DNA of 64,000 bases from a virus (taxonomy: Duplodnaviria; Caudoviricetes). The stretch is taken from positions 1,065 to 65,064 of the IMG/VR virus record IMGVR_UViG_3300027881_000012. One strand, written 5' to 3'. Shown piece after piece: positions 1 to 64,000 of the stretch. Within the stretch, counting starts at the first letter, position 1. Every line of letters starts with the position of its first letter. The notes beneath the pieces are model-generated. The model was not told where the DNA came from. It worked only from the letters and a program-made list of their open reading frames with translations, and did no database searches. A program made the translations under genes and the position numbers.

Positions 1-123
1 GAGGGGATCCCGCTTTGCCAGCTGCCTAATTTCTTCATCGGGTGGGATCCCCTCGAGGCCCTTTCCGGTCCATTCGTGATCGCCTATAAGGCAAAGGAAT
101 TTGCCCCACAATTTTTTAAACAT
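1..123 (-). CDS. Hypothetical protein, 3' end outside the window (MFKKLWGKFLCLIGDHEW...)
   Basis: Hand translation from ATG at 123; AAGGTGAG upstream; open to the window edge. Confidence 0.55.
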   Translation of the reverse strand, partial: MFKKLWGKFLCLIGDHEWTGKGLEGIPPDEEIRQLAKRDPL

Positions 124-126
124 GGC

Positions 127-525
127 TCACCTTTGTTGGATCGTGCTCATTATGCTGGTCTGAAAATTTTGTAAATCGTTTTGAAATTGCCAGGTTATTG
201 CATCCATCAAAGCCGCGCCCATGCCCCTCTTGATAATTTCTTCGATCGTTTCCGCGAGCTTATCTTTGTTTTCCTTCATATAGACATTTACGGCCGCCTG
301 TACCTGGGGCTTTAAGATCTCGGTCAAGATGCCATGAATAAGGGGCTTTTCCTGGTGGCTGCTGTATCCATCCCGCAACTCTAAAGGCTCAAAAAATACC
401 TTGTCCACTCCGCGCTCGATTATCTTTTTGAGCTCATCGTCGGTCATTAGCTCCCCGATCGAATCGCGGATCCGGTCTAACATTCTATCTTCAAAACTTT
501 TTGCTTTCTGAATTTCGCCGGCCAT
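127..525 (-). CDS. Hypothetical helical protein
   Basis: 132-aa ORF with AAGGAG SD, in the - strand operon. Confidence 0.75.
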   Translation of the reverse strand: MAGEIQKAKSFEDRMLDRIRDSIGELMTDDELKKIIERGVDKVFFEPLELRDGYSSHQEKPLIHGILTEILKPQVQAAVNVYMKENKDKLAETIEEIIKRGMGAALMDAITWQFQNDLQNFQTSIMSTIQQR

Positions 526-540
526 TTAGATCTCCTTTCC

Positions 541-654
541 TTATAGCCGCATCCACCAGCTCAATAAATGCGGTGTTATCCAGGCGCCAATCAAAACAGC
601 GGCCAGGATAATTGCATAAACGAAAACGGTTGCATACATTTTTTGCTTGGTCAT
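541..654 (-). CDS. 37-aa single-TM mini-protein (MTKQKMYATVFVYAIILAAVLIGAWITPHLLSWWMRL)
   Basis: ATGA overlap with the upstream stop; fills the gap; hydrophobic helix; below the ORF-track cutoff. Confidence 0.6.
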   Translation of the reverse strand: MTKQKMYATVFVYAIILAAVLIGAWITPHLLSWWMRL

Positions 655-923
655 TTCTTATCCTCAAAATCAAACAGAATTTGATCCGGATCATACTTCA
701 CGGTGGCATCATCCTTTACCCGCGTTTTAACAAAATTGATCTCGGTTTTCTGGATGATCTTGCCGGCCTTATCCTGTTTAATTGTTACGCCAAAACCGAT
801 CTTGGCCTCTTTATCGCCGTTGACATACGCCTCGTCAATTTGATCCACATAATCATCAAAATACTTGCCGATCGTCGCCAGGGCATTTTCTTTAATCATG
901 CTCATTTTCAATTTGTTGGCCAT
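651..923 (-). CDS. Hypothetical protein
   Basis: 90-aa ORF with AGGAGG SD. Confidence 0.75.
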   Translation of the reverse strand: MANKLKMSMIKENALATIGKYFDDYVDQIDEAYVNGDKEAKIGFGVTIKQDKAGKIIQKTEINFVKTRVKDDATVKYDPDQILFDFEDKK

Positions 924-934
924 CTTCTACCTCC

Positions 935-1081
935 TTAATAGCATTTCGTTAAAACCGCCATCGTCCATAGAATAGCTAAAATAAAAAGCACTCTGTTATC
1001 TTGCCGCCTAAATCTGCGCTGTGCTTCACCCTCTGGACCTCTGCGTTTATAATATGCTCGTACTTTCCGCCGGCTCGCCAT
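935..1081 (-). CDS. 48-aa basic mini-protein with C-terminal TM helix
   Basis: Hand translation MASRRKVRAYYKRR...VLFILAILWTMAVLTKCY; AGGAG SD; fills the gap. Confidence 0.6.
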   Translation of the reverse strand: MASRRKVRAYYKRRGPEGEAQRRFRRQDNRVLFILAILWTMAVLTKCY

Positions 1082-1091
1082 TTCTAAGCTC

Positions 1092-1298
1092 CTATTCGAA
1101 TAGCTTTAATTGATCTTTGTCTTTGTCTTGTTTCTCGCGGAAGGTTATTGCCTGGGGCCCTAAGAAGATCTCAACTATCGCGCCGCATTTCCGGCACTCT
1201 AAATGCACTTCCTCGCCGCGCTTTATTTCCTGGTCAAGCTCCACAAAGGGCCGATCTTCAAGGCACTTCGGACATGGGCCAATATTCCTGGCGTTCAT
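1092..1298 (-). CDS. Zinc-ribbon protein
   Basis: CPKC...CRKC. Confidence 0.7.
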   Translation of the reverse strand: MNARNIGPCPKCLEDRPFVELDQEIKRGEEVHLECRKCGAIVEIFLGPQAITFREKQDKDKDQLKLFE

Positions 1299-1669
1299 CC
1301 TGGCTCGGTATCCTCGCTGGTTTCGGTTTCACCCTCGCGCCGCTCTCGATCGCCTGGGTGGTCCTCCGGATCCCGCCGCGTATCATCCGGCGCCGTTTCC
1401 GGTATTTCCTCGACGGTTTGGCCGCCGGTCAATGATGGCCGCTCCGGTTCGGCTACGGCGCTAATCGATTTATTGCACTCATAAAAGGCCTTTTCGTATC
1501 CCTGGGGATCCGCCAGGTACTTTTTAAGATCGATTAGCATCCTGGCCGGCGTCGAATAAGACAAGCGAGCGCAGCCCACATTGACAATGCAGCCACCATT
1601 TACCGTCGGAATGATCTTAATGTCATACGGAAAGGCCAGCTCCAATTTGATCTCTTTTTTAGAGGTCAT
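1295..1669 (-). CDS. Hypothetical protein (start reassigned to MTSKKEIK)
   Basis: ATG at 1669 with GGAGGG SD, overlapping the end of the upstream gene. Confidence 0.65.
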   Translation of the reverse strand: MTSKKEIKLELAFPYDIKIIPTVNGGCIVNVGCARLSYSTPARMLIDLKKYLADPQGYEKAFYECNKSISAVAEPERPSLTGGQTVEEIPETAPDDTRRDPEDHPGDRERREGETETSEDTEPG

Positions 1670-2045
1670 GGGTGCCCTCCGTTCCCCGCGCCTCTCGGCC
1701 GGCGGTCCTGGTTTCAAGTGCGTAAAGCGCATCCTGTAAGTGTAAGAGGGCGGTCGCGTTCTCATCACACTTAAATTTAGATTTTTGATAAAACTGGATC
1801 CGATCGATAGCCGCAAAAATGATCTTCTCGACAAAGGCGCCGTTGGGGATCCGCCGATCTTTGCCGCGCCCCAGGGGCCCCATCTGCCATGAAATGTTAA
1901 AGCCCAGGCCGCTTGATACTCCGCCGGCCGGATTTTCGTCACTATCTACCCAATGCTCGCTAAAAAAATCCATCGGCGCCACTGCCATTTTTGCCAGGTC
2001 TTTTTCGGTGGTTTCAATTCCTGGTCGTTCTTCTTCATTAATCAT
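1659..2045 (-). CDS. tad1: Tad1/Acb2-family anti-defence sponge protein (Thoeris/CBASS signal sequestration)
   Basis: ISWQMGP...NGAFVE...IDRIQFYQKSKFKCDENATALLHLQDAL...RTAGREARGTEGTH matches the Tad1 pattern IxFQxG...G...DRLxxFQxGxF..RENAxALxxxEEAL..R..R..RxVxGT. Confidence 0.8.
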   Translation of the reverse strand: MINEEERPGIETTEKDLAKMAVAPMDFFSEHWVDSDENPAGGVSSGLGFNISWQMGPLGRGKDRRIPNGAFVEKIIFAAIDRIQFYQKSKFKCDENATALLHLQDALYALETRTAGREARGTEGTHDL

Positions 2046-2539
2046 CTTTTAGGATCTCCTTTCCTTTTGTAAAATAATAATTCTGTACTACAACCCAATA
2101 CCTTTGCCCATTCTTCTCGCGTTTTAGGGCTCAGATCGCGCCGGCCCCAAATAACTTTTGAAATAATGGACTCATCTACCTTGATCGCCTGTGCAAAATC
2201 AGACGATGTTCCAAATTTTTCTATGATTTTTATCCTTAACATTAAACGCGGTGGCATGCCCTTTTTCCGCCGGTTTCTCCTTTTAAGGTCTTTTTCTATT
2301 ATGTGTGACCACAAAGCTAATTTGCCTATATCTGGCAGGCTCTTTGGCTGTTCGGTCAACTCATCTAAAAACTGCATAACACAATCAAGCGCCTCTAAGT
2401 GGCTCGGATCCAGGCCCTCATATTTCTGTGGTTCACCCTCATCAAGCGCCTGGTGTACTCCCTCGAGATAGCCGCTTAACCAAAAATGGATTTGCCGGAT
2501 CGATTCTTTAATCGTATCATCAATGGGCATTTGCATCAT
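2042..2539 (-). CDS. Protein with C-terminal XRE-type HTH
   Basis: KFGTSSDFAQAIKVDESIISKVIWGRR...WAKVLG. Confidence 0.65.
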   Translation of the reverse strand: MMQMPIDDTIKESIRQIHFWLSGYLEGVHQALDEGEPQKYEGLDPSHLEALDCVMQFLDELTEQPKSLPDIGKLALWSHIIEKDLKRRNRRKKGMPPRLMLRIKIIEKFGTSSDFAQAIKVDESIISKVIWGRRDLSPKTREEWAKVLGCSTELLFYKRKGDPKR

Positions 2540-2564
2540 TTTAGCAATCCTCGCTATTTATTCA

Positions 2565-2900
2565 TTAATTTATGGACTTCTCGCTGCCAATAATCGCGCT
2601 GGTTTTGGCATTGTTTAGATCGAGCCTGGCCGGCTGGTCGCCTGGGTTTCTCGCGCTGACGGCCGTTAATTCCTCAACTTTTTGCTGCCAATACCATAGC
2701 TGCTGCTGTGCCGCGCTGGTCTGTTGCGTTTTCTGGATCTGGATCATTTGTTTTTGTAGGTCCGAGATCCAGAGCTCGGCCACTTCTCGAGTCGCGTATC
2801 TATCATCGATGCCCCAGGCCACACCGAGCAGGGCCGATACGCCTAAAATAACCGCCGAAACTTGCTTGAATCTTCCATTGAAACTGGATTTTTTAATCAT
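2565..2900 (-). CDS. Membrane-anchored coiled-coil protein; probable 1-nt frameshift near the 3' end
   Basis: N-terminal TM helix; the -1 frame after LNNAK gives NQRDYWQREVHKLMNK, echoing YWQQKVEEL. Confidence 0.6.
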   Translation of the reverse strand: MIKKSSFNGRFKQVSAVILGVSALLGVAWGIDDRYATREVAELWISDLQKQMIQIQKTQQTSAAQQQLWYWQQKVEELTAVSARNPGDQPARLDLNNAKTSAIIGSEKSIN

Positions 2901-3226
2901 GTTTTGCTCCTTTCGAATTCTTCCCTTAGAAGTTTTAAAACACGATCCAGCTCCTTTGGATCACAATATGGGTGAAACTTCCTCCTGTGTCGTAAAATTA
3001 GATAGATAGCTGCTATATTTAAGATCTCGGCCTTTTTGCCTTGCCCTGCTATTACCTTATCCGATTTATCCGCGAAATCCTTAACAGCCTCGCCTATTAG
3101 GTCCATGCTTTGTTGAATTTCGCAGACCGCGAGCTCTACTTTCTTATCTCAGAGATCTAAGACGGTCCGGATAATCTCATCGAGCGTTGATATTTTCCTG
3201 GGCCGCCCTGGTCCGCGCTTTTTCAA
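2897..3226 (-). pseudogene. AT-hook-led ORF interrupted by an in-frame TGA (3149-3151)
   Basis: TTG start overlapping the upstream stop; KKRGPGRPRK...VLDL*DKKVELAVCEIQQS continues in frame into ORF 2897..3106. Confidence 0.5.
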
Positions 3227-3780
3227 TCTAATCCCCAATAGGCAATATAGGCCGGTATATTCTCGGGGATCGGCTCATAAAGCGACGTAAACCCCTTGTG
3301 GCATTTTTTATTTTTATAGCGTACAGCCTTTATAAATCTAGCAATCGCCGGCCGGCCGGCCTCTGTGTTGTCCGGTGACTCCTGGCTAAATCGCCAGGTT
3401 GGGCCAGTGGCCCTGCCCTCTTTTGGTGGTTCGATGCCCTGGGCCTTTAACCAATTCATTATATCCTCGGACGTAAAATTCTCACCTGGAAAAGCCCGCA
3501 TGTATCTAATCGCGCCCTTTTTATATTCTTTGTTCCAAACCTTGTTTATCACTTTGCGGTCCTGGGCATTTTGGGCCCTCATTCCATCCTTGTCCGCATA
3601 ATAATAACCGTCTTTATGAATATCGCCGTCTTTCCTTTTGCCATCATCCCCGAATAGGCCTCTTTGTTTTCCCATGCCGGCCCTATCTCTATGACATTTG
3701 CATGAGCATGAAACGCGATCTGTTAATCTTTTATCAACCGCGCAGCGCCAGGCATCTGAAAATTTACAATCACAATCCAT
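3223..3780 (-). CDS. Hypothetical protein with Cys-rich N-terminus
   Basis: 185-aa ORF, GGAGG SD. Confidence 0.7.
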   Translation of the reverse strand: MDCDCKFSDAWRCAVDKRLTDRVSCSCKCHRDRAGMGKQRGLFGDDGKRKDGDIHKDGYYYADKDGMRAQNAQDRKVINKVWNKEYKKGAIRYMRAFPGENFTSEDIMNWLKAQGIEPPKEGRATGPTWRFSQESPDNTEAGRPAIARFIKAVRYKNKKCHKGFTSLYEPIPENIPAYIAYWGLD

Positions 3781-3793
3781 AGCAACCTCCTGG

Positions 3794-4159
3794 TTATTTA
3801 TGTACCCAACACTGAAATTTCTTTTTATAAACCAACTTGCCGTATTCTGCTATATTATCCCACACCCCAGGATCCGGATGAAACCAATTACCGCAGCGTT
3901 CATATTTTTGAGTGATCTCGCTACACTGAACATAATAACCGCCCTCTCGATATTTTTCAAAAGCCCTTAAAGCCTCTACGCTTACGCCGTTAGCCTCGGC
4001 CTCCCAGGCCTCCGGATCCCTGGCGTACTTAATCAGTTCTTGTGGTGAGATATACCGAAAACCGCCATCGGTGCATGGCACCGTATATTCAGAGAATTTT
4101 GAATAATAATCTAAAACCTTCAAATCGCTCTTTCTGCGCATCCGTATTTTATCGGCCAT
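3794..4159 (-). CDS. Hypothetical protein, possible Zn-binding C-terminus
   Basis: 121-aa ORF, GGAGG SD, C...C...CxxH. Confidence 0.7.
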   Translation of the reverse strand: MADKIRMRRKSDLKVLDYYSKFSEYTVPCTDGGFRYISPQELIKYARDPEAWEAEANGVSVEALRAFEKYREGGYYVQCSEITQKYERCGNWFHPDPGVWDNIAEYGKLVYKKKFQCWVHK

Positions 4160-4173
4160 TTCAACCTCCTGGT

Positions 4174-4608
4174 TTATCTAAACGGATCCAAATAGCCGGC
4201 CAGGCGGTCTTTTCTAATCGGCCGGACCTTGATAAAGGCGTTTGACTTGCTGGCTGCCTCAAAGCTGGTTGTCTTAGATCCGCCGCCGCTCGCTCCGATC
4301 GTGCGCTTGCTATCGAGGCAAAATTCAACATGAATAATCCGGTCTTTGGCTTTGTTCCACCAAAAAGCCAGGCATCCAAGTTGAGGCTCGGCCCTTTCTT
4401 TGCCGGCGAATTCATCCCATAAATGGTGGGCGGTATAATCGCCGGACCTGGGCAGGCGCCCGACTGATTTGAGGATTTCGATTATATAGCCGCTGCAATC
4501 AAAGCCTGTGCCTGGATCATCGCCGCCCCATCTGTAAGGCAGGCCGTGTAATGACATAGCCACTTCCCGAGCTAATTTTAAATCTGAAATTAATTCATGG
4601 TTTTCCAT
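4174..4608 (-). CDS. NlpC/P60 (C40) peptidoglycan peptidase, candidate endolysin
   Basis: PYRWGG...GFDCSG catalytic Cys motif and HVE His. Confidence 0.88.
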   Translation of the reverse strand: MENHELISDLKLAREVAMSLHGLPYRWGGDDPGTGFDCSGYIIEILKSVGRLPRSGDYTAHHLWDEFAGKERAEPQLGCLAFWWNKAKDRIIHVEFCLDSKRTIGASGGGSKTTSFEAASKSNAFIKVRPIRKDRLAGYLDPFR

Positions 4609-4795
4609 CTTTAACCTCCCATGTTATTCGGCCGTTTTCTGTTTTGATCGAGCCCTTGCCGCCGATATAGGGCCCCTCTTGTTCAAGATAAGCGAGATGA
4701 TTTTCTATTATTCTCTTAAATTTATCCGTTAAAAATTCTTGATCGCCGCCATAGTCTACTTTGTATTCAACATTTAAAATTCTAATCAGGCTCAT
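4595..4795 (-). CDS. Hypothetical protein
   Basis: Overlaps both neighbours in the operon. Confidence 0.6.
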   Translation of the reverse strand: MSLIRILNVEYKVDYGGDQEFLTDKFKRIIENHLAYLEQEGPYIGGKGSIKTENGRITWEVKDGKP

Positions 4796-5018
4796 CTTTT
4801 TGTTTCTCCGCTATCACTTTGGCCATAGCGGCCTTATATGATTTATCAATTATCGCCTGCTCGCGCTGTACCCAGGCGATAAGCTCGCCGGCAAATTTTG
4901 GGTTTTTCTCTTTTATCGTTTCGGCGTATGTAAGCATGGCCAGCCGGCTTGCCGATCCGAATAGATCGTTACTGGCCGGTTTTAAAACAAAATATTTCAT
5001 AACTAAGGCGTCGCTCAT
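4782..5018 (-). CDS. Hypothetical phage protein (KYFVLKP...ASRxAMxxYA type)
   Basis: 78-aa ORF with ATGA coupling. Confidence 0.7.
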   Translation of the reverse strand: MSDALVMKYFVLKPASNDLFGSASRLAMLTYAETIKEKNPKFAGELIAWVQREQAIIDKSYKAAMAKVIAEKQKDEPD

Positions 5019-5248
5019 TTGTTTATCCCCGCCTCTAAATGTTTAAGCGCATCGTCCAGGGCCTCGCGGTATCCTTTGCCGATACGCTGATAAAGTGCCC
5101 GCTGCATATCGTTTGGTAAAAACCGATAGCATCTATAACAAAGCGATTTCATCTCCTTTTTGTAGCTGTCGCAGCCTGGGCACTCGTTTGATTTTAACGA
5201 TTTTAGGTAAAAAGCGTTGTCGTTTGCTCTTGGTAATCCATCGGCCAT
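5015..5248 (-). CDS. Zn-finger hypothetical protein
   Basis: CPGC...CYRC; GGAGG SD. Confidence 0.7.
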   Translation of the reverse strand: MADGLPRANDNAFYLKSLKSNECPGCDSYKKEMKSLCYRCYRFLPNDMQRALYQRIGKGYREALDDALKHLEAGINK

Positions 5249-5261
5249 TACCGGCCTCCTT

Positions 5262-5507
5262 TCAAATCCGCTCTATGCCCATAACGCATAAACTATTAGG
5301 CAATCCGAATTCGCCTTTTAAGAAATAAGTCACTTCTACCGCTACCTTGCGGCCGGTGTACCGCTCGGTTTCATTGTTCCATTCTCTTAAAACCAATACA
5401 TCTTGCACGTTAAAATCTCGATCATCCTCGCGTACATCAAATTTCTTAATGCCGGCAAAGATCGATTGAAAAGACTCTGGCCATGTTTTAAGTGTGTGGA
5501 TTTCCAT
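5262..5507 (-). CDS. ASCH/PUA-like DUF3850 domain protein (start at MEIHTLK)
   Basis: HTLKTWPESF..I..G.KKFDVREDDRDFNVQDVLVLREW...YTGR...VTY. Confidence 0.85.
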   Translation of the reverse strand: MEIHTLKTWPESFQSIFAGIKKFDVREDDRDFNVQDVLVLREWNNETERYTGRKVAVEVTYFLKGEFGLPNSLCVMGIERI

Positions 5508-5736
5508 TTTTATGATCCTCCATAGCTTGATTGAGAAAACTGTTAATATCTTCCAGGCATCCCTTATTAAAAATTGTTGCTGGCCTCGGATAAAAGCAAT
5601 ACTGGCGCCAGGGCCCATACCATTTGACGGTCCCGAGTTGAGCGCCGTAATCACGGTTGTTATGGCAAAACCAAGTTTTTGTTTTAGGATTGTCCGGACC
5701 AGGTTCAAAATGAATATACTGATATTTGGTTTTCAT
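5488..5736 (-). CDS. Hypothetical phage protein (start at MKTKYQY)
   Basis: LGTVKWYGPWRQYCFYP...FNKGCLEDI motif; TAATG coupling. Confidence 0.7.
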   Translation of the reverse strand: MKTKYQYIHFEPGPDNPKTKTWFCHNNRDYGAQLGTVKWYGPWRQYCFYPRPATIFNKGCLEDINSFLNQAMEDHKNGNPHT

Positions 5737-5975
5737 TAACCGCCTTTTAAAATCTTCTTGCCATGCTTCATTAACAGCTTGCCGAGATCGATAGCCTGGC
5801 CGGCGTTCAAACCAAACCATTTAACCTCTTTTCCAAAATTAACTATGACCTTGCCCTGGCTGCGATAGATCCCTATTTGTATCTCGCCTTGATCGTGCGG
5901 GCTTATTTGGCCCTCCGGAAATTTACCGGTGGCGCCTAAAAAATCCTCGAGGGTGGCTTTCTTTTTAGTCGACAA
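5736..5975 (-). CDS. Hypothetical protein, paralogue of the C-terminal domain of 63253..63675
   Basis: TTG start with AAGGA SD; GKVIVNFGKEVKWFGL vs GQIVVDFGQSISWMAM. Confidence 0.65.
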   Translation of the reverse strand: MSTKKKATLEDFLGATGKFPEGQISPHDQGEIQIGIYRSQGKVIVNFGKEVKWFGLNAGQAIDLGKLLMKHGKKILKGG

Positions 5976-6414
5976 GTTCAAATCCTTTGTATTGAGCCTC
6001 AAATTTTTTCAATCTCAATTTACCTTTGGTGGATCCGAAACTCTTACGCCAGTTTTCGCATGATCCACAAAGAATTAAAGCCGATTGCGTTTTCTCGGCC
6101 TCGGCGTGAGGCGCGTATTTCACAAAATAATAGCCGGCGCCTTTGCACTCGTCGCACTGTTCATTAACCGCTTTCGGCTTTGCATCCGGATTGTCGACAA
6201 AATAAAGTTTGATGAATTCCTTTAATTTAAACAGCATATTATAGGGCCGCCGGCCGAGCTCAACTTTCATTATATCCAAAACGGCCGCCAGTGTTTGCAA
6301 TTCCAGTTTTTCAACGTGCCAAAACCAGCTATCGACCGTCGCATATTGGGGCTTTTCTATGCCGGTCGACTCGTAAAACTCATCCATCAAGAGTCGATAT
6401 TCTTTAATTTCCAC
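5965..6414 (-). CDS. Replication-linked Zn-binding protein (position of a helicase loader/P-like gene)
   Basis: Directly follows the initiator; CDECKGAG...CGSC. Confidence 0.55.
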   Translation of the reverse strand: MEIKEYRLLMDEFYESTGIEKPQYATVDSWFWHVEKLELQTLAAVLDIMKVELGRRPYNMLFKLKEFIKLYFVDNPDAKPKAVNEQCDECKGAGYYFVKYAPHAEAEKTQSALILCGSCENWRKSFGSTKGKLRLKKFEAQYKGFELVD

Positions 6415-7286
6415 TGCTTAAATTCCTCCGCGTCTATGTTGTTATCCAGGCAATATGTTAAGGCCGCTTGCTGGCCGCTATCTCTCAGGATCCCCGCCGC
6501 GATCGTAAACTTGCGCTCTTTAATCCGCTGCTTTTCAGATGTTACAAGTTTTTTGCTGCGCCTGGCCTCTTGTAAATATCCCTCAAATTTAGTCGGCCGA
6601 AATAAAGTGCCTGGCCTCAGATATGCGATCATCTTAGGATCGCCTAACCATTGATCGGTTTTGATTGTGATAACGTCTTTAATATCTTGCTCGGTGTATC
6701 CGGATTTAAACCGCGCTCGGATCGCCGCCCTGGTTTCCTTTGCCGTATGGTCAAATTTAGATCCGGTCATAGCATTTAGAAATTCAATGATTCGTTCATA
6801 AGGTGGGGGAGCTGGCGCCGGTTTTTTTTCGGCGCCCTTACTTTCTTTTATACTTTCTTTCTTATTTTCTTTTATAAAGGTGCGATTTACTCCTGGGCCA
6901 ACTGGTGTGGCCCCTGGGCCAACTGGTTTGGCCTGTCGATCACGGTTTGGCTCCTGGGCCAATGGTTTCCATTTTTTATAATACTTATTAAATCGGTATG
7001 TTTTAACCTGTTGATTGGCTCCCAGGCTAACACTTATTACATTTCTTTTTATCAGCTTAGATCTTGCTTTTCCTATGTGCCATGATGGTAGTTCGGTCAA
7101 GGCCATCAGCTCGCCGGTTTCAATTTTAGCTGACTTCCGACCATAAACACCATACGTTAATCTTAAAATCGCTGTTATTAATCGGCTCTCTGCATTGGTG
7201 AATTTTGTCTTGCAAAGCGCCTCCAAAATCTCGTTTGCTATCCTGGTATAACCATCCTCGAGCTGTGGGGCGCCTTTATCCGGCAT
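6387..7286 (-). CDS. Phage replication initiator (lambda O-like N-terminus plus conserved phage C-terminal domain)
   Basis: PQLEDGYTRIANEILEAL...ILRLTYG; IIEFLN..TG..F...W..DPKM..YLRP.TLF..KFEGYL. Confidence 0.88.
   Translation of the reverse strand: MPDKGAPQLEDGYTRIANEILEALCKTKFTNAESRLITAILRLTYGVYGRKSAKIETGELMALTELPSWHIGKARSKLIKRNVISVSLGANQQVKTYRFNKYYKKWKPLAQEPNRDRQAKPVGPGATPVGPGVNRTFIKENKKESIKESKGAEKKPAPAPPPYERIIEFLNAMTGSKFDHTAKETRAAIRARFKSGYTEQDIKDVITIKTDQWLGDPKMIAYLRPGTLFRPTKFEGYLQEARRSKKLVTSEKQRIKERKFTIAAGILRDSGQQAALTYCLDNNIDAEEFKQWKLKNIDS
6841..6970. repeat. Putative replication origin: iterons plus AT-rich tract inside the initiator gene
   Basis: CCTGGGCCAACTGGT at 6892 and 6913, degenerate copy at about 6932, CCTGGGCCAATGGT at 6953 (about 20-bp period), next to a T-rich tract at 6841-6878. 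Confidence 0.7.
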
Positions 7287-7303
7287 CTGTTTTGATCTCC
7301 GCC

Positions 7304-7380
7304 AATAAAAAAGCCTGGTAGTTTTCCGCCGGTCTGTAAAACCGCTATGGCCTCACAACCATAGAAACTACCAGGCCCGT
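7304..7380 (-). ncRNA. Three-way-junction RNA element with U-tract (attenuator or C4-like) between cro and the initiator
   Basis: 12-bp perfect stem GCCUGGUAGUUU/AAACUACCAGGC enclosing hairpins CUAUGG-UUGUGAGG-CCAUAG and CGGU-UUUACAG-ACCG, followed by UUUUUUAUU. Confidence 0.6.
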
Positions 7381-7395
7381 AATAATGTAGCCTCC

Positions 7396-7620
7396 TTACA
7401 GAGTTGCGGATTCTTCTATATTAAATAGCTCGCCCCTGGGCATTTTAAGTGCCTTTGCTATCTTTTTTTCTTCCTCGTCGGTCGGCCGCATCCGGCCGCG
7501 TTTAATATTTGAGATTGTACCCTCCGCTATGCCGGCCAGTTTGGCTAAACCGCCTTGCTCGAGTCCATTGTCGCGCAGCGCCTTTTCCATAGCCCAATTA
7601 TGATACTTTTCGATTTTCAT
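7396..7620 (-). CDS. Cro-like XRE HTH regulator
   Basis: GLEQGGLAKLAGIAEGTISNIKRG...IAKAL; first gene of the leftward operon. Confidence 0.85.
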   Translation of the reverse strand: MKIEKYHNWAMEKALRDNGLEQGGLAKLAGIAEGTISNIKRGRMRPTDEEEKKIAKALKMPRGELFNIEESATL

Positions 7621-7649
7621 TTATCCCTCCGATTTTGGGTGTAATCTAT

Positions 7650-7678
7650 TTCTTAAAAGGATAGGAAAACTTTGTCAA
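7650..7678 (-). promoter_or_regulatory. Possible leftward sigma70 promoter
   Basis: TTGACA (7678-7673), 17 bp, TAAGAA; weak -10. Confidence 0.4.
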
Positions 7679-7693
7679 TAACAAAAAAAGGAA

Positions 7694-7723
7694 TTGACAT
7701 AGTTTTTTTTAGTAGTGTATAAT
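7694..7723 (+). promoter_or_regulatory. Consensus sigma70 early promoter
   Basis: TTGACA-18 bp-TATAAT upstream of the + strand operon. Confidence 0.8.
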
Positions 7724-7829
7724 TGAAGTACGTCAAAGTGGGATAAAAAAGCTAAAGTTAAGCACAAAGCGGCCGATATAATGAATACCAGCTATTATCA
7801 TATAACAACATAAAAAGAGAGGTAGCTTA

Positions 7830-8012
7830 ATGAAAACAAGAATAAAAATGATCGAGGCAAAACACATGAACCAGGGCCAAGAAAAAACCATAAATGATGA
7901 GATCTGTATTCTCGAGGCCAGCCCGAATGTAGAAATAAAATCGGTTAAAACACACTTTCTGCCTGGCTGTGGCTATTCGGCAATAATCACTTACACCATA
8001 AAGGATGAGTAA
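7830..8012 (+). CDS. Small early protein
   Basis: GAGG SD; first gene after the promoter. Confidence 0.65.
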   Translation: MKTRIKMIEAKHMNQGQEKTINDEICILEASPNVEIKSVKTHFLPGCGYSAIITYTIKDE

Positions 8013-8026
8013 AAAGGAGCTTAAAT

Positions 8027-8482
8027 ATGAATTCGATCACTTTAACTTTAGCGCAGGCCGTAACCATGTATGAGGATCATTTCAAAATCGAAATGAACCC
8101 CGAGCTGCCCTACCAGGACGCCGCTAAAATGGTTCTGGATGAAGTCGGCCAGGCCGAATTTTCAAGACGCCTATCCTATTTAACCGATACTGGAAACTGG
8201 ATAAAAGACGATCCAGGCCGCAGAGCAAAACGCGCACAAAAAACAAATCTGGAAACAACACGCGGAAACGCGCCGGAGTGCCCGAAATGCGGAAACTGGA
8301 ACGCCATGCTTGATGGGGCTCTCGCCCAGGATAATTACCGCCGCTTTTTTCAATGCCGCGATTGTGACCATAAGGTTTTCAAGGATAGCGCCATTATTAT
8401 TCTGAAAGAGGCCGATGAGCCAGGCATGGGCGCTGATACTACCTACCATGAGGTCAAGCGAATTGATGGGGAAAAATTCTAA
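8027..8482 (+). CDS. Zn-ribbon early protein
   Basis: CPKC...CRDC; AAGGAG SD. Confidence 0.7.
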   Translation: MNSITLTLAQAVTMYEDHFKIEMNPELPYQDAAKMVLDEVGQAEFSRRLSYLTDTGNWIKDDPGRRAKRAQKTNLETTRGNAPECPKCGNWNAMLDGALAQDNYRRFFQCRDCDHKVFKDSAIIILKEADEPGMGADTTYHEVKRIDGEKF

Positions 8483-8623
8483 TGACATACCGATTCAGAA
8501 TGGAGCATTATCTAACCTTTAAACGCGCAACTATCACCGTCAAATGCTCGGATCCGGCCGTAGTTATCGCCCGCCTGGCCCGAGCCGGCTGGATTGTGCA
8601 AATTCATTATGAGGTAGCGATTT

Positions 8624-8863
8624 ATGACATTCAAAGTTAAACAGGTACTTGTTTTAGTGGCAATGGTCGGCATGATGATCTTGGGCTTTTCTATTGGCCA
8701 GGAAAGGGCCCGCCAGGCCTGCATCGATGCTGTGGCTGAAAACTGCGAGTATATTTGTGGTGTTGGCTCCGATTTTTATTATCCGGATCAAGAGGCTCGA
8801 GAGTCGGATCCGGATTCAGAGCCGGTCAATGATACCGCGATCGCATTTAATCAAGGGTGGTAA
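8624..8863 (+). CDS. Small membrane or secreted protein
   Basis: N-terminal hydrophobic helix; GAGG SD. Confidence 0.6.
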   Translation: MTFKVKQVLVLVAMVGMMILGFSIGQERARQACIDAVAENCEYICGVGSDFYYPDQEARESDPDSEPVNDTAIAFNQGW

Positions 8864-9001
8864 ACATGAGAATTTTCGTTATGGAATTAACCCAGGGCAA
8901 ATGCCGGTCAAAGGTCGATGATAAGATGATCGAGTCTTTAAAGGGCCATCTTACGGCCGATGAATTGGTATTGCTCCAAATGGTAGCCTCGGAGAATAAA
9001 A

Positions 9002-9280
9002 ATGATAGATTGGATGAAACTTAAAGACGATGAAGTGGTGGCAATTAACCACATAGCAAAAAAGGCCTGCCAGATGATGGCGGTCATGGACTTTGATTTT
9101 ATGAAATTGGAAATGGACTTGCAGGCCGCGCACTTAGCCGTCGGCCTGGATCTTGACCAGCTGTATTACGGCGATAACGGCGACTTTAACCACGACGTAG
9201 CCGGCATTGTGGCCAATATTGACCGGACCACTGGCGAAATGAGAAACAGCTTTTTGCCGCGCTGCGCCACCAAACAATAA
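9002..9280 (+). CDS. DUF6874-like phage protein
   Basis: MDL.AAH....LDLDQL......DF.HDVAGI..NIDRTTG.M...FLPR. Confidence 0.7.
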   Translation: MIDWMKLKDDEVVAINHIAKKACQMMAVMDFDFMKLEMDLQAAHLAVGLDLDQLYYGDNGDFNHDVAGIVANIDRTTGEMRNSFLPRCATKQ

Positions 9281-9289
9281 AGGGGGCTT

Positions 9290-9505
9290 ATGGGTTTTGT
9301 AATCGCTACCGCCGCCTGTATAGGCTGCAATAAATTCTTTACTTTCAATCCTCATAAGGTGCCGTCGGTCCGGATCCAGGGCCGGCGCGAGCCGGTATGC
9401 CGCGCTTGCATCGAGGCCGCAAATCCGGAGCGCATCAAAAACGGTCTGGATCCGGTCAAGATCTTACCAGGCGCCTATGAATCGTTTGACGAATACGAAT
9501 TATAG
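9290..9505 (+). CDS. Zn-finger hypothetical protein
   Basis: CIGC..FTFNP.KVPS...PVCRAC. Confidence 0.7.
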   Translation: MGFVIATAACIGCNKFFTFNPHKVPSVRIQGRREPVCRACIEAANPERIKNGLDPVKILPGAYESFDEYEL

Positions 9506-9521
9506 AAAGGGGGGATATGAT

Positions 9522-9605
9522 ATGAACCTTTTTGATTTAATTTTCAACATGAAAACCTTAATGGTCCTTGCTGTTGTTCTAATCGTTCTAAAAATTGTTT
9601 TCTAA
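9522..9605 (+). CDS. 27-aa hydrophobic mini-protein (MNLFDLIFNMKTLMVLAVVLIVLKIVF)
   Basis: Hand translation; AAAGGGGG upstream; fills the gap. Confidence 0.5.
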   Translation: MNLFDLIFNMKTLMVLAVVLIVLKIVF

Positions 9606-9614
9606 GGGGGCTCG

Positions 9615-9818
9615 ATGATTACTAAAAAATGTGATTGCGGGGCCGATATTGCCTTTGTGCAAATGGCCTCCGGAAAGAAAATGCCGATCGATGAAAAGGC
9701 CGAGCAGATGGTTTGGATTGACCAGGAACACGCCGGCCACATGATGAAAGTTTACCGGCCTCATTGGGGTACTTGCCCACTGGCCAAACAGTTCAAAAAG
9801 AAAAAGAAAGGAGATTAA
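9615..9818 (+). CDS. Zn-binding hypothetical protein
   Basis: CDCGADI.F....SGKKMPID...HWGTC. Confidence 0.75.
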   Translation: MITKKCDCGADIAFVQMASGKKMPIDEKAEQMVWIDQEHAGHMMKVYRPHWGTCPLAKQFKKKKKGD

Positions 9819-9823
9819 GACCG

Positions 9824-10909
9824 ATGGTTGATCCAAAAAAACAATTAGCAGACGCGCTGGCGAAAGCCAAAAAGGATAAATGCAATATCCTTACGCCGGC
9901 GATTACAACCGGCGGGATAACTAAGCTCCATGCAGTTACGACCGAGCAAATAGAGCTCTCGCCCAATCCTAAAGACGGCGACGTTTACCCGCATGATAAA
10001 ACCAAAATGATCGTTGCCAACAAGGGCCTTGAAAAGCTGGCCCTGCTGGCCAATATCCAAATGAACAAATCGATTAGGACCGATCCACAAAACGACCGCC
10101 AGTATATCAGCTACCAGGCCGGCGGTTTTTTATGGAAAGCGGACGCCTCGGCCGTTATGTGCATCAAATCTTATGCTATGGATTTTGAAGTGATCGAGGA
10201 AGAAGTTTTAGAAATGTACCAGGACCGCATGAAAAAATATGTCAAGGACAAGGCCGCTAATCAGTGGCCGAATAATCTTGACGATCGCCAGCGTAGCGAG
10301 TGGATCCACGATAAGGCTAAAAAGGAAGTCCGCCGGCGCCGCAAATTTAAAGAACAACTTTGCGAGTCCGGCGCCCAGGCCAGGGTCAAGCGCGAGCTGT
10401 TAGGCCTTAAAGGCTGGTACTCGGCCGATGAATTGAAAAAGCCCTTTGTGGTGGTCCGCGTTACCCTAAAACCGGATTATGACGATCCGGAAATTAAAAG
10501 GCTTATGTTTGAGCGGGCCATGAGCGCCCAGGGTCAAATATTCGGTACGGCGCCTGGTTCAGCTATCACCCACCAGCCGGCGCCGCAAATTAGCCATGAA
10601 CAGCCACCAATCGAACCGGCCGCTATTCCTAATGGGGATCTGGACGAGGATATACCGGACGCCGATTACGAGGACGCCGCCACCGAGGCCGCCGGCGAAA
10701 ATGGCGCTCCGGATCCGGCCGAGGTTGCCCGCGCTGATTTTGACGGCGCTCACACTTCAAGCAAGCTCGAGATCTTAAATAAACTCATCAAACAAAAGGC
10801 GTATGACAAAAAGCAGCTGAAAAGGCCTATGGAAAACTGGACCGATAAGCAGCTGGTATCTTTTTATGATGCCCTGGTCGATATGCCCGATGATGATATT
10901 CCATTCTAA
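9824..10909 (+). CDS. Putative recombination/annealing protein with an SSB-like C-terminal tail
   Basis: Start at MVDPKK (AAGGAG SD); upstream of sbcDC; acidic linker; ends MPDDDIPF. Confidence 0.55.
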   Translation: MVDPKKQLADALAKAKKDKCNILTPAITTGGITKLHAVTTEQIELSPNPKDGDVYPHDKTKMIVANKGLEKLALLANIQMNKSIRTDPQNDRQYISYQAGGFLWKADASAVMCIKSYAMDFEVIEEEVLEMYQDRMKKYVKDKAANQWPNNLDDRQRSEWIHDKAKKEVRRRRKFKEQLCESGAQARVKRELLGLKGWYSADELKKPFVVVRVTLKPDYDDPEIKRLMFERAMSAQGQIFGTAPGSAITHQPAPQISHEQPPIEPAAIPNGDLDEDIPDADYEDAATEAAGENGAPDPAEVARADFDGAHTSSKLEILNKLIKQKAYDKKQLKRPMENWTDKQLVSFYDALVDMPDDDIPF

Positions 10910-10922
10910 AGGAGTGTTTCAC

Positions 10923-11255
10923 ATGAAGCAGAAAGCTAGACCGGAATTTCCGCCGGACCGCATTAAGCGGATCCGCGCCTATTTCAAGGAAAACGCTGAA
11001 ACATTCGCCAGGCGTTTTGAAGTTACCGGCAAAACGGTTGAGGCATGGGAACAAAACCGGCGCCAGGTCAAAGGGCCCGCCCTGGTGGTTTTCCGCCAGG
11101 TGGCCGAGGTAATGAAACATTATTGCCCTGTGTGCTCGCGCATCCTCTCAAAGGTCGGCCGCAAAAAGTATTGCCGCGTTTGTGAGGTAGGCGGTGGCCG
11201 CGTTCTCGAATTTAATAACGGTTATATTCCAAAAGTGACGAAAGGAAAGAGCTAA
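10923..11255 (+). CDS. XRE HTH plus Zn-ribbon DNA-binding protein
   Basis: IKRIR...ETFARRFEVTGKTVEAWEQNRR; CPVC...CRVC. Confidence 0.75.
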   Translation: MKQKARPEFPPDRIKRIRAYFKENAETFARRFEVTGKTVEAWEQNRRQVKGPALVVFRQVAEVMKHYCPVCSRILSKVGRKKYCRVCEVGGGRVLEFNNGYIPKVTKGKS

Positions 11256-12481
11256 TGAAAATCATTCATACCGCAGATTGGCACCTTGATGCCAACATAG
11301 TAGAGGCCGGCCGCTGCCTAAAGTTTTTGGTGAACGAGGCCTCGCGGATCCAGCCGGATCTTACGATCATAGCCGGCGATATGTTCAACTCGGCCGATGT
11401 GCGCCTGGATTCCCAGGCCGCCCGCCTGGCTATGGATACAGTTTGGAAATTAAAAGAGTATTCCAGGTATGGCGTTATCATCTTAATCGGCACACCGTCG
11501 CATGACGGCCTGGCCGCCACTATCTTTGATGGGATCCCTAAAGTGATCGTCGCGGATAAACCTAACTCGATCATCTTTGATGTGCCCGACGTTGGATATG
11601 ATAATTTTTTGGTTTCGGTCCTACCGCAGCCCACAAAGCAGTATCTTGAATCGGTACTCGAGGGGGATATTGAAGATTTAAACATGGCTATGGGCACGAA
11701 ATTAACCGCGATCTGTACCGGTTTCGGCGCCTCGAGCGTTCAATATTCTGGCCCGCATATCTGCGTCGGGCACTTCTCGGTTAGTGGCGCCATGCTCTCG
11801 CCCACTCAACAAATGATCGGCTACGATATTGAGCTGTCCACATTTCAGCTAAAAATGGCTCGGCCTACTCTGTGGTGCCTGGGCCATATCCACCATGCCC
11901 AGGAAGTCGAACCAGGGATCCTTTATTCTGGATCTCTTTATCGCGTTGACTTTGGTGAACGCGCCTCGAGGCCTGGCTTTTGGGTCCATGAAATTATATC
12001 CGCCCAGGATCCAAAAGACGCCCTTAAATGGCTGCATGATGTTCAATCGGTCTTTATGGAAACGCCGGCCAGTACCATGAACAAGGTCAAGCTCGATCGT
12101 TTAGACGCGGATCCGGATGCACCGATCAAGATTGAGGATAGCGAGATCGAGGATAAAATGCAGATCGAGGTCAAATGCTATGCCGATCAAATCGAGGTTT
12201 TAGATTTTCACATTATCAAGGATGATCTAATCGCCAGGGGAGCTAAAGAGGTCGACGTAATTGTGCAAAGGATCCCGCGCCCGAATATCCGCAGCGCCAA
12301 AATCCTGGCCGTTGAGGCCTTGCGCGATAAGCTAATCGCCCGCGCCGAGCTCACCGATGATGAAGTGGCGCCAGGCGTATTGGAGAAAGCGGACCTGGTT
12401 GAAACGATGGAGTCCGAGGCGGTCCTGGCTATCATCAAAGGAAAATTTGCGAAAGGGGGATCTAAGAATGAAATTGATTGA
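11255..12481 (+). CDS. sbcD: SbcD/Mre11-like metallophosphoesterase nuclease
   Basis: HTADWH, AGDMF, GTPSHD, GH, LGHIH, YSGS motifs. Confidence 0.9.
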   Translation: MKIIHTADWHLDANIVEAGRCLKFLVNEASRIQPDLTIIAGDMFNSADVRLDSQAARLAMDTVWKLKEYSRYGVIILIGTPSHDGLAATIFDGIPKVIVADKPNSIIFDVPDVGYDNFLVSVLPQPTKQYLESVLEGDIEDLNMAMGTKLTAICTGFGASSVQYSGPHICVGHFSVSGAMLSPTQQMIGYDIELSTFQLKMARPTLWCLGHIHHAQEVEPGILYSGSLYRVDFGERASRPGFWVHEIISAQDPKDALKWLHDVQSVFMETPASTMNKVKLDRLDADPDAPIKIEDSEIEDKMQIEVKCYADQIEVLDFHIIKDDLIARGAKEVDVIVQRIPRPNIRSAKILAVEALRDKLIARAELTDDEVAPGVLEKADLVETMESEAVLAIIKGKFAKGGSKNEID

Positions 12482-14936
12482 TCTGAAATTAAAAGGCTTT
12501 ATCGGCCTTAAAAAGGGAATGGGCCTTGACGAGATCTCGCTACCGCTCGGGGATCTTTCCGGCCTGGTCGCTTTTGATGGGCCCAATGGCAGGGGCAAAA
12601 CTACCATACTTGAAAACATGCAGCCTTTCCGGACCTTCGCCAGCCGCAGGGGCACTTTGAAAAAGCACTGCTTTGCAAAGGATTCTCAAAAAGAGCTCAC
12701 GTTTGAATATGACGGCGATATTTACCGGACCTTAATCAAGATGGATGCACACACCACTCGACCGGATGAGGGCTTTATTTGGGTAAACGACAAGCCGGTG
12801 GTGGATGGCAAAGTCACCAGCTACGATGAAATGATAAAAACGATCTTCGGATCCTCTAACCTGTTTTTTTGGTCGATCTTCTGCGCTCAGAATTCCAAAA
12901 AGCTAACCGATCTGACAACCGGCAAAATGAAAGAGCTCTTTACAGAATTTTTAAGGCTCGATCGATACGCCGTTTATGAGGATACGGTCAAGCAGGCCCT
13001 CGGCATGGTGGCCGGCTTTGGCCAGGCTGCCGCGTCGACCGCGCTCCGGATCGATGAGGATCTGCAACAACTTAAAGGGATCCGGCCGGCCGAGATCATC
13101 CACGATGAAGGTGATCGCCTGGAAAAAAACCAGGCCATCTTTGAGGAAAACGAAAAGAATATCGCGCTACTGCAAAAAGGCGTTGAGGATGCAAAGGCGG
13201 AAATCGCGGCCAATAATGAAAAGGCCAAACAGCGCAAAGCCTTATCGCTGGATCTTGTCGCTGCAAAGCATGAGCTCACGGATCTATCAGAAGAAAAAGG
13301 CGATAAGCTGACCGCGCTCGCTGAAAAGCAAATGCACATTGATACCGAGATCAAGCGGATCAAGCGAATTTTAGGGGGCGCCCAGGCAATTAAAATAGCT
13401 GCCGATCGATGCTTTGTCATTGATACTCAAAGCAAAGCGTTGACCGGCGAGCTCGATATTGCATACAAGGCCCGCGAGAATCTTCAAAAAGAACGCGAAA
13501 ACCTCAATCATCATGTAGCTGAAAAAGAGCGGATCCTTACCGAGTGCCTAAATAGCCCGCTGGTACTAAAGGCCGAGGAAAACCTGGCCGCCTTGCGCCA
13601 GCGGTTGATCGACGTTCAAGAAACGACGATTGAAAGGGATCCGGATTATACCGTCATGCAGGCCGAGATCAAAGGCTTAGAAAGCCGCTCGAGCGCCCTG
13701 GATAAAAAAGACGCCGATTGTATCAGTGAAAAATGCGGGCTCATTATCGATGCCATCCAGGCCGCTAAAGATCTCAAAGAAAGGCTGTTAGTTGTCAGCG
13801 AGTATGAAAAAGGCTGGCACCTGGGCCACCAGGAAAGTATTGACGAGATCCAGGTAAAACTTTCCGACGGCATTAGCCAGGTTGCCGCCTTAAAGGATAA
13901 ATCCGGCGAGGAAATCAAAGAGTCTAAGATAAACCTATCGGGAGCAAAGGCTAAAGTGCAAATCATCGATGATGATTTAGAGCCGATAAATAAATCGATA
14001 GGCGTTAAGCTGGCTCAAAGAAAAACGCTTGCTGTCGAATTCGGTGATCTTACCGACCTGGCCAAACAGGCGCCGGATCTGGAAATCGCTACCGCCAGGC
14101 TCATAACCCAGGAACAAAACGAGGATGCTATCAAATCGGATCTGGCCGCCCTGGAAAAGGAATATGGCGCTAAGTTCATAGCCGGCAAGGAGAAGATCGA
14201 CAAGGTAGCCGATCGCATGGCCACCATTCACGTTAATGAAAAAGCTGAAAAGGCATGGTCCGATCTTGTCCTCGAGCTAAAGAACGCCGGCCAGGACCAG
14301 GAGCACGTTTCAAAGTGGATCCGCGATTCTGAAATAAAAATTATGGATGCTCAAAAGATGCAAGAAAAGATCGGTGCCATGCACAAGGATCTTGAAAAGG
14401 CCCTGGCCGATCAAAACGTGGTGTCGACCGAGCAGCTGGATTGGAATTATTTAAAAGATGCCTGTGGCAAAAAAGGCTTGCAGGCCTTAGAGATCGACGG
14501 CGTTTCACCGGTTATCGAACAGTACGCCAATGAGCTGTTGATCTCAACATTCGGGCCCATGAATACCATTAAATTTCAAACCCAGGACGAGGATATGAAA
14601 GAGGTTTTAAATATCATCGTCATGGATCCGGACGGCACTGAAACGATGCTTGAAAACAAATCCGGCGGTGAAACGGTATGGATCCTAAAGGCTCTGCGCC
14701 TGGCGCTCACCTTGCTATCAAAGGAAAAATCCGGCCGTAACTTTCAAACGGTCCTCATGGACGAGGAAGACGGCGCCTTATCGCCGGCTAATGCGGTCAA
14801 GTTCATTAGCCTTTATCGATCAATGATGGATCTCGGCGGTTTTGATGATTGCTATTACATATCGCATAAGCATGAGGCCGTCGGATTGGCAAATCACCGG
14901 CTTGTTTTCGGTGAAACAGGCGTTGAAATTGACTAA
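12468..14936 (+). CDS. sbcC: SbcC/Rad50-like SMC ATPase
   Basis: Walker A GPNGRGKTT, long coiled coil, signature KSGGE, Walker B VLMDEEDGAL, ISH. Confidence 0.92.
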   Translation: MKLIDLKLKGFIGLKKGMGLDEISLPLGDLSGLVAFDGPNGRGKTTILENMQPFRTFASRRGTLKKHCFAKDSQKELTFEYDGDIYRTLIKMDAHTTRPDEGFIWVNDKPVVDGKVTSYDEMIKTIFGSSNLFFWSIFCAQNSKKLTDLTTGKMKELFTEFLRLDRYAVYEDTVKQALGMVAGFGQAAASTALRIDEDLQQLKGIRPAEIIHDEGDRLEKNQAIFEENEKNIALLQKGVEDAKAEIAANNEKAKQRKALSLDLVAAKHELTDLSEEKGDKLTALAEKQMHIDTEIKRIKRILGGAQAIKIAADRCFVIDTQSKALTGELDIAYKARENLQKERENLNHHVAEKERILTECLNSPLVLKAEENLAALRQRLIDVQETTIERDPDYTVMQAEIKGLESRSSALDKKDADCISEKCGLIIDAIQAAKDLKERLLVVSEYEKGWHLGHQESIDEIQVKLSDGISQVAALKDKSGEEIKESKINLSGAKAKVQIIDDDLEPINKSIGVKLAQRKTLAVEFGDLTDLAKQAPDLEIATARLITQEQNEDAIKSDLAALEKEYGAKFIAGKEKIDKVADRMATIHVNEKAEKAWSDLVLELKNAGQDQEHVSKWIRDSEIKIMDAQKMQEKIGAMHKDLEKALADQNVVSTEQLDWNYLKDACGKKGLQALEIDGVSPVIEQYANELLISTFGPMNTIKFQTQDEDMKEVLNIIVMDPDGTETMLENKSGGETVWILKALRLALTLLSKEKSGRNFQTVLMDEEDGALSPANAVKFISLYRSMMDLGGFDDCYYISHKHEAVGLANHRLVFGETGVEID

Positions 14937-15217
14937 AAACCTACAAAGTGGGGAAAAATAGGCTCGCTTTTTGAGCCTACCCCACGATCGCGGAGTGGTC
15001 AAAATGGCACCATTTCTTAAATTCATCGCGGTTAATTTTGGAGTCCTACGCGAGGATCACATTCTAACTACCTGGGGCCCTGGGATCCGGAGATCGTATC
15101 ACCTGGGGCCTCTCAGCGTCGTATCTGATATAATTGTCTTATATGGCAGTAGTTTACTACACTTCCAGCACACAAAAGGCCTTATATCATTGACGCCAGA
15201 ATGGGTGAGGGGGTACA

Positions 15218-15655
15218 ATGAAATTGAAACCAAGATCTGAATACGATGAACAAGTGGCTATTTTTCAATGGGCTATGGTTTACCAGGCTACCTGGCCGGA
15301 TCTATTCTTAATAAATGGATCCATTATGGGTGGCACTGGCATGAGGCCCAAAATCTTAAACAAGCTGGCAAAGGCCGGCATGAAGAAAGGAAAGCCAGAT
15401 ATAAACTTACCGATCGCTCGCGGGGGATACATTGGGCTATGGATCGAATTAAAGCGCAGAGGGGGCCCAGATCCCTCAGAGGATCAAATCAGATGGTTAG
15501 TAAGGCTAAACGGTGCAGGGCATCTTGCGGTTTGTTGTAAAGGATCTGACGCAGCCATCCGGACTATAAAACAGTACGTTACCGGCGAATTAGTCAAAGG
15601 AGAGGTTTCTGATGCTATCCAAATTAACGAATCAACAGGGGTTCACCCTAATTGA
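15218..15655 (+). CDS. VRR-NUC (PD-(D/E)xK) nuclease, possible resolvase
   Basis: GMKKGKPD...LWIELK...SEDQ..W...L...G. Confidence 0.88.
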   Translation: MKLKPRSEYDEQVAIFQWAMVYQATWPDLFLINGSIMGGTGMRPKILNKLAKAGMKKGKPDINLPIARGGYIGLWIELKRRGGPDPSEDQIRWLVRLNGAGHLAVCCKGSDAAIRTIKQYVTGELVKGEVSDAIQINESTGVHPN

Positions 15656-15986
15656 AATGGTCGCGGTCATGGTAATTGTAGGCATCATGGCCTCGGTCGG
15701 AGTTGTAAAGTATGAGCGATTTACCAAGACCGCAATCGAAAATGAATTTTATATCGCGCTGCGCGAGCTCAATGTGAGGGAGTCTTTACATTTTTTTGAT
15801 GCTCGCCTATCCGATACATACATCGATGATGAAAACATTTTCGATCGGATTAATTTTGACCTGGGCGCCGCTCGATGGCGGAGCGGGCCGGCCAGTACCG
15901 GCGGCCAGCTGCAAATTCAAGGGGCGGTCGCGGTTTTAAGCAGGGCGGAAAGTAGCCGCGCCGGTCCGGCTCAATGGACAAAATGA
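15612..15986 (+). CDS. Type IV pilin/pseudopilin with a prepilin peptidase cleavage site
   Basis: NQQG|FTLIEMVAVMVIVGIMASVG: G-1, F+1, E+5 and a hydrophobic helix. Confidence 0.88.
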   Translation: MLSKLTNQQGFTLIEMVAVMVIVGIMASVGVVKYERFTKTAIENEFYIALRELNVRESLHFFDARLSDTYIDDENIFDRINFDLGAARWRSGPASTGGQLQIQGAVAVLSRAESSRAGPAQWTK

Positions 15987-16195
15987 TGGATGAAATACCT
16001 AAACACGTTGGAATATTTGCCGGCTCAAAGATATATTATGCGGATCCGCATGATATGGAAAGGGCTAAACGGTGGGGTAGGCTCATTCACACCGAGAAAG
16101 GCCTGGCGTTTTATATTTGGAATAATGTTACCTACGTCGCGCCGATCGATGATCCGCCTATGCTTCAACTCCTAATCGGTGGAAAGGGCTCTTAG
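15974..16195 (+). CDS. Hypothetical protein, last gene of the + operon
   Basis: Stop codon overlaps the stop of the convergent giant gene. Confidence 0.6.
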   Translation: MDKMMDEIPKHVGIFAGSKIYYADPHDMERAKRWGRLIHTEKGLAFYIWNNVTYVAPIDDPPMLQLLIGGKGS

Positions 16196-19100
16196 CGGGC
16201 CCTTTCCGCCGCCTTTTTCTTTAAGAATTTCCGCCTGGTTTCATAGCGCAGTTTGCGGGGTTCTTCCTTCCGATAAGTTAAATCATACCATTTGATCGCT
16301 CTTTCCAGCGTTTTGAGTTGGGCCGGATTTAAGTCTTTTTTAAACTTGAACCGGTCCATTTTTTTGACGCCGGCCAGCGGGTGAGATTGTTTGATCGCCT
16401 GTTTTAAGCTCGAGGGCTTTCCGCCGAGGTCGTAATATTTCATTAGATACCGCTCGGCCGCTTTGAAATCACCGAATTTTAACGCCTGCTTGTAATAGTA
16501 AAGCGCATTTCCTCTATTGGTGGGCTTGCCATACGATACCTCGATACCTTTATCCTTTTTCCAATCAAAGATCATATTGCGCGTATCATAATAGGCCTGC
16601 TCGCCTGGATCCGAATTATAAACCACCAGCCTTTCCAGGTCTGAAAGGAAATGAGTCGCCATGCTTTTGCCTCGCCCAGGCCTGCCCCTGGCCCGCCGGT
16701 AAATGGCATCCAGGCTAAAGGTTCTTAAAATATGCTCTTTTGTATCGCGGATCGGTCGCGGGCTAAAGGGATCCGGATAAGTGGCGTATCCGGTGGCGGC
16801 CTCCATGAGCATTTTAGGCTCTGGCCGGATGGCATGAAACAACCTGGTTACTAATGCCTTTGGCACTTCGATCAATTTCTGTTGGATCGTTTTTTCGCCC
16901 TTCCATAGCTCCTTAACATCTTCCGGAAAATCCTCTAAACCGAAAAAGCTCAGTGTATCTGATAAGGCGCCCTGGAAACGGATTGACATAATAGATCCAT
17001 CCTCGCGCCGGCCTAAGATTAAATGCAGCTGCCGGCGTCCGGATTTTCCAAATTCTTCTTCTTCCTCTGGCCACAATAAATGATTGTAAATATTGATTAA
17101 GGTGTAAAGCATGGCCGCCTTTGCGCCGTATGCGAGCCCTTTTGTAAGTGCTTTTTTGGATGCAATCGCCAGCGGGCGGGCGCCTGGCTCTCTGCCCTCA
17201 TAGCGCACATTTCGCAGCATATAGACATATCTTGGTGAATTGATCTCCATCCATGAATAAAAAGGCATCAACCGTTTGCGGATCCACTGGCCCGAGCTGC
17301 TTATATTTCCATAATCACCGACCAGCTCGCGGGATAGTTTGGCCGCTCGCTCTGTATCGTTCTGAATCGCGTCTATTTCGTCCGGCTTGGATGCACCATA
17401 CACCCGCTTGCCTTTGGCTATTTCTTGCTTAAAATGCCTAAATGCGGCCAGCCTAAGTATGTTTTCCCTGGTGGTGGTGGCGCCTTTGGCCAGCTGCCAA
17501 TAGCGCATAGCAATATTGGGCTTTTCACCCATGATGATTTGACGCACAAATTTATCAGTGCCCATCTTTTTGGTTATTTCTTCAACCTCTTGAACGGCCC
17601 AACCGGATCCGGTCACTCCTAATTTGCGGGCTAATTGTAGCTCGGCTTTAACGGCCGCGCCGGCCTTGCCCTTATTAAAGGCCCTCAGATCTCGCAGTGA
17701 TTTAAAAAATCCTTTTAAGATTTTCGGATTATAGGCCAGGGTAATGTCAAGATCGCCGCTCATGTTGTTGATATTGTATTTCATAACGCGCATCGGATTA
17801 ATGAGGATATACTGTTTCCACATTCTAAGGGATGCCTCGGAGATCCGGCCGACCATGCGCTGCTCGATCTGCGCTTTGAAATTATCTAAGGTTTCGGTCA
17901 GGCCTGTGGGCATCACCCATATAATATCGCGGCCTTTAGCGAGGATCTGTTTTACATCATTGTCTTGCAGATCGCGCTCGCCGGCAATCACCTGTTGCAA
18001 TACATTATCGGCCAGCGTATTGGCCCAAAACCAGCCTTTACCAGGCTCCGGTTTCCATTCCTCGTATCCTTCCGGTATGAGCTGGCGGAAAGTCAAAAAG
18101 TTTTTGCCCAGGGCAGTTTGAACGTGCTTATTTCGGGCATGAATATTTTTAAATATGGTGGCCGCCCAGGATGCCCCAGGTTGACCGGTCCGGACCAGGT
18201 AGGCCAAAAAGTCAAAATACCTGGCGTCGGAGATCCCCGCCGGCGCTCCCTCTAAATCTTCTTTTTTGGCCCGCTTGATCTCTGCGAGCTGGTCGATTAT
18301 ATCGGCAAATTCTGAATCGCCGCCGAGCTTGTCGTTAAATGCCATATTTTCAAGCTGGCTCGAGGCCATAGCGATCTTTTGACGATATGGAAAAAGCGGA
18401 TCCAGTTTGCTATCGGCCATCACTTCGCCCACTGTTATCTCGGTTTTAAATTGAATTGATAGCTGCCTGGCCGCTTGTTTGTAAAAATTAGTTAAATTCT
18501 CGCGCTTGGCCTGGTCTTTAAGCTGGCCGTAAATATCCGCCTGGCGTTTGATCCGCTCTAAGGTTTTAGCGGTTTCCAGCTGGCCGAGCTGCTGTGATAA
18601 TGCGGTAAATTCGGCCTCGATATACTCGGTGTTATAATCAAGTAGGGATCCCTTTCTGGCTGCCATCCAGGGCCGCCAGTGCTGCCTTACATCGGCGGAT
18701 CCGGTCGACACACCCTTATTAGTGTCTTTCAATCCCCAATATTGCAAAACCTGATGGTGAAAATAATCCTCATGTTGCAGTACTTCTTTTTTGAGGATCT
18801 TAAATTTAACCAGCTGGCCGACCATGTTATCAATATAGGCCTTTCGATCGCTCAAAGCGGTGGCAATTTCCGGATGAATTTCAGCCAGGCGCTTAAATTG
18901 GGCATCGGCTGTCTGAACGTCTTGGATTGTTTTAAAGCCAAAAGGCAGGGTTTCGCCCTCGCGCAACATTTGATCGTTTAAAAGGCCGGTTTTAATATCG
19001 CGCATCATATCGGCCAAGATGATATTCATTGTGTAAATATCATAGGCATCGGTGCTCAGATCCTTGATAAAGTCTTTCATCTTTTCGGCTGTTATCGATC

Positions 19101-22100
19101 TTGCGTTTTCGGGGATCTCCTGGTGGATCCGGAGTATATCGGCCAGCTGCGCCCGCTGTTTTTTATTCTCGATCTTTTCTAAGCCTGGGAAGTGGGCCCG
19201 CTCCATTTTGAGCTCGGCCAGCTTTTCTTTTGTCGTTGCCATAAAAGAGCCCTTGCCCACACCTTTGGCCGCCGCCATGCGCCTTGCAACATCTTCGGGT
19301 AGGATCCCGCCGTAATCAATCGCTTTGCCGTATTTCTTCTTTTTAAATGCGGGGGTCTGGCCAGGAAAGGCGCTCACCCTTTGGCCGGTCAAAGTGAATT
19401 GCCGCGCTGCTGCAATAAGGGCTCTTATCTCCGGATTAGATAGTTTAATATCAAGATCTAATTTCCGGAGCCAGTTTCTAATCGCCGCCACAAGGCGATC
19501 ATACCATTTTGATTTAATGCCGAGCTGCGCCTGGTTAGCAAACCATTCCTCGGCTGCCTGCATCTGACCATCCATAGTGGTTAGATCAAAGCCCAATTCC
19601 CTGCCGATCTTATCGACTTCATTCTTTTTGGCGATATAAAGATCTCGCAATACCTTAAAAACATCTTTCCCCTCTTTCCCCAGGGTGCCGCGTAATCCAT
19701 GATGGCCGAATCCTTCATGCAAAATAGTGGTTACGATTTCCTCATTGGATCCAATATTATCAGCTACCAGGTAAATGGTGTTTTTATAATAGGCGCCGGT
19801 AATTATTGAATTCTCGCGGCCGTCTTCTTTGATAAAGTCCATGACTTCTGGCGGTAAGCCCTGTTGCTCTTTATATACTCTGATTTTCGGCCCAGGCGCC
19901 GCCCATTGAGCTGTGACGGTTTCGACCGTCGTATTAACATCTTCGACGGTTACAGGATCCGCCGGCGCTATTAGTTTCCTGGCAAAAACCGGACTATCAC
20001 CTAAGATATAGTCAAAGGTTATCGGCGCCACTTTTTGATCTAAAATATCCTGGGTTTTCTTTGGGCTTGGCACTTTGCCCTGGTCCGCGAACGAAACGCC
20101 GTTGTGCCTAAACTCAAAGAGCTGCATCATATTGCCGCCGACGTTTTCATTCCACTCGGTTAAAAATTTCATCCGGCTATTTAATTCTGCATCGGTGCCT
20201 TTGGAATTGAATATAAAAACAGAGGCATTAAGGCGCTCGCCCTCGGCTATGATCTCCTTTAAATTTTCGCTTGCCGTTTGCCCTGGCGTAAACTCCACAA
20301 AGCCGAGATCGTTCAGCTTGTTATCTAAAAATAAATAGCCCTGGCGGTCATTGTAATATTTTTCTAAATGCGCTGTTAATTCCCCTGAATTACTAATCGG
20401 GCCGCCGCGCCTTTTGCCGCGCTCAATAAATCTTTCAACAATCGGTATTGTTGTCTTGCGGGTTGTTTTTCTAATTTTACCTTTTCTTTTAACGCTTGGC
20501 GCTGCTGAAATGGGGCTGTAAAGTGCCCACACATCGCCGCCCACAATGATATTTTCGATCTCCACTCCGCCGGCTGCCGCCATTTCAATCAGCGTGTAGG
20601 CCATAGCGCGATCCTCCGGCGAGGGGTCCGCCTCTGCCGAGGGGTGATTGTGGATAAAATAGGCCTTTGTCACACCTGGGGTATTGAATAGCCGGCCGAC
20701 CGTTTCAACAATGGGTATGCCGACCGCTCCCCTGGCACCTTTGGCGATAAAATGCACTTCTTTAATATTGCCCTGGGCATCGACCGAAATCATATAGCCC
20801 TTTTCCTGGGCCTGCTCTGTGATCGGCTGTATAAAGGCCGCTGCATCTTCCGCGTTTGCAATAACATGGCTTTCAAAGCCCATTTCTCCGGTCGATCTAA
20901 TTTCTACTTTCTGTGTCGGCTCCGGAAGTGCCTCGACGGCCTTTTCGGTTTTGGCACTTTGAGCATATTCAAGCAGATCCATTTGAATGGCTTTTTTGCC
21001 GGCCTGGATCTTTTTAGCAACCTTGCCGGCAAATTCGGCGCTGGCCTCGCTTAATGTTGTATCTGCTATCCTGGGGCCCTGGTATCCGCCGGCTATGTTT
21101 GTAACCGGCCGGTTTAACAGGATCCGGTCAAAAATCTTTTTATTGTTTTTTGTGGGTATAAAGACGCGGGTTTTAAAATTTATTTCCTCGATGATCGCGC
21201 CTTGCTTTTCTAACAAATCAATATCTCGATGGCCAAAATCTAAAAGCTCGATCCGCTCGTCACCGGATACCATTGATTTTTTAAATGCCCATCCGTTTGC
21301 CAGGGTTACGCGAGCGCCGCCCAGGATCTTAGCGCCCAAAACGCCTGACTTTACCTGGGGTGCATCGGCGCTCGCTCCCAAATTGGTAAGCACTTGATCT
21401 AAAACATTGGGGTGAATTACGCGGCCCAGGAGCCTTTCACCGGCGTCTGTTTCCATCCGGTAAACGGTTGCAAAGCCTACCAGGCGATCCCAAACGCTTA
21501 AAAGATCTCCGGTTATTAAATGAATATCTCGGTCGGTGGTTTCTGGAATGTTGGCGTATTCTGCCGCCCATATCCGCGCCGGTGAAAGATCGGGCTTATC
21601 GGCTAATTTAATCCATTTATCCTCATCGGTTAAAATACTTTCATCCTGGCGCTGGATCGTATCGTTTGGAGATTGCATTTTCCGATAAGCAATAATGGAT
21701 CCGGTTGTAGTGGTTCTATCCCTGGTTTCGCCGGCCGCCCATACCCTACCGGATTTTATATTTTGATAAAAATTAAGGTGTGAAACGTCCTCAAAGGCAA
21801 CTCGCCTGGATGGCTCGGTCACGCTAACACGCACATATTTTGTTTCCGCTCCGCTTTCCGGATCTGTATGCACAACTCTTTCAGACTCCTTTTCAACTGC
21901 CAGGCCGTCGATCGTTTCAATTCCCACATCGAGGGTGCCGGCCTCCGCGTGTGCCTGGATGATCCTATCGAGCCGATCGGAAATATCACCAAAAAATGTA
22001 TTTTGAGAATTGATGGTCATTGAAAGCATCCGGTTTAAAACCTTTGTCATTTCCGGAAGTTCGCCCGTAAGTCTGCCGGTCCGCTCATCGACAATCTGCA

Positions 22101-25100
22101 ATCCGGTCTGGTGTTGAAAATCCTCGGCGCTCATTTCCAGGGTGCCGGCAACCATATCCTCAAAGGTCTGTACCAGGGCCTCGCGGGCATAATCAGACTC
22201 TAAATTATCTCTGGCTTGAAAGATGCCCTGGGATCCGGCTTGCCGCTGGCCTTTGGTTAATGCGCCGAGCTGGTCAAGGCGCCGAGCGATCGAGGTCACA
22301 AAACGCTTTTGTGCTTTTAGATTGGTAGTAATAAGCGTGTATTTCGGCGCCTGCCTTTGGTTGGATCTGTGAGAGCGGCCCAGGCCTTGCACTGCTGTCG
22401 AGGCTTTCCAGCCTGGCTGCAATAAATAATGTTGTCGCAGCCTTTGATTTTTATATCGTTTATCGGCGTGATAGCTGACTCCGGTACCGCCGGCCTCAGA
22501 AAAAATCAAGATCTGTTTTTCATCATTTTTAAAGGCCTCAACATCTGCTTTAGCTTTTGCGAGGCTCCATTTTTGATTGATATACTCGCCGGTTTCCAGA
22601 TCTTTAACCACTCTTGATTTTCTGCCCGTTACCTCGGCAATCTTATCAGTTCCAAAAACATTAAATAATTGATCCAGGGGAGAATCGGGGATCCGGAGTG
22701 CTCCGATCTCGCGTAGCATGGCATCGCGCATGGCTACTGCCTGCCTATTTTCAACCGGATCGCCGGCCTCGTCGCGGACTAAAACAGCATATTCATTTCC
22801 ATCCTTATCGGTCCGTATCTCGTATTGTTCAATCGGAAAGGCCCTTTGTAGATATTCTGAAATTGCAATACGGGGGGTAAAGTCAAGGTCTTCCAGATCT
22901 TCGCCCTCTTGCCGGCGTTCAAGAGCTCGCTGGACCGCAGCATCATTAGTTTGTGTAAGCTGGATAATAACCGACTCACCATCTGCAATATTCTTTTCCA
23001 TCTTCCTGATTAATGACGGCATCTGCATGGCGGTCATTATCGAGTCAAACACTCTTATCTGTGTGCCAAATAGCCGGCCTCTGGCCGCCATCTTTGCCCT
23101 GCCGGACTTATTGCCGTTGGTCAGTTCAAGGGCGGCCTCAGTGTTGCGCATGATGACTTGCCAGGCCTCCGCTAATTTGTCGTAAATATCGGTTTGTTCC
23201 TCGGTTAATTCATGCACTAAGCGATCATAGATGACACCATCATAAGAAAGCGACGGCGCCATATAAAGGCCCCTGGCTTTCATGCCCCTGGCGATCATTT
23301 CCATAGCGGCCAGGCCGGATTTATTAATCTCCGCGATAAAGGCCCGCTTGTCTGCAAAGGAAGTGCCCTCACCCCACAATCCCAGGCGCTCGGCATAGGC
23401 AAAATTACTCACTTTGGTGGCGCCGGTGGCCGATACATATATCACCCTGGCTTTAGGCAACATCGTTTGCAGCAAGACGCCGGCCAGGGCTTTGTCGGCC
23501 GTCGGCTTTCTGCCCCTGGCGCCCTGTTCTTGCATCGAGTTTGCCATATTGTGTGATTCATCAAAGGCGATCACTCCATCATAATCGGCGCCGGCCCATT
23601 CCACTATTTGATTAATCCTGGCCCGCATATCGTCAAAAGACTCCGGCTTATTCAGATTGATCTTTTTAAAGCCCTGGCCCAATGTCGAATAGGTTGAAAA
23701 TAATATCGTGTTATCTCTATGTTTAGCTTTTACTTTTCCGCCGGCTGCTGCCGCTTTATTCAAATTGACCAGGGCCTTTGCTCCCTCGCTCCATCCCATT
23801 TCAATTATATCGCGGCTGGCGTCATTCAATAAGCTCTGCTTTTCAGTTAGCCAGATAGCCTTTTTGCGGCCCTTGTTCCAGTTATCCATCATAATAGAGG
23901 CGATAATCCGGCCCTTGCCAACTCCGGTGCCATGACCGGCAAAGGCGCCCATGCGGGTGCCATCCGGCAAAAATCGTTCGTGCGCCTGGCCGGCGTAAAT
24001 ACTAAATTCTAATTGCACATTGGAAATGCCGGCGCTCTTTTTCGTCGGCTTCAATATGTGTTTTGGTAGATCTGGCTTGTAGGTGGCCTTTGGTAAATCG
24101 GTATCGGACAGGGCGGCCGTTTCAACTAATGGCGTCGGGTGCGGCCTGGCGCCTTTGACTTCAACATTCGGCTGGTATTCCTCATATAATGAGGCCTTAA
24201 TTTTTTCGCGCTTTTTCTTCCTGGCCTGGATAAGATCTTTTCTCACTGGCGCTGGTGCTCGCGCCAGATCCGGCCGGTCGGTTGTATAATAGTATTTAAT
24301 CCAGTTTCGGCCGACTTCCGGATCAATATTATATTTAGCCAGGTTCACCAAAACATAGCGGATCCACTCTTTTCTTTCGCCTTTAAATTCAGTGTAATTT
24401 GCATCAAGTATTGGTTTGGCCTGCTCATAAGCCTGGGGATGCAATAAGGCCTCAAATGCAGCGGCCGGCTCTCTGACTTCGGCCGCTGCCTCTAATTGCG
24501 TTTTAGGAAAGATCTTGGTGGTAATGTTGTCAAGCGTCTGAATTGATCGCGGAGCTGCGCCGGCCTGGTTAATTAAACCGCCATAGGCCAAATAATCATC
24601 GAGCACAGCATCATAGGCCTCTAAAAAATCCCTGGCGTCTTTTTGATTGGCAAAGAAAATATCTTGTTCCAGGCCTGGCACATTCATTTCAATCGGGTCC
24701 GAATCTGCGATATTTGATAGGGGCTCGATTAATTGCTTTAATATGCCTCTCGTATCTTGGGCCTTTTCGGTGCCGTATTTGCCTATTTCCTCGGCCCAGG
24801 TCTGCGTCATTAAATCAAGTTCTTTGGCTTTGACAGTGGGTTTATATTCTGCGGTGGGTTCTTTGATATTGCCTATAATATTGGCAATAGCAGCGAATTG
24901 GCCTTGATCGGTTTTAGGTATCTTGCCCTTTACAGGCGGTTTTTTAGGTGCGGCCTTTTTGCCGCCGGCCGGTTTCGCGGTTAGATCTTCTTCCTCGATA
25001 ACCTCATTAATAAGAGCGTCTAAATCATCTAAGCTAAGGTCGGGGGCTTCGGGTATCCCCTCACGCTCTCGCTCATCGCCTGGTCTAATTCGTTCACCAG

Positions 25101-28100
25101 GTCGCTCGCCAGGTCTTGCGGGTTCTCCTGGTTCGATTCCAGCTCCCTCAATCTCAGGTAGCCGGCCACCTGGTTCGGTTGGTGGTTCAATAGCTCCGCT
25201 AATTTCGATTCCAGGGGTTGCACCAGGTTCACCAGGCCGGACTCCTGGGCCCACACCAGGAATTGCAGCGGGTGGAGCTCCTGGGGGTTCGGCACCTGGC
25301 CGCTCTGTTTCAGGAATTTGCTCGACAGGCGCGACACCGGCAACCGGTTCAAGTTCTTCGCCTGGTTTATATATTGTTTGTCGGTCATTTCTAACGCCCT
25401 CCAATAATGGGATTAAGTCTTCGATTTTATCGACTTTTCCACTTACTAAATTATACGCCTGTGGGCCTGTTTTGTCAATGATTATCAAGCGATTATCAAA
25501 CGTGGTGCCATACTTCTTATACTCCTGGCCAGATATGCCCACATTGGCCGAAACGGTGTAATCTTTTTTGATGCCTTTCCACCATTTTGTGAACGCCGGC
25601 GCGTTGTCTGCCATGCCCTTGCCGACGATCGCCACCAGGCGCCCGCCATCTTCTAACCTGGCCAGGGCTTGCTCTATTTGATCGGCGCCAAACTTGGTTG
25701 CTCGCTTGCCCAGGACTCGGCCGGCGGTCGCGGAAAAGGGCGGATTCATTACAATTACGGTGGGCTTAACAGTTTCGGGCAGTATATTATCAAGCTGGCT
25801 GGCATCCTCAGTGAAAACCGTTTTAAATCCCATCTCGCCCAATAGGGCCGCCCGCCGTTTGTCCAGCTCATTGACAACAATATTATCACCGACAATTTGC
25901 CGGCCAAAAATAGCAAGCCCGCCCACACCGGCCGAGGGTTCAAGGTATGCGTCATTTTCTTTAATGTTCGCTACCCAATTCGCCACATAGGCCAGTGGTG
26001 GCGGGGTGCTAAACTGTTGAAACTCTCCTTGTTCCCTGGTTCTTTTGGTCTGCGTCGGTAGTTTTGCGATCGTATCTTTTAACCATGCGATATTTTCGAC
26101 CGCGTTTTCCGGATCCCGCATTGTGAGCTGGTCGTGAACATAGATATTAACGCCTTGCTCCATAGCATCATAGGCGTCTTTAGGCGTATATTTACCCTGG
26201 GCCTGGGTGCCGGCAAAATCTATATCGGCCTGCTTAAATAGATCTCGCCAGGTTATCGATTCATCTTTGACTAATTTTGTATTTATCCAATTAGCCAGCT
26301 TTGTGGATCCGGCCGCCTTTTCGTGCTCCGGAGCTGCCTTTTCAGCTGGCGCCGGCGCCTCGGCCGGTCGATATTTTTCAATTTCTTGCGTTGTGGCCAG
26401 GGCCAAGTCATAATCATTTTGGGTAAAATCCTTTTCGCCAGCTTGAAAACGCTGCATGGTTTCAACGGCTGTGTCAAAAACGTCTTGGATTTTTTCGGCC
26501 GTTTGGCTCTCGATAGGCTCGCCATAAAATACCTCAAAGGCGGTTTTCTTTTCTGCCGGTGCCTCGGCCTCTACTCTCCATCGGCCAGGCATCAAGGGCA
26601 CAACATCTTTTTCAAGCACTAAACGCTCGGCATATCCGCCAGATACCGCGCCGACCAGCTCCATAAAATCATCCTCGGTCATAGCTCGCGGTGCATCTTC
26701 CGGAAAATAAAACTTGATCCCTTTATCCTCGGCCTGCTTAATCTTGCCGGCTAAAATGCCGGTGGCCTCGGTCCTGGCATCGTCGGTGCGTTTCGGCGGT
26801 TTTGCGATTACATCGGCATTTCGGGCCTGGATAAATCCGAGCCTGGCTGCCGCATAGTTAGGATATTGAGTAATGGCTACAACCTCGCCGGCGTCTTTGT
26901 CGACCACTCTAACCGTTGATTGTGCGCCTGGGGCTGCATCGGCGGTCGGTCGCCATAGCTGCGTTAATACGCCGATATTCTCGCCTTTGGCAATCAGCTT
27001 GCTTTCTGTTTCTCTGATACTGCGCACTGTGCCGATTTCATCATCTAAAAACGGTAACTCAGCCAGGGGCTTTTCTTCCGGCGCTGCCTCTGCCGGCGGT
27101 GCCTCAACTTTGGGCGCCTCGTCTACGATCCGCCGGATTAATACGCCTTTGGTGCCAGTGGCTTTAATCCCTAATATTTGCGCTGCCTCTACCAGGTCCG
27201 GCTTTGAAAATGCGGTTAGCTGCCGGTGCGATAAATCGATCTCGCCGCGCTGGATCCGGCCGGCCAAGATTTCGCCATCGGTCTTAGTGGTGATAGTGGG
27301 CGGGGGAGCCTCGACCGGCGCCGCCACTTCTGGCGGAGCTGCCAGGTCAATTTCAAAATGTTCTTGTAAAGATTCTTCCTGGGTTTTCGGCTTAAACATC
27401 TGTACTTGCTTTTTAGTATCTGCCGCCGCGTCGGTCGCGTATGCTTTCCAGCGTTCTTTGTGCCTGGTGGGCTTGTCTTTGATAAGCAGATCCGCCAGCT
27501 TTTCGGTAACAACCGTATATTCGGGCTTGGCTTCAAATAAAGGTTGCTGTGCTAAAAGATCTCTGACGCTTAGATCCTGGGCCTGGGCTGCGGTCGCCAG
27601 ACGTAAACCCTCTTTAAGATCCGACGTTATATCCCATTTGCCGCCTCGAGCCTTAACCTTTGCCAGCTCGGCCAGGGATTTTTCAATCTTGTTTAGGTGG
27701 GATTTTTGGGCGCTATTGATAAGATCGAGATCATCCACAATATTACCGAAAATGGCCAATTCGATTACTTCTTTACCCCTTTTGTTCAACAAATCGCCCT
27801 TTTCGTTCAAATATACGTTCTTTTGTGTCGCAGAGATCGCGCCATCATCGATGAGCCAGCCGAGGATTTCAAGGCCGTCTTTCTTGCCCAGGAGCTCACG
27901 CAGTGAAATTTCGCGGTCGGTCAACCGGATCCCTATTTTTTCCATCGTCGCCGGCTTTATCGCTTTGCCCATCGAGGCGGTTTCCGCTGCCTGGCCCATG
28001 CCCTGCGTCATGGTTTCGTTGAATTCTCGCGCCAGGGCCCGCATTACATACTCGCTTTCAATCCGGATCCGGCGGATCAATACCGGCTGTTTCATCGGCT

Positions 28101-31100
28101 TTATATCTTTGGGCGCCAGGCCAAATTTAGAGGCCGCCGCTATCAGCTGGTTTTTATACCTGGCTGCCTTTTTAGGATCCTTAAAGGCCAGCTGGATTGA
28201 CATAGTTCTGGAATTTCCGGATATAACAAAATCGCTTTGATCGACAATCGGCGGGCCGCTGGTAGGCGTCGGATCATCTGAAAGTAAAATCCGAGGATCC
28301 AGCTTGTTTGCATTTGTTATAACTTTTGCTTGCTCGGCGGTATCAGAATGATAGGCGCGTTCCTGTATCCCTTCCGGATAATCGCCGTAAGGCTGGAATG
28401 TTTCGGGGTTGTGGCTTGGAAAGAGTGTGCCGGCCTCAACTACCGTGTAGTGTGCTCGATGGCCCTCTGCATTTTGCGGTGTTATGATCCTGGTTTCGGC
28501 CTTTTTTGATATGGGCTTTGGATAAAACTTTTCCGCGATCGGCCTAAGTTTATCCAGCAAATCATCCATATAGGCCGCTTTGCGTTTGAAATGATCGTAT
28601 TTTAAGACCGGATTCTCAGTGACTCCTTTTTCCTCTAATTCCTTTGTGTAGGCGTTTGCCTCGTCGCGCTTATCAACAATCCACTGCCGCGCTTTGTCAA
28701 TCGTTTCATAGCTGCGGGGATCCAAAACGCCCAGGGCTATCTTGACATAACTTTCCTCGACTCCACCAGGCTTGACAAATTCCTCCCAGGGTTTCGCCGG
28801 CAAAGTGGCCTCTGGCGGGCTGGTGGGCTCCGGAGTGGTTGCTCTCTGTGGCGCCACCCTGGGCCCGCCCTTTAAGTCCGGTTTTTCTTCTGGCACTGCT
28901 GGCATTTCCGGCGGGGCTGCCTCTAATTCTGCCGGTGGCTTTACGGTTTTGCCGGCCTCGACTTCATAGCCCTGGCGCCTTAATAATTCAGCGTAAAATT
29001 CATTTAAAGGATCAAGCGGATCCAGGGCCCGATCGGTGGCATACTCCGCGATCGTATTAATGCCCAGGCGCTCCATATCGGCTGGAATATTGGCCACATC
29101 TCGCTCAACCTGGGCCCTGGCCTCGGCTAATTGTTCCTCGGCGCTCATCTTATCCCAGGCTTTTAATCCGGCCATTTTTCTTAACGCCGGCATAACGCCT
29201 TTAACGGCCGCCTGGTTTTTTGCAAATTCTCTGACAATCCGCTGCGTTGCTGCTGCACCTTTGGGCAGGGCGGGAGCCGGCGGGGGGGGTGCCGCCGGCT
29301 TTGCGGGTGGGGCTGCTGCGGTAGGTTCTTCAAACATATCCTCGGCCGCTGTGGCCGCGCTCGGTCGATCTTTAAACATTCCCAGGCTGGCACCTTCGGG
29401 GCTTACAAGTTCAATTAAGGTGCCCTCCGGTAATTTATGCTCAACAAGGCCCGCGCCTGTATCCAATATAAAAGAGGGCTCGCCGGCTTTGGCTGCCGGT
29501 GCCGCTTTCCATCGAGGCCCTAATTTTTTTACCGGCGGGGGAGCTGCCGGCGGTTTCTCTGGAACAACCTCGACTTTTTTAGGTGGCGCCGGCGGAGCTG
29601 CCTTTTTCATTTCAAAGGCTGCCAGGTCCGCCCGCATGAGCCCTAATTTTTCTTTAAGGGCCATATCTTTGTCTTTAATCAGATCGAGGACCGATTTCTT
29701 TTGCTCCGGCGATAAGCTGGCCACTAAATCATTATATTCTTTTTTCAAGGCCTCCGGCTTTTGTGCCTTTTTAATAATGCCGGCAATCTCTTTAAAGGGC
29801 TCGCCTTTCTTTTTGGCCTCGAGCGCCTGGGCATATCCCTTGATAACAGTATCGACAAAACGCTGTGCCTCGGCCTTAGTTTTATGAGCTCGGCCAGATA
29901 ATGTGAACGTGGCGCCTTTGGCCGCGCCGCTGGTCACTGTCATTTGCAGGCCGACCGGTTTCTCGTTCTGATAGATCACATTGTCAAAGCGGATCTTAGC
30001 GCCGGACTTTTCGCCCATTTCATCGGCCAGGGCTTGAAAGGTTTTGCGCTTAGAGGGCGCTATCCTGGTCGGTGCCTCGCGCTCGGCCTCAACTTGCGCC
30101 ACTCTGATAATACCCTCCGGAGCTTTCGGGGGCGCTTTTGCCGGCGGGGCTTTTTCGGGTACCAGCGCCGTTACTGGCTCTGCGGGCACTTCGACCGCCG
30201 GCGCTACTTCCGGAGCCTCGGCCGCTGCGGCCTCTAATTCTTCCGCCGTAAATTCGGCTGCGACTTCCTCGGCCTCGATGCCCTCGGCTCCGACAAATTC
30301 CCTGGGCGCTGTGGGTGGGATTTCCTCGGCCGGTACTCTTTCGGCTGCGGCCTCTGGCGCCAGGTCTTCATCTAATAAAATATCCTCGGCCGTCTGGCCG
30401 TCATAATCTTTTAAAAGGCGGTCTATTTGATCGCGGGCCTCTTTGCCGGCTGCCTCGACTTTTTTCTTGGCTCTGCGCTCGGCAACCACTCCATAACCGT
30501 ATTGAGTAGATGCGGCCGGTCCGCCTAATACTGGCTCCATTACCGCGCCGATCCGGCCTTGTTCATGCACTCCCTCGAATAAAGACCGCTCGGATCCAAC
30601 AAATTGGGCCGCCGCGTTTGACACCATTTTCTGGCCGCCTTCCTCAACATAACCGGCGCCAGATTGTTTTGCGGTCCATAAAGTCGGCCTGGCCACTGCC
30701 CAAACGCCTTTTTTTGCTAATTGGGCGCCCTTTTTGCTCATGGCTTTTTGTACGAATAGCCTGATGAGCTCGCGCTTCATGGCCTTTTTGCCAACATTCT
30801 TGCCAAAGTGTTTCAGTAAAGCAGGGCCAAAACCTAACCGCTCACCCAGGCCCTCAATAAATGCTGATGGTATAGCGCCAATCAATGTGAGATCCGACTT
30901 AACCTCATCGGGCACCTTGATGCCCTCTCTCCTTTCCAGCTCCGTTAATTCGGCGTCGATTTCTTTAACAAATTGCGGAAATAAAACCGCGCCGGCCATT
31001 AAGGTGGCCAGGCCAGGGCTTTTGGTGGCGGTCTGCACTCCCATGTAAGTGCCGATTGATAAAAATGAATTGACAATATTAGTTGAAATAGTTTCACCCC

Positions 31101-32418
31101 AAAAGATACCAGGATATTTGACTTCGCGTTCTTCCTGGTCTAATTCTTTCCAATCATCGGGGAGTTTATAGTCTGGATTGTCTTTATAAAACTGCTCAAT
31201 ATCTTTTTGAACATTCAAGTTGCGCTCAATAGTTTTTTTGCGCAATTCCTCCATGTTTTCGGGCGGATTAGACCAGGTTACAATATCATTCGGCCGCTCC
31301 CTTAACATGGCGCCGTGTTTTTCGGCCTCGGAAAAAATCAAATCATCTACTAAATGGCCAGTTCCCCACAAATCGGATGCCTCTTGCTGGAATCTGACTT
31401 TATAGGCCTCTTGTTTTTGAACATTATCGGGGTGCGCTTTTTTCGCAATTTGATCTACTACTGAGTCCAGGCCTTTTTTTTGCTTGGTGTCTGCCTGTAA
31501 CCATAAATAATAATTCGTGGTATAAAGGCCTTTCTGATATTCCTTAAATCCGGTATAGCCACCAGGGCCCATACGGCTGCCAAATTGGTTTGCAAAGCTC
31601 CCGCCTGCCTCGCCGGTTAGATCCCTTTCTGCGTTTGAGTCTGTATCATCAGCATAGCCGGCGCGTAATTCGTGCAGCTCTCGCGGATCCTCGATCCAGG
31701 GCCCCTTGCCCTCTGGAAATTGAAAATTAGGATCCTTCTCTAATATCCTTTTCTTAGCCTCATTAAGCGTTTTTTGGTGCCGCTTTTCTCGTTCCTTGCG
31801 TTCTTTAGTCCAGGCCCTTACGTCTTTTTTTGCATCCGACCAGCGCCAGGGCTCGGTATCTGCAATTAACGGCCGGCCGGTTTCCGGATCCACTGTCGGC
31901 CCTGCCGGCGCCTCGCCGGTTTCCTCGGCCGCTTTATCGGCCGCGAGCTGTTGCTCTAACTCATCTGCTGGCCGGCCCTCTAACTCGGCCATTTCCTTTT
32001 GATAGGCCTGTTCGAAAGGAGTAATCGGCCGCTCTGCCAGTTCCTCTTTAAGTATGGGCTCGCCCAACTGCCCAGGGGCGGCCATGAATTCGCTTGCCTC
32101 GCCTGGTCCTGGGATCCCTAAAGGCTCTCGCTCCGGTGCGACTCCCTCGCGCTCGGCTCTCAAATCCTCTGTTAAAGGCGTTGCCGGTTTTACTGGCTCC
32201 TGGGCCTCGATGGCCTCTTGCCGGCGCTGTTCTGTTTCGATCTCTGCCGGCGGTACCTCTTTTGGTGTAAAAAACTCTTTCGCCCTGGCAAAAATGCCCT
32301 TTTTCTTTTTTTCTTCCTCATCCTCAAAGGGGTCATAATCGAGGGGATCGCCGGAGTGATAATCTCCAACATCTTCAAAAGGATCGTAATCAAGTGATTT
32401 GCCTGTTCGATAGGCCAT
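16192..32418 (-). CDS. Giant DarB-like polyvalent virion protein: ParB-like (DdrB-type), SAP-like, N6-adenine MTase, Strawberry-notch SF2 helicase, RadC/JAB, zincin metallopeptidase, large C-terminal domain
   Basis: SHNP..FQP...Q.R.Y...GPPIV...SGNSR (about 28.4-28.2 kb); QFSTP, EPSAG.GG, NPPFS (about 26.0-25.7 kb); GTGVGKGR, DESH, SATG, GRSHRSNQ (about 24.0-22.3 kb); HNHPS...PS.ED (about 20.65 kb); HE.FGHHG (about 19.7 kb). Confidence 0.88.
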   Translation of the reverse strand: MAYRTGKSLDYDPFEDVGDYHSGDPLDYDPFEDEEEKKKKGIFARAKEFFTPKEVPPAEIETEQRRQEAIEAQEPVKPATPLTEDLRAEREGVAPEREPLGIPGPGEASEFMAAPGQLGEPILKEELAERPITPFEQAYQKEMAELEGRPADELEQQLAADKAAEETGEAPAGPTVDPETGRPLIADTEPWRWSDAKKDVRAWTKERKEREKRHQKTLNEAKKRILEKDPNFQFPEGKGPWIEDPRELHELRAGYADDTDSNAERDLTGEAGGSFANQFGSRMGPGGYTGFKEYQKGLYTTNYYLWLQADTKQKKGLDSVVDQIAKKAHPDNVQKQEAYKVRFQQEASDLWGTGHLVDDLIFSEAEKHGAMLRERPNDIVTWSNPPENMEELRKKTIERNLNVQKDIEQFYKDNPDYKLPDDWKELDQEEREVKYPGIFWGETISTNIVNSFLSIGTYMGVQTATKSPGLATLMAGAVLFPQFVKEIDAELTELERREGIKVPDEVKSDLTLIGAIPSAFIEGLGERLGFGPALLKHFGKNVGKKAMKRELIRLFVQKAMSKKGAQLAKKGVWAVARPTLWTAKQSGAGYVEEGGQKMVSNAAAQFVGSERSLFEGVHEQGRIGAVMEPVLGGPAASTQYGYGVVAERRAKKKVEAAGKEARDQIDRLLKDYDGQTAEDILLDEDLAPEAAAERVPAEEIPPTAPREFVGAEGIEAEEVAAEFTAEELEAAAAEAPEVAPAVEVPAEPVTALVPEKAPPAKAPPKAPEGIIRVAQVEAEREAPTRIAPSKRKTFQALADEMGEKSGAKIRFDNVIYQNEKPVGLQMTVTSGAAKGATFTLSGRAHKTKAEAQRFVDTVIKGYAQALEAKKKGEPFKEIAGIIKKAQKPEALKKEYNDLVASLSPEQKKSVLDLIKDKDMALKEKLGLMRADLAAFEMKKAAPPAPPKKVEVVPEKPPAAPPPVKKLGPRWKAAPAAKAGEPSFILDTGAGLVEHKLPEGTLIELVSPEGASLGMFKDRPSAATAAEDMFEEPTAAAPPAKPAAPPPPAPALPKGAAATQRIVREFAKNQAAVKGVMPALRKMAGLKAWDKMSAEEQLAEARAQVERDVANIPADMERLGINTIAEYATDRALDPLDPLNEFYAELLRRQGYEVEAGKTVKPPAELEAAPPEMPAVPEEKPDLKGGPRVAPQRATTPEPTSPPEATLPAKPWEEFVKPGGVEESYVKIALGVLDPRSYETIDKARQWIVDKRDEANAYTKELEEKGVTENPVLKYDHFKRKAAYMDDLLDKLRPIAEKFYPKPISKKAETRIITPQNAEGHRAHYTVVEAGTLFPSHNPETFQPYGDYPEGIQERAYHSDTAEQAKVITNANKLDPRILLSDDPTPTSGPPIVDQSDFVISGNSRTMSIQLAFKDPKKAARYKNQLIAAASKFGLAPKDIKPMKQPVLIRRIRIESEYVMRALAREFNETMTQGMGQAAETASMGKAIKPATMEKIGIRLTDREISLRELLGKKDGLEILGWLIDDGAISATQKNVYLNEKGDLLNKRGKEVIELAIFGNIVDDLDLINSAQKSHLNKIEKSLAELAKVKARGGKWDITSDLKEGLRLATAAQAQDLSVRDLLAQQPLFEAKPEYTVVTEKLADLLIKDKPTRHKERWKAYATDAAADTKKQVQMFKPKTQEESLQEHFEIDLAAPPEVAAPVEAPPPTITTKTDGEILAGRIQRGEIDLSHRQLTAFSKPDLVEAAQILGIKATGTKGVLIRRIVDEAPKVEAPPAEAAPEEKPLAELPFLDDEIGTVRSIRETESKLIAKGENIGVLTQLWRPTADAAPGAQSTVRVVDKDAGEVVAITQYPNYAAARLGFIQARNADVIAKPPKRTDDARTEATGILAGKIKQAEDKGIKFYFPEDAPRAMTEDDFMELVGAVSGGYAERLVLEKDVVPLMPGRWRVEAEAPAEKKTAFEVFYGEPIESQTAEKIQDVFDTAVETMQRFQAGEKDFTQNDYDLALATTQEIEKYRPAEAPAPAEKAAPEHEKAAGSTKLANWINTKLVKDESITWRDLFKQADIDFAGTQAQGKYTPKDAYDAMEQGVNIYVHDQLTMRDPENAVENIAWLKDTIAKLPTQTKRTREQGEFQQFSTPPPLAYVANWVANIKENDAYLEPSAGVGGLAIFGRQIVGDNIVVNELDKRRAALLGEMGFKTVFTEDASQLDNILPETVKPTVIVMNPPFSATAGRVLGKRATKFGADQIEQALARLEDGGRLVAIVGKGMADNAPAFTKWWKGIKKDYTVSANVGISGQEYKKYGTTFDNRLIIIDKTGPQAYNLVSGKVDKIEDLIPLLEGVRNDRQTIYKPGEELEPVAGVAPVEQIPETERPGAEPPGAPPAAIPGVGPGVRPGEPGATPGIEISGAIEPPTEPGGRLPEIEGAGIEPGEPARPGERPGERIRPGDEREREGIPEAPDLSLDDLDALINEVIEEEDLTAKPAGGKKAAPKKPPVKGKIPKTDQGQFAAIANIIGNIKEPTAEYKPTVKAKELDLMTQTWAEEIGKYGTEKAQDTRGILKQLIEPLSNIADSDPIEMNVPGLEQDIFFANQKDARDFLEAYDAVLDDYLAYGGLINQAGAAPRSIQTLDNITTKIFPKTQLEAAAEVREPAAAFEALLHPQAYEQAKPILDANYTEFKGERKEWIRYVLVNLAKYNIDPEVGRNWIKYYYTTDRPDLARAPAPVRKDLIQARKKKREKIKASLYEEYQPNVEVKGARPHPTPLVETAALSDTDLPKATYKPDLPKHILKPTKKSAGISNVQLEFSIYAGQAHERFLPDGTRMGAFAGHGTGVGKGRIIASIMMDNWNKGRKKAIWLTEKQSLLNDASRDIIEMGWSEGAKALVNLNKAAAAGGKVKAKHRDNTILFSTYSTLGQGFKKINLNKPESFDDMRARINQIVEWAGADYDGVIAFDESHNMANSMQEQGARGRKPTADKALAGVLLQTMLPKARVIYVSATGATKVSNFAYAERLGLWGEGTSFADKRAFIAEINKSGLAAMEMIARGMKARGLYMAPSLSYDGVIYDRLVHELTEEQTDIYDKLAEAWQVIMRNTEAALELTNGNKSGRAKMAARGRLFGTQIRVFDSIMTAMQMPSLIRKMEKNIADGESVIIQLTQTNDAAVQRALERRQEGEDLEDLDFTPRIAISEYLQRAFPIEQYEIRTDKDGNEYAVLVRDEAGDPVENRQAVAMRDAMLREIGALRIPDSPLDQLFNVFGTDKIAEVTGRKSRVVKDLETGEYINQKWSLAKAKADVEAFKNDEKQILIFSEAGGTGVSYHADKRYKNQRLRQHYLLQPGWKASTAVQGLGRSHRSNQRQAPKYTLITTNLKAQKRFVTSIARRLDQLGALTKGQRQAGSQGIFQARDNLESDYAREALVQTFEDMVAGTLEMSAEDFQHQTGLQIVDERTGRLTGELPEMTKVLNRMLSMTINSQNTFFGDISDRLDRIIQAHAEAGTLDVGIETIDGLAVEKESERVVHTDPESGAETKYVRVSVTEPSRRVAFEDVSHLNFYQNIKSGRVWAAGETRDRTTTTGSIIAYRKMQSPNDTIQRQDESILTDEDKWIKLADKPDLSPARIWAAEYANIPETTDRDIHLITGDLLSVWDRLVGFATVYRMETDAGERLLGRVIHPNVLDQVLTNLGASADAPQVKSGVLGAKILGGARVTLANGWAFKKSMVSGDERIELLDFGHRDIDLLEKQGAIIEEINFKTRVFIPTKNNKKIFDRILLNRPVTNIAGGYQGPRIADTTLSEASAEFAGKVAKKIQAGKKAIQMDLLEYAQSAKTEKAVEALPEPTQKVEIRSTGEMGFESHVIANAEDAAAFIQPITEQAQEKGYMISVDAQGNIKEVHFIAKGARGAVGIPIVETVGRLFNTPGVTKAYFIHNHPSAEADPSPEDRAMAYTLIEMAAAGGVEIENIIVGGDVWALYSPISAAPSVKRKGKIRKTTRKTTIPIVERFIERGKRRGGPISNSGELTAHLEKYYNDRQGYLFLDNKLNDLGFVEFTPGQTASENLKEIIAEGERLNASVFIFNSKGTDAELNSRMKFLTEWNENVGGNMMQLFEFRHNGVSFADQGKVPSPKKTQDILDQKVAPITFDYILGDSPVFARKLIAPADPVTVEDVNTTVETVTAQWAAPGPKIRVYKEQQGLPPEVMDFIKEDGRENSIITGAYYKNTIYLVADNIGSNEEIVTTILHEGFGHHGLRGTLGKEGKDVFKVLRDLYIAKKNEVDKIGRELGFDLTTMDGQMQAAEEWFANQAQLGIKSKWYDRLVAAIRNWLRKLDLDIKLSNPEIRALIAAARQFTLTGQRVSAFPGQTPAFKKKKYGKAIDYGGILPEDVARRMAAAKGVGKGSFMATTKEKLAELKMERAHFPGLEKIENKKQRAQLADILRIHQEIPENARSITAEKMKDFIKDLSTDAYDIYTMNIILADMMRDIKTGLLNDQMLREGETLPFGFKTIQDVQTADAQFKRLAEIHPEIATALSDRKAYIDNMVGQLVKFKILKKEVLQHEDYFHHQVLQYWGLKDTNKGVSTGSADVRQHWRPWMAARKGSLLDYNTEYIEAEFTALSQQLGQLETAKTLERIKRQADIYGQLKDQAKRENLTNFYKQAARQLSIQFKTEITVGEVMADSKLDPLFPYRQKIAMASSQLENMAFNDKLGGDSEFADIIDQLAEIKRAKKEDLEGAPAGISDARYFDFLAYLVRTGQPGASWAATIFKNIHARNKHVQTALGKNFLTFRQLIPEGYEEWKPEPGKGWFWANTLADNVLQQVIAGERDLQDNDVKQILAKGRDIIWVMPTGLTETLDNFKAQIEQRMVGRISEASLRMWKQYILINPMRVMKYNINNMSGDLDITLAYNPKILKGFFKSLRDLRAFNKGKAGAAVKAELQLARKLGVTGSGWAVQEVEEITKKMGTDKFVRQIIMGEKPNIAMRYWQLAKGATTTRENILRLAAFRHFKQEIAKGKRVYGASKPDEIDAIQNDTERAAKLSRELVGDYGNISSSGQWIRKRLMPFYSWMEINSPRYVYMLRNVRYEGREPGARPLAIASKKALTKGLAYGAKAAMLYTLINIYNHLLWPEEEEEFGKSGRRQLHLILGRREDGSIMSIRFQGALSDTLSFFGLEDFPEDVKELWKGEKTIQQKLIEVPKALVTRLFHAIRPEPKMLMEAATGYATYPDPFSPRPIRDTKEHILRTFSLDAIYRRARGRPGRGKSMATHFLSDLERLVVYNSDPGEQAYYDTRNMIFDWKKDKGIEVSYGKPTNRGNALYYYKQALKFGDFKAAERYLMKYYDLGGKPSSLKQAIKQSHPLAGVKKMDRFKFKKDLNPAQLKTLERAIKWYDLTYRKEEPRKLRYETRRKFLKKKAAERAR
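25029..25388 (-). CDS. Nested (overprinted, +1 frame) 119-aa helical protein inside the giant gene
   Basis: GGAGGG SD 8 nt before the ATG; protein-like L/Q/N/E composition; coincides with the P/G/E-rich linker of the outer frame. Confidence 0.65.
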   Translation of the reverse strand: MTDKQYINQAKNLNRLPVSRLSSKFLKQSGQVPNPQELHPLQFLVWAQESGLVNLVQPLESKLAELLNHQPNQVAGYLRLRELESNQENPQDLASDLVNELDQAMSESVRGYPKPPTLA

Positions 32419-32425
32419 AATTCAC

Positions 32426-33598
32426 CTACTTAGTAGCTAATATTGGCTTTGAGTATTTTCCTGTTTCCGGATCCAATTCATACCAGGCTTTAGTTTTCGG
32501 GTGCTGCTTTACATCTTTCTTAGAATAGCCTGGCGGTGTGTTTTCGCCGGCATAGATCTCATTTCCGCCCTTATCCACATAAACATCTCGTTTTTCGGCC
32601 TTGCCCTCGACTCCGCCGGTGATCTTCTCGCGCCGCTTATCGAGTTTAGCCTGGCGTTTATCCAATTCGTCCGGATCCACACTTTCATTAGTACGCGCCT
32701 TATCGATTCGACCTTGCTCGGCCTTTATTAATGCGAGCTGGTGTTTTTCGCCTTTGCGCGTCCGCTCTTTTTTCGTTTCTGCTTTCTTTTCGGCGGCCTC
32801 TAAACTTTGCTTGTTCTCAGCCTCCGGATGGAAAATAGCAAGGTATTTAAGAAATTCATCGTCATTGGCAAAGGTTTTAGGCTCATCCTCACCAGGAGAT
32901 TCAACCGTGACAGATCCATCATCATTAAAAGTAACCGCCGGCCCTGGCAAAGCCTTTTCGCTTTCCGCGCCGGTTTTCGGATCTCGGCCGACGGTAAATT
33001 TTCGGTGCTGTCCTATTACCTCGCCGGTAACTGGATCCGTTTCCTCGACCATTTCCTCTTTATACGCTGCGAATTCTTGCGACTCTTTCTCACCCTCTGG
33101 CATATCCGGACTTAACGCCGCCCAGGCTTCCTCAACAAGGGCTTTGTTGTGGGATGCCGCGCCTTGTAATAGGCCTCGAAAAGCCTCAATCCGGTCCTCT
33201 TTTTTCTTAGATCGCTTAAACATCTCGGCCGCTTTTTCGCGTTGCTGCTGCTCGGTTGCCATCCTCGAGGCGTGGGTTTCCGCTGCGCGTTCTTCTCCCA
33301 CTGCCGCTTGCTCCGCCTGGGCCTCGGCCGCTTGTTGCTCTGTGGCCATTTGTTCACGCTCTGCCATCTGGCCCGCCTCATACCGGCGCTTTTCTTCGGC
33401 TGCGGCCTCCTCTTGATCCTTGCGAGCTGTATATTTTTCATAGCTCGAGGGCCCGCTGCTGCCTGCAAATCTCACGGATCCGCGCTTATTGCGGGCCTGT
33501 ATTCGATCAATCATGGATCCCAGGCCTTGAACGATCGGCATCATGCTCCGGCGATCGCCGGTGGCTAATCCTGTTCTAAATCCAGATGCAAAACCCAT
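32426..33598 (-). CDS. Putative internal virion/ejection protein
   Basis: GF.SGF..G N-terminus, E/A/K coiled coil, position before the giant gene. Confidence 0.6.
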   Translation of the reverse strand: MGFASGFRTGLATGDRRSMMPIVQGLGSMIDRIQARNKRGSVRFAGSSGPSSYEKYTARKDQEEAAAEEKRRYEAGQMAEREQMATEQQAAEAQAEQAAVGEERAAETHASRMATEQQQREKAAEMFKRSKKKEDRIEAFRGLLQGAASHNKALVEEAWAALSPDMPEGEKESQEFAAYKEEMVEETDPVTGEVIGQHRKFTVGRDPKTGAESEKALPGPAVTFNDDGSVTVESPGEDEPKTFANDDEFLKYLAIFHPEAENKQSLEAAEKKAETKKERTRKGEKHQLALIKAEQGRIDKARTNESVDPDELDKRQAKLDKRREKITGGVEGKAEKRDVYVDKGGNEIYAGENTPPGYSKKDVKQHPKTKAWYELDPETGKYSKPILATK

Positions 33599-33627
33599 TT
33601 TATTTACCTCCCGTTATTTGTTAAATC

Positions 33628-34701
33628 TTAACGATTTCTTGCGGCGTATGAACCGGCACCCCAGGTTTTATCATAATTCCTTGCCAACTGTTGTTGATAT
33701 ACACTGCCGCCGCTCTGAGTTGTCGGCATGGCGGATCTGCCGGAAATTGGATCATAGCCACCCCGCATGGCCATGCCCGAATAAACGCCGGCCGCCTCGC
33801 CCAGGGGAGCTGTTACCGTTTCACCCATACCGCGAGCTACCCCGCCAGCTGCGCCGGCCATAGAGCTGATTGCCTGGCCGACCCCTGCTTGCTGCCGCAT
33901 TTGTGACTCGGCTAAACCGGTGCGTTGTTGTAGCAGCTGGCCTTTTAATCCCTGTATATCGGTTGCGACTTGTGCGGTTTTCGATGGATCGATCAATCGC
34001 ATGGCCTCGCTGGTTACACCGGTCACGCGCTCTTTTTCGCCTCTGCGGGCCTGGGTGCCTACCTGGGCCTTTGCCAGGGCCTCTGCCCCCTGGATGGTAT
34101 TCATAGCAGATCGGCCCCTGCCGGAAGTGGGATCAATGCCCAGGGATGCCATACGCCTTTGCTCTGCCTGCCGGCCCATCTCCGCCTGTGCGGTTACATC
34201 GGCCATAGCTCTGCCGGCCGCTCCCTCATAATCTGGCTGTGCAAGGCTGGTTAATTGCCTGCCGAGCTCGCGCCGTTGCGTCATTTCCTCGCCGGCCATT
34301 TCGATAGCCTGGTCCGTAAGCCCGCCGAATTTTCCCTTGATATTTTCCCATTCGGTTTCAAGATCCTTAGACAGACCGGAAAAATCAAACGTCTTGCTCT
34401 GCATTTTATCGATGGCCGCCCATCCCTTACTTACGCCCTGCATGGCCTGATTATACATTCCCTGCGTTGACTTCAAAGACTTGCTCCACATATCCATATA
34501 CTTTTTAGCCAGGGGCGCTGCCGATTTCGCCGCCGCCATTTGAGCTGCTGCCTGCGACTCGCCTAACTGCATTTCCCGCGTCATCATCTGCATTTGCATA
34601 TCTTCCATCTGGCGGGCGCGGAGCCGATCCGACTGGCGCTCTGCCTCCGCTCGGTCGCGCTCTGCGGCTCTTTGTCTTAGATAGCGTGCTGTTGACACCA
34701 T
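33628..34701 (-). CDS. Putative DNA ejection (pilot-like) protein
   Basis: Q/A/M/G-rich helical protein; AGRAMADV...RRMASLGIDPTSGR. Confidence 0.65.
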   Translation of the reverse strand: MVSTARYLRQRAAERDRAEAERQSDRLRARQMEDMQMQMMTREMQLGESQAAAQMAAAKSAAPLAKKYMDMWSKSLKSTQGMYNQAMQGVSKGWAAIDKMQSKTFDFSGLSKDLETEWENIKGKFGGLTDQAIEMAGEEMTQRRELGRQLTSLAQPDYEGAAGRAMADVTAQAEMGRQAEQRRMASLGIDPTSGRGRSAMNTIQGAEALAKAQVGTQARRGEKERVTGVTSEAMRLIDPSKTAQVATDIQGLKGQLLQQRTGLAESQMRQQAGVGQAISSMAGAAGGVARGMGETVTAPLGEAAGVYSGMAMRGGYDPISGRSAMPTTQSGGSVYQQQLARNYDKTWGAGSYAARNR

Positions 34702-34703
34702 TT

Positions 34704-35234
34704 TTAGCCTCCAAATTCACCTTGATCGTGTTTTAATTCCCAAATAGAGGTAGCCAAGTCAATTCGTTTGACCCGCTCCACATTTCCCTCGATCGTGAAA
34801 TAATGGCGCCTGCCTCGATAGCCTCCTGGCAATTTGAAAATTTCGGTTGTGTATAATTGCTTGGTGTGCCGGAGCACATCATTTGTATACAATTTAAAAA
34901 TGATCTCCAATTCGCCGGCATATACAGGCTCCGCCGGTACTTCCTCGAGATTATCGCCCGCGATCGGATAAAGCGCATGCAGATACCCGCCCTCGTTGCC
35001 GCCGATCGTGCCGAGCTGGCCGGTAGCAAGTTTATCCAGGTTTCTTTTTATAATGGCCTCGCGGTCCTCGATCGCTTGCGCGTATTCATCCAGATCGCCG
35101 GTAATAAAGATAATCCGCGCCGCTGCAAAGCGGAGCTTTTTAGGATATAGGAATTCCTTTGACTTCCAAAACATATTGCCGAGGGCCTGGGTTTCGTCGC
35201 CCTCCCACTGCCAAATAGCATTTGCAAAGCCCAT
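34704..35234 (-). CDS. Tail protein, probably the detached C-terminal part of the 37224..38795 nozzle/stabilisation protein
   Basis: IWQWEG...WKSKEF...FKLPGGY...IEG...LATS..EL. Confidence 0.55.
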   Translation of the reverse strand: MGFANAIWQWEGDETQALGNMFWKSKEFLYPKKLRFAAARIIFITGDLDEYAQAIEDREAIIKRNLDKLATGQLGTIGGNEGGYLHALYPIAGDNLEEVPAEPVYAGELEIIFKLYTNDVLRHTKQLYTTEIFKLPGGYRGRRHYFTIEGNVERVKRIDLATSIWELKHDQGEFGG

Positions 35235-35236
35235 AT

Positions 35237-37219
35237 TTAGCTCCTAAGTACCATCCAATTAAGCACATAATTAACGGAGTTTGTTGCAGCTGAAAACGTC
35301 GCGGTAAAGCCGGTGGTGGCCTTTGCTGTGATAACCGGTACCAAAAAAAGCGGGCCGCCATCGACCGTGTTTTCCATCGTGCAAAGCACCTGGTAATTAG
35401 CGTCGGCATGAGCGGTGCCGAATGTTACCGCCACCGAGCTCACGGCGTTGCCGATCGCCTGGGCGCCGGTTTGATCGCCTTTCAATTCCAGGGTATCGGC
35501 GCCGACCGTCACCTTGACAACATTGTTATACCTCAAATCAACTCCGCCGTCTGGCTGTGCATCTATCATTGTGTGTACGGTGGGGCCTGTGACCATGCCC
35601 TGTATGTGCAAATCTCCGCCGACAAATTGATTGGTTATATAAATGTGACCGGCATCGTGAACCATAGTAAAGTAATTGCCGTCTGATCCGCCTATATATA
35701 TTTTCGCATTTTCGGCTTTTAGCAGTGACCAACCATCGGACACTAACTCAACCAGGCCATCGGTGCCGGTGTCCGTTACCTCAACCTTTGTGTTTAAAAC
35801 CTCGATTTTGGTATTGGTTATGGCTGCGATCGCATCGAAAACCGCCCCGCTGGTGGGTAGGTGCGTATCATCGTCGGTGAGCGTGGTTTCTATGTCATTG
35901 ACCGCCGCGCCGGCTGCAAGTTGAAGACCGCCGGATCCGGTAATTTGAAATATTCCAGAGCTGGCAATATATTTAAGCGCGTCCGGATCTATGTCTGGCC
36001 CGATAGTTAAATCCTCGCCGGTGGCTTGAAAAACATAAAAATCGATCGTATCGTCACTGTCGCCCGCTGTGTAAATTCTTGATATGCCGCCCTGGGCGGT
36101 CGTTGATCCAAATATGTCTTGCACTCCGCCGATAATATTATCAAAACCGAGCTCTAAACCGCCGCGCATAAATACCGGATTAGCAGTATTGAAAAGCCAT
36201 TTAGCATTGGCGCTATCATATTGCAGTGCGTCGTTGTCGTTGTTCGGACCGAGATAAAAGTGCCCATCGTCTACCCAAAAGAAATAATGATCCACTACGC
36301 CATCGGAGCTGGCGCCGTTATAGATCTTCAAAGATCCGCCGGTTAGTGAATTGCTGCCAAAAATATGAACCTGGGCCGCCCTAACATCGTCTTGGCCGAA
36401 ATGTATCTGGCCGCTTGCCGGATAAAAATCAACCGAGGCCGCTGTAATATCTGCGATAACGGCACCATCGAGCTCAAAGGCAATTTGACCGGTGCCGGCG
36501 TCAATCACTTCAACCGAGGAATTACCCTCATGGATCTTATCGGCCTCTATGCCCGCGATCGCATCAAAAACCGCGCCGGAAGTCGGTAAATGCGTATCAT
36601 CGTCAGTGAGCGTGGTTTCAATATCGTTTACACTGGCGCCAGATTTTAATGTCATGCCGCTTGAATTCAACTGAAATTCTAAAACTGCCGCGATCTCGGC
36701 GTTTATCGTGCCTGTTTGGAGCACTTCAATATGAGTGTCGCCGGCGCCGGTAGATCCTAAGATCTGCGCATCTGCTTTGATGCTCAACCATTCATCGGTG
36801 CCGCTCATTATCCTAAATGCTGGATCTGAGCCTATGCCCATTCTCGCGTGGAGCGCCGCCTGGCGCCCTATAAATATCGTACTGTTTGGACCGTCTAAAT
36901 CTAAAACTAATTGAAGTGCTGCCGTTTCTCCTTCATAGACGGTGTACTCCTGGGTGAGTCTTTTTAGGCTTGCAATCAGATCTCCATCGATAGTGGTATC
37001 AACCTGGCCAGTGCCCGCGTCGATAACCTCAACGGAGCTATCGCCCTCAAAGATTTTATCCTCGGCGCCGAATGAGGCCTCCAATGTTACCAGCTTAACC
37101 CGCTTGTTTTGATCTTCTACCTCTGCCTCTAAGGGATCGATAACCTCAAATTGCAAATCATCGTGCAGATCGCCGCCTGTGACTTCTACCATCCCGCTTA
37201 TTTTTAGATCGTCGGCCAT
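35237..37219 (-). CDS. Tail fibre-like repeat protein
   Basis: MADDLKISG N-terminus; repeats DKIxEGxSSVEVIDAGTG and VNDIETTLTDDDTHLPTSGAVFDAIA (x2). Confidence 0.7.
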   Translation of the reverse strand: MADDLKISGMVEVTGGDLHDDLQFEVIDPLEAEVEDQNKRVKLVTLEASFGAEDKIFEGDSSVEVIDAGTGQVDTTIDGDLIASLKRLTQEYTVYEGETAALQLVLDLDGPNSTIFIGRQAALHARMGIGSDPAFRIMSGTDEWLSIKADAQILGSTGAGDTHIEVLQTGTINAEIAAVLEFQLNSSGMTLKSGASVNDIETTLTDDDTHLPTSGAVFDAIAGIEADKIHEGNSSVEVIDAGTGQIAFELDGAVIADITAASVDFYPASGQIHFGQDDVRAAQVHIFGSNSLTGGSLKIYNGASSDGVVDHYFFWVDDGHFYLGPNNDNDALQYDSANAKWLFNTANPVFMRGGLELGFDNIIGGVQDIFGSTTAQGGISRIYTAGDSDDTIDFYVFQATGEDLTIGPDIDPDALKYIASSGIFQITGSGGLQLAAGAAVNDIETTLTDDDTHLPTSGAVFDAIAAITNTKIEVLNTKVEVTDTGTDGLVELVSDGWSLLKAENAKIYIGGSDGNYFTMVHDAGHIYITNQFVGGDLHIQGMVTGPTVHTMIDAQPDGGVDLRYNNVVKVTVGADTLELKGDQTGAQAIGNAVSSVAVTFGTAHADANYQVLCTMENTVDGGPLFLVPVITAKATTGFTATFSAATNSVNYVLNWMVLRS

Positions 37220-37223
37220 GATA

Positions 37224-38795
37224 TTACTCCAATAGTCTGTTGCCGCCTGCCTCGGTTAGCCTTACGCCATCCCTGGCGGGATACGCTGTGCCAGCTTCAA
37301 GCAGCCGGACGGTTAATACCCTGGGAATATAATAGAGCGTGTCGCTGGTTTCATCGTTAAATACAGCGGTCGCGTAAAAATCCAGGGTGGTTACATAATC
37401 CACAAGTCCGCCCTCGATCTGCATGACCAGGGCGCCTTGATTGTCGTCATTCTCTCGGAAAAAGGCGAAATACTTTGAATCGTGTATCTCGGAATTCATC
37501 GAGGCCGGATCAAACTCTTTCCATTCCTCTTTCGTGAAAAATTCCTTTGATACCACTCGGCCATCGGTGGGCCCGCATAAATAAAGGCCGTCTGTGGTCG
37601 GAAATAAAACGCCCTGGGGGATTGAATCAATGCCCCTTTTAGAAAGGCATGGGTGCGGATCCGGAAATTTTTGAGGCTGCATGACGCTTGGCTCCGTACC
37701 ATAAATCACATACGGATTTTCTTCTGTGCCAACTACTAAGATATTGCCTATCGTTCCCAATCCAACTATCGGAAAATCGAGCGTTATTTGATAGGCTGTG
37801 GGCCAGGCATGCACAAAATTAGCCTCTGAAAAATAGATATTTTTGCCCACAAAGCCGGCGAAAAACCGGCCCAGGGATACAAGACCGATCATTCCATCGG
37901 GCGGGGGCTGGTTGTTTTGAGAAGATAAAGCCTCGGCCAGCTCGGTATCCAGCTTTGTATCGGTGTAAGTTGTGCTTGCCTGTGGGATCTGCGTAACAAA
38001 TTGATATTGAGCGAATGTATCGCCGGTGTTTACTCGATAGATCCGCTTGCCGCCGCCGGATCCGTAAAGGATCTCCTTTTTATAGGCTCTCCATAGCACT
38101 GTGCCGTCTGTGGTATCAGCGTCAACAACTGTGCCCCAGGTTGGTTCTCCGCCGCCGGAAGTGCCCGCCTGCACACATTTATAAACGTGATCCACCAGGG
38201 CTGTGGGCACTATCCAATCTTCGGTCGTGTATGCTGTGGCGCTCTGCCAGACTAAAGACATACCGGTTAAAAAGACTTGTTGGGCCTGTAATGCTGTAAC
38301 CGTGTTGGATCCGGCCGAGGGCGGACCTTCTTCACCCCAGGAAGTTACGACGGTCCACACATAGGCCACTACCCGCGCATCTCCGGATCCGCCGGCGCCC
38401 AGGGCTGCCACTGGCGCCACTGCCGGCGTCGGCACTCCCATTGGATAAAAATTGATCGGCATATCGCCGGCGCCTGTGGTGGCCTCGGTTTCGTTTGTCT
38501 TTTTCGGGATCCCATCGCCGGTATAATACAATTTGTTTTCAGTATCGCCCGCGATCGGCCCAGGCAAAACATCTACGTCGGCATCCCAGGTTAGCCAATA
38601 TTGTGAAAGATATAGATAAATGGTGCGGACCAGCTCGCCGGTTTCCGCCGTATCGGCTAAAAGCTGATTAGCCCAGGGCCTTAAATGCCCCTGGGTAATC
38701 TTGACCATTCGCGCTATTTGAGCCTCATTAGGCTCTAAAAGGCTGGCGCCTACTCGCGGCCGGATGCCTCTAAATACTTGAATTTGCTCTCGCAT
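37224..38795 (-). CDS. Tail nozzle/stabilisation (tubular B-like) protein
   Basis: F.G..PR....LL...AQ.A; YVWT.VT.WGEEGPPS; FSE....HAWP..Y; PC.SKR. Confidence 0.7.
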   Translation of the reverse strand: MREQIQVFRGIRPRVGASLLEPNEAQIARMVKITQGHLRPWANQLLADTAETGELVRTIYLYLSQYWLTWDADVDVLPGPIAGDTENKLYYTGDGIPKKTNETEATTGAGDMPINFYPMGVPTPAVAPVAALGAGGSGDARVVAYVWTVVTSWGEEGPPSAGSNTVTALQAQQVFLTGMSLVWQSATAYTTEDWIVPTALVDHVYKCVQAGTSGGGEPTWGTVVDADTTDGTVLWRAYKKEILYGSGGGKRIYRVNTGDTFAQYQFVTQIPQASTTYTDTKLDTELAEALSSQNNQPPPDGMIGLVSLGRFFAGFVGKNIYFSEANFVHAWPTAYQITLDFPIVGLGTIGNILVVGTEENPYVIYGTEPSVMQPQKFPDPHPCLSKRGIDSIPQGVLFPTTDGLYLCGPTDGRVVSKEFFTKEEWKEFDPASMNSEIHDSKYFAFFRENDDNQGALVMQIEGGLVDYVTTLDFYATAVFNDETSDTLYYIPRVLTVRLLEAGTAYPARDGVRLTEAGGNRLLE

Positions 38796-38806
38796 GGATA
38801 AACCCT

Positions 38807-40345
38807 CTAAGTTTTCCCAAAAATTTTAAGAGTCGGCTTCATGTCATTGGGATGGTTGTCCAACCTTGAAGCTGTGGTTGTATTCTTCGGGGCCGTCATC
38901 GGCGGTGGGTTGGATATAAAATCATTGTCATAATCCCTCATGCAAATAATTAAGGTGCCAATGCCAACATAACTTTCAACCAAATTTATGCCGTAATCGT
39001 TAAACCAAAAATCGTGGCGGTTGTTAAACACAAAAGGGCCAACTTGATCCGCTAAAAGCTGTCCGGCAACCGCGCCATAATCCCCCACTGTGAGCGGTGG
39101 TCCGCCGGCGCTGCTCTGTTGAATACATCTTGCATTATTGGTTGAAACGATTTTGCACTGGACAGCTAAAAGCACTTCTCGAACATCTGTGATCGTAATG
39201 CCGCTCAAATCAAAATACATAAAAGTTCGAGCGATATTATAATTAAAAGCGCCCACATTACTTCTGTAACTTTGCTGGGTGCTGCTGGTCAGCGTGGTGA
39301 ATACGCTTTGACCGGTGGCCGCGTTTCTAACCGCGTCATAATCCGGACCGGAGGGCCCATGAATGTGTCCATCGGCTATCGGTATCACTTCCTCTTTTTC
39401 ACAATCAAAAAATTCAAGATTGCTCAATGCCACCTTGCCGCTAACAAATCCGCTCATATCAAATCTGCTAATATCAGCATCAAAGGGTGCTGGTGTGTGG
39501 GCTGGTAGATGATCGCTCGGAATTTCATACATTCTGCCGGTCGGGCCCACTTTAAGATTAGGAAAATTAACCATCTCGACCAGGGGCTCTTTTCGTAATG
39601 TAACATTTGTAAATCCCTCAACCGGCCGATATACTTTCATTAGCTGCGGCCGGTATCCATCCGACCAGATGCCTATCGGTAGTATCTGTAAGAAAGTGTC
39701 GGGCGGGTTATTTTCCCACTGGCTGCCGGTCCAAATTGCCGAGCCTGCATCCGGCTCCCAAAAAGTGTCATCAAATTGCTGCGCCCAACATGGCGGAGTG
39801 GTCACAAGCCAGACTTTAGAAAGAAAAGATCCGGTCGGGTTTACAAATTCTTCCTGTGGAAGACAGGGCTCGCCAGCGATTAAATGCCAATAAGGGCTAA
39901 CAGCATCAAAGCTCTGCCACCAGCGGACCGCGCAGCCGGCGAATTGAAAAACCTTTTCGCCGGCATAATTCGGACTTAAAACGGCGTTGGGGTTAAAATC
40001 TACTTGCCTGGTGCCGTCGGGTTGAAAGCAGGCGTTATAATGGTCCGCGTGAGTCGATATAAAAAGCAGAGTGCCTGCCGGCCAATCCATTGAGCTGGTG
40101 CCGCCCTGGCCTCGAATAACTTTCAAATATTTGTCTGTGGTGCCCGAAAAGCTATTTATGAGATCTATTGCGACAATCTCGCGCTCGATCGGGCCTCTTA
40201 GGATCGCATACATGAGATCGCCGGACCGCGCATTTGATCGCATGAAAGAGTTAAAGTCTGGCCAGGGGATCCGGAGCTCGGTTTCTGAATCAGTGACCGG
40301 AAAAGTTAAATGTGATACTCCGCGATTATTAAATAGAAAACTCAT
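38807..40345 (-). CDS. Tail spike/receptor-binding protein, paralogue 1
   Basis: Shared FNNR.VSHL...REIV...RGQGGT N-module; C-terminal RTFMYFDLSGI (DNRLRE-like). Confidence 0.6.
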   Translation of the reverse strand: MSFLFNNRGVSHLTFPVTDSETELRIPWPDFNSFMRSNARSGDLMYAILRGPIEREIVAIDLINSFSGTTDKYLKVIRGQGGTSSMDWPAGTLLFISTHADHYNACFQPDGTRQVDFNPNAVLSPNYAGEKVFQFAGCAVRWWQSFDAVSPYWHLIAGEPCLPQEEFVNPTGSFLSKVWLVTTPPCWAQQFDDTFWEPDAGSAIWTGSQWENNPPDTFLQILPIGIWSDGYRPQLMKVYRPVEGFTNVTLRKEPLVEMVNFPNLKVGPTGRMYEIPSDHLPAHTPAPFDADISRFDMSGFVSGKVALSNLEFFDCEKEEVIPIADGHIHGPSGPDYDAVRNAATGQSVFTTLTSSTQQSYRSNVGAFNYNIARTFMYFDLSGITITDVREVLLAVQCKIVSTNNARCIQQSSAGGPPLTVGDYGAVAGQLLADQVGPFVFNNRHDFWFNDYGINLVESYVGIGTLIICMRDYDNDFISNPPPMTAPKNTTTASRLDNHPNDMKPTLKIFGKT

Positions 40346-40348
40346 GCT

Positions 40349-41869
40349 TTAAGGCCCGTTATCCCAAAAATCCATTTGTGAAATTCTAAAGGGCAGTGGT
40401 GCCCACATTCTAATACCCGCTATGTCCACCCAATCATTCAAATTAAATCTGTACCAATCAATTCGCCTGGAAAACCAATCATTAAACGCGCTCATTTTCA
40501 TACCGATTTTGAGGTATCCGGCTGTGACCAGCCAGGGAACAGGACCGCTGGGCCCCTCCGATATATAAAGTTCGAGCCTATCAAAAGTTATATCGGCGCT
40601 GTATTCAGTAAATCTCACATATTGCAGGCGCCGGCCCCAATCCGGTGGCGGGCTCGGATAATTCGGGCAGGCGGTCCGGTTGTCAATCGTGCCTGGATTA
40701 ATATACATCTGTAAATTTAAAATATACTTGCCGCCTAAAAAGCCTGGATCAAAGGAGCTTACCCATCCAGGCGGAGTGCCGCCGCCGCCGGTGCCCCAGG
40801 TGCCCTGGCCGGCTACCGGAGTCCAGCATATCTGATTATTTAAGGATTTCCATAAATCTGTTTGATCGGCATCGGCTACCTCGATTAATGTAATTTGGTT
40901 GCTGGCGCCGGTGCCGGTCCATACTCGGATCCCATAAATCTCATCACTCGTATATCCTGGGTCACAAGTCGGTAATTCAAATTCAATATCGGCGCCGGAT
41001 GCCACATTTAAAAATGTCTTTGTGCATAATTGCCATCCTGGCGGGCCTGGGCCCATATCAATTTCCACCCTGGGCAAAACAGAGGCATTGCCGGTATAAA
41101 TTCTTAGGCCTCGGATATTAACGGCTGAAATCGGCCAATTTGCTCTTAGATCCGGTCCGCCGTTTCGATAAACATCAAAAGTATGGATCAAATTAGGCGG
41201 ATCATCATTATTTGATTGCCAATAATATTGAGGGTTAATAAAACTTTCGTGGCCGTCTGGCTGCCAATATTGCGGGCCGGTCGGGTATCGCTCCTTTGTG
41301 ATCGGTAGCCAAGTTGGAATAATCGCCGGTGCAGGGATCCACACATCTGAAATAAAAAAACCGGTCGGATTTTCAAAGAGCTCGCCCGCGCATGGCTCGC
41401 CGGCTATTAGGTGCCAGTAAGGATCAACCGGCGTAATTGCTTGCCACCATCGGACCGCGCAGCCAAGATCTTGCATGATCTTCTCGCCGGCATAATCAGG
41501 CGATATAACGCCATTGGGATTAAAGCCCACTGTGCGCTCATTTCCGCGCTGTATGATCGAGCTGTAATGGTCCGCTGTGGTTGATAAATATAAGAGTGTG
41601 CCAGCTGGCCAATCTTGCGCCACTGTGCCGCCCTGGCCGCGTTCACATACCAGGTATTGATCCGGCGGATAATTACTTTCATCCGGAATAATCTTGACAA
41701 TCTCGCGCTCGATCGGACCGCGCAAAATGCAAAACATAAAGGCGTCGGCGCCGGAGCCAAATCTATTGAATTGCTCAAAATCAGCTAATGGGATCCGGAG
41801 CTCGGTTTCAGTGTCAGTGATCGCCTTTTCCAGGTGCGACACTGCGCGATTATTAAAGATAAAGGGCAT
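40349..41869 (-). CDS. Tail spike/receptor-binding protein, paralogue 2
   Basis: Same roughly 175-aa N-module, unrelated W/P/G-rich C-terminus. Confidence 0.6.
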   Translation of the reverse strand: MPFIFNNRAVSHLEKAITDTETELRIPLADFEQFNRFGSGADAFMFCILRGPIEREIVKIIPDESNYPPDQYLVCERGQGGTVAQDWPAGTLLYLSTTADHYSSIIQRGNERTVGFNPNGVISPDYAGEKIMQDLGCAVRWWQAITPVDPYWHLIAGEPCAGELFENPTGFFISDVWIPAPAIIPTWLPITKERYPTGPQYWQPDGHESFINPQYYWQSNNDDPPNLIHTFDVYRNGGPDLRANWPISAVNIRGLRIYTGNASVLPRVEIDMGPGPPGWQLCTKTFLNVASGADIEFELPTCDPGYTSDEIYGIRVWTGTGASNQITLIEVADADQTDLWKSLNNQICWTPVAGQGTWGTGGGGTPPGWVSSFDPGFLGGKYILNLQMYINPGTIDNRTACPNYPSPPPDWGRRLQYVRFTEYSADITFDRLELYISEGPSGPVPWLVTAGYLKIGMKMSAFNDWFSRRIDWYRFNLNDWVDIAGIRMWAPLPFRISQMDFWDNGP

Positions 41870-42315
41870 TAAGGCGCCTCAGTTATTCCCATTTCCAGCC
41901 AATTCATACCGCTTGTGTGTTTCCACCACTTACCATTTACCGAGTTGTAGACTTCCTCGCCAAAATAATTGGCTGCCAGGGATCCGTCCGGATCCTCGGT
42001 CACAACTCGATTTTCGCCTTTCTGGAAAAAGAGCTCTAACAGCTCGCCGCTCATTCGGAGCTCAAAAGCTGAACCGGTGTCAAACGATTGCGGGCTGGCC
42101 GATCTAATCACTGTGCAAATATCTCCGGCGCGATCGGTGCAAGTTACCCACTCACTTTTTGAGCCCTCGAGTATAATCGCCAGGAATTGCTCGCCAGCTC
42201 CCAGGGTAGGAAACAGGGCGCCGTCGCCGGCCTCTAATGTGATCGACGTATCGCCGGCGCCGATCGCATTTTCCAGCTTACCCTCGGCATTGTTTTCAAA
42301 TTTGTAAACAGGCAT
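41869..42315 (-). CDS. Stand-alone fibre N-terminal attachment module, paralogue 3
   Basis: FENNAEG.L...I...DTSITL..GDG..FP; shares QKGENRVV..DPDG.L..NY.GE.V. Confidence 0.6.
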   Translation of the reverse strand: MPVYKFENNAEGKLENAIGAGDTSITLEAGDGALFPTLGAGEQFLAIILEGSKSEWVTCTDRAGDICTVIRSASPQSFDTGSAFELRMSGELLELFFQKGENRVVTEDPDGSLAANYFGEEVYNSVNGKWWKHTSGMNWLEMGITEAP

Positions 42316-42325
42316 AATTTACCTC

Positions 42326-43048
42326 TTAAAAATCAATGTATCTGGTTGTGAGAATATCCCTGGTCCGGTGCCTCACAAATCCGGAAAACTTCTTTTGCCT
42401 GGCCCCTAAAAAGGATTCTTCAAAACCCACTCCATGAGCACTGGCCAGATCCGGATTAGTCCAGGGCTTATTTCCAATCAACAGTAGATCCGATAAGGCG
42501 CCGGCCATGATAATCTCTTTATAGTGAGTCCATAGGATTTTAGGCACTGTTTCGGCCCATTCGAAAGGCATGATATTGATCCAGACTTTAAGGCCGGCCG
42601 TTATATCTACGTCCGGAATGTAAGTTAAACGCATCTTTAAGGCCTGGCCTACCCAAGCCGCGTCGGGATCATCGGCCGTTTGGCTGCGCCAATCGTCGCG
42701 CTCCAATGGGTTTGCATCGATGGCCAGCTCAGATATTACCTTTTTCCGGTAAAAAGTATCGGTGCCGGACGCATCGCTCATAATTTCATAATGATCGAGG
42801 CTCACCATTTCGCCCAGGGGGCTTGCCAGATCATACTCGGCCTGGTCAGAATTGATATTTAACAGTTCCAGCTCGACGGTCCAGAGCTCAGTTTCCCTAA
42901 AAAAAGTCCTGGCCGCGTCTAAAATGGCCTCTTTAATCTTAGGGTTTGGGCACATCGGCACGTTTGGCCAAATATGATTATACCAATTTGAAACAGGCAC
43001 AAAGCCAGTGCCTACCGGAGTTACCGGCGTTCCTTGTGTTAAACCCAT
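42326..43048 (-). CDS. Head-tail adaptor (tubular A-like) protein
   Basis: CP...I..A..DAA..F..ET.LW; I.AGAL..L......PW.NPDLA. Confidence 0.65.
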   Translation of the reverse strand: MGLTQGTPVTPVGTGFVPVSNWYNHIWPNVPMCPNPKIKEAILDAARTFFRETELWTVELELLNINSDQAEYDLASPLGEMVSLDHYEIMSDASGTDTFYRKKVISELAIDANPLERDDWRSQTADDPDAAWVGQALKMRLTYIPDVDITAGLKVWINIMPFEWAETVPKILWTHYKEIIMAGALSDLLLIGNKPWTNPDLASAHGVGFEESFLGARQKKFSGFVRHRTRDILTTRYIDF

Positions 43049-45525
43049 TAGCTCACTACCTCCGTATCCGGATTTTCAAAGTTAAAGCCACTTTTCTGGC
43101 TCCATAAATAGTAAGTGCCGGCATCCAGGTAAAATGTCACATTTCCGAAAGCATCGGTTTTGCCGCTGGCTACCACATTTGCGCCTGGTTCATCGGTCGT
43201 TACCCAAACGTCAACATCACCGATCGGATTTCCGCTTACCTGGTTTGTCACGTTATAGACAAAGGTAAGTGCGCCCGCCGGCGGACCGCCGCCCACTGCT
43301 GCCAGGATTAAGGCCGTATCATCTAAAATATCGCTGGTATCGCTCAAAATGGCCGCTGTGTCTGTGAGTATATCGCCGGTATCCACAAGAACATCGTCAA
43401 CGTCACTCTGCATGGCCGTTATGCTGGCCGGAATTGTGGTGCCAGTGTCCACCAGGATAGCATCGACGTTGCCATCCACTGTGGCCAGTGCCGCCGCTGT
43501 GGCCAGGGTGGCCAGGGTGGCGGGTAGGCTTGTACCGGTGTCAACCAGGATCGCGGTTGTATCTGCCAGGATCAAGGCTAAATCGCTCATGGCGCCTGCA
43601 TCCGGTATCAAGTCGGTCACTGCCTTTATGGCGTCGATATTACTGTCAATAGTGGTCAAGGCGCCTGCGTCTGGCAGTAGGTCGGTCACTGCCTTAATCG
43701 CGTCGACCACTGTATCGACCGTCGCCAGGGCTGCCGAGGTAGCAAGCCCGCTCACATCGGCCTTGTAATCGTTTAAGGTTGCGCTCGGCACTCCTATTTG
43801 ATTCTTGCCTCCAAAGGTGGTGCCGCCGGTGTGTCCGGAAATGGCTTCATCCCAAACGGCCGCCGCTACCACTGCCGCGCTCGGTGGGGTGCCTCCGCCG
43901 TCGGTCTGGCCCTCTAAACTATCGGTGGCCCGCGCAAAGGTCTGGCTGCCGTCTTTGTTCATAATCAGATCAATGAGGGTGTCGGCCACTGGATCGCCGG
44001 TCGGGTGTGCCACTTTCGCCAGGTGGTCAAGATCATTGGTTTCTAAGACGGTTTGAATATCGGAGCTGGAAAGGTTGTTTAAGAGTGCGATCGAGGCCGC
44101 TGTGGCCAGCAAGGAATGTTGCCCCGATAAGGTCGCGTGTTCTGCTGGTAGCGTCGTGCCGGTGTCGGTCAAGATCAAAGCCAGGTCAAGCAGCTGGCCG
44201 GAGTCTGGCAGGGCATCGGTAATAAGTTTGATTGCATCGACTACGCTATCCACTGTGGCCAGGGCTGCCGAGGTCGCCAGAGCTGAAACATCGGCCTTGT
44301 AATCTGCCAGTGTTTCAGAGGGCACCACTTTTTGATTCTTTCCGCCAAATTTAGTGCTGGTTGTGTGATCTGCAATATCTTCATCCCATACCGCGTCTGC
44401 CACTTGGGCCGCTGTCGGTGCGGTGCTTTCGCCGTCTGAAATGGCCTCTAATGAATCGTCGGCCCTATCAAAAGTCTGCGAGCCGTCTTTATTCATAACC
44501 AGGTCAAAGATCGTGCTCGCAACCGGATCCCCTGTGGGATGGGCAATTTTAAGCAGATGATCCAGATCGTTTGTTTCAAGCACTGTCTGAACATTGGCCG
44601 CGCTTAGATTTTCTAAGGCTCCTATCTGCGCCGGCAAAGTCGTGCCGGTATCGGTCAAAATCAATGCCAGATCTAAGAGCTGGCCGGAGTCCGGCAAATT
44701 GTCGGTAACTGCCTGGATCGCATCCACAACCGTATCGACGGTATCCAGCTTGCCGTCATGGGTAGCCAGGGCCGCCGCTGTGGCTAAGAGTGCGTGTTCG
44801 GCCGGCAAAGTTGTTCCAGTGTCGACCAGGATAGAATCGATATTGCCGTCAATCGTGGTCAGAGCTCCGGCATCCGGTAGCAGATCTGTGACCGCCTTAA
44901 TGGCGTCGACTACGGTATCGACGGTATCGAGCTTGCCGTCATGGGTGGCCAGGGCTGCCGCTGTGGCTAATGCGGAGTGCTCGGCCGGCAAAGTGGTGCC
45001 GGTATCGACTAAAATCGAATCCACAATGCCGTCGACCACTGCCAGGGTGGCCTCTAATGCCAGGGCGGAAACGTCGGCTTTATAATCCGCGATCGTTTCA
45101 GACGGCACAACCTTTTGATTTTTCCCGCCAAATTGTGTAACCGTCGTATGATCCGCGATCGGTTCATCCCATACCGCGTCTGCGATCTGGCCCACTGTCG
45201 GCGCTGTGCCTGCCGCGCCAATCTGCAAGGCGTGGCTTAACGTGCCCTCGGTGCTGTTCACTGTGGCCGAGATATAAATGCTATACGACTTGCCATCCTC
45301 AAAACCGCTGGCCGCTGTGAGCTGGATCCGCTCGGAATAATAGCCGGCCGTGTTTGCGCTATCTAATAGCGCCATAACGCCGGTCAAGATCGGTGTGCCG
45401 GTTTCATCCTCATACACGCGATAGCTCGGCACTGCGTCGGCGTCGGTGGCTGCGCCGGTTTCCGGATCGTGCGTGTTACAGGTGAATGTCACAAAATCGT
45501 CTATTTCCCATTTTCCTAAATTCAT
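43048..45525 (-). CDS. Repeat-rich virion fibre protein
   Basis: AVWDE...H....FGGKNQ...YKADVS x3; ETNDLDHL...KDGSQTF x2; many ILxDTGTTLPA repeats. Confidence 0.7.
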   Translation of the reverse strand: MNLGKWEIDDFVTFTCNTHDPETGAATDADAVPSYRVYEDETGTPILTGVMALLDSANTAGYYSERIQLTAASGFEDGKSYSIYISATVNSTEGTLSHALQIGAAGTAPTVGQIADAVWDEPIADHTTVTQFGGKNQKVVPSETIADYKADVSALALEATLAVVDGIVDSILVDTGTTLPAEHSALATAAALATHDGKLDTVDTVVDAIKAVTDLLPDAGALTTIDGNIDSILVDTGTTLPAEHALLATAAALATHDGKLDTVDTVVDAIQAVTDNLPDSGQLLDLALILTDTGTTLPAQIGALENLSAANVQTVLETNDLDHLLKIAHPTGDPVASTIFDLVMNKDGSQTFDRADDSLEAISDGESTAPTAAQVADAVWDEDIADHTTSTKFGGKNQKVVPSETLADYKADVSALATSAALATVDSVVDAIKLITDALPDSGQLLDLALILTDTGTTLPAEHATLSGQHSLLATAASIALLNNLSSSDIQTVLETNDLDHLAKVAHPTGDPVADTLIDLIMNKDGSQTFARATDSLEGQTDGGGTPPSAAVVAAAVWDEAISGHTGGTTFGGKNQIGVPSATLNDYKADVSGLATSAALATVDTVVDAIKAVTDLLPDAGALTTIDSNIDAIKAVTDLIPDAGAMSDLALILADTTAILVDTGTSLPATLATLATAAALATVDGNVDAILVDTGTTIPASITAMQSDVDDVLVDTGDILTDTAAILSDTSDILDDTALILAAVGGGPPAGALTFVYNVTNQVSGNPIGDVDVWVTTDEPGANVVASGKTDAFGNVTFYLDAGTYYLWSQKSGFNFENPDTEVVS

Positions 45526-45531
45526 GGCTAT

Positions 45532-46578
45532 TTACCTCACTATTCGGTTTCCAAATACAAGCGCGTCGGGTTCTCGATCGCTCATAATTGGATATGGTGA
45601 AAAATATTCATCAAAGCCTATATCCCAAGTCCAGGCCGCTATCCTGGTCCGGAAATCAATATCATCGTCAAAGGCATAATCGCCATCGGCGCTCAGATCC
45701 GCGCCAAAATCCCTGGCGCCGGCGTCGTTTATATCAAGATGCCAATCATCGGAGCCCGCATTTCTAAAGGTAAATGTTTGGTTTATTCTCTCGTTTACGC
45801 CTGGCGCGGTCGCATCTTCCGAGGCGTTATTAGTTGAATTTGTTTCATCAAACTCGCCGCCGGTTTCAAAATCCTCGCCGCCGTTGCCGTATGCCAGGCA
45901 ATTTTTAAGCACAATATTAGCGGTGCCGTCGCTGTTCGAACTAAGAAATCCATCTTGCCCGTTGTTAATCGCACAACAATTATAGAGATAAACAAACAAT
46001 CCACTGCCAGGCCTCGGGTCATATCCAAATCTATCGGTATCTTGCACCAGGCAATTTATAAAAAAGTTGTCCTCGCCGGCTAACATCATCCCCCTGCCAG
46101 CTGAAAGGCCTCCGTCTGCGTGGTGCTGAATTACTCCTACTGCTGCCTGAAATGTGCCTGGATCTTCCATTCTTAGGCTAAAATTATTTTGATCCGCTCT
46201 CGTATAGCCTATGATTAGATCCTGTAATTGGTAATTGTCCTCGTCGCTGTCAAAAACAATATCATCGCCGGTAGAGTGGATATATACGCCGTTATTAGGT
46301 GTTCCATCGTGGCCTTGCCATGAGGCCTGGCCCTTTACTCCGGCCGGTCGGATTATTCTAAAATAGGTTGAATTCGCTGTTGCTCCGCTCACCTTTACAA
46401 AATCGTCAAAGCTGGCCGCATCGTCGTAAAGTTCGAGCACTTCCGATTGGGCCGCTGAAATGAGATCCAAATCGCTGGCCGCCTCCCAGGTGCTTAAAAC
46501 AGTGAAATCGCGGCCAAATCCGCCGGCGCCATAAGTGGAAATGTTCTCATTGGTGGCTACTTTTCGTGAAGATGCCAT
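45532..46578 (-). CDS. Right-handed beta-helix (pectin lyase-like) virion protein
   Basis: Repeated NC-x motifs; NNASEDATAPG; WDIGFDE terminal motif. Confidence 0.65.
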   Translation of the reverse strand: MASSRKVATNENISTYGAGGFGRDFTVLSTWEAASDLDLISAAQSEVLELYDDAASFDDFVKVSGATANSTYFRIIRPAGVKGQASWQGHDGTPNNGVYIHSTGDDIVFDSDEDNYQLQDLIIGYTRADQNNFSLRMEDPGTFQAAVGVIQHHADGGLSAGRGMMLAGEDNFFINCLVQDTDRFGYDPRPGSGLFVYLYNCCAINNGQDGFLSSNSDGTANIVLKNCLAYGNGGEDFETGGEFDETNSTNNASEDATAPGVNERINQTFTFRNAGSDDWHLDINDAGARDFGADLSADGDYAFDDDIDFRTRIAAWTWDIGFDEYFSPYPIMSDREPDALVFGNRIVR

Positions 46579-47036
46579 TATAAATATGCTCCGGTCACTT
46601 TATCGAAAATAAGGCCCTCATGGGAAAGGGGCCCCATATCGGTTAGCCATAAATGATCGTCTTGATCCAGGGTATAAAATGGCTGGTAATCGTCGGCTGT
46701 ATCTCGGATCCTGGCCAGATTAATGGTAGGTGCTACTTGTAAGAGTCTGGCCAGGGGCACACAAAATCGCTTTTTATCGAACCTGGTTTTAGCGTCGTTA
46801 TATTGGCCGGTGGGATCAAAGGGCTCATATACCGGCGTATTTAAAATGGAATATTCGTTTGCTTCAAGGCCCTCGATTAAAAGCCATAAAAACTGGCTGG
46901 CCTCTTTTAATCCTATGCCGACCTGGGGCTTGCGCACTCCGCAAATATCGCCCTCTTGGATCCTTTCGGGCACTCTTGACTCTACCGCGATCGCAATCTC
47001 AGCGATCGGATAGGCTCTCGGGATAAAGGTTGTCAT
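46578..47036 (-). CDS. Hypothetical structural-region protein
   Basis: Coupled ORF in the late operon. Confidence 0.65.
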   Translation of the reverse strand: MTTFIPRAYPIAEIAIAVESRVPERIQEGDICGVRKPQVGIGLKEASQFLWLLIEGLEANEYSILNTPVYEPFDPTGQYNDAKTRFDKKRFCVPLARLLQVAPTINLARIRDTADDYQPFYTLDQDDHLWLTDMGPLSHEGLIFDKVTGAYL

Positions 47037-47483
47037 TTAATCATCCTCGCTCATGCGGTTAAGCATGGCCGTTTTGAGCTGCGCCAGGGTGCGATCGGGC
47101 AGGCTTTGAGTTGCCCTTAAAATATTGATCTCATCTTTGAGAATATCGGCAAAGGCCACCATCATTTTTCTAAATCGCGGGTGGTTTTCGAATAGATCCC
47201 TGGCGCCGTCGCGGTCCATTATGTTTTCGTCGGCCGTTTCCGCCGCTGCAAAGGCGGTTATTTCCGGAGCTGTGGCATTTCTGCAATCGCCGCCATCGAT
47301 GATTTTTGCAAAGCCAAGCACTCTTAGCGGACCGTCGCCGCCCTGGCGGAGCTCGGTGCCATCCGGAAAATTGGGATCTGTGGCCACTGCCCAATAGTTC
47401 GAATCCCTTTGATCGAATGTTTGATTAGTCGGTGAGATCTTGAAAACCTCGCCGCCATTTGATCGATATAATACGGTTGTCAT
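47037..47483 (-). CDS. Hypothetical structural-region protein
   Basis: AAGGAG SD; DEINILR...LPDRTL.QLK C-terminus. Confidence 0.65.
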   Translation of the reverse strand: MTTVLYRSNGGEVFKISPTNQTFDQRDSNYWAVATDPNFPDGTELRQGGDGPLRVLGFAKIIDGGDCRNATAPEITAFAAAETADENIMDRDGARDLFENHPRFRKMMVAFADILKDEINILRATQSLPDRTLAQLKTAMLNRMSEDD

Positions 47484-47494
47484 GGTTTGCTCCT

Positions 47495-48157
47495 TTAGGT
47501 CTGGCGTTGCCTGGGCCGGCCGGTATCCAGCTGCAAGGCCACTGCAAAGCGTTGATAAAACACTTGTGATCGCGGAGTGTTGCCTGGATTATCGCTATCA
47601 TCGTCATAAAACATATAAAGCATGCCGTTGTGAATCGCGTCGATATATTGATCCTCGAGCGGGATGGTTAGCAGTTTCCAATCTCCGCTTACGTCATAAG
47701 TTATCGGCGTCGGTAAGGTGCTCATTTGAATTAAAACGTAAACTTGGTCTTGGCTATGCACTGGCGGATAAACATAATAGCGTTTGCGATCGTTATCATC
47801 TTTCATAAAGTGCTCAATGACGGTGGCCTCCGGATCCGAGGCCCATTGTGGATACACATCATTGAATATTTTTAGCGTGGTTTCGCGCAGCGGGTCGCCA
47901 GGTACTTGGCCGTCGGATCCCATATTTAGGGGAATATCAACAAGCTCGATAGCCTTTGCCGGCAAATATTGAAGTACACCAGGCGCCAATAATTGAGCCT
48001 CGGTATCGCTATGCAGCCTGGGCACTAATAAAATTATGGTCCGGATGCAATTATTAAAAATCGTTATGTTTTCATCCTCGCTCAAATCGTCGTTGCTCTC
48101 ATCGAGGACTTTTCTTTCGAATTGGTCAATGACGCTGCCTACTGTTATTGTTCCCAT
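47495..48157 (-). CDS. Phage adaptor protein (DUF6682-like)
   Basis: L.PG..Q.LP...YYVYPP...Y.DAI...MLY. Confidence 0.65.
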   Translation of the reverse strand: MGTITVGSVIDQFERKVLDESNDDLSEDENITIFNNCIRTIILLVPRLHSDTEAQLLAPGVLQYLPAKAIELVDIPLNMGSDGQVPGDPLRETTLKIFNDVYPQWASDPEATVIEHFMKDDNDRKRYYVYPPVHSQDQVYVLIQMSTLPTPITYDVSGDWKLLTIPLEDQYIDAIHNGMLYMFYDDDSDNPGNTPRSQVFYQRFAVALQLDTGRPRQRQT

Positions 48158-49563
48158 TATTTGACTCCTATTTGCCTGGATCCTAAAGTATCAACCTCGT
48201 AATGCAGGCCGGCCGTAAGCACAAGCGCATCTCCGAGGTATGCGTCGCCGGCTGCCGCTATTCTCCTGGCGGTAAGCAAGAATTGATCGCCCATCTGAAT
48301 GGGCCCGCCATTGTTGCCGCCGGTGGATCCGCTTATGATCGGAAAAACGGAAGTGTTGTTTTTATATTGGGTATCGATCGCGGTTTCGATAACGATTACT
48401 GTTGAGGCATCTATGGTTGCATCAAATCTTACGATCGTATAGGTGAGCTCCCATTTAACAAAATCGGTGCCGCTCGGCGCCGCGATCCCCTGCCAGTGAA
48501 TATGAAATGATATGTCTGTGCCCTCTTTGTAATCGTGCTGGATCTCAAAGGATCCGGAGGCGCTTTCATTCACTGCAAAGGCCAGGGTGTAAATACCGGT
48601 ATCGCCGCCGCCCTCGTCTAAAAACTTTTCCAGGTCCGGTGCAAAGGCCGGTATCGGGTTTAATTGAGCTCCGCCGACGTTTGTATCTTTCCAAACGCCC
48701 TCGGTAAGTTTCACCGTTTTATCGGTACCGCAATTAATGGTTAGATCAATCGGTGTGCCGATATTAGTTATTAGCTGGCCGTCTACAAACTGAATCGGGT
48801 GTTTAAAAATCCACTCATCGATGGCGGTATCAAATTTTAAGGCGTTGTAATCTGTATTCGGGCCTATCCGTAAATTTCCGCCGTTGGCCTCAATCCCAAA
48901 ATTTTCAGCGTTTGAATCGTTTGCAGCATCGTTATAAATGTAAATCGTGCCGCCGCCGGCCCCTATGCCGCCGGTGCCGCCTAATATAAATAACGTGCCT
49001 TGCACCAGGTCGTTTTGACCGATAAGCACATTGGCGTTAGTTCCTAATAAGGATAGGCCGTTGCTTTTCCACTGTCCGACCACTTGGCCATCGATGGTAA
49101 TATCAACCTGGCCAGTGCCGGTGTCGACAACCTCGACCGAGCTGTTACCCTCTGTGATTATGTCCGGTGGGTGTAGGTTGCCATATTCGGTGGCCGTTAA
49201 ATGGTAATACTCGCCGGCGGTACCGCCTTGCTTTCCGGTCGTATCGTTGTGAGCTGGAATTGCGCCCAGGGCGCCATATTCGGCTAAAGTTAAATGATAA
49301 TACTCCGGTCCGGCGCCCTGTTTGGCTGTGGTTTCATTATGAGGGTGAGAATGAGCTCCTGGCAAAACGGTAATCGTGATCGTTTCATCGCCGGCCAGGA
49401 GCTCGATTAATTCGTAATAATCTATAAATCGGAAATTGGTATCGCCCAGGCGCCCCTCGCGTATATCGAGAGTCTGCTTGATCTCTTTTAGGATCTCGAT
49501 AAGCTCCGGATCTTCACTACTTATTACGATGTCCTTTATTGGTGGCGTCGGTGCTGTTGGCAT
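48157..49563 (-). CDS. Virion structural/fibre protein sharing modules with 35237..37219
   Basis: HNxTTxKQG...EYYHLTxxEY x2; DIITEGNSSVEVVDTGTGQ; C-terminal HDYKEGT...HIHW. Confidence 0.65.
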   Translation of the reverse strand: MPTAPTPPIKDIVISSEDPELIEILKEIKQTLDIREGRLGDTNFRFIDYYELIELLAGDETITITVLPGAHSHPHNETTAKQGAGPEYYHLTLAEYGALGAIPAHNDTTGKQGGTAGEYYHLTATEYGNLHPPDIITEGNSSVEVVDTGTGQVDITIDGQVVGQWKSNGLSLLGTNANVLIGQNDLVQGTLFILGGTGGIGAGGGTIYIYNDAANDSNAENFGIEANGGNLRIGPNTDYNALKFDTAIDEWIFKHPIQFVDGQLITNIGTPIDLTINCGTDKTVKLTEGVWKDTNVGGAQLNPIPAFAPDLEKFLDEGGGDTGIYTLAFAVNESASGSFEIQHDYKEGTDISFHIHWQGIAAPSGTDFVKWELTYTIVRFDATIDASTVIVIETAIDTQYKNNTSVFPIISGSTGGNNGGPIQMGDQFLLTARRIAAAGDAYLGDALVLTAGLHYEVDTLGSRQIGVK

Positions 49564-50155
49564 ATTTCTCCAAATCTAAGCCTGGGATCTCCGGATCCAG
49601 TTTGGGCCAATTCTTTTTGACCTTCTTGGCCAGTGCGATTTTAACATCTTCGGGCATTGTGATTATTTGATCGCGGTTCGCCTCTAACCATCCGGAAAAC
49701 CGTTTTTTGTCCAGTGTTTTAAAGCTATTGATAATGGTCTTTATTTTTGCCTCTGCCATGCCGGCTGCCGCGCTTTGTGCCACTGCCGGCGGATCCTCGG
49801 CCGCCTGCTTATCTTCCAGGGCTTTTAGCCTGGCCTCCGGATCCTGGGCCGCCTTTTCCTTTTTTTCGGCCTCGATCTGTTCTCCGTCGGCTATATCCTG
49901 GCGGATCTGCGCCTTTTCTTCCTCGTAAACGCCCTCCGGCGCTGCCAAAATATCCTTTGCGGCCATTTGCTCAACCGGTATCGGCGGGTGATACTCAACA
50001 TAACAATGCGATCCCATATCCAACAACTGCTTGATATGCGCCTCTTTTGTGACGCTGCAAAGCGGGTTTCCGGCCGCGTCCGGTCTAAAAGTGTAGCGAT
50101 AACCTTCAATCACTGCCTCGGTTACGCCCTCGCGCATCGTGCATTTAATCAACAT
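49517..50155 (-). CDS. Hypothetical head-region protein
   Basis: MLIKC..R.G......Y.F.P....C.V....H...LL; AGGAGG SD. Confidence 0.65.
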   Translation of the reverse strand: MLIKCTMREGVTEAVIEGYRYTFRPDAAGNPLCSVTKEAHIKQLLDMGSHCYVEYHPPIPVEQMAAKDILAAPEGVYEEEKAQIRQDIADGEQIEAEKKEKAAQDPEARLKALEDKQAAEDPPAVAQSAAAGMAEAKIKTIINSFKTLDKKRFSGWLEANRDQIITMPEDVKIALAKKVKKNWPKLDPEIPGLDLEKYANSTDATNKGHRNK

Positions 50156-50180
50156 AATAGGCCTCCTGTCCTTTAGTTGC

Positions 50181-50205
50181 GGGCGGACCGCCTGCCGGCC
50201 CGCCC
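50181..50205 (-). promoter_or_regulatory. GC-rich hairpin after the capsid/cement genes (stabiliser or partial terminator)
   Basis: GGGCGGGCCG-GCAGG-CGGUCCGCCC; no U-tract. Confidence 0.4.
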
Positions 50206-50252
50206 TTCATTAGGTGCCTGGTCAACTATTGTTCAATTAAAGACCGAGCCTA

Positions 50253-50729
50253 TTAAACGTCTTGCTGCTCCTGGGCTCGATAAGTGAGGATCCCGCGCAC
50301 TGCTCCGACTCCGCCGCCGGCCGGTGCTGTCGTGACTTTCAAAGCCACAATGGCCTCGACGGTCTGCGAATATGCGGCCCGCAGATTGTCGAAAGACGCA
50401 GCGATCCATTCCTTTGCCTGTATGCCGCCTGCCTGGCCCACTGTCGAATCGACAAAGAAATTGTAGTTGGTGAGAATGTCGGTGCCAGCTCGCAGCATAA
50501 GCGCCGCTGTCAAAGTGAGATCCGCCACTGTGTCAAGATCCTCACTTTCCAGTACAAAATCCAGCGGGATGCACTTAGGCGGTAGGACGCAGAGCTGCAC
50601 AAGATCGTCTACCACTAAGGCCGTCACAATATCGATATAGCCATCGCTGACATATACCTCGCCGGCCGAATGAGGGCTCTTGCCTGGCGCCTTTTCCCCT
50701 GCCATGTTTGCGATATAAATTTCTGCCAT
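50253..50729 (-). CDS. Capsid cement/decoration protein
   Basis: Directly after MCP; D.V.L..LP.......L...DLD; beta-rich. Confidence 0.65.
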   Translation of the reverse strand: MAEIYIANMAGEKAPGKSPHSAGEVYVSDGYIDIVTALVVDDLVQLCVLPPKCIPLDFVLESEDLDTVADLTLTAALMLRAGTDILTNYNFFVDSTVGQAGGIQAKEWIAASFDNLRAAYSQTVEAIVALKVTTAPAGGGVGAVRGILTYRAQEQQDV

Positions 50730-50809
50730 GATTTTTCCTCCTGTAAAATTCGGTTAATATCGAATGATAATTTTACAAATTAAAGGTTAAAGTCAAAAGA
50801 TCCGGCTGT

Positions 50810-51946
50810 TTAGGTGGTCGGATTCTTAGCAGCGGTATCAATTACATAAATACCGTAATCCTTGCCGTTGAAAGTGACCTTTTTCACGCCGAAAATACTG
50901 TGCGTGGTGATAACAAGCTGATTGCCGTTATCGCGGGTTTCCTCGAACCAGCCAAACCTCAAACCGGTGCCAGGGGATCCAAACGCGCAGACTCCCGCCT
51001 GCTCACCCAGGAAAAGGGCTCGGCATGCCTCAATATCGGATCCGGAGCCATAATCATCAAAGCGGATCAGATTTTCGTGTTCGTGCAACACGATATTGTT
51101 ATACATGCCCAGGGCGCCCTTAAAAATCGGGTTGTTACGCCCTTCGGCCGCCGCTGCCGCTTTTTGAATATCGAGCCACTGCCCAACATTCACGTTGGTT
51201 CGCACGTTATAAACTTGCCACGGATTCATAACCGTACAGAAATGGTTTTCACCATTAATCATAATCGGCATGATCTTAGGCGTCTGCGTGTTGCCATCGG
51301 TGCCGGCGTCGCCGCCTCCGGATCCGCCGCCCATCATGGTTGCTACCGCTTTGGCCTTGTCGAGCTCGCTCAGAGTTAAAACATCGGTAACAAGCAAGGT
51401 GGCTTTGGTTTTGCCGTTGGCCACCTGGATATGCTCGCTATCCGGAGCGGTCAATGAATTGCCGGCAAAACCGGTATAGGTTGACGGAAAAACAAACTCG
51501 GCATTGATGCCTCGAGCTCCGGAAAGATACATGAAATGGAGCTCATCGAATACGCGGGCCCACCACTCGCTTTGACGCTTGCGCGATACTTTGCGCAAAT
51601 TGTGGATGGTCCGCTTTCGGGTCATGCGGCCGCCGGAATTCACACCGCCGCGCATCTGGTCGATAAAGACGCCATCGGTGTAAAATTTCAGTTCTTCTTC
51701 CTTGTTCTCGAGAACATCATCCCCCTCGACCGGCTGCATTTTCAGCTGCATGGAAAGATCAAAAGAAATGAATTCGCCGGCGTCATTTTCCAGCTCATTG
51801 AGCTGATGAATGGGCATGCCACTCTCAACTCCCTGGCCAAAAAATTTCCGGCTCCAATAGGAAGTACGCGCTACGTCGACCGCGAGAAATGCCGAATACT
51901 TCTTGACAGCTTTGGGGTCATTTACCCCAATAATTGTTTGTGCCAT
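50810..51946 (-). CDS. Major capsid protein, N4-gp56/DUF4043 family
   Basis: T.IGVNDPKAVKK.S..L; IDQMRGGV..GG.MT.KRT.H.LR; NPIFKGALGMYNN.VLH; RALFLG.QA..AFG. Confidence 0.93.
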   Translation of the reverse strand: MAQTIIGVNDPKAVKKYSAFLAVDVARTSYWSRKFFGQGVESGMPIHQLNELENDAGEFISFDLSMQLKMQPVEGDDVLENKEEELKFYTDGVFIDQMRGGVNSGGRMTRKRTIHNLRKVSRKRQSEWWARVFDELHFMYLSGARGINAEFVFPSTYTGFAGNSLTAPDSEHIQVANGKTKATLLVTDVLTLSELDKAKAVATMMGGGSGGGDAGTDGNTQTPKIMPIMINGENHFCTVMNPWQVYNVRTNVNVGQWLDIQKAAAAAEGRNNPIFKGALGMYNNIVLHEHENLIRFDDYGSGSDIEACRALFLGEQAGVCAFGSPGTGLRFGWFEETRDNGNQLVITTHSIFGVKKVTFNGKDYGIYVIDTAAKNPTT

Positions 51947-52093
51947 TTTATAGCCTCCTGTTCAGATAGTTATGGGTAAAGGTTTAGCAGTTAATAAAAA
52001 ACTCCTGCACTCGCCAGCGCCATCGTCGGCGCCTTTCCGGCTGGCCTCTACCCTGCTCTGTTTTAACAGGGGGCTATAAATGAACCTCGGCCT

Positions 52094-52258
52094 TTAATCT
52101 TCTGATATTTTCTCTTTGGAAATACTCACTTCTTTAGGTGCATCTATGCAAATGCGTACCTTTTTGCCGCTTTTCTTAATCACTTTTAATCTGATTAAGA
52201 TCTTGTCGACGGCTAATTTCACTATTTCGGTTTTGGATACGTCGGTCAGTAATGCCAT
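52094..52258 (-). CDS. csrA: CsrA/RsmA-like small protein (54 aa, not in the ORF track)
   Basis: Hand translation MALLTDVSKTEIVKLAVDKILIRLKVIKKSGKKVRICIDAPKEVSISKEKISED vs CsrA ...[26 protein letters not shown] SD. Confidence 0.75.
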   Translation of the reverse strand: MALLTDVSKTEIVKLAVDKILIRLKVIKKSGKKVRICIDAPKEVSISKEKISED

Positions 52259-52290
52259 TTTCAATCACCTAATCCGCTTTTGTCGTGGCA

Positions 52291-53253
52291 TTAATGATGA
52301 TCCTCGTATTCTTTGAGCTGCGCCGGCGTCAATTTATCCAGGGCCTTTTGAAATTCATCGCCCTCTAAGTTATCGATCGCCGCCCACTTGCTCACATCGG
52401 CGTTATCCTTTGCGGCCGGTACTCTCGCCAGGGTTTCTGGCGGTAGTTTACCGGACTCGGCCGCTTTAGCTGCTTTCAAGGCGTCTTTGGCCCTTTTGTC
52501 GGCTGTTTCTTTTTCGCCGCCGGCCGGCCTGCCGTTTGGTGCTACCGCTCCGGATCCTGGGCCCGCTACGCTGTCAATTTCAGCTGCTACCCGCCTGTGG
52601 GCCTCGTTTAGAATCTGAAAGCCTGGCTGCGTGTTCCATTCCTCATCGGCCAAAAGTGCATTGACCTGGGCTGCAAAGGCGCCATAAATTACCTGTGATT
52701 GATTAAGCTCGGCGTTTGATTGCATGTACCAATCGCGCTCCCACTGCCAGCGTTGCTCTATGGCTCCCTCGTTTTGCATTTCCGCTTGCTCATGGTGCCA
52801 GATTAGCTTTTCCAGCTCTAAACGCTTATCGGTGTACTTCTCATAATCAATATCGCCGTCATCGAATGATTTTCTAAGAGTGACCATTTCTGTATCGATC
52901 TCTTTTAAATCATCCTCTGTTAGCGTTTCCGCCATCGCAACAAAGTGATCCGGTATTGGTTCGGCTGCCTCGGTGGTTTTATCGTCTGTTTTGGTTTCGG
53001 CGCCGGCTTCACCAGCTGCCGCCTCACCCTCGGCCGGCTTATCCCCTTTGGTGGCATCGTCGGCCTCCTTTCCGGTGGGTTTGTCGGCATCCTTGCCGGC
53101 CTCACCCTTATCGGCCGCCTTTGTTTCATCCTCGCCCTTTAGGGCGGCCAATTCTTCTGGCGATAAGCCAATATCGCCTAATTTTTCTTTGTCGGTCCGA
53201 CCGTCGCCGGCCGGAGCCTCTACCTTTGCCTGGTCCTCGGCTTTTGCTACCAT
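52291..53253 (-). CDS. Capsid scaffold protein
   Basis: Acidic and helical, between portal and MCP; C-terminal P.TL..VPAA...L.G..F..AL.KL. Confidence 0.75.
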   Translation of the reverse strand: MVAKAEDQAKVEAPAGDGRTDKEKLGDIGLSPEELAALKGEDETKAADKGEAGKDADKPTGKEADDATKGDKPAEGEAAAGEAGAETKTDDKTTEAAEPIPDHFVAMAETLTEDDLKEIDTEMVTLRKSFDDGDIDYEKYTDKRLELEKLIWHHEQAEMQNEGAIEQRWQWERDWYMQSNAELNQSQVIYGAFAAQVNALLADEEWNTQPGFQILNEAHRRVAAEIDSVAGPGSGAVAPNGRPAGGEKETADKRAKDALKAAKAAESGKLPPETLARVPAAKDNADVSKWAAIDNLEGDEFQKALDKLTPAQLKEYEDHH

Positions 53254-53286
53254 GATCTACCTCCTGGTTAAGTTAAGGATTAATGA

Positions 53287-53556
53287 TTAATCGCCCGCCG
53301 CCTCGGCCATCCGGCGCTTACGCTCTTTAATAATATCCATGACGCCGGCCACCCCGCCGCGTTTCTTTTTCTTTTTAGGCGGTGCTGTGGCCACTGGTTC
53401 TTTTTCCTCGGCTGCCTCGGCTGCTGCTATCTTCATCGGCCGCCTGGGTGGCCTGGTTTCGGCCATCGGTTCACGCCGGCCCATGTAGGCACCATAAATC
53501 GCCTTGCCCATTTCAATTAAACCTGGTTGTTTCTTTTTCTTTTTGTCCTGTGCCAT
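53287..53556 (-). CDS. Small basic protein
   Basis: K/R tracts; GGAGG SD. Confidence 0.65.
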   Translation of the reverse strand: MAQDKKKKKQPGLIEMGKAIYGAYMGRREPMAETRPPRRPMKIAAAEAAEEKEPVATAPPKKKKKRGGVAGVMDIIKERKRRMAEAAGD

Positions 53557-53568
53557 CCTGGGCCTCCT

Positions 53569-53799
53569 TCAATAATTCGATTTTTTGCGCCGGTAGTCTT
53601 GCCGGCCGTAGTTTTTGCGCTCCGGCATACGCCGGCGGTTGCGCATATAAGAATTGTGCTTTTTCTTTTTCCGCTCTTTATCGACTCCCGAAATTCTGCC
53701 TTTATTCTTGCTGGCATAAAAAACGCGCTCGCCCTTTTCGCCGCCATAGGTTTCTTTCATGGCGCCCATGATCTTGCGGCCTTTTTTAGTCAACGGCAT
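53569..53799 (-). CDS. Small basic phage protein (MPLTKKG.KI...M...YG..KG..VFYA type)
   Basis: Recurrent phage motif; AGGAG SD. Confidence 0.75.
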   Translation of the reverse strand: MPLTKKGRKIMGAMKETYGGEKGERVFYASKNKGRISGVDKERKKKKHNSYMRNRRRMPERKNYGRQDYRRKKSNY

Positions 53800-53836
53800 G
53801 GCTAAACTCCTAAATTCTTATTAGGTAAAATCCGGA

Positions 53837-54040
53837 TTAATAGCCCTTATCCCTCGAGCTGTTTTTCACTGGCCGCTTTTGCGGTTTCGGGTTTTTCTTT
53901 TTGCCTGGGCTCTTGCCTCCGGATCCGCTCGCCGCGCCCTCGGTGGCCGCTCTGGTCTGGCCGCCGGCTGGCTTTCCGGTGTAGGTGTCCTTTTGCGGTT
54001 TCCTACCGTGTTTTGATGGTGCTGTTCCTTCTCCTGACAT
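53837..54040 (-). CDS. Small basic disordered protein
   Basis: GGAGG SD; G/K/P/S-rich. Confidence 0.6.
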   Translation of the reverse strand: MSGEGTAPSKHGRKPQKDTYTGKPAGGQTRAATEGAASGSGGKSPGKKKNPKPQKRPVKNSSRDKGY

Positions 54041-54051
54041 TTGGATGCCTC

Positions 54052-54291
54052 CTAACTTTTATTCCAGGGGTTAATATCAACTCTCGGGCCCTCCGGAGTC
54101 ATTAACGATCGGCGGGCCATGAGCTCTTGCTGTGCTTCATGGATCCTGGCCATGCGCTCGGCTTGATCCTTTTTCTTTTTTTTGCGGCCTAAACTGGTGG
54201 CCCTTTCATCTGACGGCCTGGTAACAGTTTGAGATCTGCCTCTGCCGAATGTTGGATAGGTTGAAAATACGCCTTGTGGGTCTGTTGCCAT
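54052..54291 (-). CDS. Small basic protein (start at MATDPQG)
   Basis: TAATG coupling with 54291..54602; GGAG SD. Confidence 0.55.
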   Translation of the reverse strand: MATDPQGVFSTYPTFGRGRSQTVTRPSDERATSLGRKKKKKDQAERMARIHEAQQELMARRSLMTPEGPRVDINPWNKS

Positions 54292-54602
54292 TATCTCGCT
54301 CCAAAAGTAGGCATAGCAGATCGCGCTTGCCGTTTCCGCTTGGCCTCGGCTGTTAGAGCTTTCATCTTGGCCAGGCGCTCTTTGTTCTTTCTCTTTTTTT
54401 CCTCGGCCGCAGCCTTTCTCGCTGCTCCGCCGCCCCATATTGCGCCGGCGCTTATACCTCCGCCCGCTGCCTTTTTGGCTGCCCGCTCGGCTTTATACTC
54501 GGTGCCTGGTGCTGTTTGTGCTTTGGTTGCCGCTCGGCTGGCTGCGATCGCGGCCGTCTTGCCTGGGCCAAATTTCCTTTTTGTCGCTTTGGGTGCTGCC
54601 AT
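54291..54602 (-). CDS. Histone H1-like K/A/R-rich protein
   Basis: AAGGAG SD; amino-acid composition. Confidence 0.65.
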   Translation of the reverse strand: MAAPKATKRKFGPGKTAAIAASRAATKAQTAPGTEYKAERAAKKAAGGGISAGAIWGGGAARKAAAEEKKRKNKERLAKMKALTAEAKRKRQARSAMPTFGAR

Positions 54603-54604
54603 TT

Positions 54605-55219
54605 TTATGCTCCTTGATAGAATCTGGATTTTCTTTTCGCCGGTTGTCGTGCCGCTCTAAAACCTGGTGGCATGTTTGACCGCTTTTGCATATACGCGCC
54701 TAACATCGGCGCCGCTCCTGGGGCTGGTCCGGCCGGTCCGGCCTGCATGGCCGGTGCAAATCGTTGCGCGAGTCTATCACGCAGACCTGTAAAGCTCTTT
54801 GGTGGCCCTGTGACCGGTCCGCCAGCTCCGGCGCCGGCGTCTTGTACTCCCCTGGGCACTGGCCCCATTTCGGCGCCGGCTGCTGGAATAGGCGCCTGGT
54901 TTGGCTGTGCCGGCGGAGCTATCGGCGTTTGTGCGTCGGCCGCTGCCACTTCCGGTATTGCCTCGCCCGAGGTTGTTAAAGGTGGCTGTGGCTGTGGCTG
55001 CGCTGCGCCCCGCTTTCTTCCCATTACGCCCGCAATCCCCCTTTGTGCGGATCCCTGAAAGCCTGGTGTGCCTACTATTCCCCTGGCTTTCTTCATCGCG
55101 CCGAGTGTTCTGCCTGGTCTGAATTCGCCGGTTGATACGTCGCCGCCGCGTTGGCCTCTCATCCGGCCGCCCGCTCGAGCGCCCATAACATTACTTAGTT
55201 GTTTTTTTAGTCGTGGCAT
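54605..55219 (-). CDS. R/G/P/A-rich disordered protein (start at MPRLKK)
   Basis: GGAG SD inside the portal 3' end. Confidence 0.6.
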   Translation of the reverse strand: MPRLKKQLSNVMGARAGGRMRGQRGGDVSTGEFRPGRTLGAMKKARGIVGTPGFQGSAQRGIAGVMGRKRGAAQPQPQPPLTTSGEAIPEVAAADAQTPIAPPAQPNQAPIPAAGAEMGPVPRGVQDAGAGAGGPVTGPPKSFTGLRDRLAQRFAPAMQAGPAGPAPGAAPMLGAYMQKRSNMPPGFRAARQPAKRKSRFYQGA

Positions 55220-57494
55220 TGGTTTTAATCTCCGATCGGTTTTGCGCTCCCTCGCGCTTTGATTTTTCAACGTCACTCAGGACTTTGGCCCTTTCGATCT
55301 GCCGGCCGGCTGCCGCGTCGGTCTTTTTAAAGTCTAATTCCTCGTCGGCCAGCTCGACCGAGCTCTCAATGGCCATTGTTTCGGCCTCGATCTTCTCGAC
55401 TTCGGCGCCGGTTTTATCGGCCTCGACTTCCGTTTTCATGCCTTTGTCGACGGCCTCGGCCTCGACTTTGGCCGCCTGGCCCTCTTTCAATCTCATTTCG
55501 ATCATCTGAAAAGCCTCTAACAGTTCTTTCTCGCGCTGCTGTTCCTCGGCTTTGGCCTGTTCCTCTGCCACTACTTCTGGATCCTGGGGATCCTTGCTCG
55601 GATCTTTTTGACCGGTGATCTCGCGGATCCGCGCCACTAAGGTTTCTTTCAAGGGCACATCGGACATATCCACCACAATATCAAGCAGGCTCATGGCCAG
55701 CTCCGGCGGTAGTTTCTCGATCATGCTCATTAATTGCTCAAAGGCTGCCTGCCTCATGGTCGCGGTATAGTTCTGGCTATCGATAACGAAATCCGCCTGG
55801 CTGGCTGTAATATCGTTGGTCATTTCGCCGGTTTCCGGATCCTCGTAATTAAGATCTATGAAATCCCATTGGTTCGGCGCTCCCTGGATCCGGATTGTTT
55901 TCTCATCAGAATAGAATTGCTCGACCAGGCTCAATTTGAGCTCGCCTACCAGCTGAAAGGCTAACCGGAGATTGTCAAACATGGTCATGGTCAAGGTGGT
56001 GCCGAGCTCCTGGCGGGCTGTGATCGCTCGGCCTGATACCGCGTTTGTCTGCCGGCCCATCATTTCATCACTAACGCCGCCGGTCCGCTCGATATATTCG
56101 GCGTCTTGATTCATCAGCATAATGTGTTCGCCGGCCAGCTGTGTGTCGGTCTGGAAATCAAAGCGGGTGCCTTGCTTGACGCGGATCAATCCGTCTGGCC
56201 TATCGACTTCGGCCTTAATATCATCCCAATCGTCGGTTGCGTTTTCATCGGCTACAACCTGGCGCGTGTTTAGAATATGCAGGGCTTTGGATCTGCGCTT
56301 GTTTAGATCTTCCTGGGGATCGCGCAGCTGGCGGATCATTCCATAAGGTGAGTTGTCGGTCTTTTTTCTGTGGGCCCAAATAGGAACAAAAGGAAAGCGG
56401 TTGTGATTGTATGGCGTCGGTCCATCGTGCAAAACGCCTCGGCTGCAAAAGATCATTACTCTGACGCCCATTCGAATGGCATCTATCGTGCTGGCCAGGC
56501 CCTCGTTGACAAGCGCAACATGATTTTCATTCTTCTCATCAAACATGATGCCATTTAAGGTGCCGATCTCGCGGCCTTTCATTACCTTGCCGCGCATAGG
56601 CTCTTTGTACCAGGCCTCGATCAATCTGACTCGGTTTCTCGACCAGGTTGTAATGCCGGTATCTCCGGACAGCTCGAGCGCAAAGCCGGCCTCGCCCTCG
56701 ACCGGATCCACATCGATCTGTTGATCTTCCTCTTGCCAGTACAGATCATCTTTTTGCACTGCCAGCTTGACCACTCCTATCCGCTTTGGAAACATCGAGG
56801 CCGCTATATCGAAATCCACCCATTTAGATCTAAAAAGATAACGCGCATCTGAATAGTCCGGCTCAACGTGCAGGCTATCCCACCAAATATTACGCCAATC
56901 TTCCCATCTGACAAATACCGGCTCATCGTCAATATCGGATTTAACGCCGGCCTCGAGCCATCCCACTCCGGACTTGACCGAATCTTCAAAGGCCCTCGAG
57001 CGGTGAAAGGCCTCCTTGCTCACATCGGATACATATTTCAAGATCTTGGTTTTGGTTTCCGCCAGTGGCCGATCCTCTTTGCCTCGAGGCAATACCATAT
57101 AATCCATGCGGGTGCGTTTCTCGGTGCCGATAACCCAATCACAAGTAGGCTTGATCTGATTAAAGACGGTGGCCTTTTGGCCTCTGCCTTTGAGCTCGGT
57201 CTTATCGTCTTCCTCCCATTGATCGCCATCATAAAACTTGTGGTCTTTCATTTGCTCGATCCGGAAATCACCATGCAGCTGGCGCTCGCGCTTATACCAG
57301 CCATTAAGGCGCCGGTATCGAGTCAAGATCACTTCATCGAAATCATAGGGATGCTTGGCCAGGTCGCGGGTTTCCGCATCGGTAAAGCCCGCGAGTGCTA
57401 ATTCTTCTCCCTGGGATAGGCCTTGATTGTATCCGTAGTCCGGATCATTAAACCGGTCGGGCTCAACTGCCGGAGTATTGCTTATATCCGCCAT
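55191..57494 (-). CDS. Portal protein (P22-like)
   Basis: FYDGDQW...L..RGQ...FN.IKP; GVGW; FPFVP; PYG.IR.LRDPQ.DLNKRRSK. Confidence 0.92.
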   Translation of the reverse strand: MADISNTPAVEPDRFNDPDYGYNQGLSQGEELALAGFTDAETRDLAKHPYDFDEVILTRYRRLNGWYKRERQLHGDFRIEQMKDHKFYDGDQWEEDDKTELKGRGQKATVFNQIKPTCDWVIGTEKRTRMDYMVLPRGKEDRPLAETKTKILKYVSDVSKEAFHRSRAFEDSVKSGVGWLEAGVKSDIDDEPVFVRWEDWRNIWWDSLHVEPDYSDARYLFRSKWVDFDIAASMFPKRIGVVKLAVQKDDLYWQEEDQQIDVDPVEGEAGFALELSGDTGITTWSRNRVRLIEAWYKEPMRGKVMKGREIGTLNGIMFDEKNENHVALVNEGLASTIDAIRMGVRVMIFCSRGVLHDGPTPYNHNRFPFVPIWAHRKKTDNSPYGMIRQLRDPQEDLNKRRSKALHILNTRQVVADENATDDWDDIKAEVDRPDGLIRVKQGTRFDFQTDTQLAGEHIMLMNQDAEYIERTGGVSDEMMGRQTNAVSGRAITARQELGTTLTMTMFDNLRLAFQLVGELKLSLVEQFYSDEKTIRIQGAPNQWDFIDLNYEDPETGEMTNDITASQADFVIDSQNYTATMRQAAFEQLMSMIEKLPPELAMSLLDIVVDMSDVPLKETLVARIREITGQKDPSKDPQDPEVVAEEQAKAEEQQREKELLEAFQMIEMRLKEGQAAKVEAEAVDKGMKTEVEADKTGAEVEKIEAETMAIESSVELADEELDFKKTDAAAGRQIERAKVLSDVEKSKREGAQNRSEIKTNATTKKTTK

Positions 57495-57858
57495 CGGTAT
57501 CTTCCTTTATTTCATGCGTGAATTTCTCGCCGGCTGCTACCACTTCTACCTCTACCACTCCTTGCCTTTCGGGTGTTAGGGGTGGCATCTTAATGAGATC
57601 ATCGATCCTCGATTGAATGGCAGCCGCAATATCCGCGAGTTTACGCGAATCGGGCACTCCCATGTCAAATAGAGCGTGGATCTGGTTGCCTACCCTAAAC
57701 AAATGTTCCTCAAACGTGGCGTTATGGTCCTCTGACCACTCATGCAGCTGGCCCATACTCACTAAAAACCGGTTATTCGATCGGCGCTCATGCTTTGGCT
57801 TGACCATGATAACCGGCTGGCCTTTGTAATATCCGAGCTCTGTTGCTATCTCTGCCAT
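57463..57858 (-). CDS. Hypothetical protein preceding the portal
   Basis: IA..IQ..IDDLIKMPP motif; AAGGA SD. Confidence 0.7.
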   Translation of the reverse strand: MAEIATELGYYKGQPVIMVKPKHERRSNNRFLVSMGQLHEWSEDHNATFEEHLFRVGNQIHALFDMGVPDSRKLADIAAAIQSRIDDLIKMPPLTPERQGVVEVEVVAAGEKFTHEIKEDTDGGYKQYSGS

Positions 57859-57860
57859 CT

Positions 57861-58361
57861 TTAATAAATTCCTTTCACGGCCAATAAGCCATCATCCTTA
57901 ATGGCGCTGGTGGTTTCCTTGATCTTGGGCACTATCCGAATTGAAATGATCGCTGATACCTTTTTCAAATTGCCAGGGGTGCCGATCGGAATATCAACCG
58001 CGTGGCTAATCTCATTCGACCAGCCTCCGCAATCGGTAGTATCATCCGGACCTATGCAGGCCCGCAATTTCATATACTTGGTAACGGTTTCCCCTGGGGT
58101 GCCGGTATAGATAATATCGGCGTCGCCCTGGTAGGTATCTGGATTAGTTGATACTGGATTGCTTTTAGCAATATCGATAAATTGAGTGTAGCCGGCGCCT
58201 GGTCCGGTGCCGACTCCGAGCTGCCAGCGGGTCATTACGCTAAATGTTTCGGTGTCTTGCTCCCATTCTAAGCCAATCGTTTGGTTCGAATCGGCCGCGC
58301 CAGCTGGTAAGACAAACAGACCGACAAATAATACCGCGATAATAAATGCTAAAAATTTCAT
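57861..58361 (-). CDS. Secreted Ig/FN3-like protein
   Basis: Sec signal MKFLAFIIAVLFVGLFVLPAGA; LEW...Y..LRA...SNE. Confidence 0.65.
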   Translation of the reverse strand: MKFLAFIIAVLFVGLFVLPAGAADSNQTIGLEWEQDTETFSVMTRWQLGVGTGPGAGYTQFIDIAKSNPVSTNPDTYQGDADIIYTGTPGETVTKYMKLRACIGPDDTTDCGGWSNEISHAVDIPIGTPGNLKKVSAIISIRIVPKIKETTSAIKDDGLLAVKGIY

Positions 58362-58373
58362 GGCATCCTCCCT

Positions 58374-59858
58374 TTAGACGCTCATAGCTGTGCGCCGTTT
58401 GCGTTTCCATTTTTCGGATCCGCGCTTTTTAGGTTTGTTGCCCACCAGGCGGACCATGACATATTGAAAGGCGTCGTGGATATGTGCAAATCGGTTCTTT
58501 TCCGCCTTATCGAAAAACTCGCCGGTGTTCATTATCTCTTTGTAATGATAACCGCCTAAGAATCCATTGAGCAGCCTGGTACAGGTCGGATCTATCAAAC
58601 AGCCATCGATCCTGGCCAGGATGCTATCGACCGCCTGAGTGCGAGCTGTAAAGTTTTGCTCCGAGCTCTCAACGGTGATACCTTCCTCGCCCATCAGTAT
58701 TTGATTGCTGGTGAATCCGCCCTCCTTCTTTGAAAACTTGGCCGCGCCGGCCGGATCCCCATAGTCCACCCAATCGGCATTAGGAAATCGCTTGTTACAT
58801 TCTTCTTTCACCCATTTGGAAAAATCAACGATGCCCATCTTATCGTGACAGAATTCTTTTAAAACTTGGTAGCGCAGGGGTGAAGGGTTATAAACGACGA
58901 CGGCTGCCGGCACGTTTCCGGAGTTATCCCATCCTCGATACAGTGTGCCAGGGCCCACCCATACAAGCGGAGCTCTCGCCTGGTGCAGATCCCGCCGGAA
59001 ATTATAATATACCAGCTTGCCTTTGACTAAGACGCCAGGCTTGCCGTCGATATACATTTCGATCCAATCCGGAGTATCTTTATAGTCCAGCATTAGATCG
59101 TTGTAATAGCCAGGCCGCAGATACTTTTCGTTTTCTCGCGGGGGCTGCCAGAATCCTTCATGGTTTGCCAGGGGCTCTATTTCCGGTATGGGCCCTGGCA
59201 CTTCGTTTTGCCAGGCGAATTGGTGATAGGTGGGCATCTCAATATCGGGGGGGTTGGTGGTTTCGAGGCCAAAACGAGGCAGGGGGAATGTTTCGTTTCC
59301 ATCGATGATCCACTCCGGCGGGACCGCGCCAAACTTCTGCTTGTACCACTCGACGGCCTTTTTCATCTTTGGATAGCGGCCGATCCTGTTTTTGAGCATA
59401 CGCTTGATCGAGTCGGCCACTTCGATTGACTCATCGATCCAATAGCCAGTTACCTCGAGGCTCTTAAACTTCTTAACGTCTTGCTCTCGATCGCATGATC
59501 TAAAAAGGAGTGTTACGGTGGGGCCGTCCGGATGCTTGATCGTGTACTTTTGCTCTTGCTTTAGAAATGCGCCGAATGGGAACCACTCAAAGATGGTTGT
59601 TTGCGTAGTATCTCGGAGCTCGGCATAGGTATTGCGGACAACAACAAACTTGGTCTGTTTGATATTGAAATGCTTGAATAGATGCCAGGGGATAAGGTTG
59701 CACACTTCCCAGGCTGCGCCGGTGGTTTTGCCTGATCCGACCGGACCGACTATGGCGCGTAAAGGGGCTCCCGACTTATGAAATTGCCTAATCGTCGGAA
59801 TGGCATCGTATGTGACCTTTTCCTCATTGGTTTCGTAGCTGTGTTGAGCTAATGCCAA
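58374..59858 (-). CDS. terL: Terminase large subunit
   Basis: GPVGSGKTT, VVRNTY.EL.DTT, W.DE, TNPP, GWD, DPAG, HIHDA.QY. Confidence 0.93.
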   Translation of the reverse strand: MALAQHSYETNEEKVTYDAIPTIRQFHKSGAPLRAIVGPVGSGKTTGAAWEVCNLIPWHLFKHFNIKQTKFVVVRNTYAELRDTTQTTIFEWFPFGAFLKQEQKYTIKHPDGPTVTLLFRSCDREQDVKKFKSLEVTGYWIDESIEVADSIKRMLKNRIGRYPKMKKAVEWYKQKFGAVPPEWIIDGNETFPLPRFGLETTNPPDIEMPTYHQFAWQNEVPGPIPEIEPLANHEGFWQPPRENEKYLRPGYYNDLMLDYKDTPDWIEMYIDGKPGVLVKGKLVYYNFRRDLHQARAPLVWVGPGTLYRGWDNSGNVPAAVVVYNPSPLRYQVLKEFCHDKMGIVDFSKWVKEECNKRFPNADWVDYGDPAGAAKFSKKEGGFTSNQILMGEEGITVESSEQNFTARTQAVDSILARIDGCLIDPTCTRLLNGFLGGYHYKEIMNTGEFFDKAEKNRFAHIHDAFQYVMVRLVGNKPKKRGSEKWKRKRRTAMSV

Positions 59859-59878
59859 ATTTCAATCTCCGCATTGGC

Positions 59879-60220
59879 TTATCCTCTCCTTTTGCTTTGC
59901 CGGCCTCCTGGCCGGTATAGTTCATCAAATGGGATCCGCTCGGCCGTACACACATAATAATCAGTGCCATCGATCTTGACCGGTTTGATCTTCGACCATG
60001 CAGATCCCCATCGTTGCGCATCTTCAATTTGCGATAGGCTTAACTTGTCCTCATAGATATGGACGCCATCATATTGGCCCAGGGCGCCGGTGAAAAGCGG
60101 ATTAGGGTAGGCCGCTGCCGGCGCCTTTTCTGCTGCCGCCACCAGGACCGCCGGCGCCATGACGGCCGCAGCTGCCCCGATACCGATCTGCTTTAGAAAT
60201 TTCCGCCTTGTAATTTTCAT
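59879..60220 (-). CDS. Twin-arginine signal protein carrying major-capsid-like fragments
   Basis: TRRKFLK plus hydrophobic helix; NPLFTGALGQYDGV and KIKPVKIDG.DYYV resemble MCP segments. Confidence 0.65.
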   Translation of the reverse strand: MKITRRKFLKQIGIGAAAAVMAPAVLVAAAEKAPAAAYPNPLFTGALGQYDGVHIYEDKLSLSQIEDAQRWGSAWSKIKPVKIDGTDYYVCTAERIPFDELYRPGGRQSKRRG

Positions 60221-60340
60221 GTAATTATCAAGCGATTTACTTAAATTGGGCTATTTGGGTGAAATCACCCACAAAACGGGCTCGCCATTTGCTCGAGGAT
60301 CGATGATCTCGGACCACCCAGGGGTATGAGTACCAGGATA

Positions 60341-60973
60341 TTAGGCGCTTTTGATCTGTGCCATGCCGGCATCGACCGGTTTCTCTAAGTCGCCTATAAT
60401 GTAGTAGGTGATCTTTTCGACTCCGGATCCGTCGCCATCGAGGCCGTAAGTTTGCCTTTGCAGGGGCACTATCTTATCAACCACATAGGCCACTGTTCGC
60501 AAAAGATTGTTGCGCTCTTTCAATGCCAGCTGCGCAGCCATGACGATATTTTTCTTGACTCGATCGCCGCCTGCCAGCTTGGCCATGATGCCGCTCGAGC
60601 TCTTTAAATCTTCGACGGTTACATCTATCTGTTGCAAGATTTTGGAAAATAAAATCTTGTGAGCTCCCACCACTCCCGCGCCTACCTCGCCATAGCTCTC
60701 GATGGACTCATCATAGTTATCGGGTGTAACCGCATGCTGTAACTCAGCCTCGAGTAGCTTGTGGTTGACCGAATTTTTAACATCGGTGGCCAGCTTGCGC
60801 GTTAATCCGAGGCCATCCATGTGTTTCATTATGGCCTGGCGGGTCGGTCCATAAGCCCTTGAAATCGCTGCAACACTTAGCTGGCCGAGCTGGTACTCAT
60901 TCTCAACCTTTTGCCAAATCTTAACCGGATAACCGTTGCCGTTAGCCTGGCCGTTTTTCTTCTCTTGTGACAT
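60341..60973 (-). CDS. terS: Terminase small subunit
   Basis: W..VE.EY..GQLSV.AI...YG..R.AI HTH; L.RQ.YGLD; upstream of terL. Confidence 0.75.
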   Translation of the reverse strand: MSQEKKNGQANGNGYPVKIWQKVENEYQLGQLSVAAISRAYGPTRQAIMKHMDGLGLTRKLATDVKNSVNHKLLEAELQHAVTPDNYDESIESYGEVGAGVVGAHKILFSKILQQIDVTVEDLKSSSGIMAKLAGGDRVKKNIVMAAQLALKERNNLLRTVAYVVDKIVPLQRQTYGLDGDGSGVEKITYYIIGDLEKPVDAGMAQIKSA

Positions 60974-61346
60974 TTCGATTATGCCTCATTAGGATCCTGG
61001 TGAGTTGCACCTGTAACCTAAACCTGGTTTTTTGAACGATGCCCAATCCACCAAAAGGTATCATGTAAATATTTAATCTTGCAATAATATTTTCATCCAG
61101 GGCGCCGTCCGCGATCAATTTTTGGCCTGTAACCTTAAAATATTGGTGTAACTCATGCGGTCTTAGCCGGATATTTTTAATAATCCTCTCCACTTGCGCC
61201 ACTTCCAGGGCCTTTAATTCATTATTTAGGCTGTCAAAAGGCTGCCAGGGTGTAACCGGATCCGTAACCTTTTCCAATTCCAGCCAGGAAGTATAAATAA
61301 TCTGAGCCATTTCAGTGGTTGTCAATTCCTTTAACGTGCTGGTCAT
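60942..61346 (-). CDS. Divergent RyR-domain-like protein
   Basis: PFDSL...K and MIPF..L...QK, P.ELH....K..ADG pattern. Confidence 0.4.
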   Translation of the reverse strand: MTSTLKELTTTEMAQIIYTSWLELEKVTDPVTPWQPFDSLNNELKALEVAQVERIIKNIRLRPHELHQYFKVTGQKLIADGALDENIIARLNIYMIPFGGLGIVQKTRFRLQVQLTRILMRHNRNVTREEKRPG

Positions 61347-61363
61347 ATTTCTTGCTCCCCTAT

Positions 61364-61390
61364 GCCCAGGGGCTCCGCCGGCCCCTGGGC
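61364..61390. promoter_or_regulatory. 10-bp GC hairpin between the lysis cassette and the packaging genes
   Basis: GCCCAGGGGC-TCCGCCG-GCCCCTGGGC; no U-tract. Confidence 0.4.
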
Positions 61391-61438
61391 CCTACTGGTT
61401 ATCGGCTGCCGGCCACCTCAAATAACCGGCGCCTTTGG

Positions 61439-61639
61439 TTATTCGGGTTCTGTGGTATCTGCTGCGTTTGTGCCGCCGAATTCTTCCTCATAAGCGGCCC
61501 GCACTGTTTTAGTTCGTTCTTCCTCGCTTGCGGCCATGACCTCTAATTCCTCCGGCGTCTTGCCGGCGGTGGCTTTGTCATATAGCCGGATGCCTGCCTC
61601 TAAAAACGATAGTAAAATCGTTAATTCTGCTGCTCCCAT
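61439..61639 (-). CDS. Small lysis-cassette protein
   Basis: Amphipathic N-terminus; AAGGA SD. Confidence 0.6.
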   Translation of the reverse strand: MGAAELTILLSFLEAGIRLYDKATAGKTPEELEVMAASEEERTKTVRAAYEEEFGGTNAADTTEPE

Positions 61640-61712
61640 TGTCCTTTACTCCTTGTTAAGGTTCGATTCGATCGTCTACCCTGACCGATATTAGCCCTAT
61701 TCAGAGCTAAAT

Positions 61713-62108
61713 TTAACCATCGTCAAGGTATTTGGCGATAATCCCCGCCATCTTTGTCCTTAACTTAATCCAGGCACCATCATAGGAGCTCGCATCTTTG
61801 GCCGGATCCATCAAAGCGAGTTTCCAGCCGTCTAACAGGGTTTCAATCGAGTCAAGCACTGGATCTAACTTGCCTTTCATTTCGGCCTTATCCTCTGCCG
61901 TCAAAAGGGTGCCGTAAACGGTTAGAGATTCGAGCTGGTCATTATAAAACTTCCGAGCTGTGACATACTTGCCTTTCGGCGTATCCGGTATGGGATTACC
62001 GGCAAATCGAGTACCCGCGCAGCCCGCGACCGCGATCACCAGGAACACTGCTATAATTAGCAGTATGCTATCGCAAAATTCGTGAAAAATCTGTTTCCTC
62101 AGTTTCAT
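61713..62108 (-). CDS. Lipoprotein (spanin-like candidate)
   Basis: Hydrophobic signal ending in the lipobox VAGC. Confidence 0.65.
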   Translation of the reverse strand: MKLRKQIFHEFCDSILLIIAVFLVIAVAGCAGTRFAGNPIPDTPKGKYVTARKFYNDQLESLTVYGTLLTAEDKAEMKGKLDPVLDSIETLLDGWKLALMDPAKDASSYDGAWIKLRTKMAGIIAKYLDDG

Positions 62109-62135
62109 TGAAAAGGCCCTCCTTTCCTTTAGGGA

Positions 62136-62573
62136 TTATGCCGGCGGTGGTACTCTCGGCTCCATCGCGCCGGCGTCGATTTTGAGCCGCTTGGTTGTCA
62201 AGACGGCCGCCTCGACCTGGCCGGAAATAAATTCAGCCAGGTTATCGTTTGCGAGCTCTAAAATTTTCTTGGTGGCTGTTGGTAGCTGGTCGGTAATTGA
62301 TTTAATCGCGGCCTCTTTTAGCACCTGGCCCTCATCCTGGGTAATCGCGCCATCGGCGCCTACTTGCTTAACCGTTTCATTTACCCGCACAACCGCGCTT
62401 TGCACCACTCCGCTTAAAATCACCATAGCATCATCGACGGCCTGGCTATCGGTCTTGGTTTTAATCCATTTTTTCAGCTCGTACAGGGCCCAGGTTGTCA
62501 AAGCCGATACGGCCGCCACTGCAAATGGAATAATAATTGCTAAAATCTGCTGCGATATGGTTGATTCATCCAT
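62136..62573 (-). CDS. Holin, LL-H-like
   Basis: One N-terminal TM; V.SAV...E; I...VEAAV. Confidence 0.65.
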   Translation of the reverse strand: MDESTISQQILAIIIPFAVAAVSALTTWALYELKKWIKTKTDSQAVDDAMVILSGVVQSAVVRVNETVKQVGADGAITQDEGQVLKEAAIKSITDQLPTATKKILELANDNLAEFISGQVEAAVLTTKRLKIDAGAMEPRVPPPA

Positions 62574-62590
62574 CTGTTAGCCTCCTGCGT

Positions 62591-63079
62591 TTAGGTTTTT
62601 AATTGAGCTGCGCTAAAGCCATTTTTCTTTAGCAGCATTAACACGCGCTCATCGAGCCTGGTTAAAAGTGTCTGGCCTGCATCCATCTTTTTAGCCAGGA
62701 GATTAACATCTTTCTTGATCGCATCTTTATAATCCTCAAAATCTCCGCGTGATACCGTTTCCAGCCTGGCCCGCTCCCGCAGCCGGTCCATGCCTTTTAG
62801 ATCGTGCCTGACCTCATCGATCCGGCCGATTAACATAGATTGACAAACTCCCTGGTGCGCTACTAATTGATCGTCTAAGCGGGTGATCTCCTTTTGAAAA
62901 TCGACCTGGCTCACGGCCTTTTCCACTTTATGCTCCAATCCTATTTGCCTTTTATTGATCTTTCCCAGGCCCTCTTTTAGGTTCGGAATTGCAAATTTGA
63001 TCGTGCCCCAAACTGCTCCGCCGGCCACAACTATGATAATACCGATCAAAATCAGTATATGTAAATCTTTGATAATCAA
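62591..63079 (-). CDS. Membrane-anchored coiled-coil protein (holin/antiholin-like)
   Basis: N-terminal TM, coiled coil, LTRLDER; AGGAG SD with TTG start. Confidence 0.6.
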   Translation of the reverse strand: MIIKDLHILILIGIIIVVAGGAVWGTIKFAIPNLKEGLGKINKRQIGLEHKVEKAVSQVDFQKEITRLDDQLVAHQGVCQSMLIGRIDEVRHDLKGMDRLRERARLETVSRGDFEDYKDAIKKDVNLLAKKMDAGQTLLTRLDERVLMLLKKNGFSAAQLKT

Positions 63080-63115
63080 AGTATTTTCTCCTATTTGCTC
63101 GCATCGGCGCCCTCA

Positions 63116-63151
63116 GAAAACAAAAACCCTGGGGGTGGTCAAACCCCAGGG
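63116..63151 (-). terminator. Rho-independent terminator upstream of the lysis/late genes
   Basis: CCCTGGGG-TTTGACCAC-CCCCAGGG followed by TTTTTGTTTT on the - strand. Confidence 0.75.
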
Positions 63152-63252
63152 CTCATGCAAAAGAAGATAAAAATAATGGTTGATCCATCGAGTCGCCCGT
63201 TTACGTTCAGAATTTTGACTCCGGATAGCAGACGCTCTTATGGTATGCCTAA

Positions 63253-63675
63253 TTATTTAGGCTTGTCAACCTCGGATTTTTTCTCGGCCTCATCGGCGTC
63301 CGGTTTTTTCTCGCTCTCTGCCGCGTCGCCGCCTACTGCGCCAATACTTTGAATGTTTTGAACGATCTTAATTACGCTGGCTGCAAATTTTGTTGCCTGA
63401 TCCGGTTTCATGGCCATCCAGCTGATACTCTGCCCAAAATCGACAACTATCTGGCCGGCCTGCTCCTTGACCTGGATCCGCAAATCTCGCTTGGGTATCG
63501 CCATGCCTGCGCCTGGTGGCCCGCCGCCTATCGGAATACCATGCTTTTTGGCCAGCTCCTTGACCTCGCTTAAAAAATCCAGCTGCTTTTTTGTGTCGGC
63601 TGCCGCCTGCTCGCCCGCCTCATCTCCGCCGTTGCCTTTCTGCCGGCTCGGTGCTTTCTGCGATTTTTTAGCCAT
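63253..63675 (-). CDS. Hypothetical protein (start at MAKKSQK), paralogue of 5736..5975
   Basis: GGAGGG SD before the internal ATG. Confidence 0.6.
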   Translation of the reverse strand: MAKKSQKAPSRQKGNGGDEAGEQAAADTKKQLDFLSEVKELAKKHGIPIGGGPPGAGMAIPKRDLRIQVKEQAGQIVVDFGQSISWMAMKPDQATKFAASVIKIVQNIQSIGAVGGDAAESEKKPDADEAEKKSEVDKPK

Positions 63676-63840
63676 TAAACCCTCCCTCTTGTTCCAGGCC
63701 GTAGCGGCCTCTTTTAAGTTACGGTGAAAACCGGTCTGGATCCCACACCCTCGACACTGGATCCAGGTATCACTCCCGCCCTCTAACTCCATGACCAGGC
63801 CCAAATCATTACAATCTGGACAATGTTTGATCTGTAAAAT
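63676..63840 (-). CDS. Lar-like restriction-alleviation Zn-ribbon segment, in frame with the downstream gene
   Basis: CPDC...WIQCRGCG..T......EAATAWNKR; apparent ATT start with AGGGAG SD; no stop before 63675. Confidence 0.55.
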
Positions 63841-63998
63841 TAGAACAGCTCCCTTTCGCCGGCGGTCACTTCTCGATACGCCGTTTCGAATACGTCTTTG
63901 GGGCTCCATGAAATATAGCCATCCGGATATTTCACCTGGTAGCCTAACCGATCATCCCCGATCATCGCCTTGCCCTGGCTCTTTTTAAATTCAAACTC
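63840..63998 (-). CDS. 5'-truncated phage protein with a GYxVxYxDGYxSWSPKxVFExAY domain
   Basis: Hand translation ...GYQVKYPDGYISWSPKDVFETAYREVTAGERELF*. Confidence 0.75.
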   Translation of the reverse strand, partial: EFEFKKSQGKAMIGDDRLGYQVKYPDGYISWSPKDVFETAYREVTAGERELF

Positions 63999-64000
63999 GG

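Follow-up and report, generated by a model that had tools for sequence, protein, structure and literature searches.

The short-word content of this seawater phage appears to have been shaped in two opposite directions by sequence-specific DNA enzymes of the restriction-modification type. Across the window, by which we mean the whole 64,000-base stretch analysed (a nearly complete genome, running from base 1065 to base 65064 in a virus record of 65,064 bases), a genome-wide oligonucleotide bias runs from position 1 to 64000: 31 of the 64 hexamer palindromes are absent, and 13 others, together with CCWGG, are enriched. The genome was found in sequencing runs labelled seawater metagenome, and the capsid, portal, terminase and giant DarB-like virion protein predicted from it identify the phage as a Bcep22-like (Lessievirus-type) tailed podophage. 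PHROG matches, the domains of the giant protein and the annotation of Bcep22 gp75 fit this assignment, as do capsid identities of 48-50% to Itty13, Atu_ph08, DC1 and Bcep22. The nearest genome-borne relatives share only 60-69% capsid identity, and a search for a host genome returned none. Gene-based tests used 74 crude longest-ORF calls, which together span 95% of the 65,064 bases; this procedure put two spurious ORFs in place of one genuine gene, at 11255-12481 of the window on the plus strand.

GGATCC and the other enriched palindromes

GGATCC is genuinely in excess, and the effect is exerted on the DNA itself. The seven sites that a first-pass annotation had listed between positions 5 and 1852 (starts at 5, 45, 468, 1368, 1506, 1796 and 1847) are all exact, and the word is indeed frequent throughout the window, with 119 sites at 0-7 per 2 kb and a density of 1.89/kb. 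Against these 119 sites, Markov models of the window predict 15.2 at order 0, rising through 20.4, 29.2 and 50.9 to 72.8 at order 4; the observed number is 7.8 times that given by base composition and 2.2-3.9 times that given by codon-aware nulls. The latter comprised a synonymous shuffle within genes, a codon permutation and a synonymous shuffle preserving all dinucleotides (200 shuffles each), which for the 117 sites within ORFs gave expectations of 30.2 (z 19), 19.3 (z 23) and 54.0 (z 14), respectively. The annotation had allowed that the enrichment might vanish once amino-acid and codon usage were controlled for, or might be confined to one frame; it outlasts the former control in all three nulls, and the three reading frames hold 31, 40 and 46 sites where 2.3, 8.6 and 19.0 are expected. 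Gly-Ser pairs, for example, are written GGA-TCC in 31 of 75 cases (2.3 expected). The excess is 2.5-3.1 fold in each of the plus-strand genes, the minus-strand genes, the giant gene, the early module and the structural module, and in the 3.6 kb of non-ORF DNA, where 6 of 123 sites partly or wholly lie, the density equals that in ORFs. Only the exact hexamer is affected: it occurs 123 times, and its outer one-off neighbours occur 22-44 times each (neighbours average about 1x). Its spacing is random, with inter-site distances of 9-2535 bases and a CV of 1.02. Under the strictest null, GGATCC ranks first and GCCGGC second among all 4096 hexamers.

The full enriched set consists of GGATCC, GCCGGC, CGGCCG, GGCGCC, TCCGGA, CGATCG, GAGCTC, CTCGAG, AGGCCT, AGATCT, GGGCCC, CAGCTG and GTCGAC. 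All the remaining words that had been described as abundant exceed the synonymous null: GCCGGC (187 observed vs 71 expected), CGGCCG (105 vs 45), GGCGCC (101 vs 56), TCCGGA (91 vs 33), CGATCG (61 vs 23), GAGCTC (46 vs 11.5), CTCGAG (31 vs 11), AGATCT (37 vs 22) and CCWGG (498 vs 176/265, the 176 being the synonymous null, a 2.8-fold excess). Site densities per kb reach 2.94 for GCCGGC, 1.64 for both CGGCCG and GGCGCC, and 1.52 for TCCGGA. To carry palindromes at 2-4 times the level that proteins and codon usage predict is unusual, and its cause is one that we infer.

Purged words and lineage states

The opposite tendency constitutes an extreme form of restriction-site avoidance, in which recognition-type words lie far under codon-aware expectation, palindromes more so than others. 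The absent hexamer palindromes were expected about 330 times in total (synonymous null). CTAG occurs twice, CCSGG and GTCTC/GAGAC do not occur, and 14 gapped palindromes (e.g. GGTNACC, CCTNAGG, CAGNNNCTG and GAANNNNTTC) stand at 0 or 1. Among palindromes with an expectation of at least 8, 18 of 48 are purged, compared with 77 of 2003 non-palindromic double-strand hexamers. The number of purged words appears to be far larger than is usual in phages. That phages avoid palindromes, a general remark of the first-pass annotation, applies here to an extreme degree; the complete absence of 31 of them is a larger pattern, which that annotation lacked. As in the phage restriction-site avoidance set out in the available sections of Rusinov et al. 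(2018, PMC6286503), the missing words include palindromes, both Type II-like and gapped, as well as asymmetric words, but here purging is joined by a positive excess of other palindromes that plain avoidance does not predict. The related phages L040, L069, L075 and Itty13 display the ordinary form of avoidance.

The same pipeline returned total palindrome observed/expected ratios of 0.97-1.00 in three bacterial samples and, for 11 of the 13 related loci outside the close clade, ratios of 0.29-1.04 and not one hexamer palindrome with z>3 (synonymous null). A flawed null was rejected as the cause of the excess, these bacterial and phage controls being free of anything comparable. Among the samples tested, purging combined with a 2.5-4x excess was found only in the present phage (G000) and its close relatives.

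Within this set of close relatives, every palindrome takes one of three states (purged, neutral or enriched), and which one depends on the lineage. GGATCC is enriched in four groups and absent in one relative, L003; CTGCAG is absent in G000 and enriched in the L004 group (49 vs 16.5 expected), and GGTACC occurs 6 times in G000 (8.9 expected) and 30 times in the L004 group (14.7 expected). Such exact-hexamer specificity, together with the differences between sub-lineages, points to the action of enzymes that recognise particular DNA sequences, as those of restriction-modification systems do. Additionally, GGATCC sites are held in place beyond the codon-matched background. Their position is conserved in 99 of 185 aligned site comparisons with 10 relatives (all hexamers, 18-29%), and the synonymous codons within them exceed codon-matched conservation expectation in 9 of these 10 relatives (z 1.5-3.2) and fall below it in L003 (z -4.7), the relatives being not independent of one another. 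Conservation above background was detected more weakly for TCCGGA and GAGCTC, and in the codon-matched test was absent for GCCGGC, CGGCCG, GGCGCC, TGGCCA and ATCGAT.

A possible link to host methyltransferases

The cyanobacterial HIPs offer the closest parallel. As described in the available sections of Elhai (2015, PMC4390886), HIP1 (GCGATCGC) has the alternates GGGATCCC, GGCGCC, RCCGGY and GCSGC, and HIPs including GGGATCCC, GGCGCC and RCCGGY occur at 1-2 per kb, each alongside a cognate methyltransferase. HIP1 sites are conserved, according to the portions of Xu et al. (2018, PMC5861425) at hand, and in each HIP genome a single motif dominates, at an excess of 15-300 fold (PMC4390886; PMC5861425). 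The phage shares with these genomes GC-rich palindromes lying in genes and in all frames, at 1-3 sites/kb; an overlapping motif set (the GGATCC core, GGCGCC, GCCGGC and CGATCG); a top motif whose position is conserved beyond background; and motifs that replace each other from lineage to lineage. It differs in carrying at least 13 hexamer motifs at 2-4 fold (codon-aware null) instead of one octamer-type motif, in being a phage genome rather than a cyanobacterial chromosome, and in having other palindromes totally purged alongside. The spacing of GGATCC, unlike that of HIP1, is not periodic, the 65-kb genome being too small for the reported 10-90 kb periods. Finally, the scan for methyltransferase families, which covered 39 distinct ORFs of the 74 (the other 35 are nearly all under 140 aa) and the giant protein, matched none and identified no cognate enzyme. 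A further parallel is CCGG, a Type II site over-represented in Helicobacter (Rusinov et al. 2015, PMC4687349), for which the available text of that paper gives no explanation and suggests a positive effect of methylation. There too a Type II site is over-represented, whether in spite of a resident system or owing to it, but the bacterium shows one tetramer at about 1.4-1.5 fold and the phage many hexamers at 2-4 fold.

Because the site density, the set of GC-rich palindromes and the above-background conservation of GGATCC positions are all reminiscent of HIPs, a HIP-like, methyltransferase-linked origin superimposed on restriction avoidance is the best available reading, and one that we hold tentatively, at somewhat less than even chances. 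The first-pass annotation had already proposed such an origin, and this part of its proposal finds partial support; its suggestion that the methyltransferase domain of the giant protein might be responsible fares worse, as discussed below. Where the lineage meets restriction enzymes unprotected, synonymous change would have removed the words they cut. The enriched palindromes would be the sites of DNA methyltransferases of the habitual host, either orphan or within restriction-modification systems; a phage always modified at these sites would bear no cost from them, and sites might be gained and retained either through a benefit of methylation or because methylation-linked repair favours them. 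A lineage that shifted to hosts cutting one of these sites would then purge it, as may have happened to GGATCC in L003. Purging is a matter of observation, as is the excess, and it is for the hoarding that we infer a cause. To our knowledge, no clear benefit to a phage from extra methylated sites has been described.

A stronger version of this proposal, which we consider possible though doubtful, is that a marine phage clade keeps a panel of HIP-like hexamer palindromes by positive selection, as methylation-dependent tags (e.g. self-marks, or recombination or repair signals read by host machinery), with the hoarded, neutral or purged state of each tracking the host restriction-modification repertoire. 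In that case, the pressure of restriction-modification enzymes on phage sequence would run both ways, and the word content of a phage would record the methyltransferases it has lived with and the nucleases it has fled.

Competing explanations

The rival that survives best, though we judge it unlikely, is a neutral mutational ratchet, in which host methylation-directed or very-short-patch-type repair would turn near-sites into methylatable sites with no phage benefit, a generalised form of the Elhai (2015) model. CCWGG, in excess in the phage, has the most depleted C-to-T neighbours (CTAGG/CCTAG at 0, CTTGG/CCAAG at 0.40-0.51, TCAGG/CCTGA at 0.20-0.29). Very-short-patch repair in Dcm/Vsr hosts reportedly leaves such a signature, with CCWGG in excess and CTAG scarce. 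The phage is alike in its CCWGG excess, its near absence of CTAG and its depletion of CTWGG and TCWGG neighbours, with a signature that appears much stronger than in E. coli. C-to-T neighbours are also lost for GAGCTC (GAGTTC/GAACTC at 0) and in part for GGATCC (GGATTC/GAATCC at 0.51), and CCGCGG sites of L005 are common to L004, L006 and L008 in only 0 of 9, 1 of 10 and 1 of 9 cases (all hexamers, 22-23%), as if gained independently. A signature of the repair process invoked in the first-pass annotation is seen at CCWGG and partly at GGATCC and GAGCTC. The all-G/C hexamers and CGATCG lack it: transition-neighbour depletion is absent for GCCGGC (1.08, 1.13), CGGCCG (0.92-1.72), GGCGCC (1.13-1.23) and CGATCG (0.92-1.52). 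Moreover, the depleted neighbours overlap further purged words (CTAG, CTYRAG, GGWCC), and GGATCC lacks the GC dinucleotide that Elhai's specific model requires, as set out in the available text (PMC4390886). The conservation of GGATCC above codon-matched background also argues for retention over turnover.

The excess might instead be a historical relic of a palindrome-rich clade ancestor, its cause now inactive, with only losses since and mosaic recombination shuffling on and off segments. About half of the GGATCC sites of G000 are indeed common by position to relatives, and L006 and G000 both have CTCGAG at three positions at which another hexamer, e.g. CCAGGG, stands in the remaining relatives aligned there (three to six for each site), which suggests exchanged segments. 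We nevertheless regard a relic as improbable: L006/L007 have CTCGAG where most relatives show TTAGAG, which makes the site a derived gain of several steps; only one sub-clade has CTGCAG and GGTACC in excess; synonymous conservation within GGATCC exceeds background; and the ancestor's own palindrome richness would be left unexplained.

It is equally improbable that the sites serve the giant protein that the phage itself injects, which would protect incoming DNA by loading or acting at GGATCC-type palindromes through its methyltransferase-like or ParB-like domain. This predicted multi-domain, DarB-like protein (16192-32418, minus strand, 5408 aa) combines ddrB-ParB, a Strawberry-notch-like helicase (AAA_34 and Helicase_C_4) and RadC/JAB with a methyltransferase-like stretch (25144-26226, minus strand), and GGATCC is the sole clearly conserved motif. 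Its Bcep22 counterpart, gp75, is annotated 'DarB-like antirestriction', the correspondence being one of annotation and not of alignment. The methyltransferase assignment is based on just two short motifs read from the translation, EPSAGVGGL and NPPF (residue 2225), which we take to be motif I-like and motif IV. Pfam searches of 25819-27018, which covers the motif I-like stretch and ends about 75 bases before the NPPF codons, and NCBIfam searches of 25144-26226 each returned no family, and the best PDB match to the stretch was a weak one to a tRNA methyltransferase (E 0.037). A single putative motif pair cannot account for 13 different palindromes, which, furthermore, change state independently of one another among the sub-lineages. 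No comparable excess is seen in other Bcep22-like phages or in related loci (fragments that may lack the giant gene).

That composition alone produced the excess, through codon bias and codon context together with the loss of competing words and without any force on the palindromes themselves, is largely refuted and likewise improbable. Preferred codons do form reverse-complement pairs (GCC/GGC, GAT/ATC, CCG/CGG, CTG/CAG), and observed/expected ratios at Markov order 4 are just 1.1-2.0. When a swap-MCMC (6 replicates) was barred from using the purged words (172 hexamers, 9 short words and 14 gapped words), it covered about half of the excess of CTCGAG, whose expectation rises from 11.2 to 19.2 against 31 observed. 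For GGATCC, however, the expectation rises only from 29.9 to 35.5 against 117 observed, and avoidance was rejected as the source of its excess; GCCGGC (86 vs 187 observed) and GAGCTC (11.5 vs 46) behave similarly. Nor does the dinucleotide-preserving null remove the GGATCC excess, and GGATC without a following C (93) is no commoner than the non-palindromic AGATC and CGATC words (85 and 86) and rarer than the TGATC words (131). The controls are calibrated at 1.0, and the state of one palindrome varies among relatives of equal codon usage.

A physical tendency of a general kind to favour self-complementary GC-rich hexamers, through DNA structure or through pairing of RNA or single-strand DNA and with restriction as its only limit, would fit the 4-6 G+C of every strongly enriched palindrome and the eight all-A/T palindromes that are neither purged nor enriched, but is very improbable, given that the GC-rich GCATGC (7 vs 8), GGTACC (6 vs 9) and TGCGCA (10 vs 11) are neutral in G000, that GATATC, TGATCA, CCCGGG and CCGCGG stand at 0.7-1.7x where relatives have them, and that half-site pairs 3-6 bases apart are not in excess (ratios 0.93-0.96). 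A predicted Lar restriction-alleviation domain protein (63253-63909, minus strand; PF14354, E 2.4e-7) adds to the anti-restriction context of the genome.

Palindromes in excess

GGATCC occurs 119 times in the window, against Markov expectations of 15 (order 0) to 73 (order 4); the seven positions listed for it by the first-pass annotation are all exact, and it is frequent throughout, as had been claimed. Codon-aware expectations were derived from the 74 longest non-overlapping ORFs, crude calls that cover 95% of the genome and in which the plus-strand gene at 11255-12481 is displaced by two spurious ORFs with small effect. Three nulls of 200 shuffles each were applied: synonymous codons shuffled within each gene, whole codons permuted, and a dinucleotide-preserving shuffle in which third positions were exchanged only between codons alike in their first two bases, encoded amino acid and next base. 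The 117 copies in ORFs exceed all three expectations (30.2, z 19; 19.3, z 23; and 54.0, z 14, respectively), and the excess extends to every frame (31/40/46 observed vs 2.3/8.6/19.0 expected). Because the excess survives the codon-aware nulls and occurs in every frame, both outcomes that the annotation had named as refuting its claim, disappearance under control for amino-acid and codon usage and confinement to one frame, failed to appear. Taken separately, genes on the plus strand, genes on the minus strand, the giant gene, the early module and the structural module each have a 2.5-3.1 fold excess, and GGATCC density outside ORFs (3.6 kb) equals that within them. Among all 4096 hexamers, GGATCC ranks first and GCCGGC second under the strictest null, and the top 40 include eight palindromes and many CCWGG-containing words. 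The other words that had been called abundant (GCCGGC, CGGCCG, GGCGCC, TCCGGA, CGATCG, GAGCTC, CTCGAG, AGATCT and CCWGG) likewise all lie above codon-aware expectation.

It is the exact hexamer that is in excess. The NGATCN table has 123 copies of GGATCC and 22-44 of each outer one-off neighbor; GGATC without a following C (93 copies) does not stand out above the non-palindromic AGATC and CGATC words (85 and 86) and is rarer than the TGATC words (131). Under the strict null, one-off neighbors average about 1x. Codon pairs reflect the same precision: Gly-Ser is encoded as GGA-TCC in 31 of 75 pairs (2.3 expected), Ala-Gly as GCC-GGC in 112 of 187 (50 expected), and Asp-Ile as GAT-ATC in none of 84 (25 expected). 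No words other than contiguous palindromes and those derived from CCWGG are enriched; half-sites separated by 3-6 bases have ratios of 0.93-0.96. Longer palindromes, at lengths of 8, 10 and 12 bases, only mildly exceed the base-composition expectation (350 vs 254, 86 vs 64 and 25 vs 16). HIP1, a highly iterated palindrome (HIP) of cyanobacterial chromosomes (GCGATCGC), has six copies. A tandem or longer repeat is ruled out as the source of the excess (GGATCCGGATCC, 0 copies), and regular GGATCC spacing was rejected (CV 1.02, as for random placement).

A broad purge and its relation to the excess

Avoidance of palindromes, which the annotation had called usual for phages, is textbook behavior and holds here too, as a pattern larger than the excess that the annotation did not note: 31 of the 64 hexamer palindromes have zero copies, where about 330 would be expected in total. 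Examples are GATATC (29 expected), CCGCGG (27), TGATCA (20), GCGCGC (20) and CAATTG (17). Among words with an expectation of at least 8, 18 of 48 palindromes are purged vs 77 of 2003 non-palindromic double-strand hexamers. Shorter words are also affected (CTAG, 2 copies; CCCGG/CCGGG and GTCTC/GAGAC, none; GGGAC and CAGTC, 2 each), and gapped palindromes are missing too, including TCGNCGA, TCCNGGA, GCTNAGC, GGTNACC, CCTNAGG, CAGNNNCTG, GACNNNGTC, GAANNNNTTC, GCANNNNNTGC and others. Known Type II and IIS enzymes recognize many of the purged words. We conclude with high confidence that the purge is restriction-site avoidance of unusual breadth.

Several asymmetric words are at zero where 20-33 copies would be expected (CTGGAG, CTCTTC, CTGAAG, GAATGC and ACCTGC; GAGGAG has 0-1), as are CACGAG (14 expected) and the CCRYGG and CTRYAG sets; for these missing asymmetric and degenerate words, it looks as if Type IIS sites and degenerate Type II sites were being avoided. 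Within genes, in the coding sense, Shine-Dalgarno-like words are rare (AGGAGG 6 vs 30, GGAGGA 8 vs 36, GAGGAG 1 vs 26). Some words are strongly strand-asymmetric (CCGCGC 66 vs 2 for its complement GCGCGG; TGCGCC 37 vs 0 for GGCGCA), as would fit a genome with most of its genes on one strand.

Removal of so many words could in principle push synonymous codons toward those that remain. A constrained null, in which no synonymous swap was allowed to create a purged word (172 hexamers, 9 short and 14 gapped words; six replicates), rules out the excess as a side effect of the purge: it raises the GGATCC expectation only from 29.9 to 35.5, with 117 observed, and yields 86 for GCCGGC (observed 187) and 11.5 for GAGCTC (observed 46). 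The one exception is CTCGAG, for which the constraint accounts for about half of the excess (19 expected, 31 observed).

The pipeline is calibrated: with identical ORF calling and shuffles, total palindrome observed/expected ratios are 1.00, 1.00 and 0.97 in three bacterial samples, and 1.02 and 0.72 in phages Bcep22 and Itty13. Outside the close clade, 11 of 13 related loci have ratios of 0.29-1.04, and under the synonymous null none of their hexamer palindromes exceeds z 3; the exceptions are the Desulfobacula loci, with two such palindromes, and L079, with four. The ratio is 1.21 in this phage and 1.29-1.41 in its close relatives L004, L005, L006 and L008, and it is these genomes that combine purging with 2.5-4 fold excess.

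Lineage-specific states and conservation of sites

A capsid scan of IMG/VR returned 599 related stretches, of which 80 loci were kept. Capsid identity is 88-94% for eleven of them (L001-L010 and L059), whose nucleotide identity across the aligned parts is 72-81%. The relatives compared are fragments; of G001, a relative whose complete genome is 63 kb, the analysis covered about 24 kb. With a codon-aware null per sub-clade, each palindrome falls into one of three classes, purged, neutral or enriched, and its state varies among sub-clades. GGATCC is enriched in this phage, L002+L005, the L004 group and L008, and has 0 copies vs 4.1 expected in L003, which is also without GAGCTC and CAGCTG; CTGCAG is at zero in this phage and L002+L005 and at 49 vs 16.5 in the L004 group; and GGTACC stands at 6 vs 8.9 here, where the L004 group has 30 vs 14.7. 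GATATC, TGATCA, CCCGGG and CCGCGG are at about 0.7-1.7x in the relatives that have them. Specificity of this kind, for site and for lineage, makes a generic physical preference for GC-rich palindromes less likely and suggests sequence-specific DNA enzymes that differ from host to host, namely restriction-modification components. The distant relatives L028, L039, L040, L069 and L024 are almost without GATC, CCGG and GGCC (0, 0 and 0 in 11.9 kb of L028), tetramers that are in 2.5-3 fold excess in this phage.

GGATCC sites are also retained. Those of this phage are conserved in 99 of 185 aligned comparisons with the ten relatives that have the motif, vs 18-29% for all hexamers, and in 0 of 22 with L003. 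In a codon-matched test, in which the amino acid was unchanged and like codon was compared with like codon, conservation of synonymous codons within GGATCC exceeds expectation in 9 of 10 relatives, which are not mutually independent (z 1.5-3.2; L002, z -0.2), and falls far short of it in L003 (z -4.7). Weaker conservation was detected for TCCGGA and GAGCTC, and none for GCCGGC, CGGCCG, GGCGCC, TGGCCA or ATCGAT. CCGCGG sites of L005, conversely, are seldom shared: 0 of 9 with L004, 1 of 10 with L006 and 1 of 9 with L008, vs 22-23% for all hexamers. CTCGAG stands in L006/L007 where most relatives have TTAGAG, a difference of two bases, and every one-base synonymous path between them traced by hand (CTA; TTG and CTG) makes a purged word. 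At three L006 sites (1631, 4211 and 4621) CTCGAG is common to L006 and this phage, and the other aligned relatives (3-6 per site) differ, e.g. CCAGGG, a pattern that suggests mosaic exchange of segments between sub-lineages.

Candidate explanations, gene content and host

Among known cases, the HIP class comes nearest to the excess. Elhai (2015, PMC4390886) describes alternate cyanobacterial HIPs, including GGGATCCC, GGCGCC and RCCGGY, at 1-2 per kb, each found together with its cognate methyltransferase, and puts forward a ratchet of methylation-directed repair; HIP1 sites are conserved, for which selection has been argued (Xu et al. 2018, PMC5861425), and later work ties methylated HIP1 to transformation and recombination. 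CCGG is over-represented in Helicobacter, with no explanation offered in the account concerned (Rusinov et al. 2015, PMC4687349). The 'overrepresented palindromes' of Caldithrix (PMC5317091) were rejected as a parallel, being an 18-base intergenic repeat. In the literature searched, we found no site- and lineage-specific positive excess of restriction-type palindromes in a phage, and the unexplained HIPs and Helicobacter CCGG were the only parallels.

The HIP parallel, together with a partial repair signature, favors a methyltransferase-linked, HIP-like excess, and to this extent the HIP1-like process that the annotation had suggested is partly supported. Tentatively, and at somewhat less than even likelihood, we regard the excess as maintained by selection: the enriched words would be methyltransferase-linked sites whose methylation by host enzymes benefits the phage, and it is the methylation, the enzymes and the benefit that we infer. 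The same methyltransferase-linked excess might instead be a neutral repair drive, which we judge unlikely; the depletion of C-to-T neighbors that repair would leave is present for CCWGG and partly for GGATCC and GAGCTC, and is missing for the all-G/C hexamers. Another proposal of the annotation, sites marked by a methyltransferase domain of the giant protein, is disfavored: that stretch amounts to two short motifs with no significant match in Pfam, NCBIfam or PDB sequence searches, and a single such stretch cannot explain 13 independently switching motifs.

The giant protein itself (5408 residues, window 16192-32418, minus strand) contains ddrB-ParB, AAA_34 and Helicase_C_4 (together a Strawberry-notch-like helicase) and RadC/JAB domains, methyltransferase-like motifs and long Ala/Pro/Glu-rich linkers. 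It resembles the injected 'polyvalent' anti-defense proteins of phages and conjugative elements; a Bcep22 giant gene in similar position is annotated 'DarB-like antirestriction', a likeness of placement and annotation. Bcep22 also has two annotated stand-alone DNA methyltransferase genes (13535-14647 and 27046-27492), and no counterpart was found among this phage's scanned ORFs. PHROG and Pfam matches further identify a large terminase, portal, major capsid protein, replication initiator and NlpC/P60 hydrolase; an SbcD-like (Metallophos, E 1.4e-4) and SbcC-like (PHROG 77) nuclease pair (11255-14936, plus strand); a VRR-NUC nuclease (15218-15655, plus); a DUF3850/ASCH protein (5262-5708, minus); and a Lar-like restriction-alleviation protein (63253-63909, minus). 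No tRNA genes were found in the genome. At the protein level, capsid identity to Pseudomonas phage Itty13, Agrobacterium phage Atu_ph08 and the Burkholderia phages DC1 and Bcep22 is 47-50%.

A capsid scan of a genome collection gave a best identity of 69% (a Syntrophus MAG prophage), and the purge/excess pattern is missing from the genome-borne capsid-matched loci. CGGATCCG was counted in 401 genomes of that MAG's phylum; 14 top genomes sampled from these all have a G+C of 57-73% and tetranucleotide correlations with the phage of 0.15-0.63, so their high counts reflect G+C content and do not mark a host. The phage record, a single one of 65,064 bases of which the window is bases 1065-65064, has a G+C of 0.50.

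Purged, neutral and hoarded words coexist in one genome, and close relatives differ in which word is in which state, so that the clade lends itself to comparative study of whether selection or drive acts on methylated sites. The restriction-modification repertoire of a host, nucleases and methyltransferases alike, might be readable from phage sequence alone, which would help tie uncultured phages to their hosts.

Near-identical DNA is present in runs labeled seawater metagenome. Compared over 20 kb, contigs of four runs differ little from the window; of the 40 variant positions listed (163 further exist), too few variants to be informative, 1 lies in an enriched palindrome vs 2.6 expected. In contigs of all four runs (X2-X5), position 51319 is joined to 35060 by an identical 35 other letters, a junction that could be a rearranged relative, another organism with both flanks in common, or a repeat.

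Follow-up and report, generated by a model that had tools for sequence, protein, structure and literature searches.

Gene Content of the Packaging Locus

The window, i.e., the whole stretch of 64,000 nucleotides analysed here, spans bases 1065-65064 of a virus record of 65,064 bases, rated complete by CheckV, and has a GC content of 49.9%. DNA of this phage is contained in seawater metagenome runs. The ORF that the first-pass annotation had placed between terS and terL at 59879..60220 lies at exactly these coordinates on the minus strand, with neighbours that match phrog_1206 and phrog_2, and encodes a pre-protein of 113 aa (12.4-kDa). The genes needed to follow the analysis are:

60341..60973, minus strand: terS, the upstream neighbour, separated from the ORF by a 120-nt gap (phrog_1206, E 9.9e-17)
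59879..60220, minus strand: ORF for a predicted Tat-leader capsid mosaic, 113 codons plus stop, ATG start, in a slot that is also filled in relatives
58374..59858, minus strand: terL, the downstream neighbour, separated from the ORF by a 20-nt gap (phrog_2, E 8.6e-22)
50810..51946: major capsid protein (MCP), a full-length PF13252 protein (E 4.5e-55)

Since the minus strand of the 120-nt gap behind terS holds no promoter-like and no terminator-like site, the ORF is likely co-transcribed with the packaging genes terS and terL. The MCP is close to the solved gp2 of the Ralstonia phage GP4 (PDB 8h89, E 2.9e-112). The phage is an uncultured marine one that is N4-like by its MCP family only, and its 5408-aa ORF encodes a polyvalent helicase/ParB/RadC protein rather than an N4-type virion RNA polymerase. 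Because the nearest cultured terL is merely 33% identical, a cultured relative cannot be had for inspection; moreover, when the small protein was used as a tblastn query, none of 50,697 phage records matched it at E<=1.

The Protein Family and Its Genomic Slot

The family is rare: an exhaustive phmmer search over 1.84 billion representatives (E<=0.001) returned 16 matches, 12 of which, 89-125 aa in length, are small proteins with a Tat leader, and the other four (P0014, P0015, P0016, and P0019, matching residues 51-108) are long repeat proteins that were set aside as presumably unrelated. Word-indexed searches brought in P0002-P0004 and P0020, and viral contigs brought in five further distinct sequences; in all, 22 members were collected.

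The slot between terS and terL holds an ORF with a Tat leader plus hairpin in 8/8 related contigs that show DNA upstream of terL, a count from which L017 is left out because its upstream DNA is missing from the contig. In this clade of related contigs, the gene is fixed, not optional, between terS and terL, and the survey of relatives proposed by the first-pass annotation thus found the Tat-plus-fragment architecture in every assessable contig and in 22 members overall. In addition, the contigs of two further seawater runs (X3 and X4) carry an identical gene with 0 differences; a diverged run (X5) lacks cover over the gene at >=80% likeness, and nothing was drawn from it. Regarding the context of more distant members, the viral contigs gave one locus with a short match for P0010 (L016) and nothing for P0012 and P0018, the metagenome contigs gave nothing for P0012, a further scan gave L025 only, and terS as a lone query gave nothing.

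A Predicted Twin-Arginine Leader

The N-terminal part of the small protein is occupied by the following feature:

60110..60220, minus strand: predicted twin-arginine leader, residues 1-37 (TIGR01409 above its cutoff, AxA count, and NapA profile match)

The leader consensus T4-R5-R6-K7-F8-L9-K10 can be read straight from the sequence, and across 15 members its residues R5, R6, and F8 do not vary. The TRRKFLK stretch is followed by an Ala/Gly-rich hydrophobic h-region that contains Pro23 and whose best 12-residue Kyte-Doolittle mean is 2.29, and by AxA sites that end at A30 and A37. The window protein scores 25.1 bits against the NCBIfam model TIGR01409 (cutoff 16.7, E 1.6e-5), which bears out, at the level of sequence, the earlier claim of a Tat signal with a hydrophobic stretch. 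TIGR01409 is listed in 15/15 members at E<=10 (best 2.6e-6), and its cutoff is reached by six of the eight members with scores, P0012 (15.0) and P0018 (16.0) remaining slightly under it. The Pfam model TAT_signal (PF10518) gives 8.1-19.1 bits in 6/7 other members, all under the gathering score of 22.7, and does not list the window protein at E<=1.

The geometry of the leader is also conserved, since an AxA site lies between the arginine pair and the hairpin in 22/22 members, and the spacing from the arginine pair to the hairpin is 35 residues in 14/22 members and 30-39 residues in 21/22. When the family profile was compared with PDB sequences, the top match was the Tat signal peptide of NapA (2pq4_B, E 0.062). 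Likewise, the nearest ESM Atlas clusters by features are small Tat-leader proteins (best score 0.91); the Atlas offered only such look-alikes and no structural lead at TM 0.5 by query. A second Tat-leader gene in the window was also considered and rejected, as the remaining two matches to the regex are antisense ORFs within larger genes.

Two Capsid-Like Segments in Reversed Order

Downstream of the leader, the protein and the MCP share the following putative counterparts:

60050..60103, minus strand: NPLFTGALGQYDGVHIYE hairpin, residues 40-57, counterpart of MCP 272-289, the MCP block with the highest conservation
51080..51133, minus strand: MCP 272-289, parent-family counterpart of the hairpin (BLASTP, MCP alignments, AF2 model, and alignment to 8h89)
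59918..60049, minus strand: segment 2, residues 58-101, comprising a helix, the beta-hairpin KIKPVKIDGTDYYV, and an IPFDEL turn (foreign-MCP HMM and hhalign)
51197..51379, minus strand: MCP ~190-250, parent-family counterpart of segment 2 (local alignment, HMM, AF2, and hhalign)
59882..59914, minus strand: basic tail RPGGRQSKRRG, residues 103-113, present in some members only (alignments)

Segment 1 (residues 31-57, with NPLFTGALGQYDGVHIYE as its core) matches MCP 261-289 in BLASTP with 14/29 residues identical (E 1e-5), and its Smith-Waterman score of 63 is reached by 0/2000 shuffles (z 11), so that the likeness to the MCP claimed for this segment holds. Across 15 members, the hairpin residues N40, P41, L42, F43, G45, G48, and Y50 show no variation. 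Moreover, the hairpin shares only 9/18 residues with the phage's own MCP, compared with 11-14/18 with eight foreign MCPs; being closer to the family consensus than to its own MCP, it is therefore no recent copy of the neighbouring gene. The first-pass annotation, which derived both pieces from the phage's own capsid-protein family, needs amending in that the pieces resemble the consensus of this family and not the gene of the phage itself.

Segment 2 corresponds to MCP ~190-250 minus a long loop and helices. Against the phage's own MCP, its best local alignment sets KIKPVKIDG.. on MCP 224-239, where the earlier annotation had placed it, and this pairwise likeness is marginal (63/2000 and 18/2000 shuffles reach the score, z 2.4-3.3). 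BLASTP against the own MCP did not report segment 2, and Pfam and NCBIfam scans with segment 2 alone gave nothing. A profile comparison was made with an MCP HMM of 329 positions, built from eight foreign MCPs of other viral contigs and excluding the phage's own MCP. Taken by itself, segment 2 obtains 8.2 bits (HMM 166-200), a score that is reached by 0/1000 shuffles (maximum 0.5), and a profile of seven type-A tails (the subfamily to which the window protein belongs) aligns by hhalign with the MCP alignment over 44 columns with a probability of 94.6% (E 7e-8), spanning the helix, the IKPV..G..YYV hairpin, and then the following turn. Consequently, the resemblance proposed for segment 2 stands at the profile level and is marginal against the own MCP, and the shuffled controls leave segment 1 significant against the own MCP and segment 2 against the eight-MCP profile.

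When the whole protein is compared with the same HMM, residues 37-60 fall on HMM 228-251 (26.3 bits) and residues 58-90 on HMM 166-200 (7.0 bits), i.e., the order is reversed relative to the MCP, as had been proposed. The relative P0012 has the native MCP order, with one collinear match of residues 64-114 on HMM 183-250. Among nine MCPs, the invariant residues are G232 and P242, on the one hand, and G269, N272, P273, F275, G277, and A278, on the other, and by these alignments the two pieces correspond to the two most conserved MCP blocks.

Defence systems that sense capsid, portal, and terminase exist, and the choice of the most conserved, hence least mutable, MCP blocks, together with their better match to the family consensus than to the own MCP, would suit a decoy that acts in the cytoplasm on host immune sensors of conserved capsid elements, with the leader tethering or removing the bound sensor. 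Export, however, would remove such a decoy from cytoplasmic sensors, and the gene lies beside the terminase genes in the packaging/head block, not among early genes. Furthermore, scans of Pfam, PHROGs, and NCBIfam matched no defence-related family, and a literature search found no paper on such a decoy, which makes this explanation highly improbable.

Inferred Placement of the Segments in the Capsid

For the MCP, the AF2 model is of low overall confidence, with pLDDT values of 82-89 over residues 231-260 and 281-290, and contains the elements H192-203, E228-240, H242-250, H254-268, and the hairpin E278-289. In the GP4 capsid, as far as the consulted part of its description goes (PMC9698820), the A-domain houses the MCP elements that match both pieces. 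The same part of that report describes how the pore-helix residue Trp245 of a hexon subunit enters a pocket formed by Leu237, Leu246, Pro261, Ile262, and Leu267 of that same subunit, and how, in pentons, five Trp245 side chains face the pore (PMC9698820). By combining the alignment of the MCP with 8h89 (E 2.9e-112), the hhalign columns, and section 3.2 of PMC9698820, residues P41, L42, L47, and L101 of the small protein would correspond to 4/5 residues of this Trp pocket at the capsomer centre. As the pocket residues are shared by both pieces, these would belong to a single structural unit at the capsomer centre; mapping both segments on the MCP by alignment to 8h89, a check proposed at the outset, thus points to one unit.

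The AF2 model of the small protein itself is weak (pLDDT 64, pTM 0.24), with the elements H62-71, E73-83, and E86-96; it reproduces the helix and the beta-hairpin and leaves the NPLF hairpin unstructured and unpacked. A Foldseek search of the PDB with this low-confidence model retrieved nothing at E<=0.001. Prediction of a complex between the MCP and residues 31-113 gave no answer, the score being 0.00 in 2/2 runs made without controls, and counts as evidence neither way.

Rates of Evolution

The identity of the gene to its relatives is only 38-46%, compared with 82-86% for terL, 87-90% for portal, 94% for the MCP, and 62-70% for terS. Its dN values of 0.52-0.54, against 0.09-0.13 for terL, indicate a roughly fivefold faster evolution than that of terL. 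The leader-plus-hairpin half has a rough dN/dS of 0.37-0.39, with dS values of 0.9-3.7 that are near saturation, and the C-terminal half has a rough dN/dS of up to 0.94, near-neutral in one comparison, with dS also near saturation. On the conservation check named in the first-pass annotation, the ORF is therefore conserved, as seen in the slot filled in 8/8 contigs, the 22 members, and the rough dN/dS of 0.37-0.39 in the leader-plus-hairpin half. The ORF is a real accessory gene inside the packaging/head gene block.

A chance resemblance, or a decaying and functionless remnant of a duplication, could draw on the marginal pairwise score of segment 2 against the own MCP, on the rough dN/dS near 1 of the C-terminal half in one comparison, and on the rarity of the family (16 matches in 1.84 billion representatives, four of them repeat proteins). 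Nevertheless, significance at the profile level (0/1000 shuffles, hhalign E 7e-8), a frame that is open in 22 diverged members, a slot fixed in 8/8 contigs, invariant residues in both leader and hairpin, and an identical copy in the contigs of two further seawater runs all stand against it. Profile significance and the fixed slot largely refute this explanation, and it is hardly credible.

Mosaic Subfamilies

Comparison of the collected members indicates that the family is a mosaic, consisting of the leader, the invariant hairpin, and then a further MCP piece that is specific to each subfamily. Type A comprises the window protein, P0001, P0002, P0010, P0018, and P0020, in which the hairpin is followed by the helix/strand piece (0/500 shuffles for each). 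In type B (P0003-P0005, P0008, P0009, L019, and L022), the hairpin is followed by a 'GDQW..AQ..RG' helix, whose best MCP match is the Trp-bearing helix located just ahead of the hairpin, a weak match (hhalign E 0.017, probability 2.6%). In individual HMM tests of type B, between 7 and 219 of 500 shuffles reach the score in 6/7 members, and the best HMM match of the member P0004 covers one residue only; the likeness of type-B tails to the MCP Trp helix is thus suggestive only. Type C, formed by P0013 and by L025a from a metagenome contig, carries a piece of the MCP N-arm, with 7.2 bits for L025a (0/1000 shuffles) and 4.1 bits for P0013 (3/1000 shuffles). The tails of L004 and L018, tested alone against the MCP HMM, are not significant (72/500 and 40/500 shuffles). 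The joining of different MCP pieces to the hairpin in each subfamily argues for a mosaic of pieces, not for one permuted fold. In this light, the 'two permuted pieces' of the first-pass annotation describe type A correctly but do not hold as a general design, being one variant within a wider mosaic family.

These observations bear on an explanation in which the capsid origin is mere history and the mature protein is an exapted periplasmic one, with a capsid-unrelated job in the envelope such as superinfection block, periplasmic retention of incoming DNA or ejection proteins, or lysis tuning. Such a role would agree with a leader and AxA sites that are genuine by sequence, with the quick evolution of the C-terminal half, which is typical at the phage-host interface, with the basic tail RPGGRQSKRRG in part of the family, and with two genes located 1.5-2.3 kb upstream, one of them weakly holin-like (phrog_13712, E 9.6e-4) and the other carrying a lipobox-like motif. 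It also has analogues, as far as the excerpts of the respective reports describe them, in the periplasmic DNA-binding protein HxsA, which blocks DNA entry (PMC13128918), and in the periplasmic T4 antiholin RI (PMC8385771). However, the hairpin retains the invariant residues of the MCP family across a long divergence, and each subfamily adds another MCP piece and not unrelated sequence, which suggests selection on MCP likeness itself. Moreover, no known exclusion or lysis family was matched in Pfam, PHROGs, or NCBIfam: profiles of holins, antiholins, spanins, and Sie proteins gave none, and PHROGs lists nothing but phrog_334 (major head protein, E 0.0041) and one family annotated as unknown. 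On balance, an exapted envelope protein is a serious but rather unlikely explanation.

A Proposed Tat-Targeted Mimic of Capsid Elements

The architecture of the window protein, a Tat-type leader joined to two permuted pieces of N4-gp56/GP4-type capsid protein, is that of an evidently capsid-derived protein aimed, by prediction, at the membrane or periplasm. The passenger, which begins at a fixed distance past the leader, is small and hydrophilic (76-83 aa, 8.7-9.3 kDa, GRAVY -0.74 to -0.79) and may be described, from its alignments, as a shrunken and rearranged A-domain core of an N4-gp56/GP4-type MCP. In this core, the NP(L/I)F-G..G beta-hairpin comes first and is followed by the helix, the beta-hairpin, and the 'HP..L' turn, which precede the hairpin in MCPs. 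Consequently, the descriptive half of the earlier proposal of a membrane-tethered or exported capsid mimic, namely the leader and the permuted capsid pieces, is upheld, on sequence evidence only, and the functions it suggested (immune decoy, procapsid anchor, or interference factor) are candidate roles.

The reading favoured here, tentatively and with somewhat less than even confidence, is that the protein is a Tat-targeted mimic of capsid elements whose hairpin/pocket face binds the partners that the mimicked element has in the shell. The leader would bring the passenger to TatBC and then across or into the inner membrane, where the passenger would be either cleaved at an AxA site or kept anchored. 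There, its invariant hairpin/pocket face would bind the usual contacts of the mimicked capsid element. The candidate partner would be the Trp helix or the N-arm of the MCP itself, i.e., free MCP or capsomers, or, alternatively, a factor that recognises the MCP Trp helix or N-arm. According to the consulted passages of a 2026 review on the Tat pathway, small passengers, including unfolded ones, are tolerated as long as they expose no hydrophobic stretches (PMC13673990). Several observations run against the mimic reading: the Pfam TAT_signal scores are below the gathering score, the weak AF2 model leaves the hairpin unpacked, the C-terminal half is near-neutral in one comparison, the differing second pieces, which are the N-arm in P0013 and L025a and possibly the Trp helix in type B, fit one fold poorly, and the strict conservation of the hairpin could stem from local folding needs, not from a common binding partner.

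A further explanation concerns the translocon itself, in which an incomplete domain that exposes core residues behind its Tat leader would engage and stall TatABC as a plug, or act as a membrane-leak factor, so that, late in infection, either the membrane or the Tat export of the host would be perturbed; in that case, the conserved hydrophobic core fragment could come from any phage protein. The excerpted text of the Tat review reports that Tat-leader fusions to incompletely folded proteins that expose hydrophobic stretches halt late and cause growth defects (PMC13673990), the passenger does consist of fragments of a larger fold, and the gene is located inside the block of packaging and head genes. 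The passenger is, however, hydrophilic overall (GRAVY -0.74 to -0.79), the kind that Tat tolerates according to the same excerpts (PMC13673990), and a near-invariant NP(L/I)F-G..G motif would be needless for mere hydrophobic exposure. A translocon plug or membrane-leak factor is therefore distinctly unlikely.

Returning to the mimic reading, a more speculative and unlikely extension of it is that these genes exemplify a widespread and so far undescribed phage device, in which a Tat leader serves as a portable tag on interchangeable and highly conserved contact elements of head proteins, in this case the MCP hairpin/pocket plus the strand, the Trp helix, or the N-arm. Tat, as the sole export route that handles pre-bound folded cargo, would be used, and the mimic would first capture a partner in the cytoplasm, which would be capsid protein not yet assembled or a host factor recognising it. 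The captured partner would then be dragged to, or tethered at, the Tat translocon, with the effect that head assembly would be coupled to the membrane or a capsid-sensing host protein would be evicted. Since head proteins are the donors most readily recognised, a seeming prevalence of them in such a device may in part be an effect of ascertainment.

Comparison with Known Systems

A literature search yielded no publication on Tat-leader proteins that are composed of capsid fragments. Should the protein be exported, the phage would be sending a look-alike of the most conserved and least mutable surface of its shell outside the cytoplasm. To our knowledge, sending a capsid look-alike out of the cytoplasm is required by no described phage function. 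Whether a capsid mimic that binds capsomers, a trap for host factors that recognise capsid, or a Tat-dependent device for timing or exclusion, each would be new if true. In the phage passages of the 2026 Tat review, only phiX174 E with SlyD is treated, and no phage-encoded Tat substrate appears there (PMC13673990).

Regarding the leader, the protein resembles known Tat signal peptides (TIGR01409, PF10518, and NapA 2pq4_B) in its RRxFLK motif, its Ala-rich h-region with a proline, its AxA sites, and its length of ~30-37 residues. It differs from bacterial Tat substrates in that it is phage-encoded and in that its passenger consists of capsid pieces, and not of a redox enzyme or cofactor protein; moreover, its export is predicted only. 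As a small signal-bearing protein in phage-host conflict, it also recalls the T4 antiholin RI (PMC8385771) and HxsA (PMC13128918), insofar as the excerpts of these reports describe them, although these proteins are neither related to it in sequence nor capsid-derived and serve as an analogy only.

Regarding the passenger, the small protein shares with N4-gp56/GP4-gp2 MCPs (PF13252, TIGR04387, and 8h89) two A-domain core blocks in which the invariant residues coincide, namely N, P, F, and G in the hairpin and P..G..YY in the strand. In contrast to these MCPs, it covers only ~60 of ~330 profile positions, in permuted order, and lacks the N-arm, the E-loop, the P-domain, and the spine helix, and is therefore unable to form a shell. 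The PF13252 score of the window protein is 12.7 bits (cutoff 23), over profile positions 248-272 of 376 only; it thus appears to derive from the N4-gp56 MCP family, yet it is no member of it.

Finally, as in circularly permuted domains, two homologous segments have exchanged places compared with the parent, whose order is retained in P0012. This likeness is one of sequence order, and the family differs from circular permutation in that other subfamilies pair the hairpin with other MCP pieces. The family also offers a clean natural case of domain fragments that have been permuted and recombined into new small proteins.

Capsid Protein Pieces and Sequence Matches

The small protein of 113 residues, encoded between terS and terL, copies two elements of its major capsid protein (MCP) family, and in the MCP encoded by the window a Gly-rich insertion is placed in the loop between these elements.

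51284..51331, minus strand: Gly-rich insertion GGGSGGGDAGTDGNTQT, MCP residues ~206-221

In the HMMER alignment, this insertion is absent from the MCP of Ralstonia phage GP4, and the predicted model of the window MCP has pLDDT values below 50 across it. Leaders of the Tat type are also found on the metagenome contig L025, where two small tandem ORFs both have an MNRR.FLKR leader.

L025:1157..1734, plus strand: pair of small tandem ORFs

The first of these ORFs carries the MCP-like hairpin together with a piece of the MCP N-arm, each with a score reached by none of 1000 shuffles, while MCP likeness was looked for in the second ORF and none was seen. Among the hits of the small-protein phmmer search, P0014, P0015, P0016, and P0019 are large proteins (522-2924 aa) built with repeats, and it is these repeats that align with its residues 51-108, at E values from 2e-5 to 3e-4. 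In P0014 and P0019, the repeats are of the W.S..P..VDG.TYI type. This likeness is taken to be a putative unrelated repeat amplification.

Genes Upstream of terS

60942..61346, minus strand: ORF of 134 aa, sharing 32 nt (60942..60973) with the beginning of terS
61713..62573, minus strand: two adjoining genes (products of 145 and 131 aa)
63253..63909, minus strand: protein of 218 aa with a match to phrog_599, a Lar-like restriction alleviation family (E 1.3e-9)

The 134-aa ORF is conserved upstream of terS in the related contigs L003, L004, and L005, with identities of 38-44%. The two adjoining genes, located 1.5-2.3 kb upstream of the small-protein gene, together form a possible lysis cassette: the 145-aa product has a membrane helix at its N-terminus and weakly matches a holin family (phrog_13712, E 9.6e-4), and the 131-aa product contains a lipobox-like VAGC motif.

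The Giant ORF

16192..32418, minus strand: giant ORF of 5408 aa

The product of this ORF is a giant polyvalent protein. It contains a ddrB-ParB domain (E 5.8e-18), the Strawberry-notch-type helicase domains AAA_34 (E 3.5e-100) and Helicase_C_4 (E 2.3e-81), and a RadC-like JAB domain (E 8.5e-9), and ResIII was also matched. Its identity as an N4-type virion RNA polymerase was rejected.
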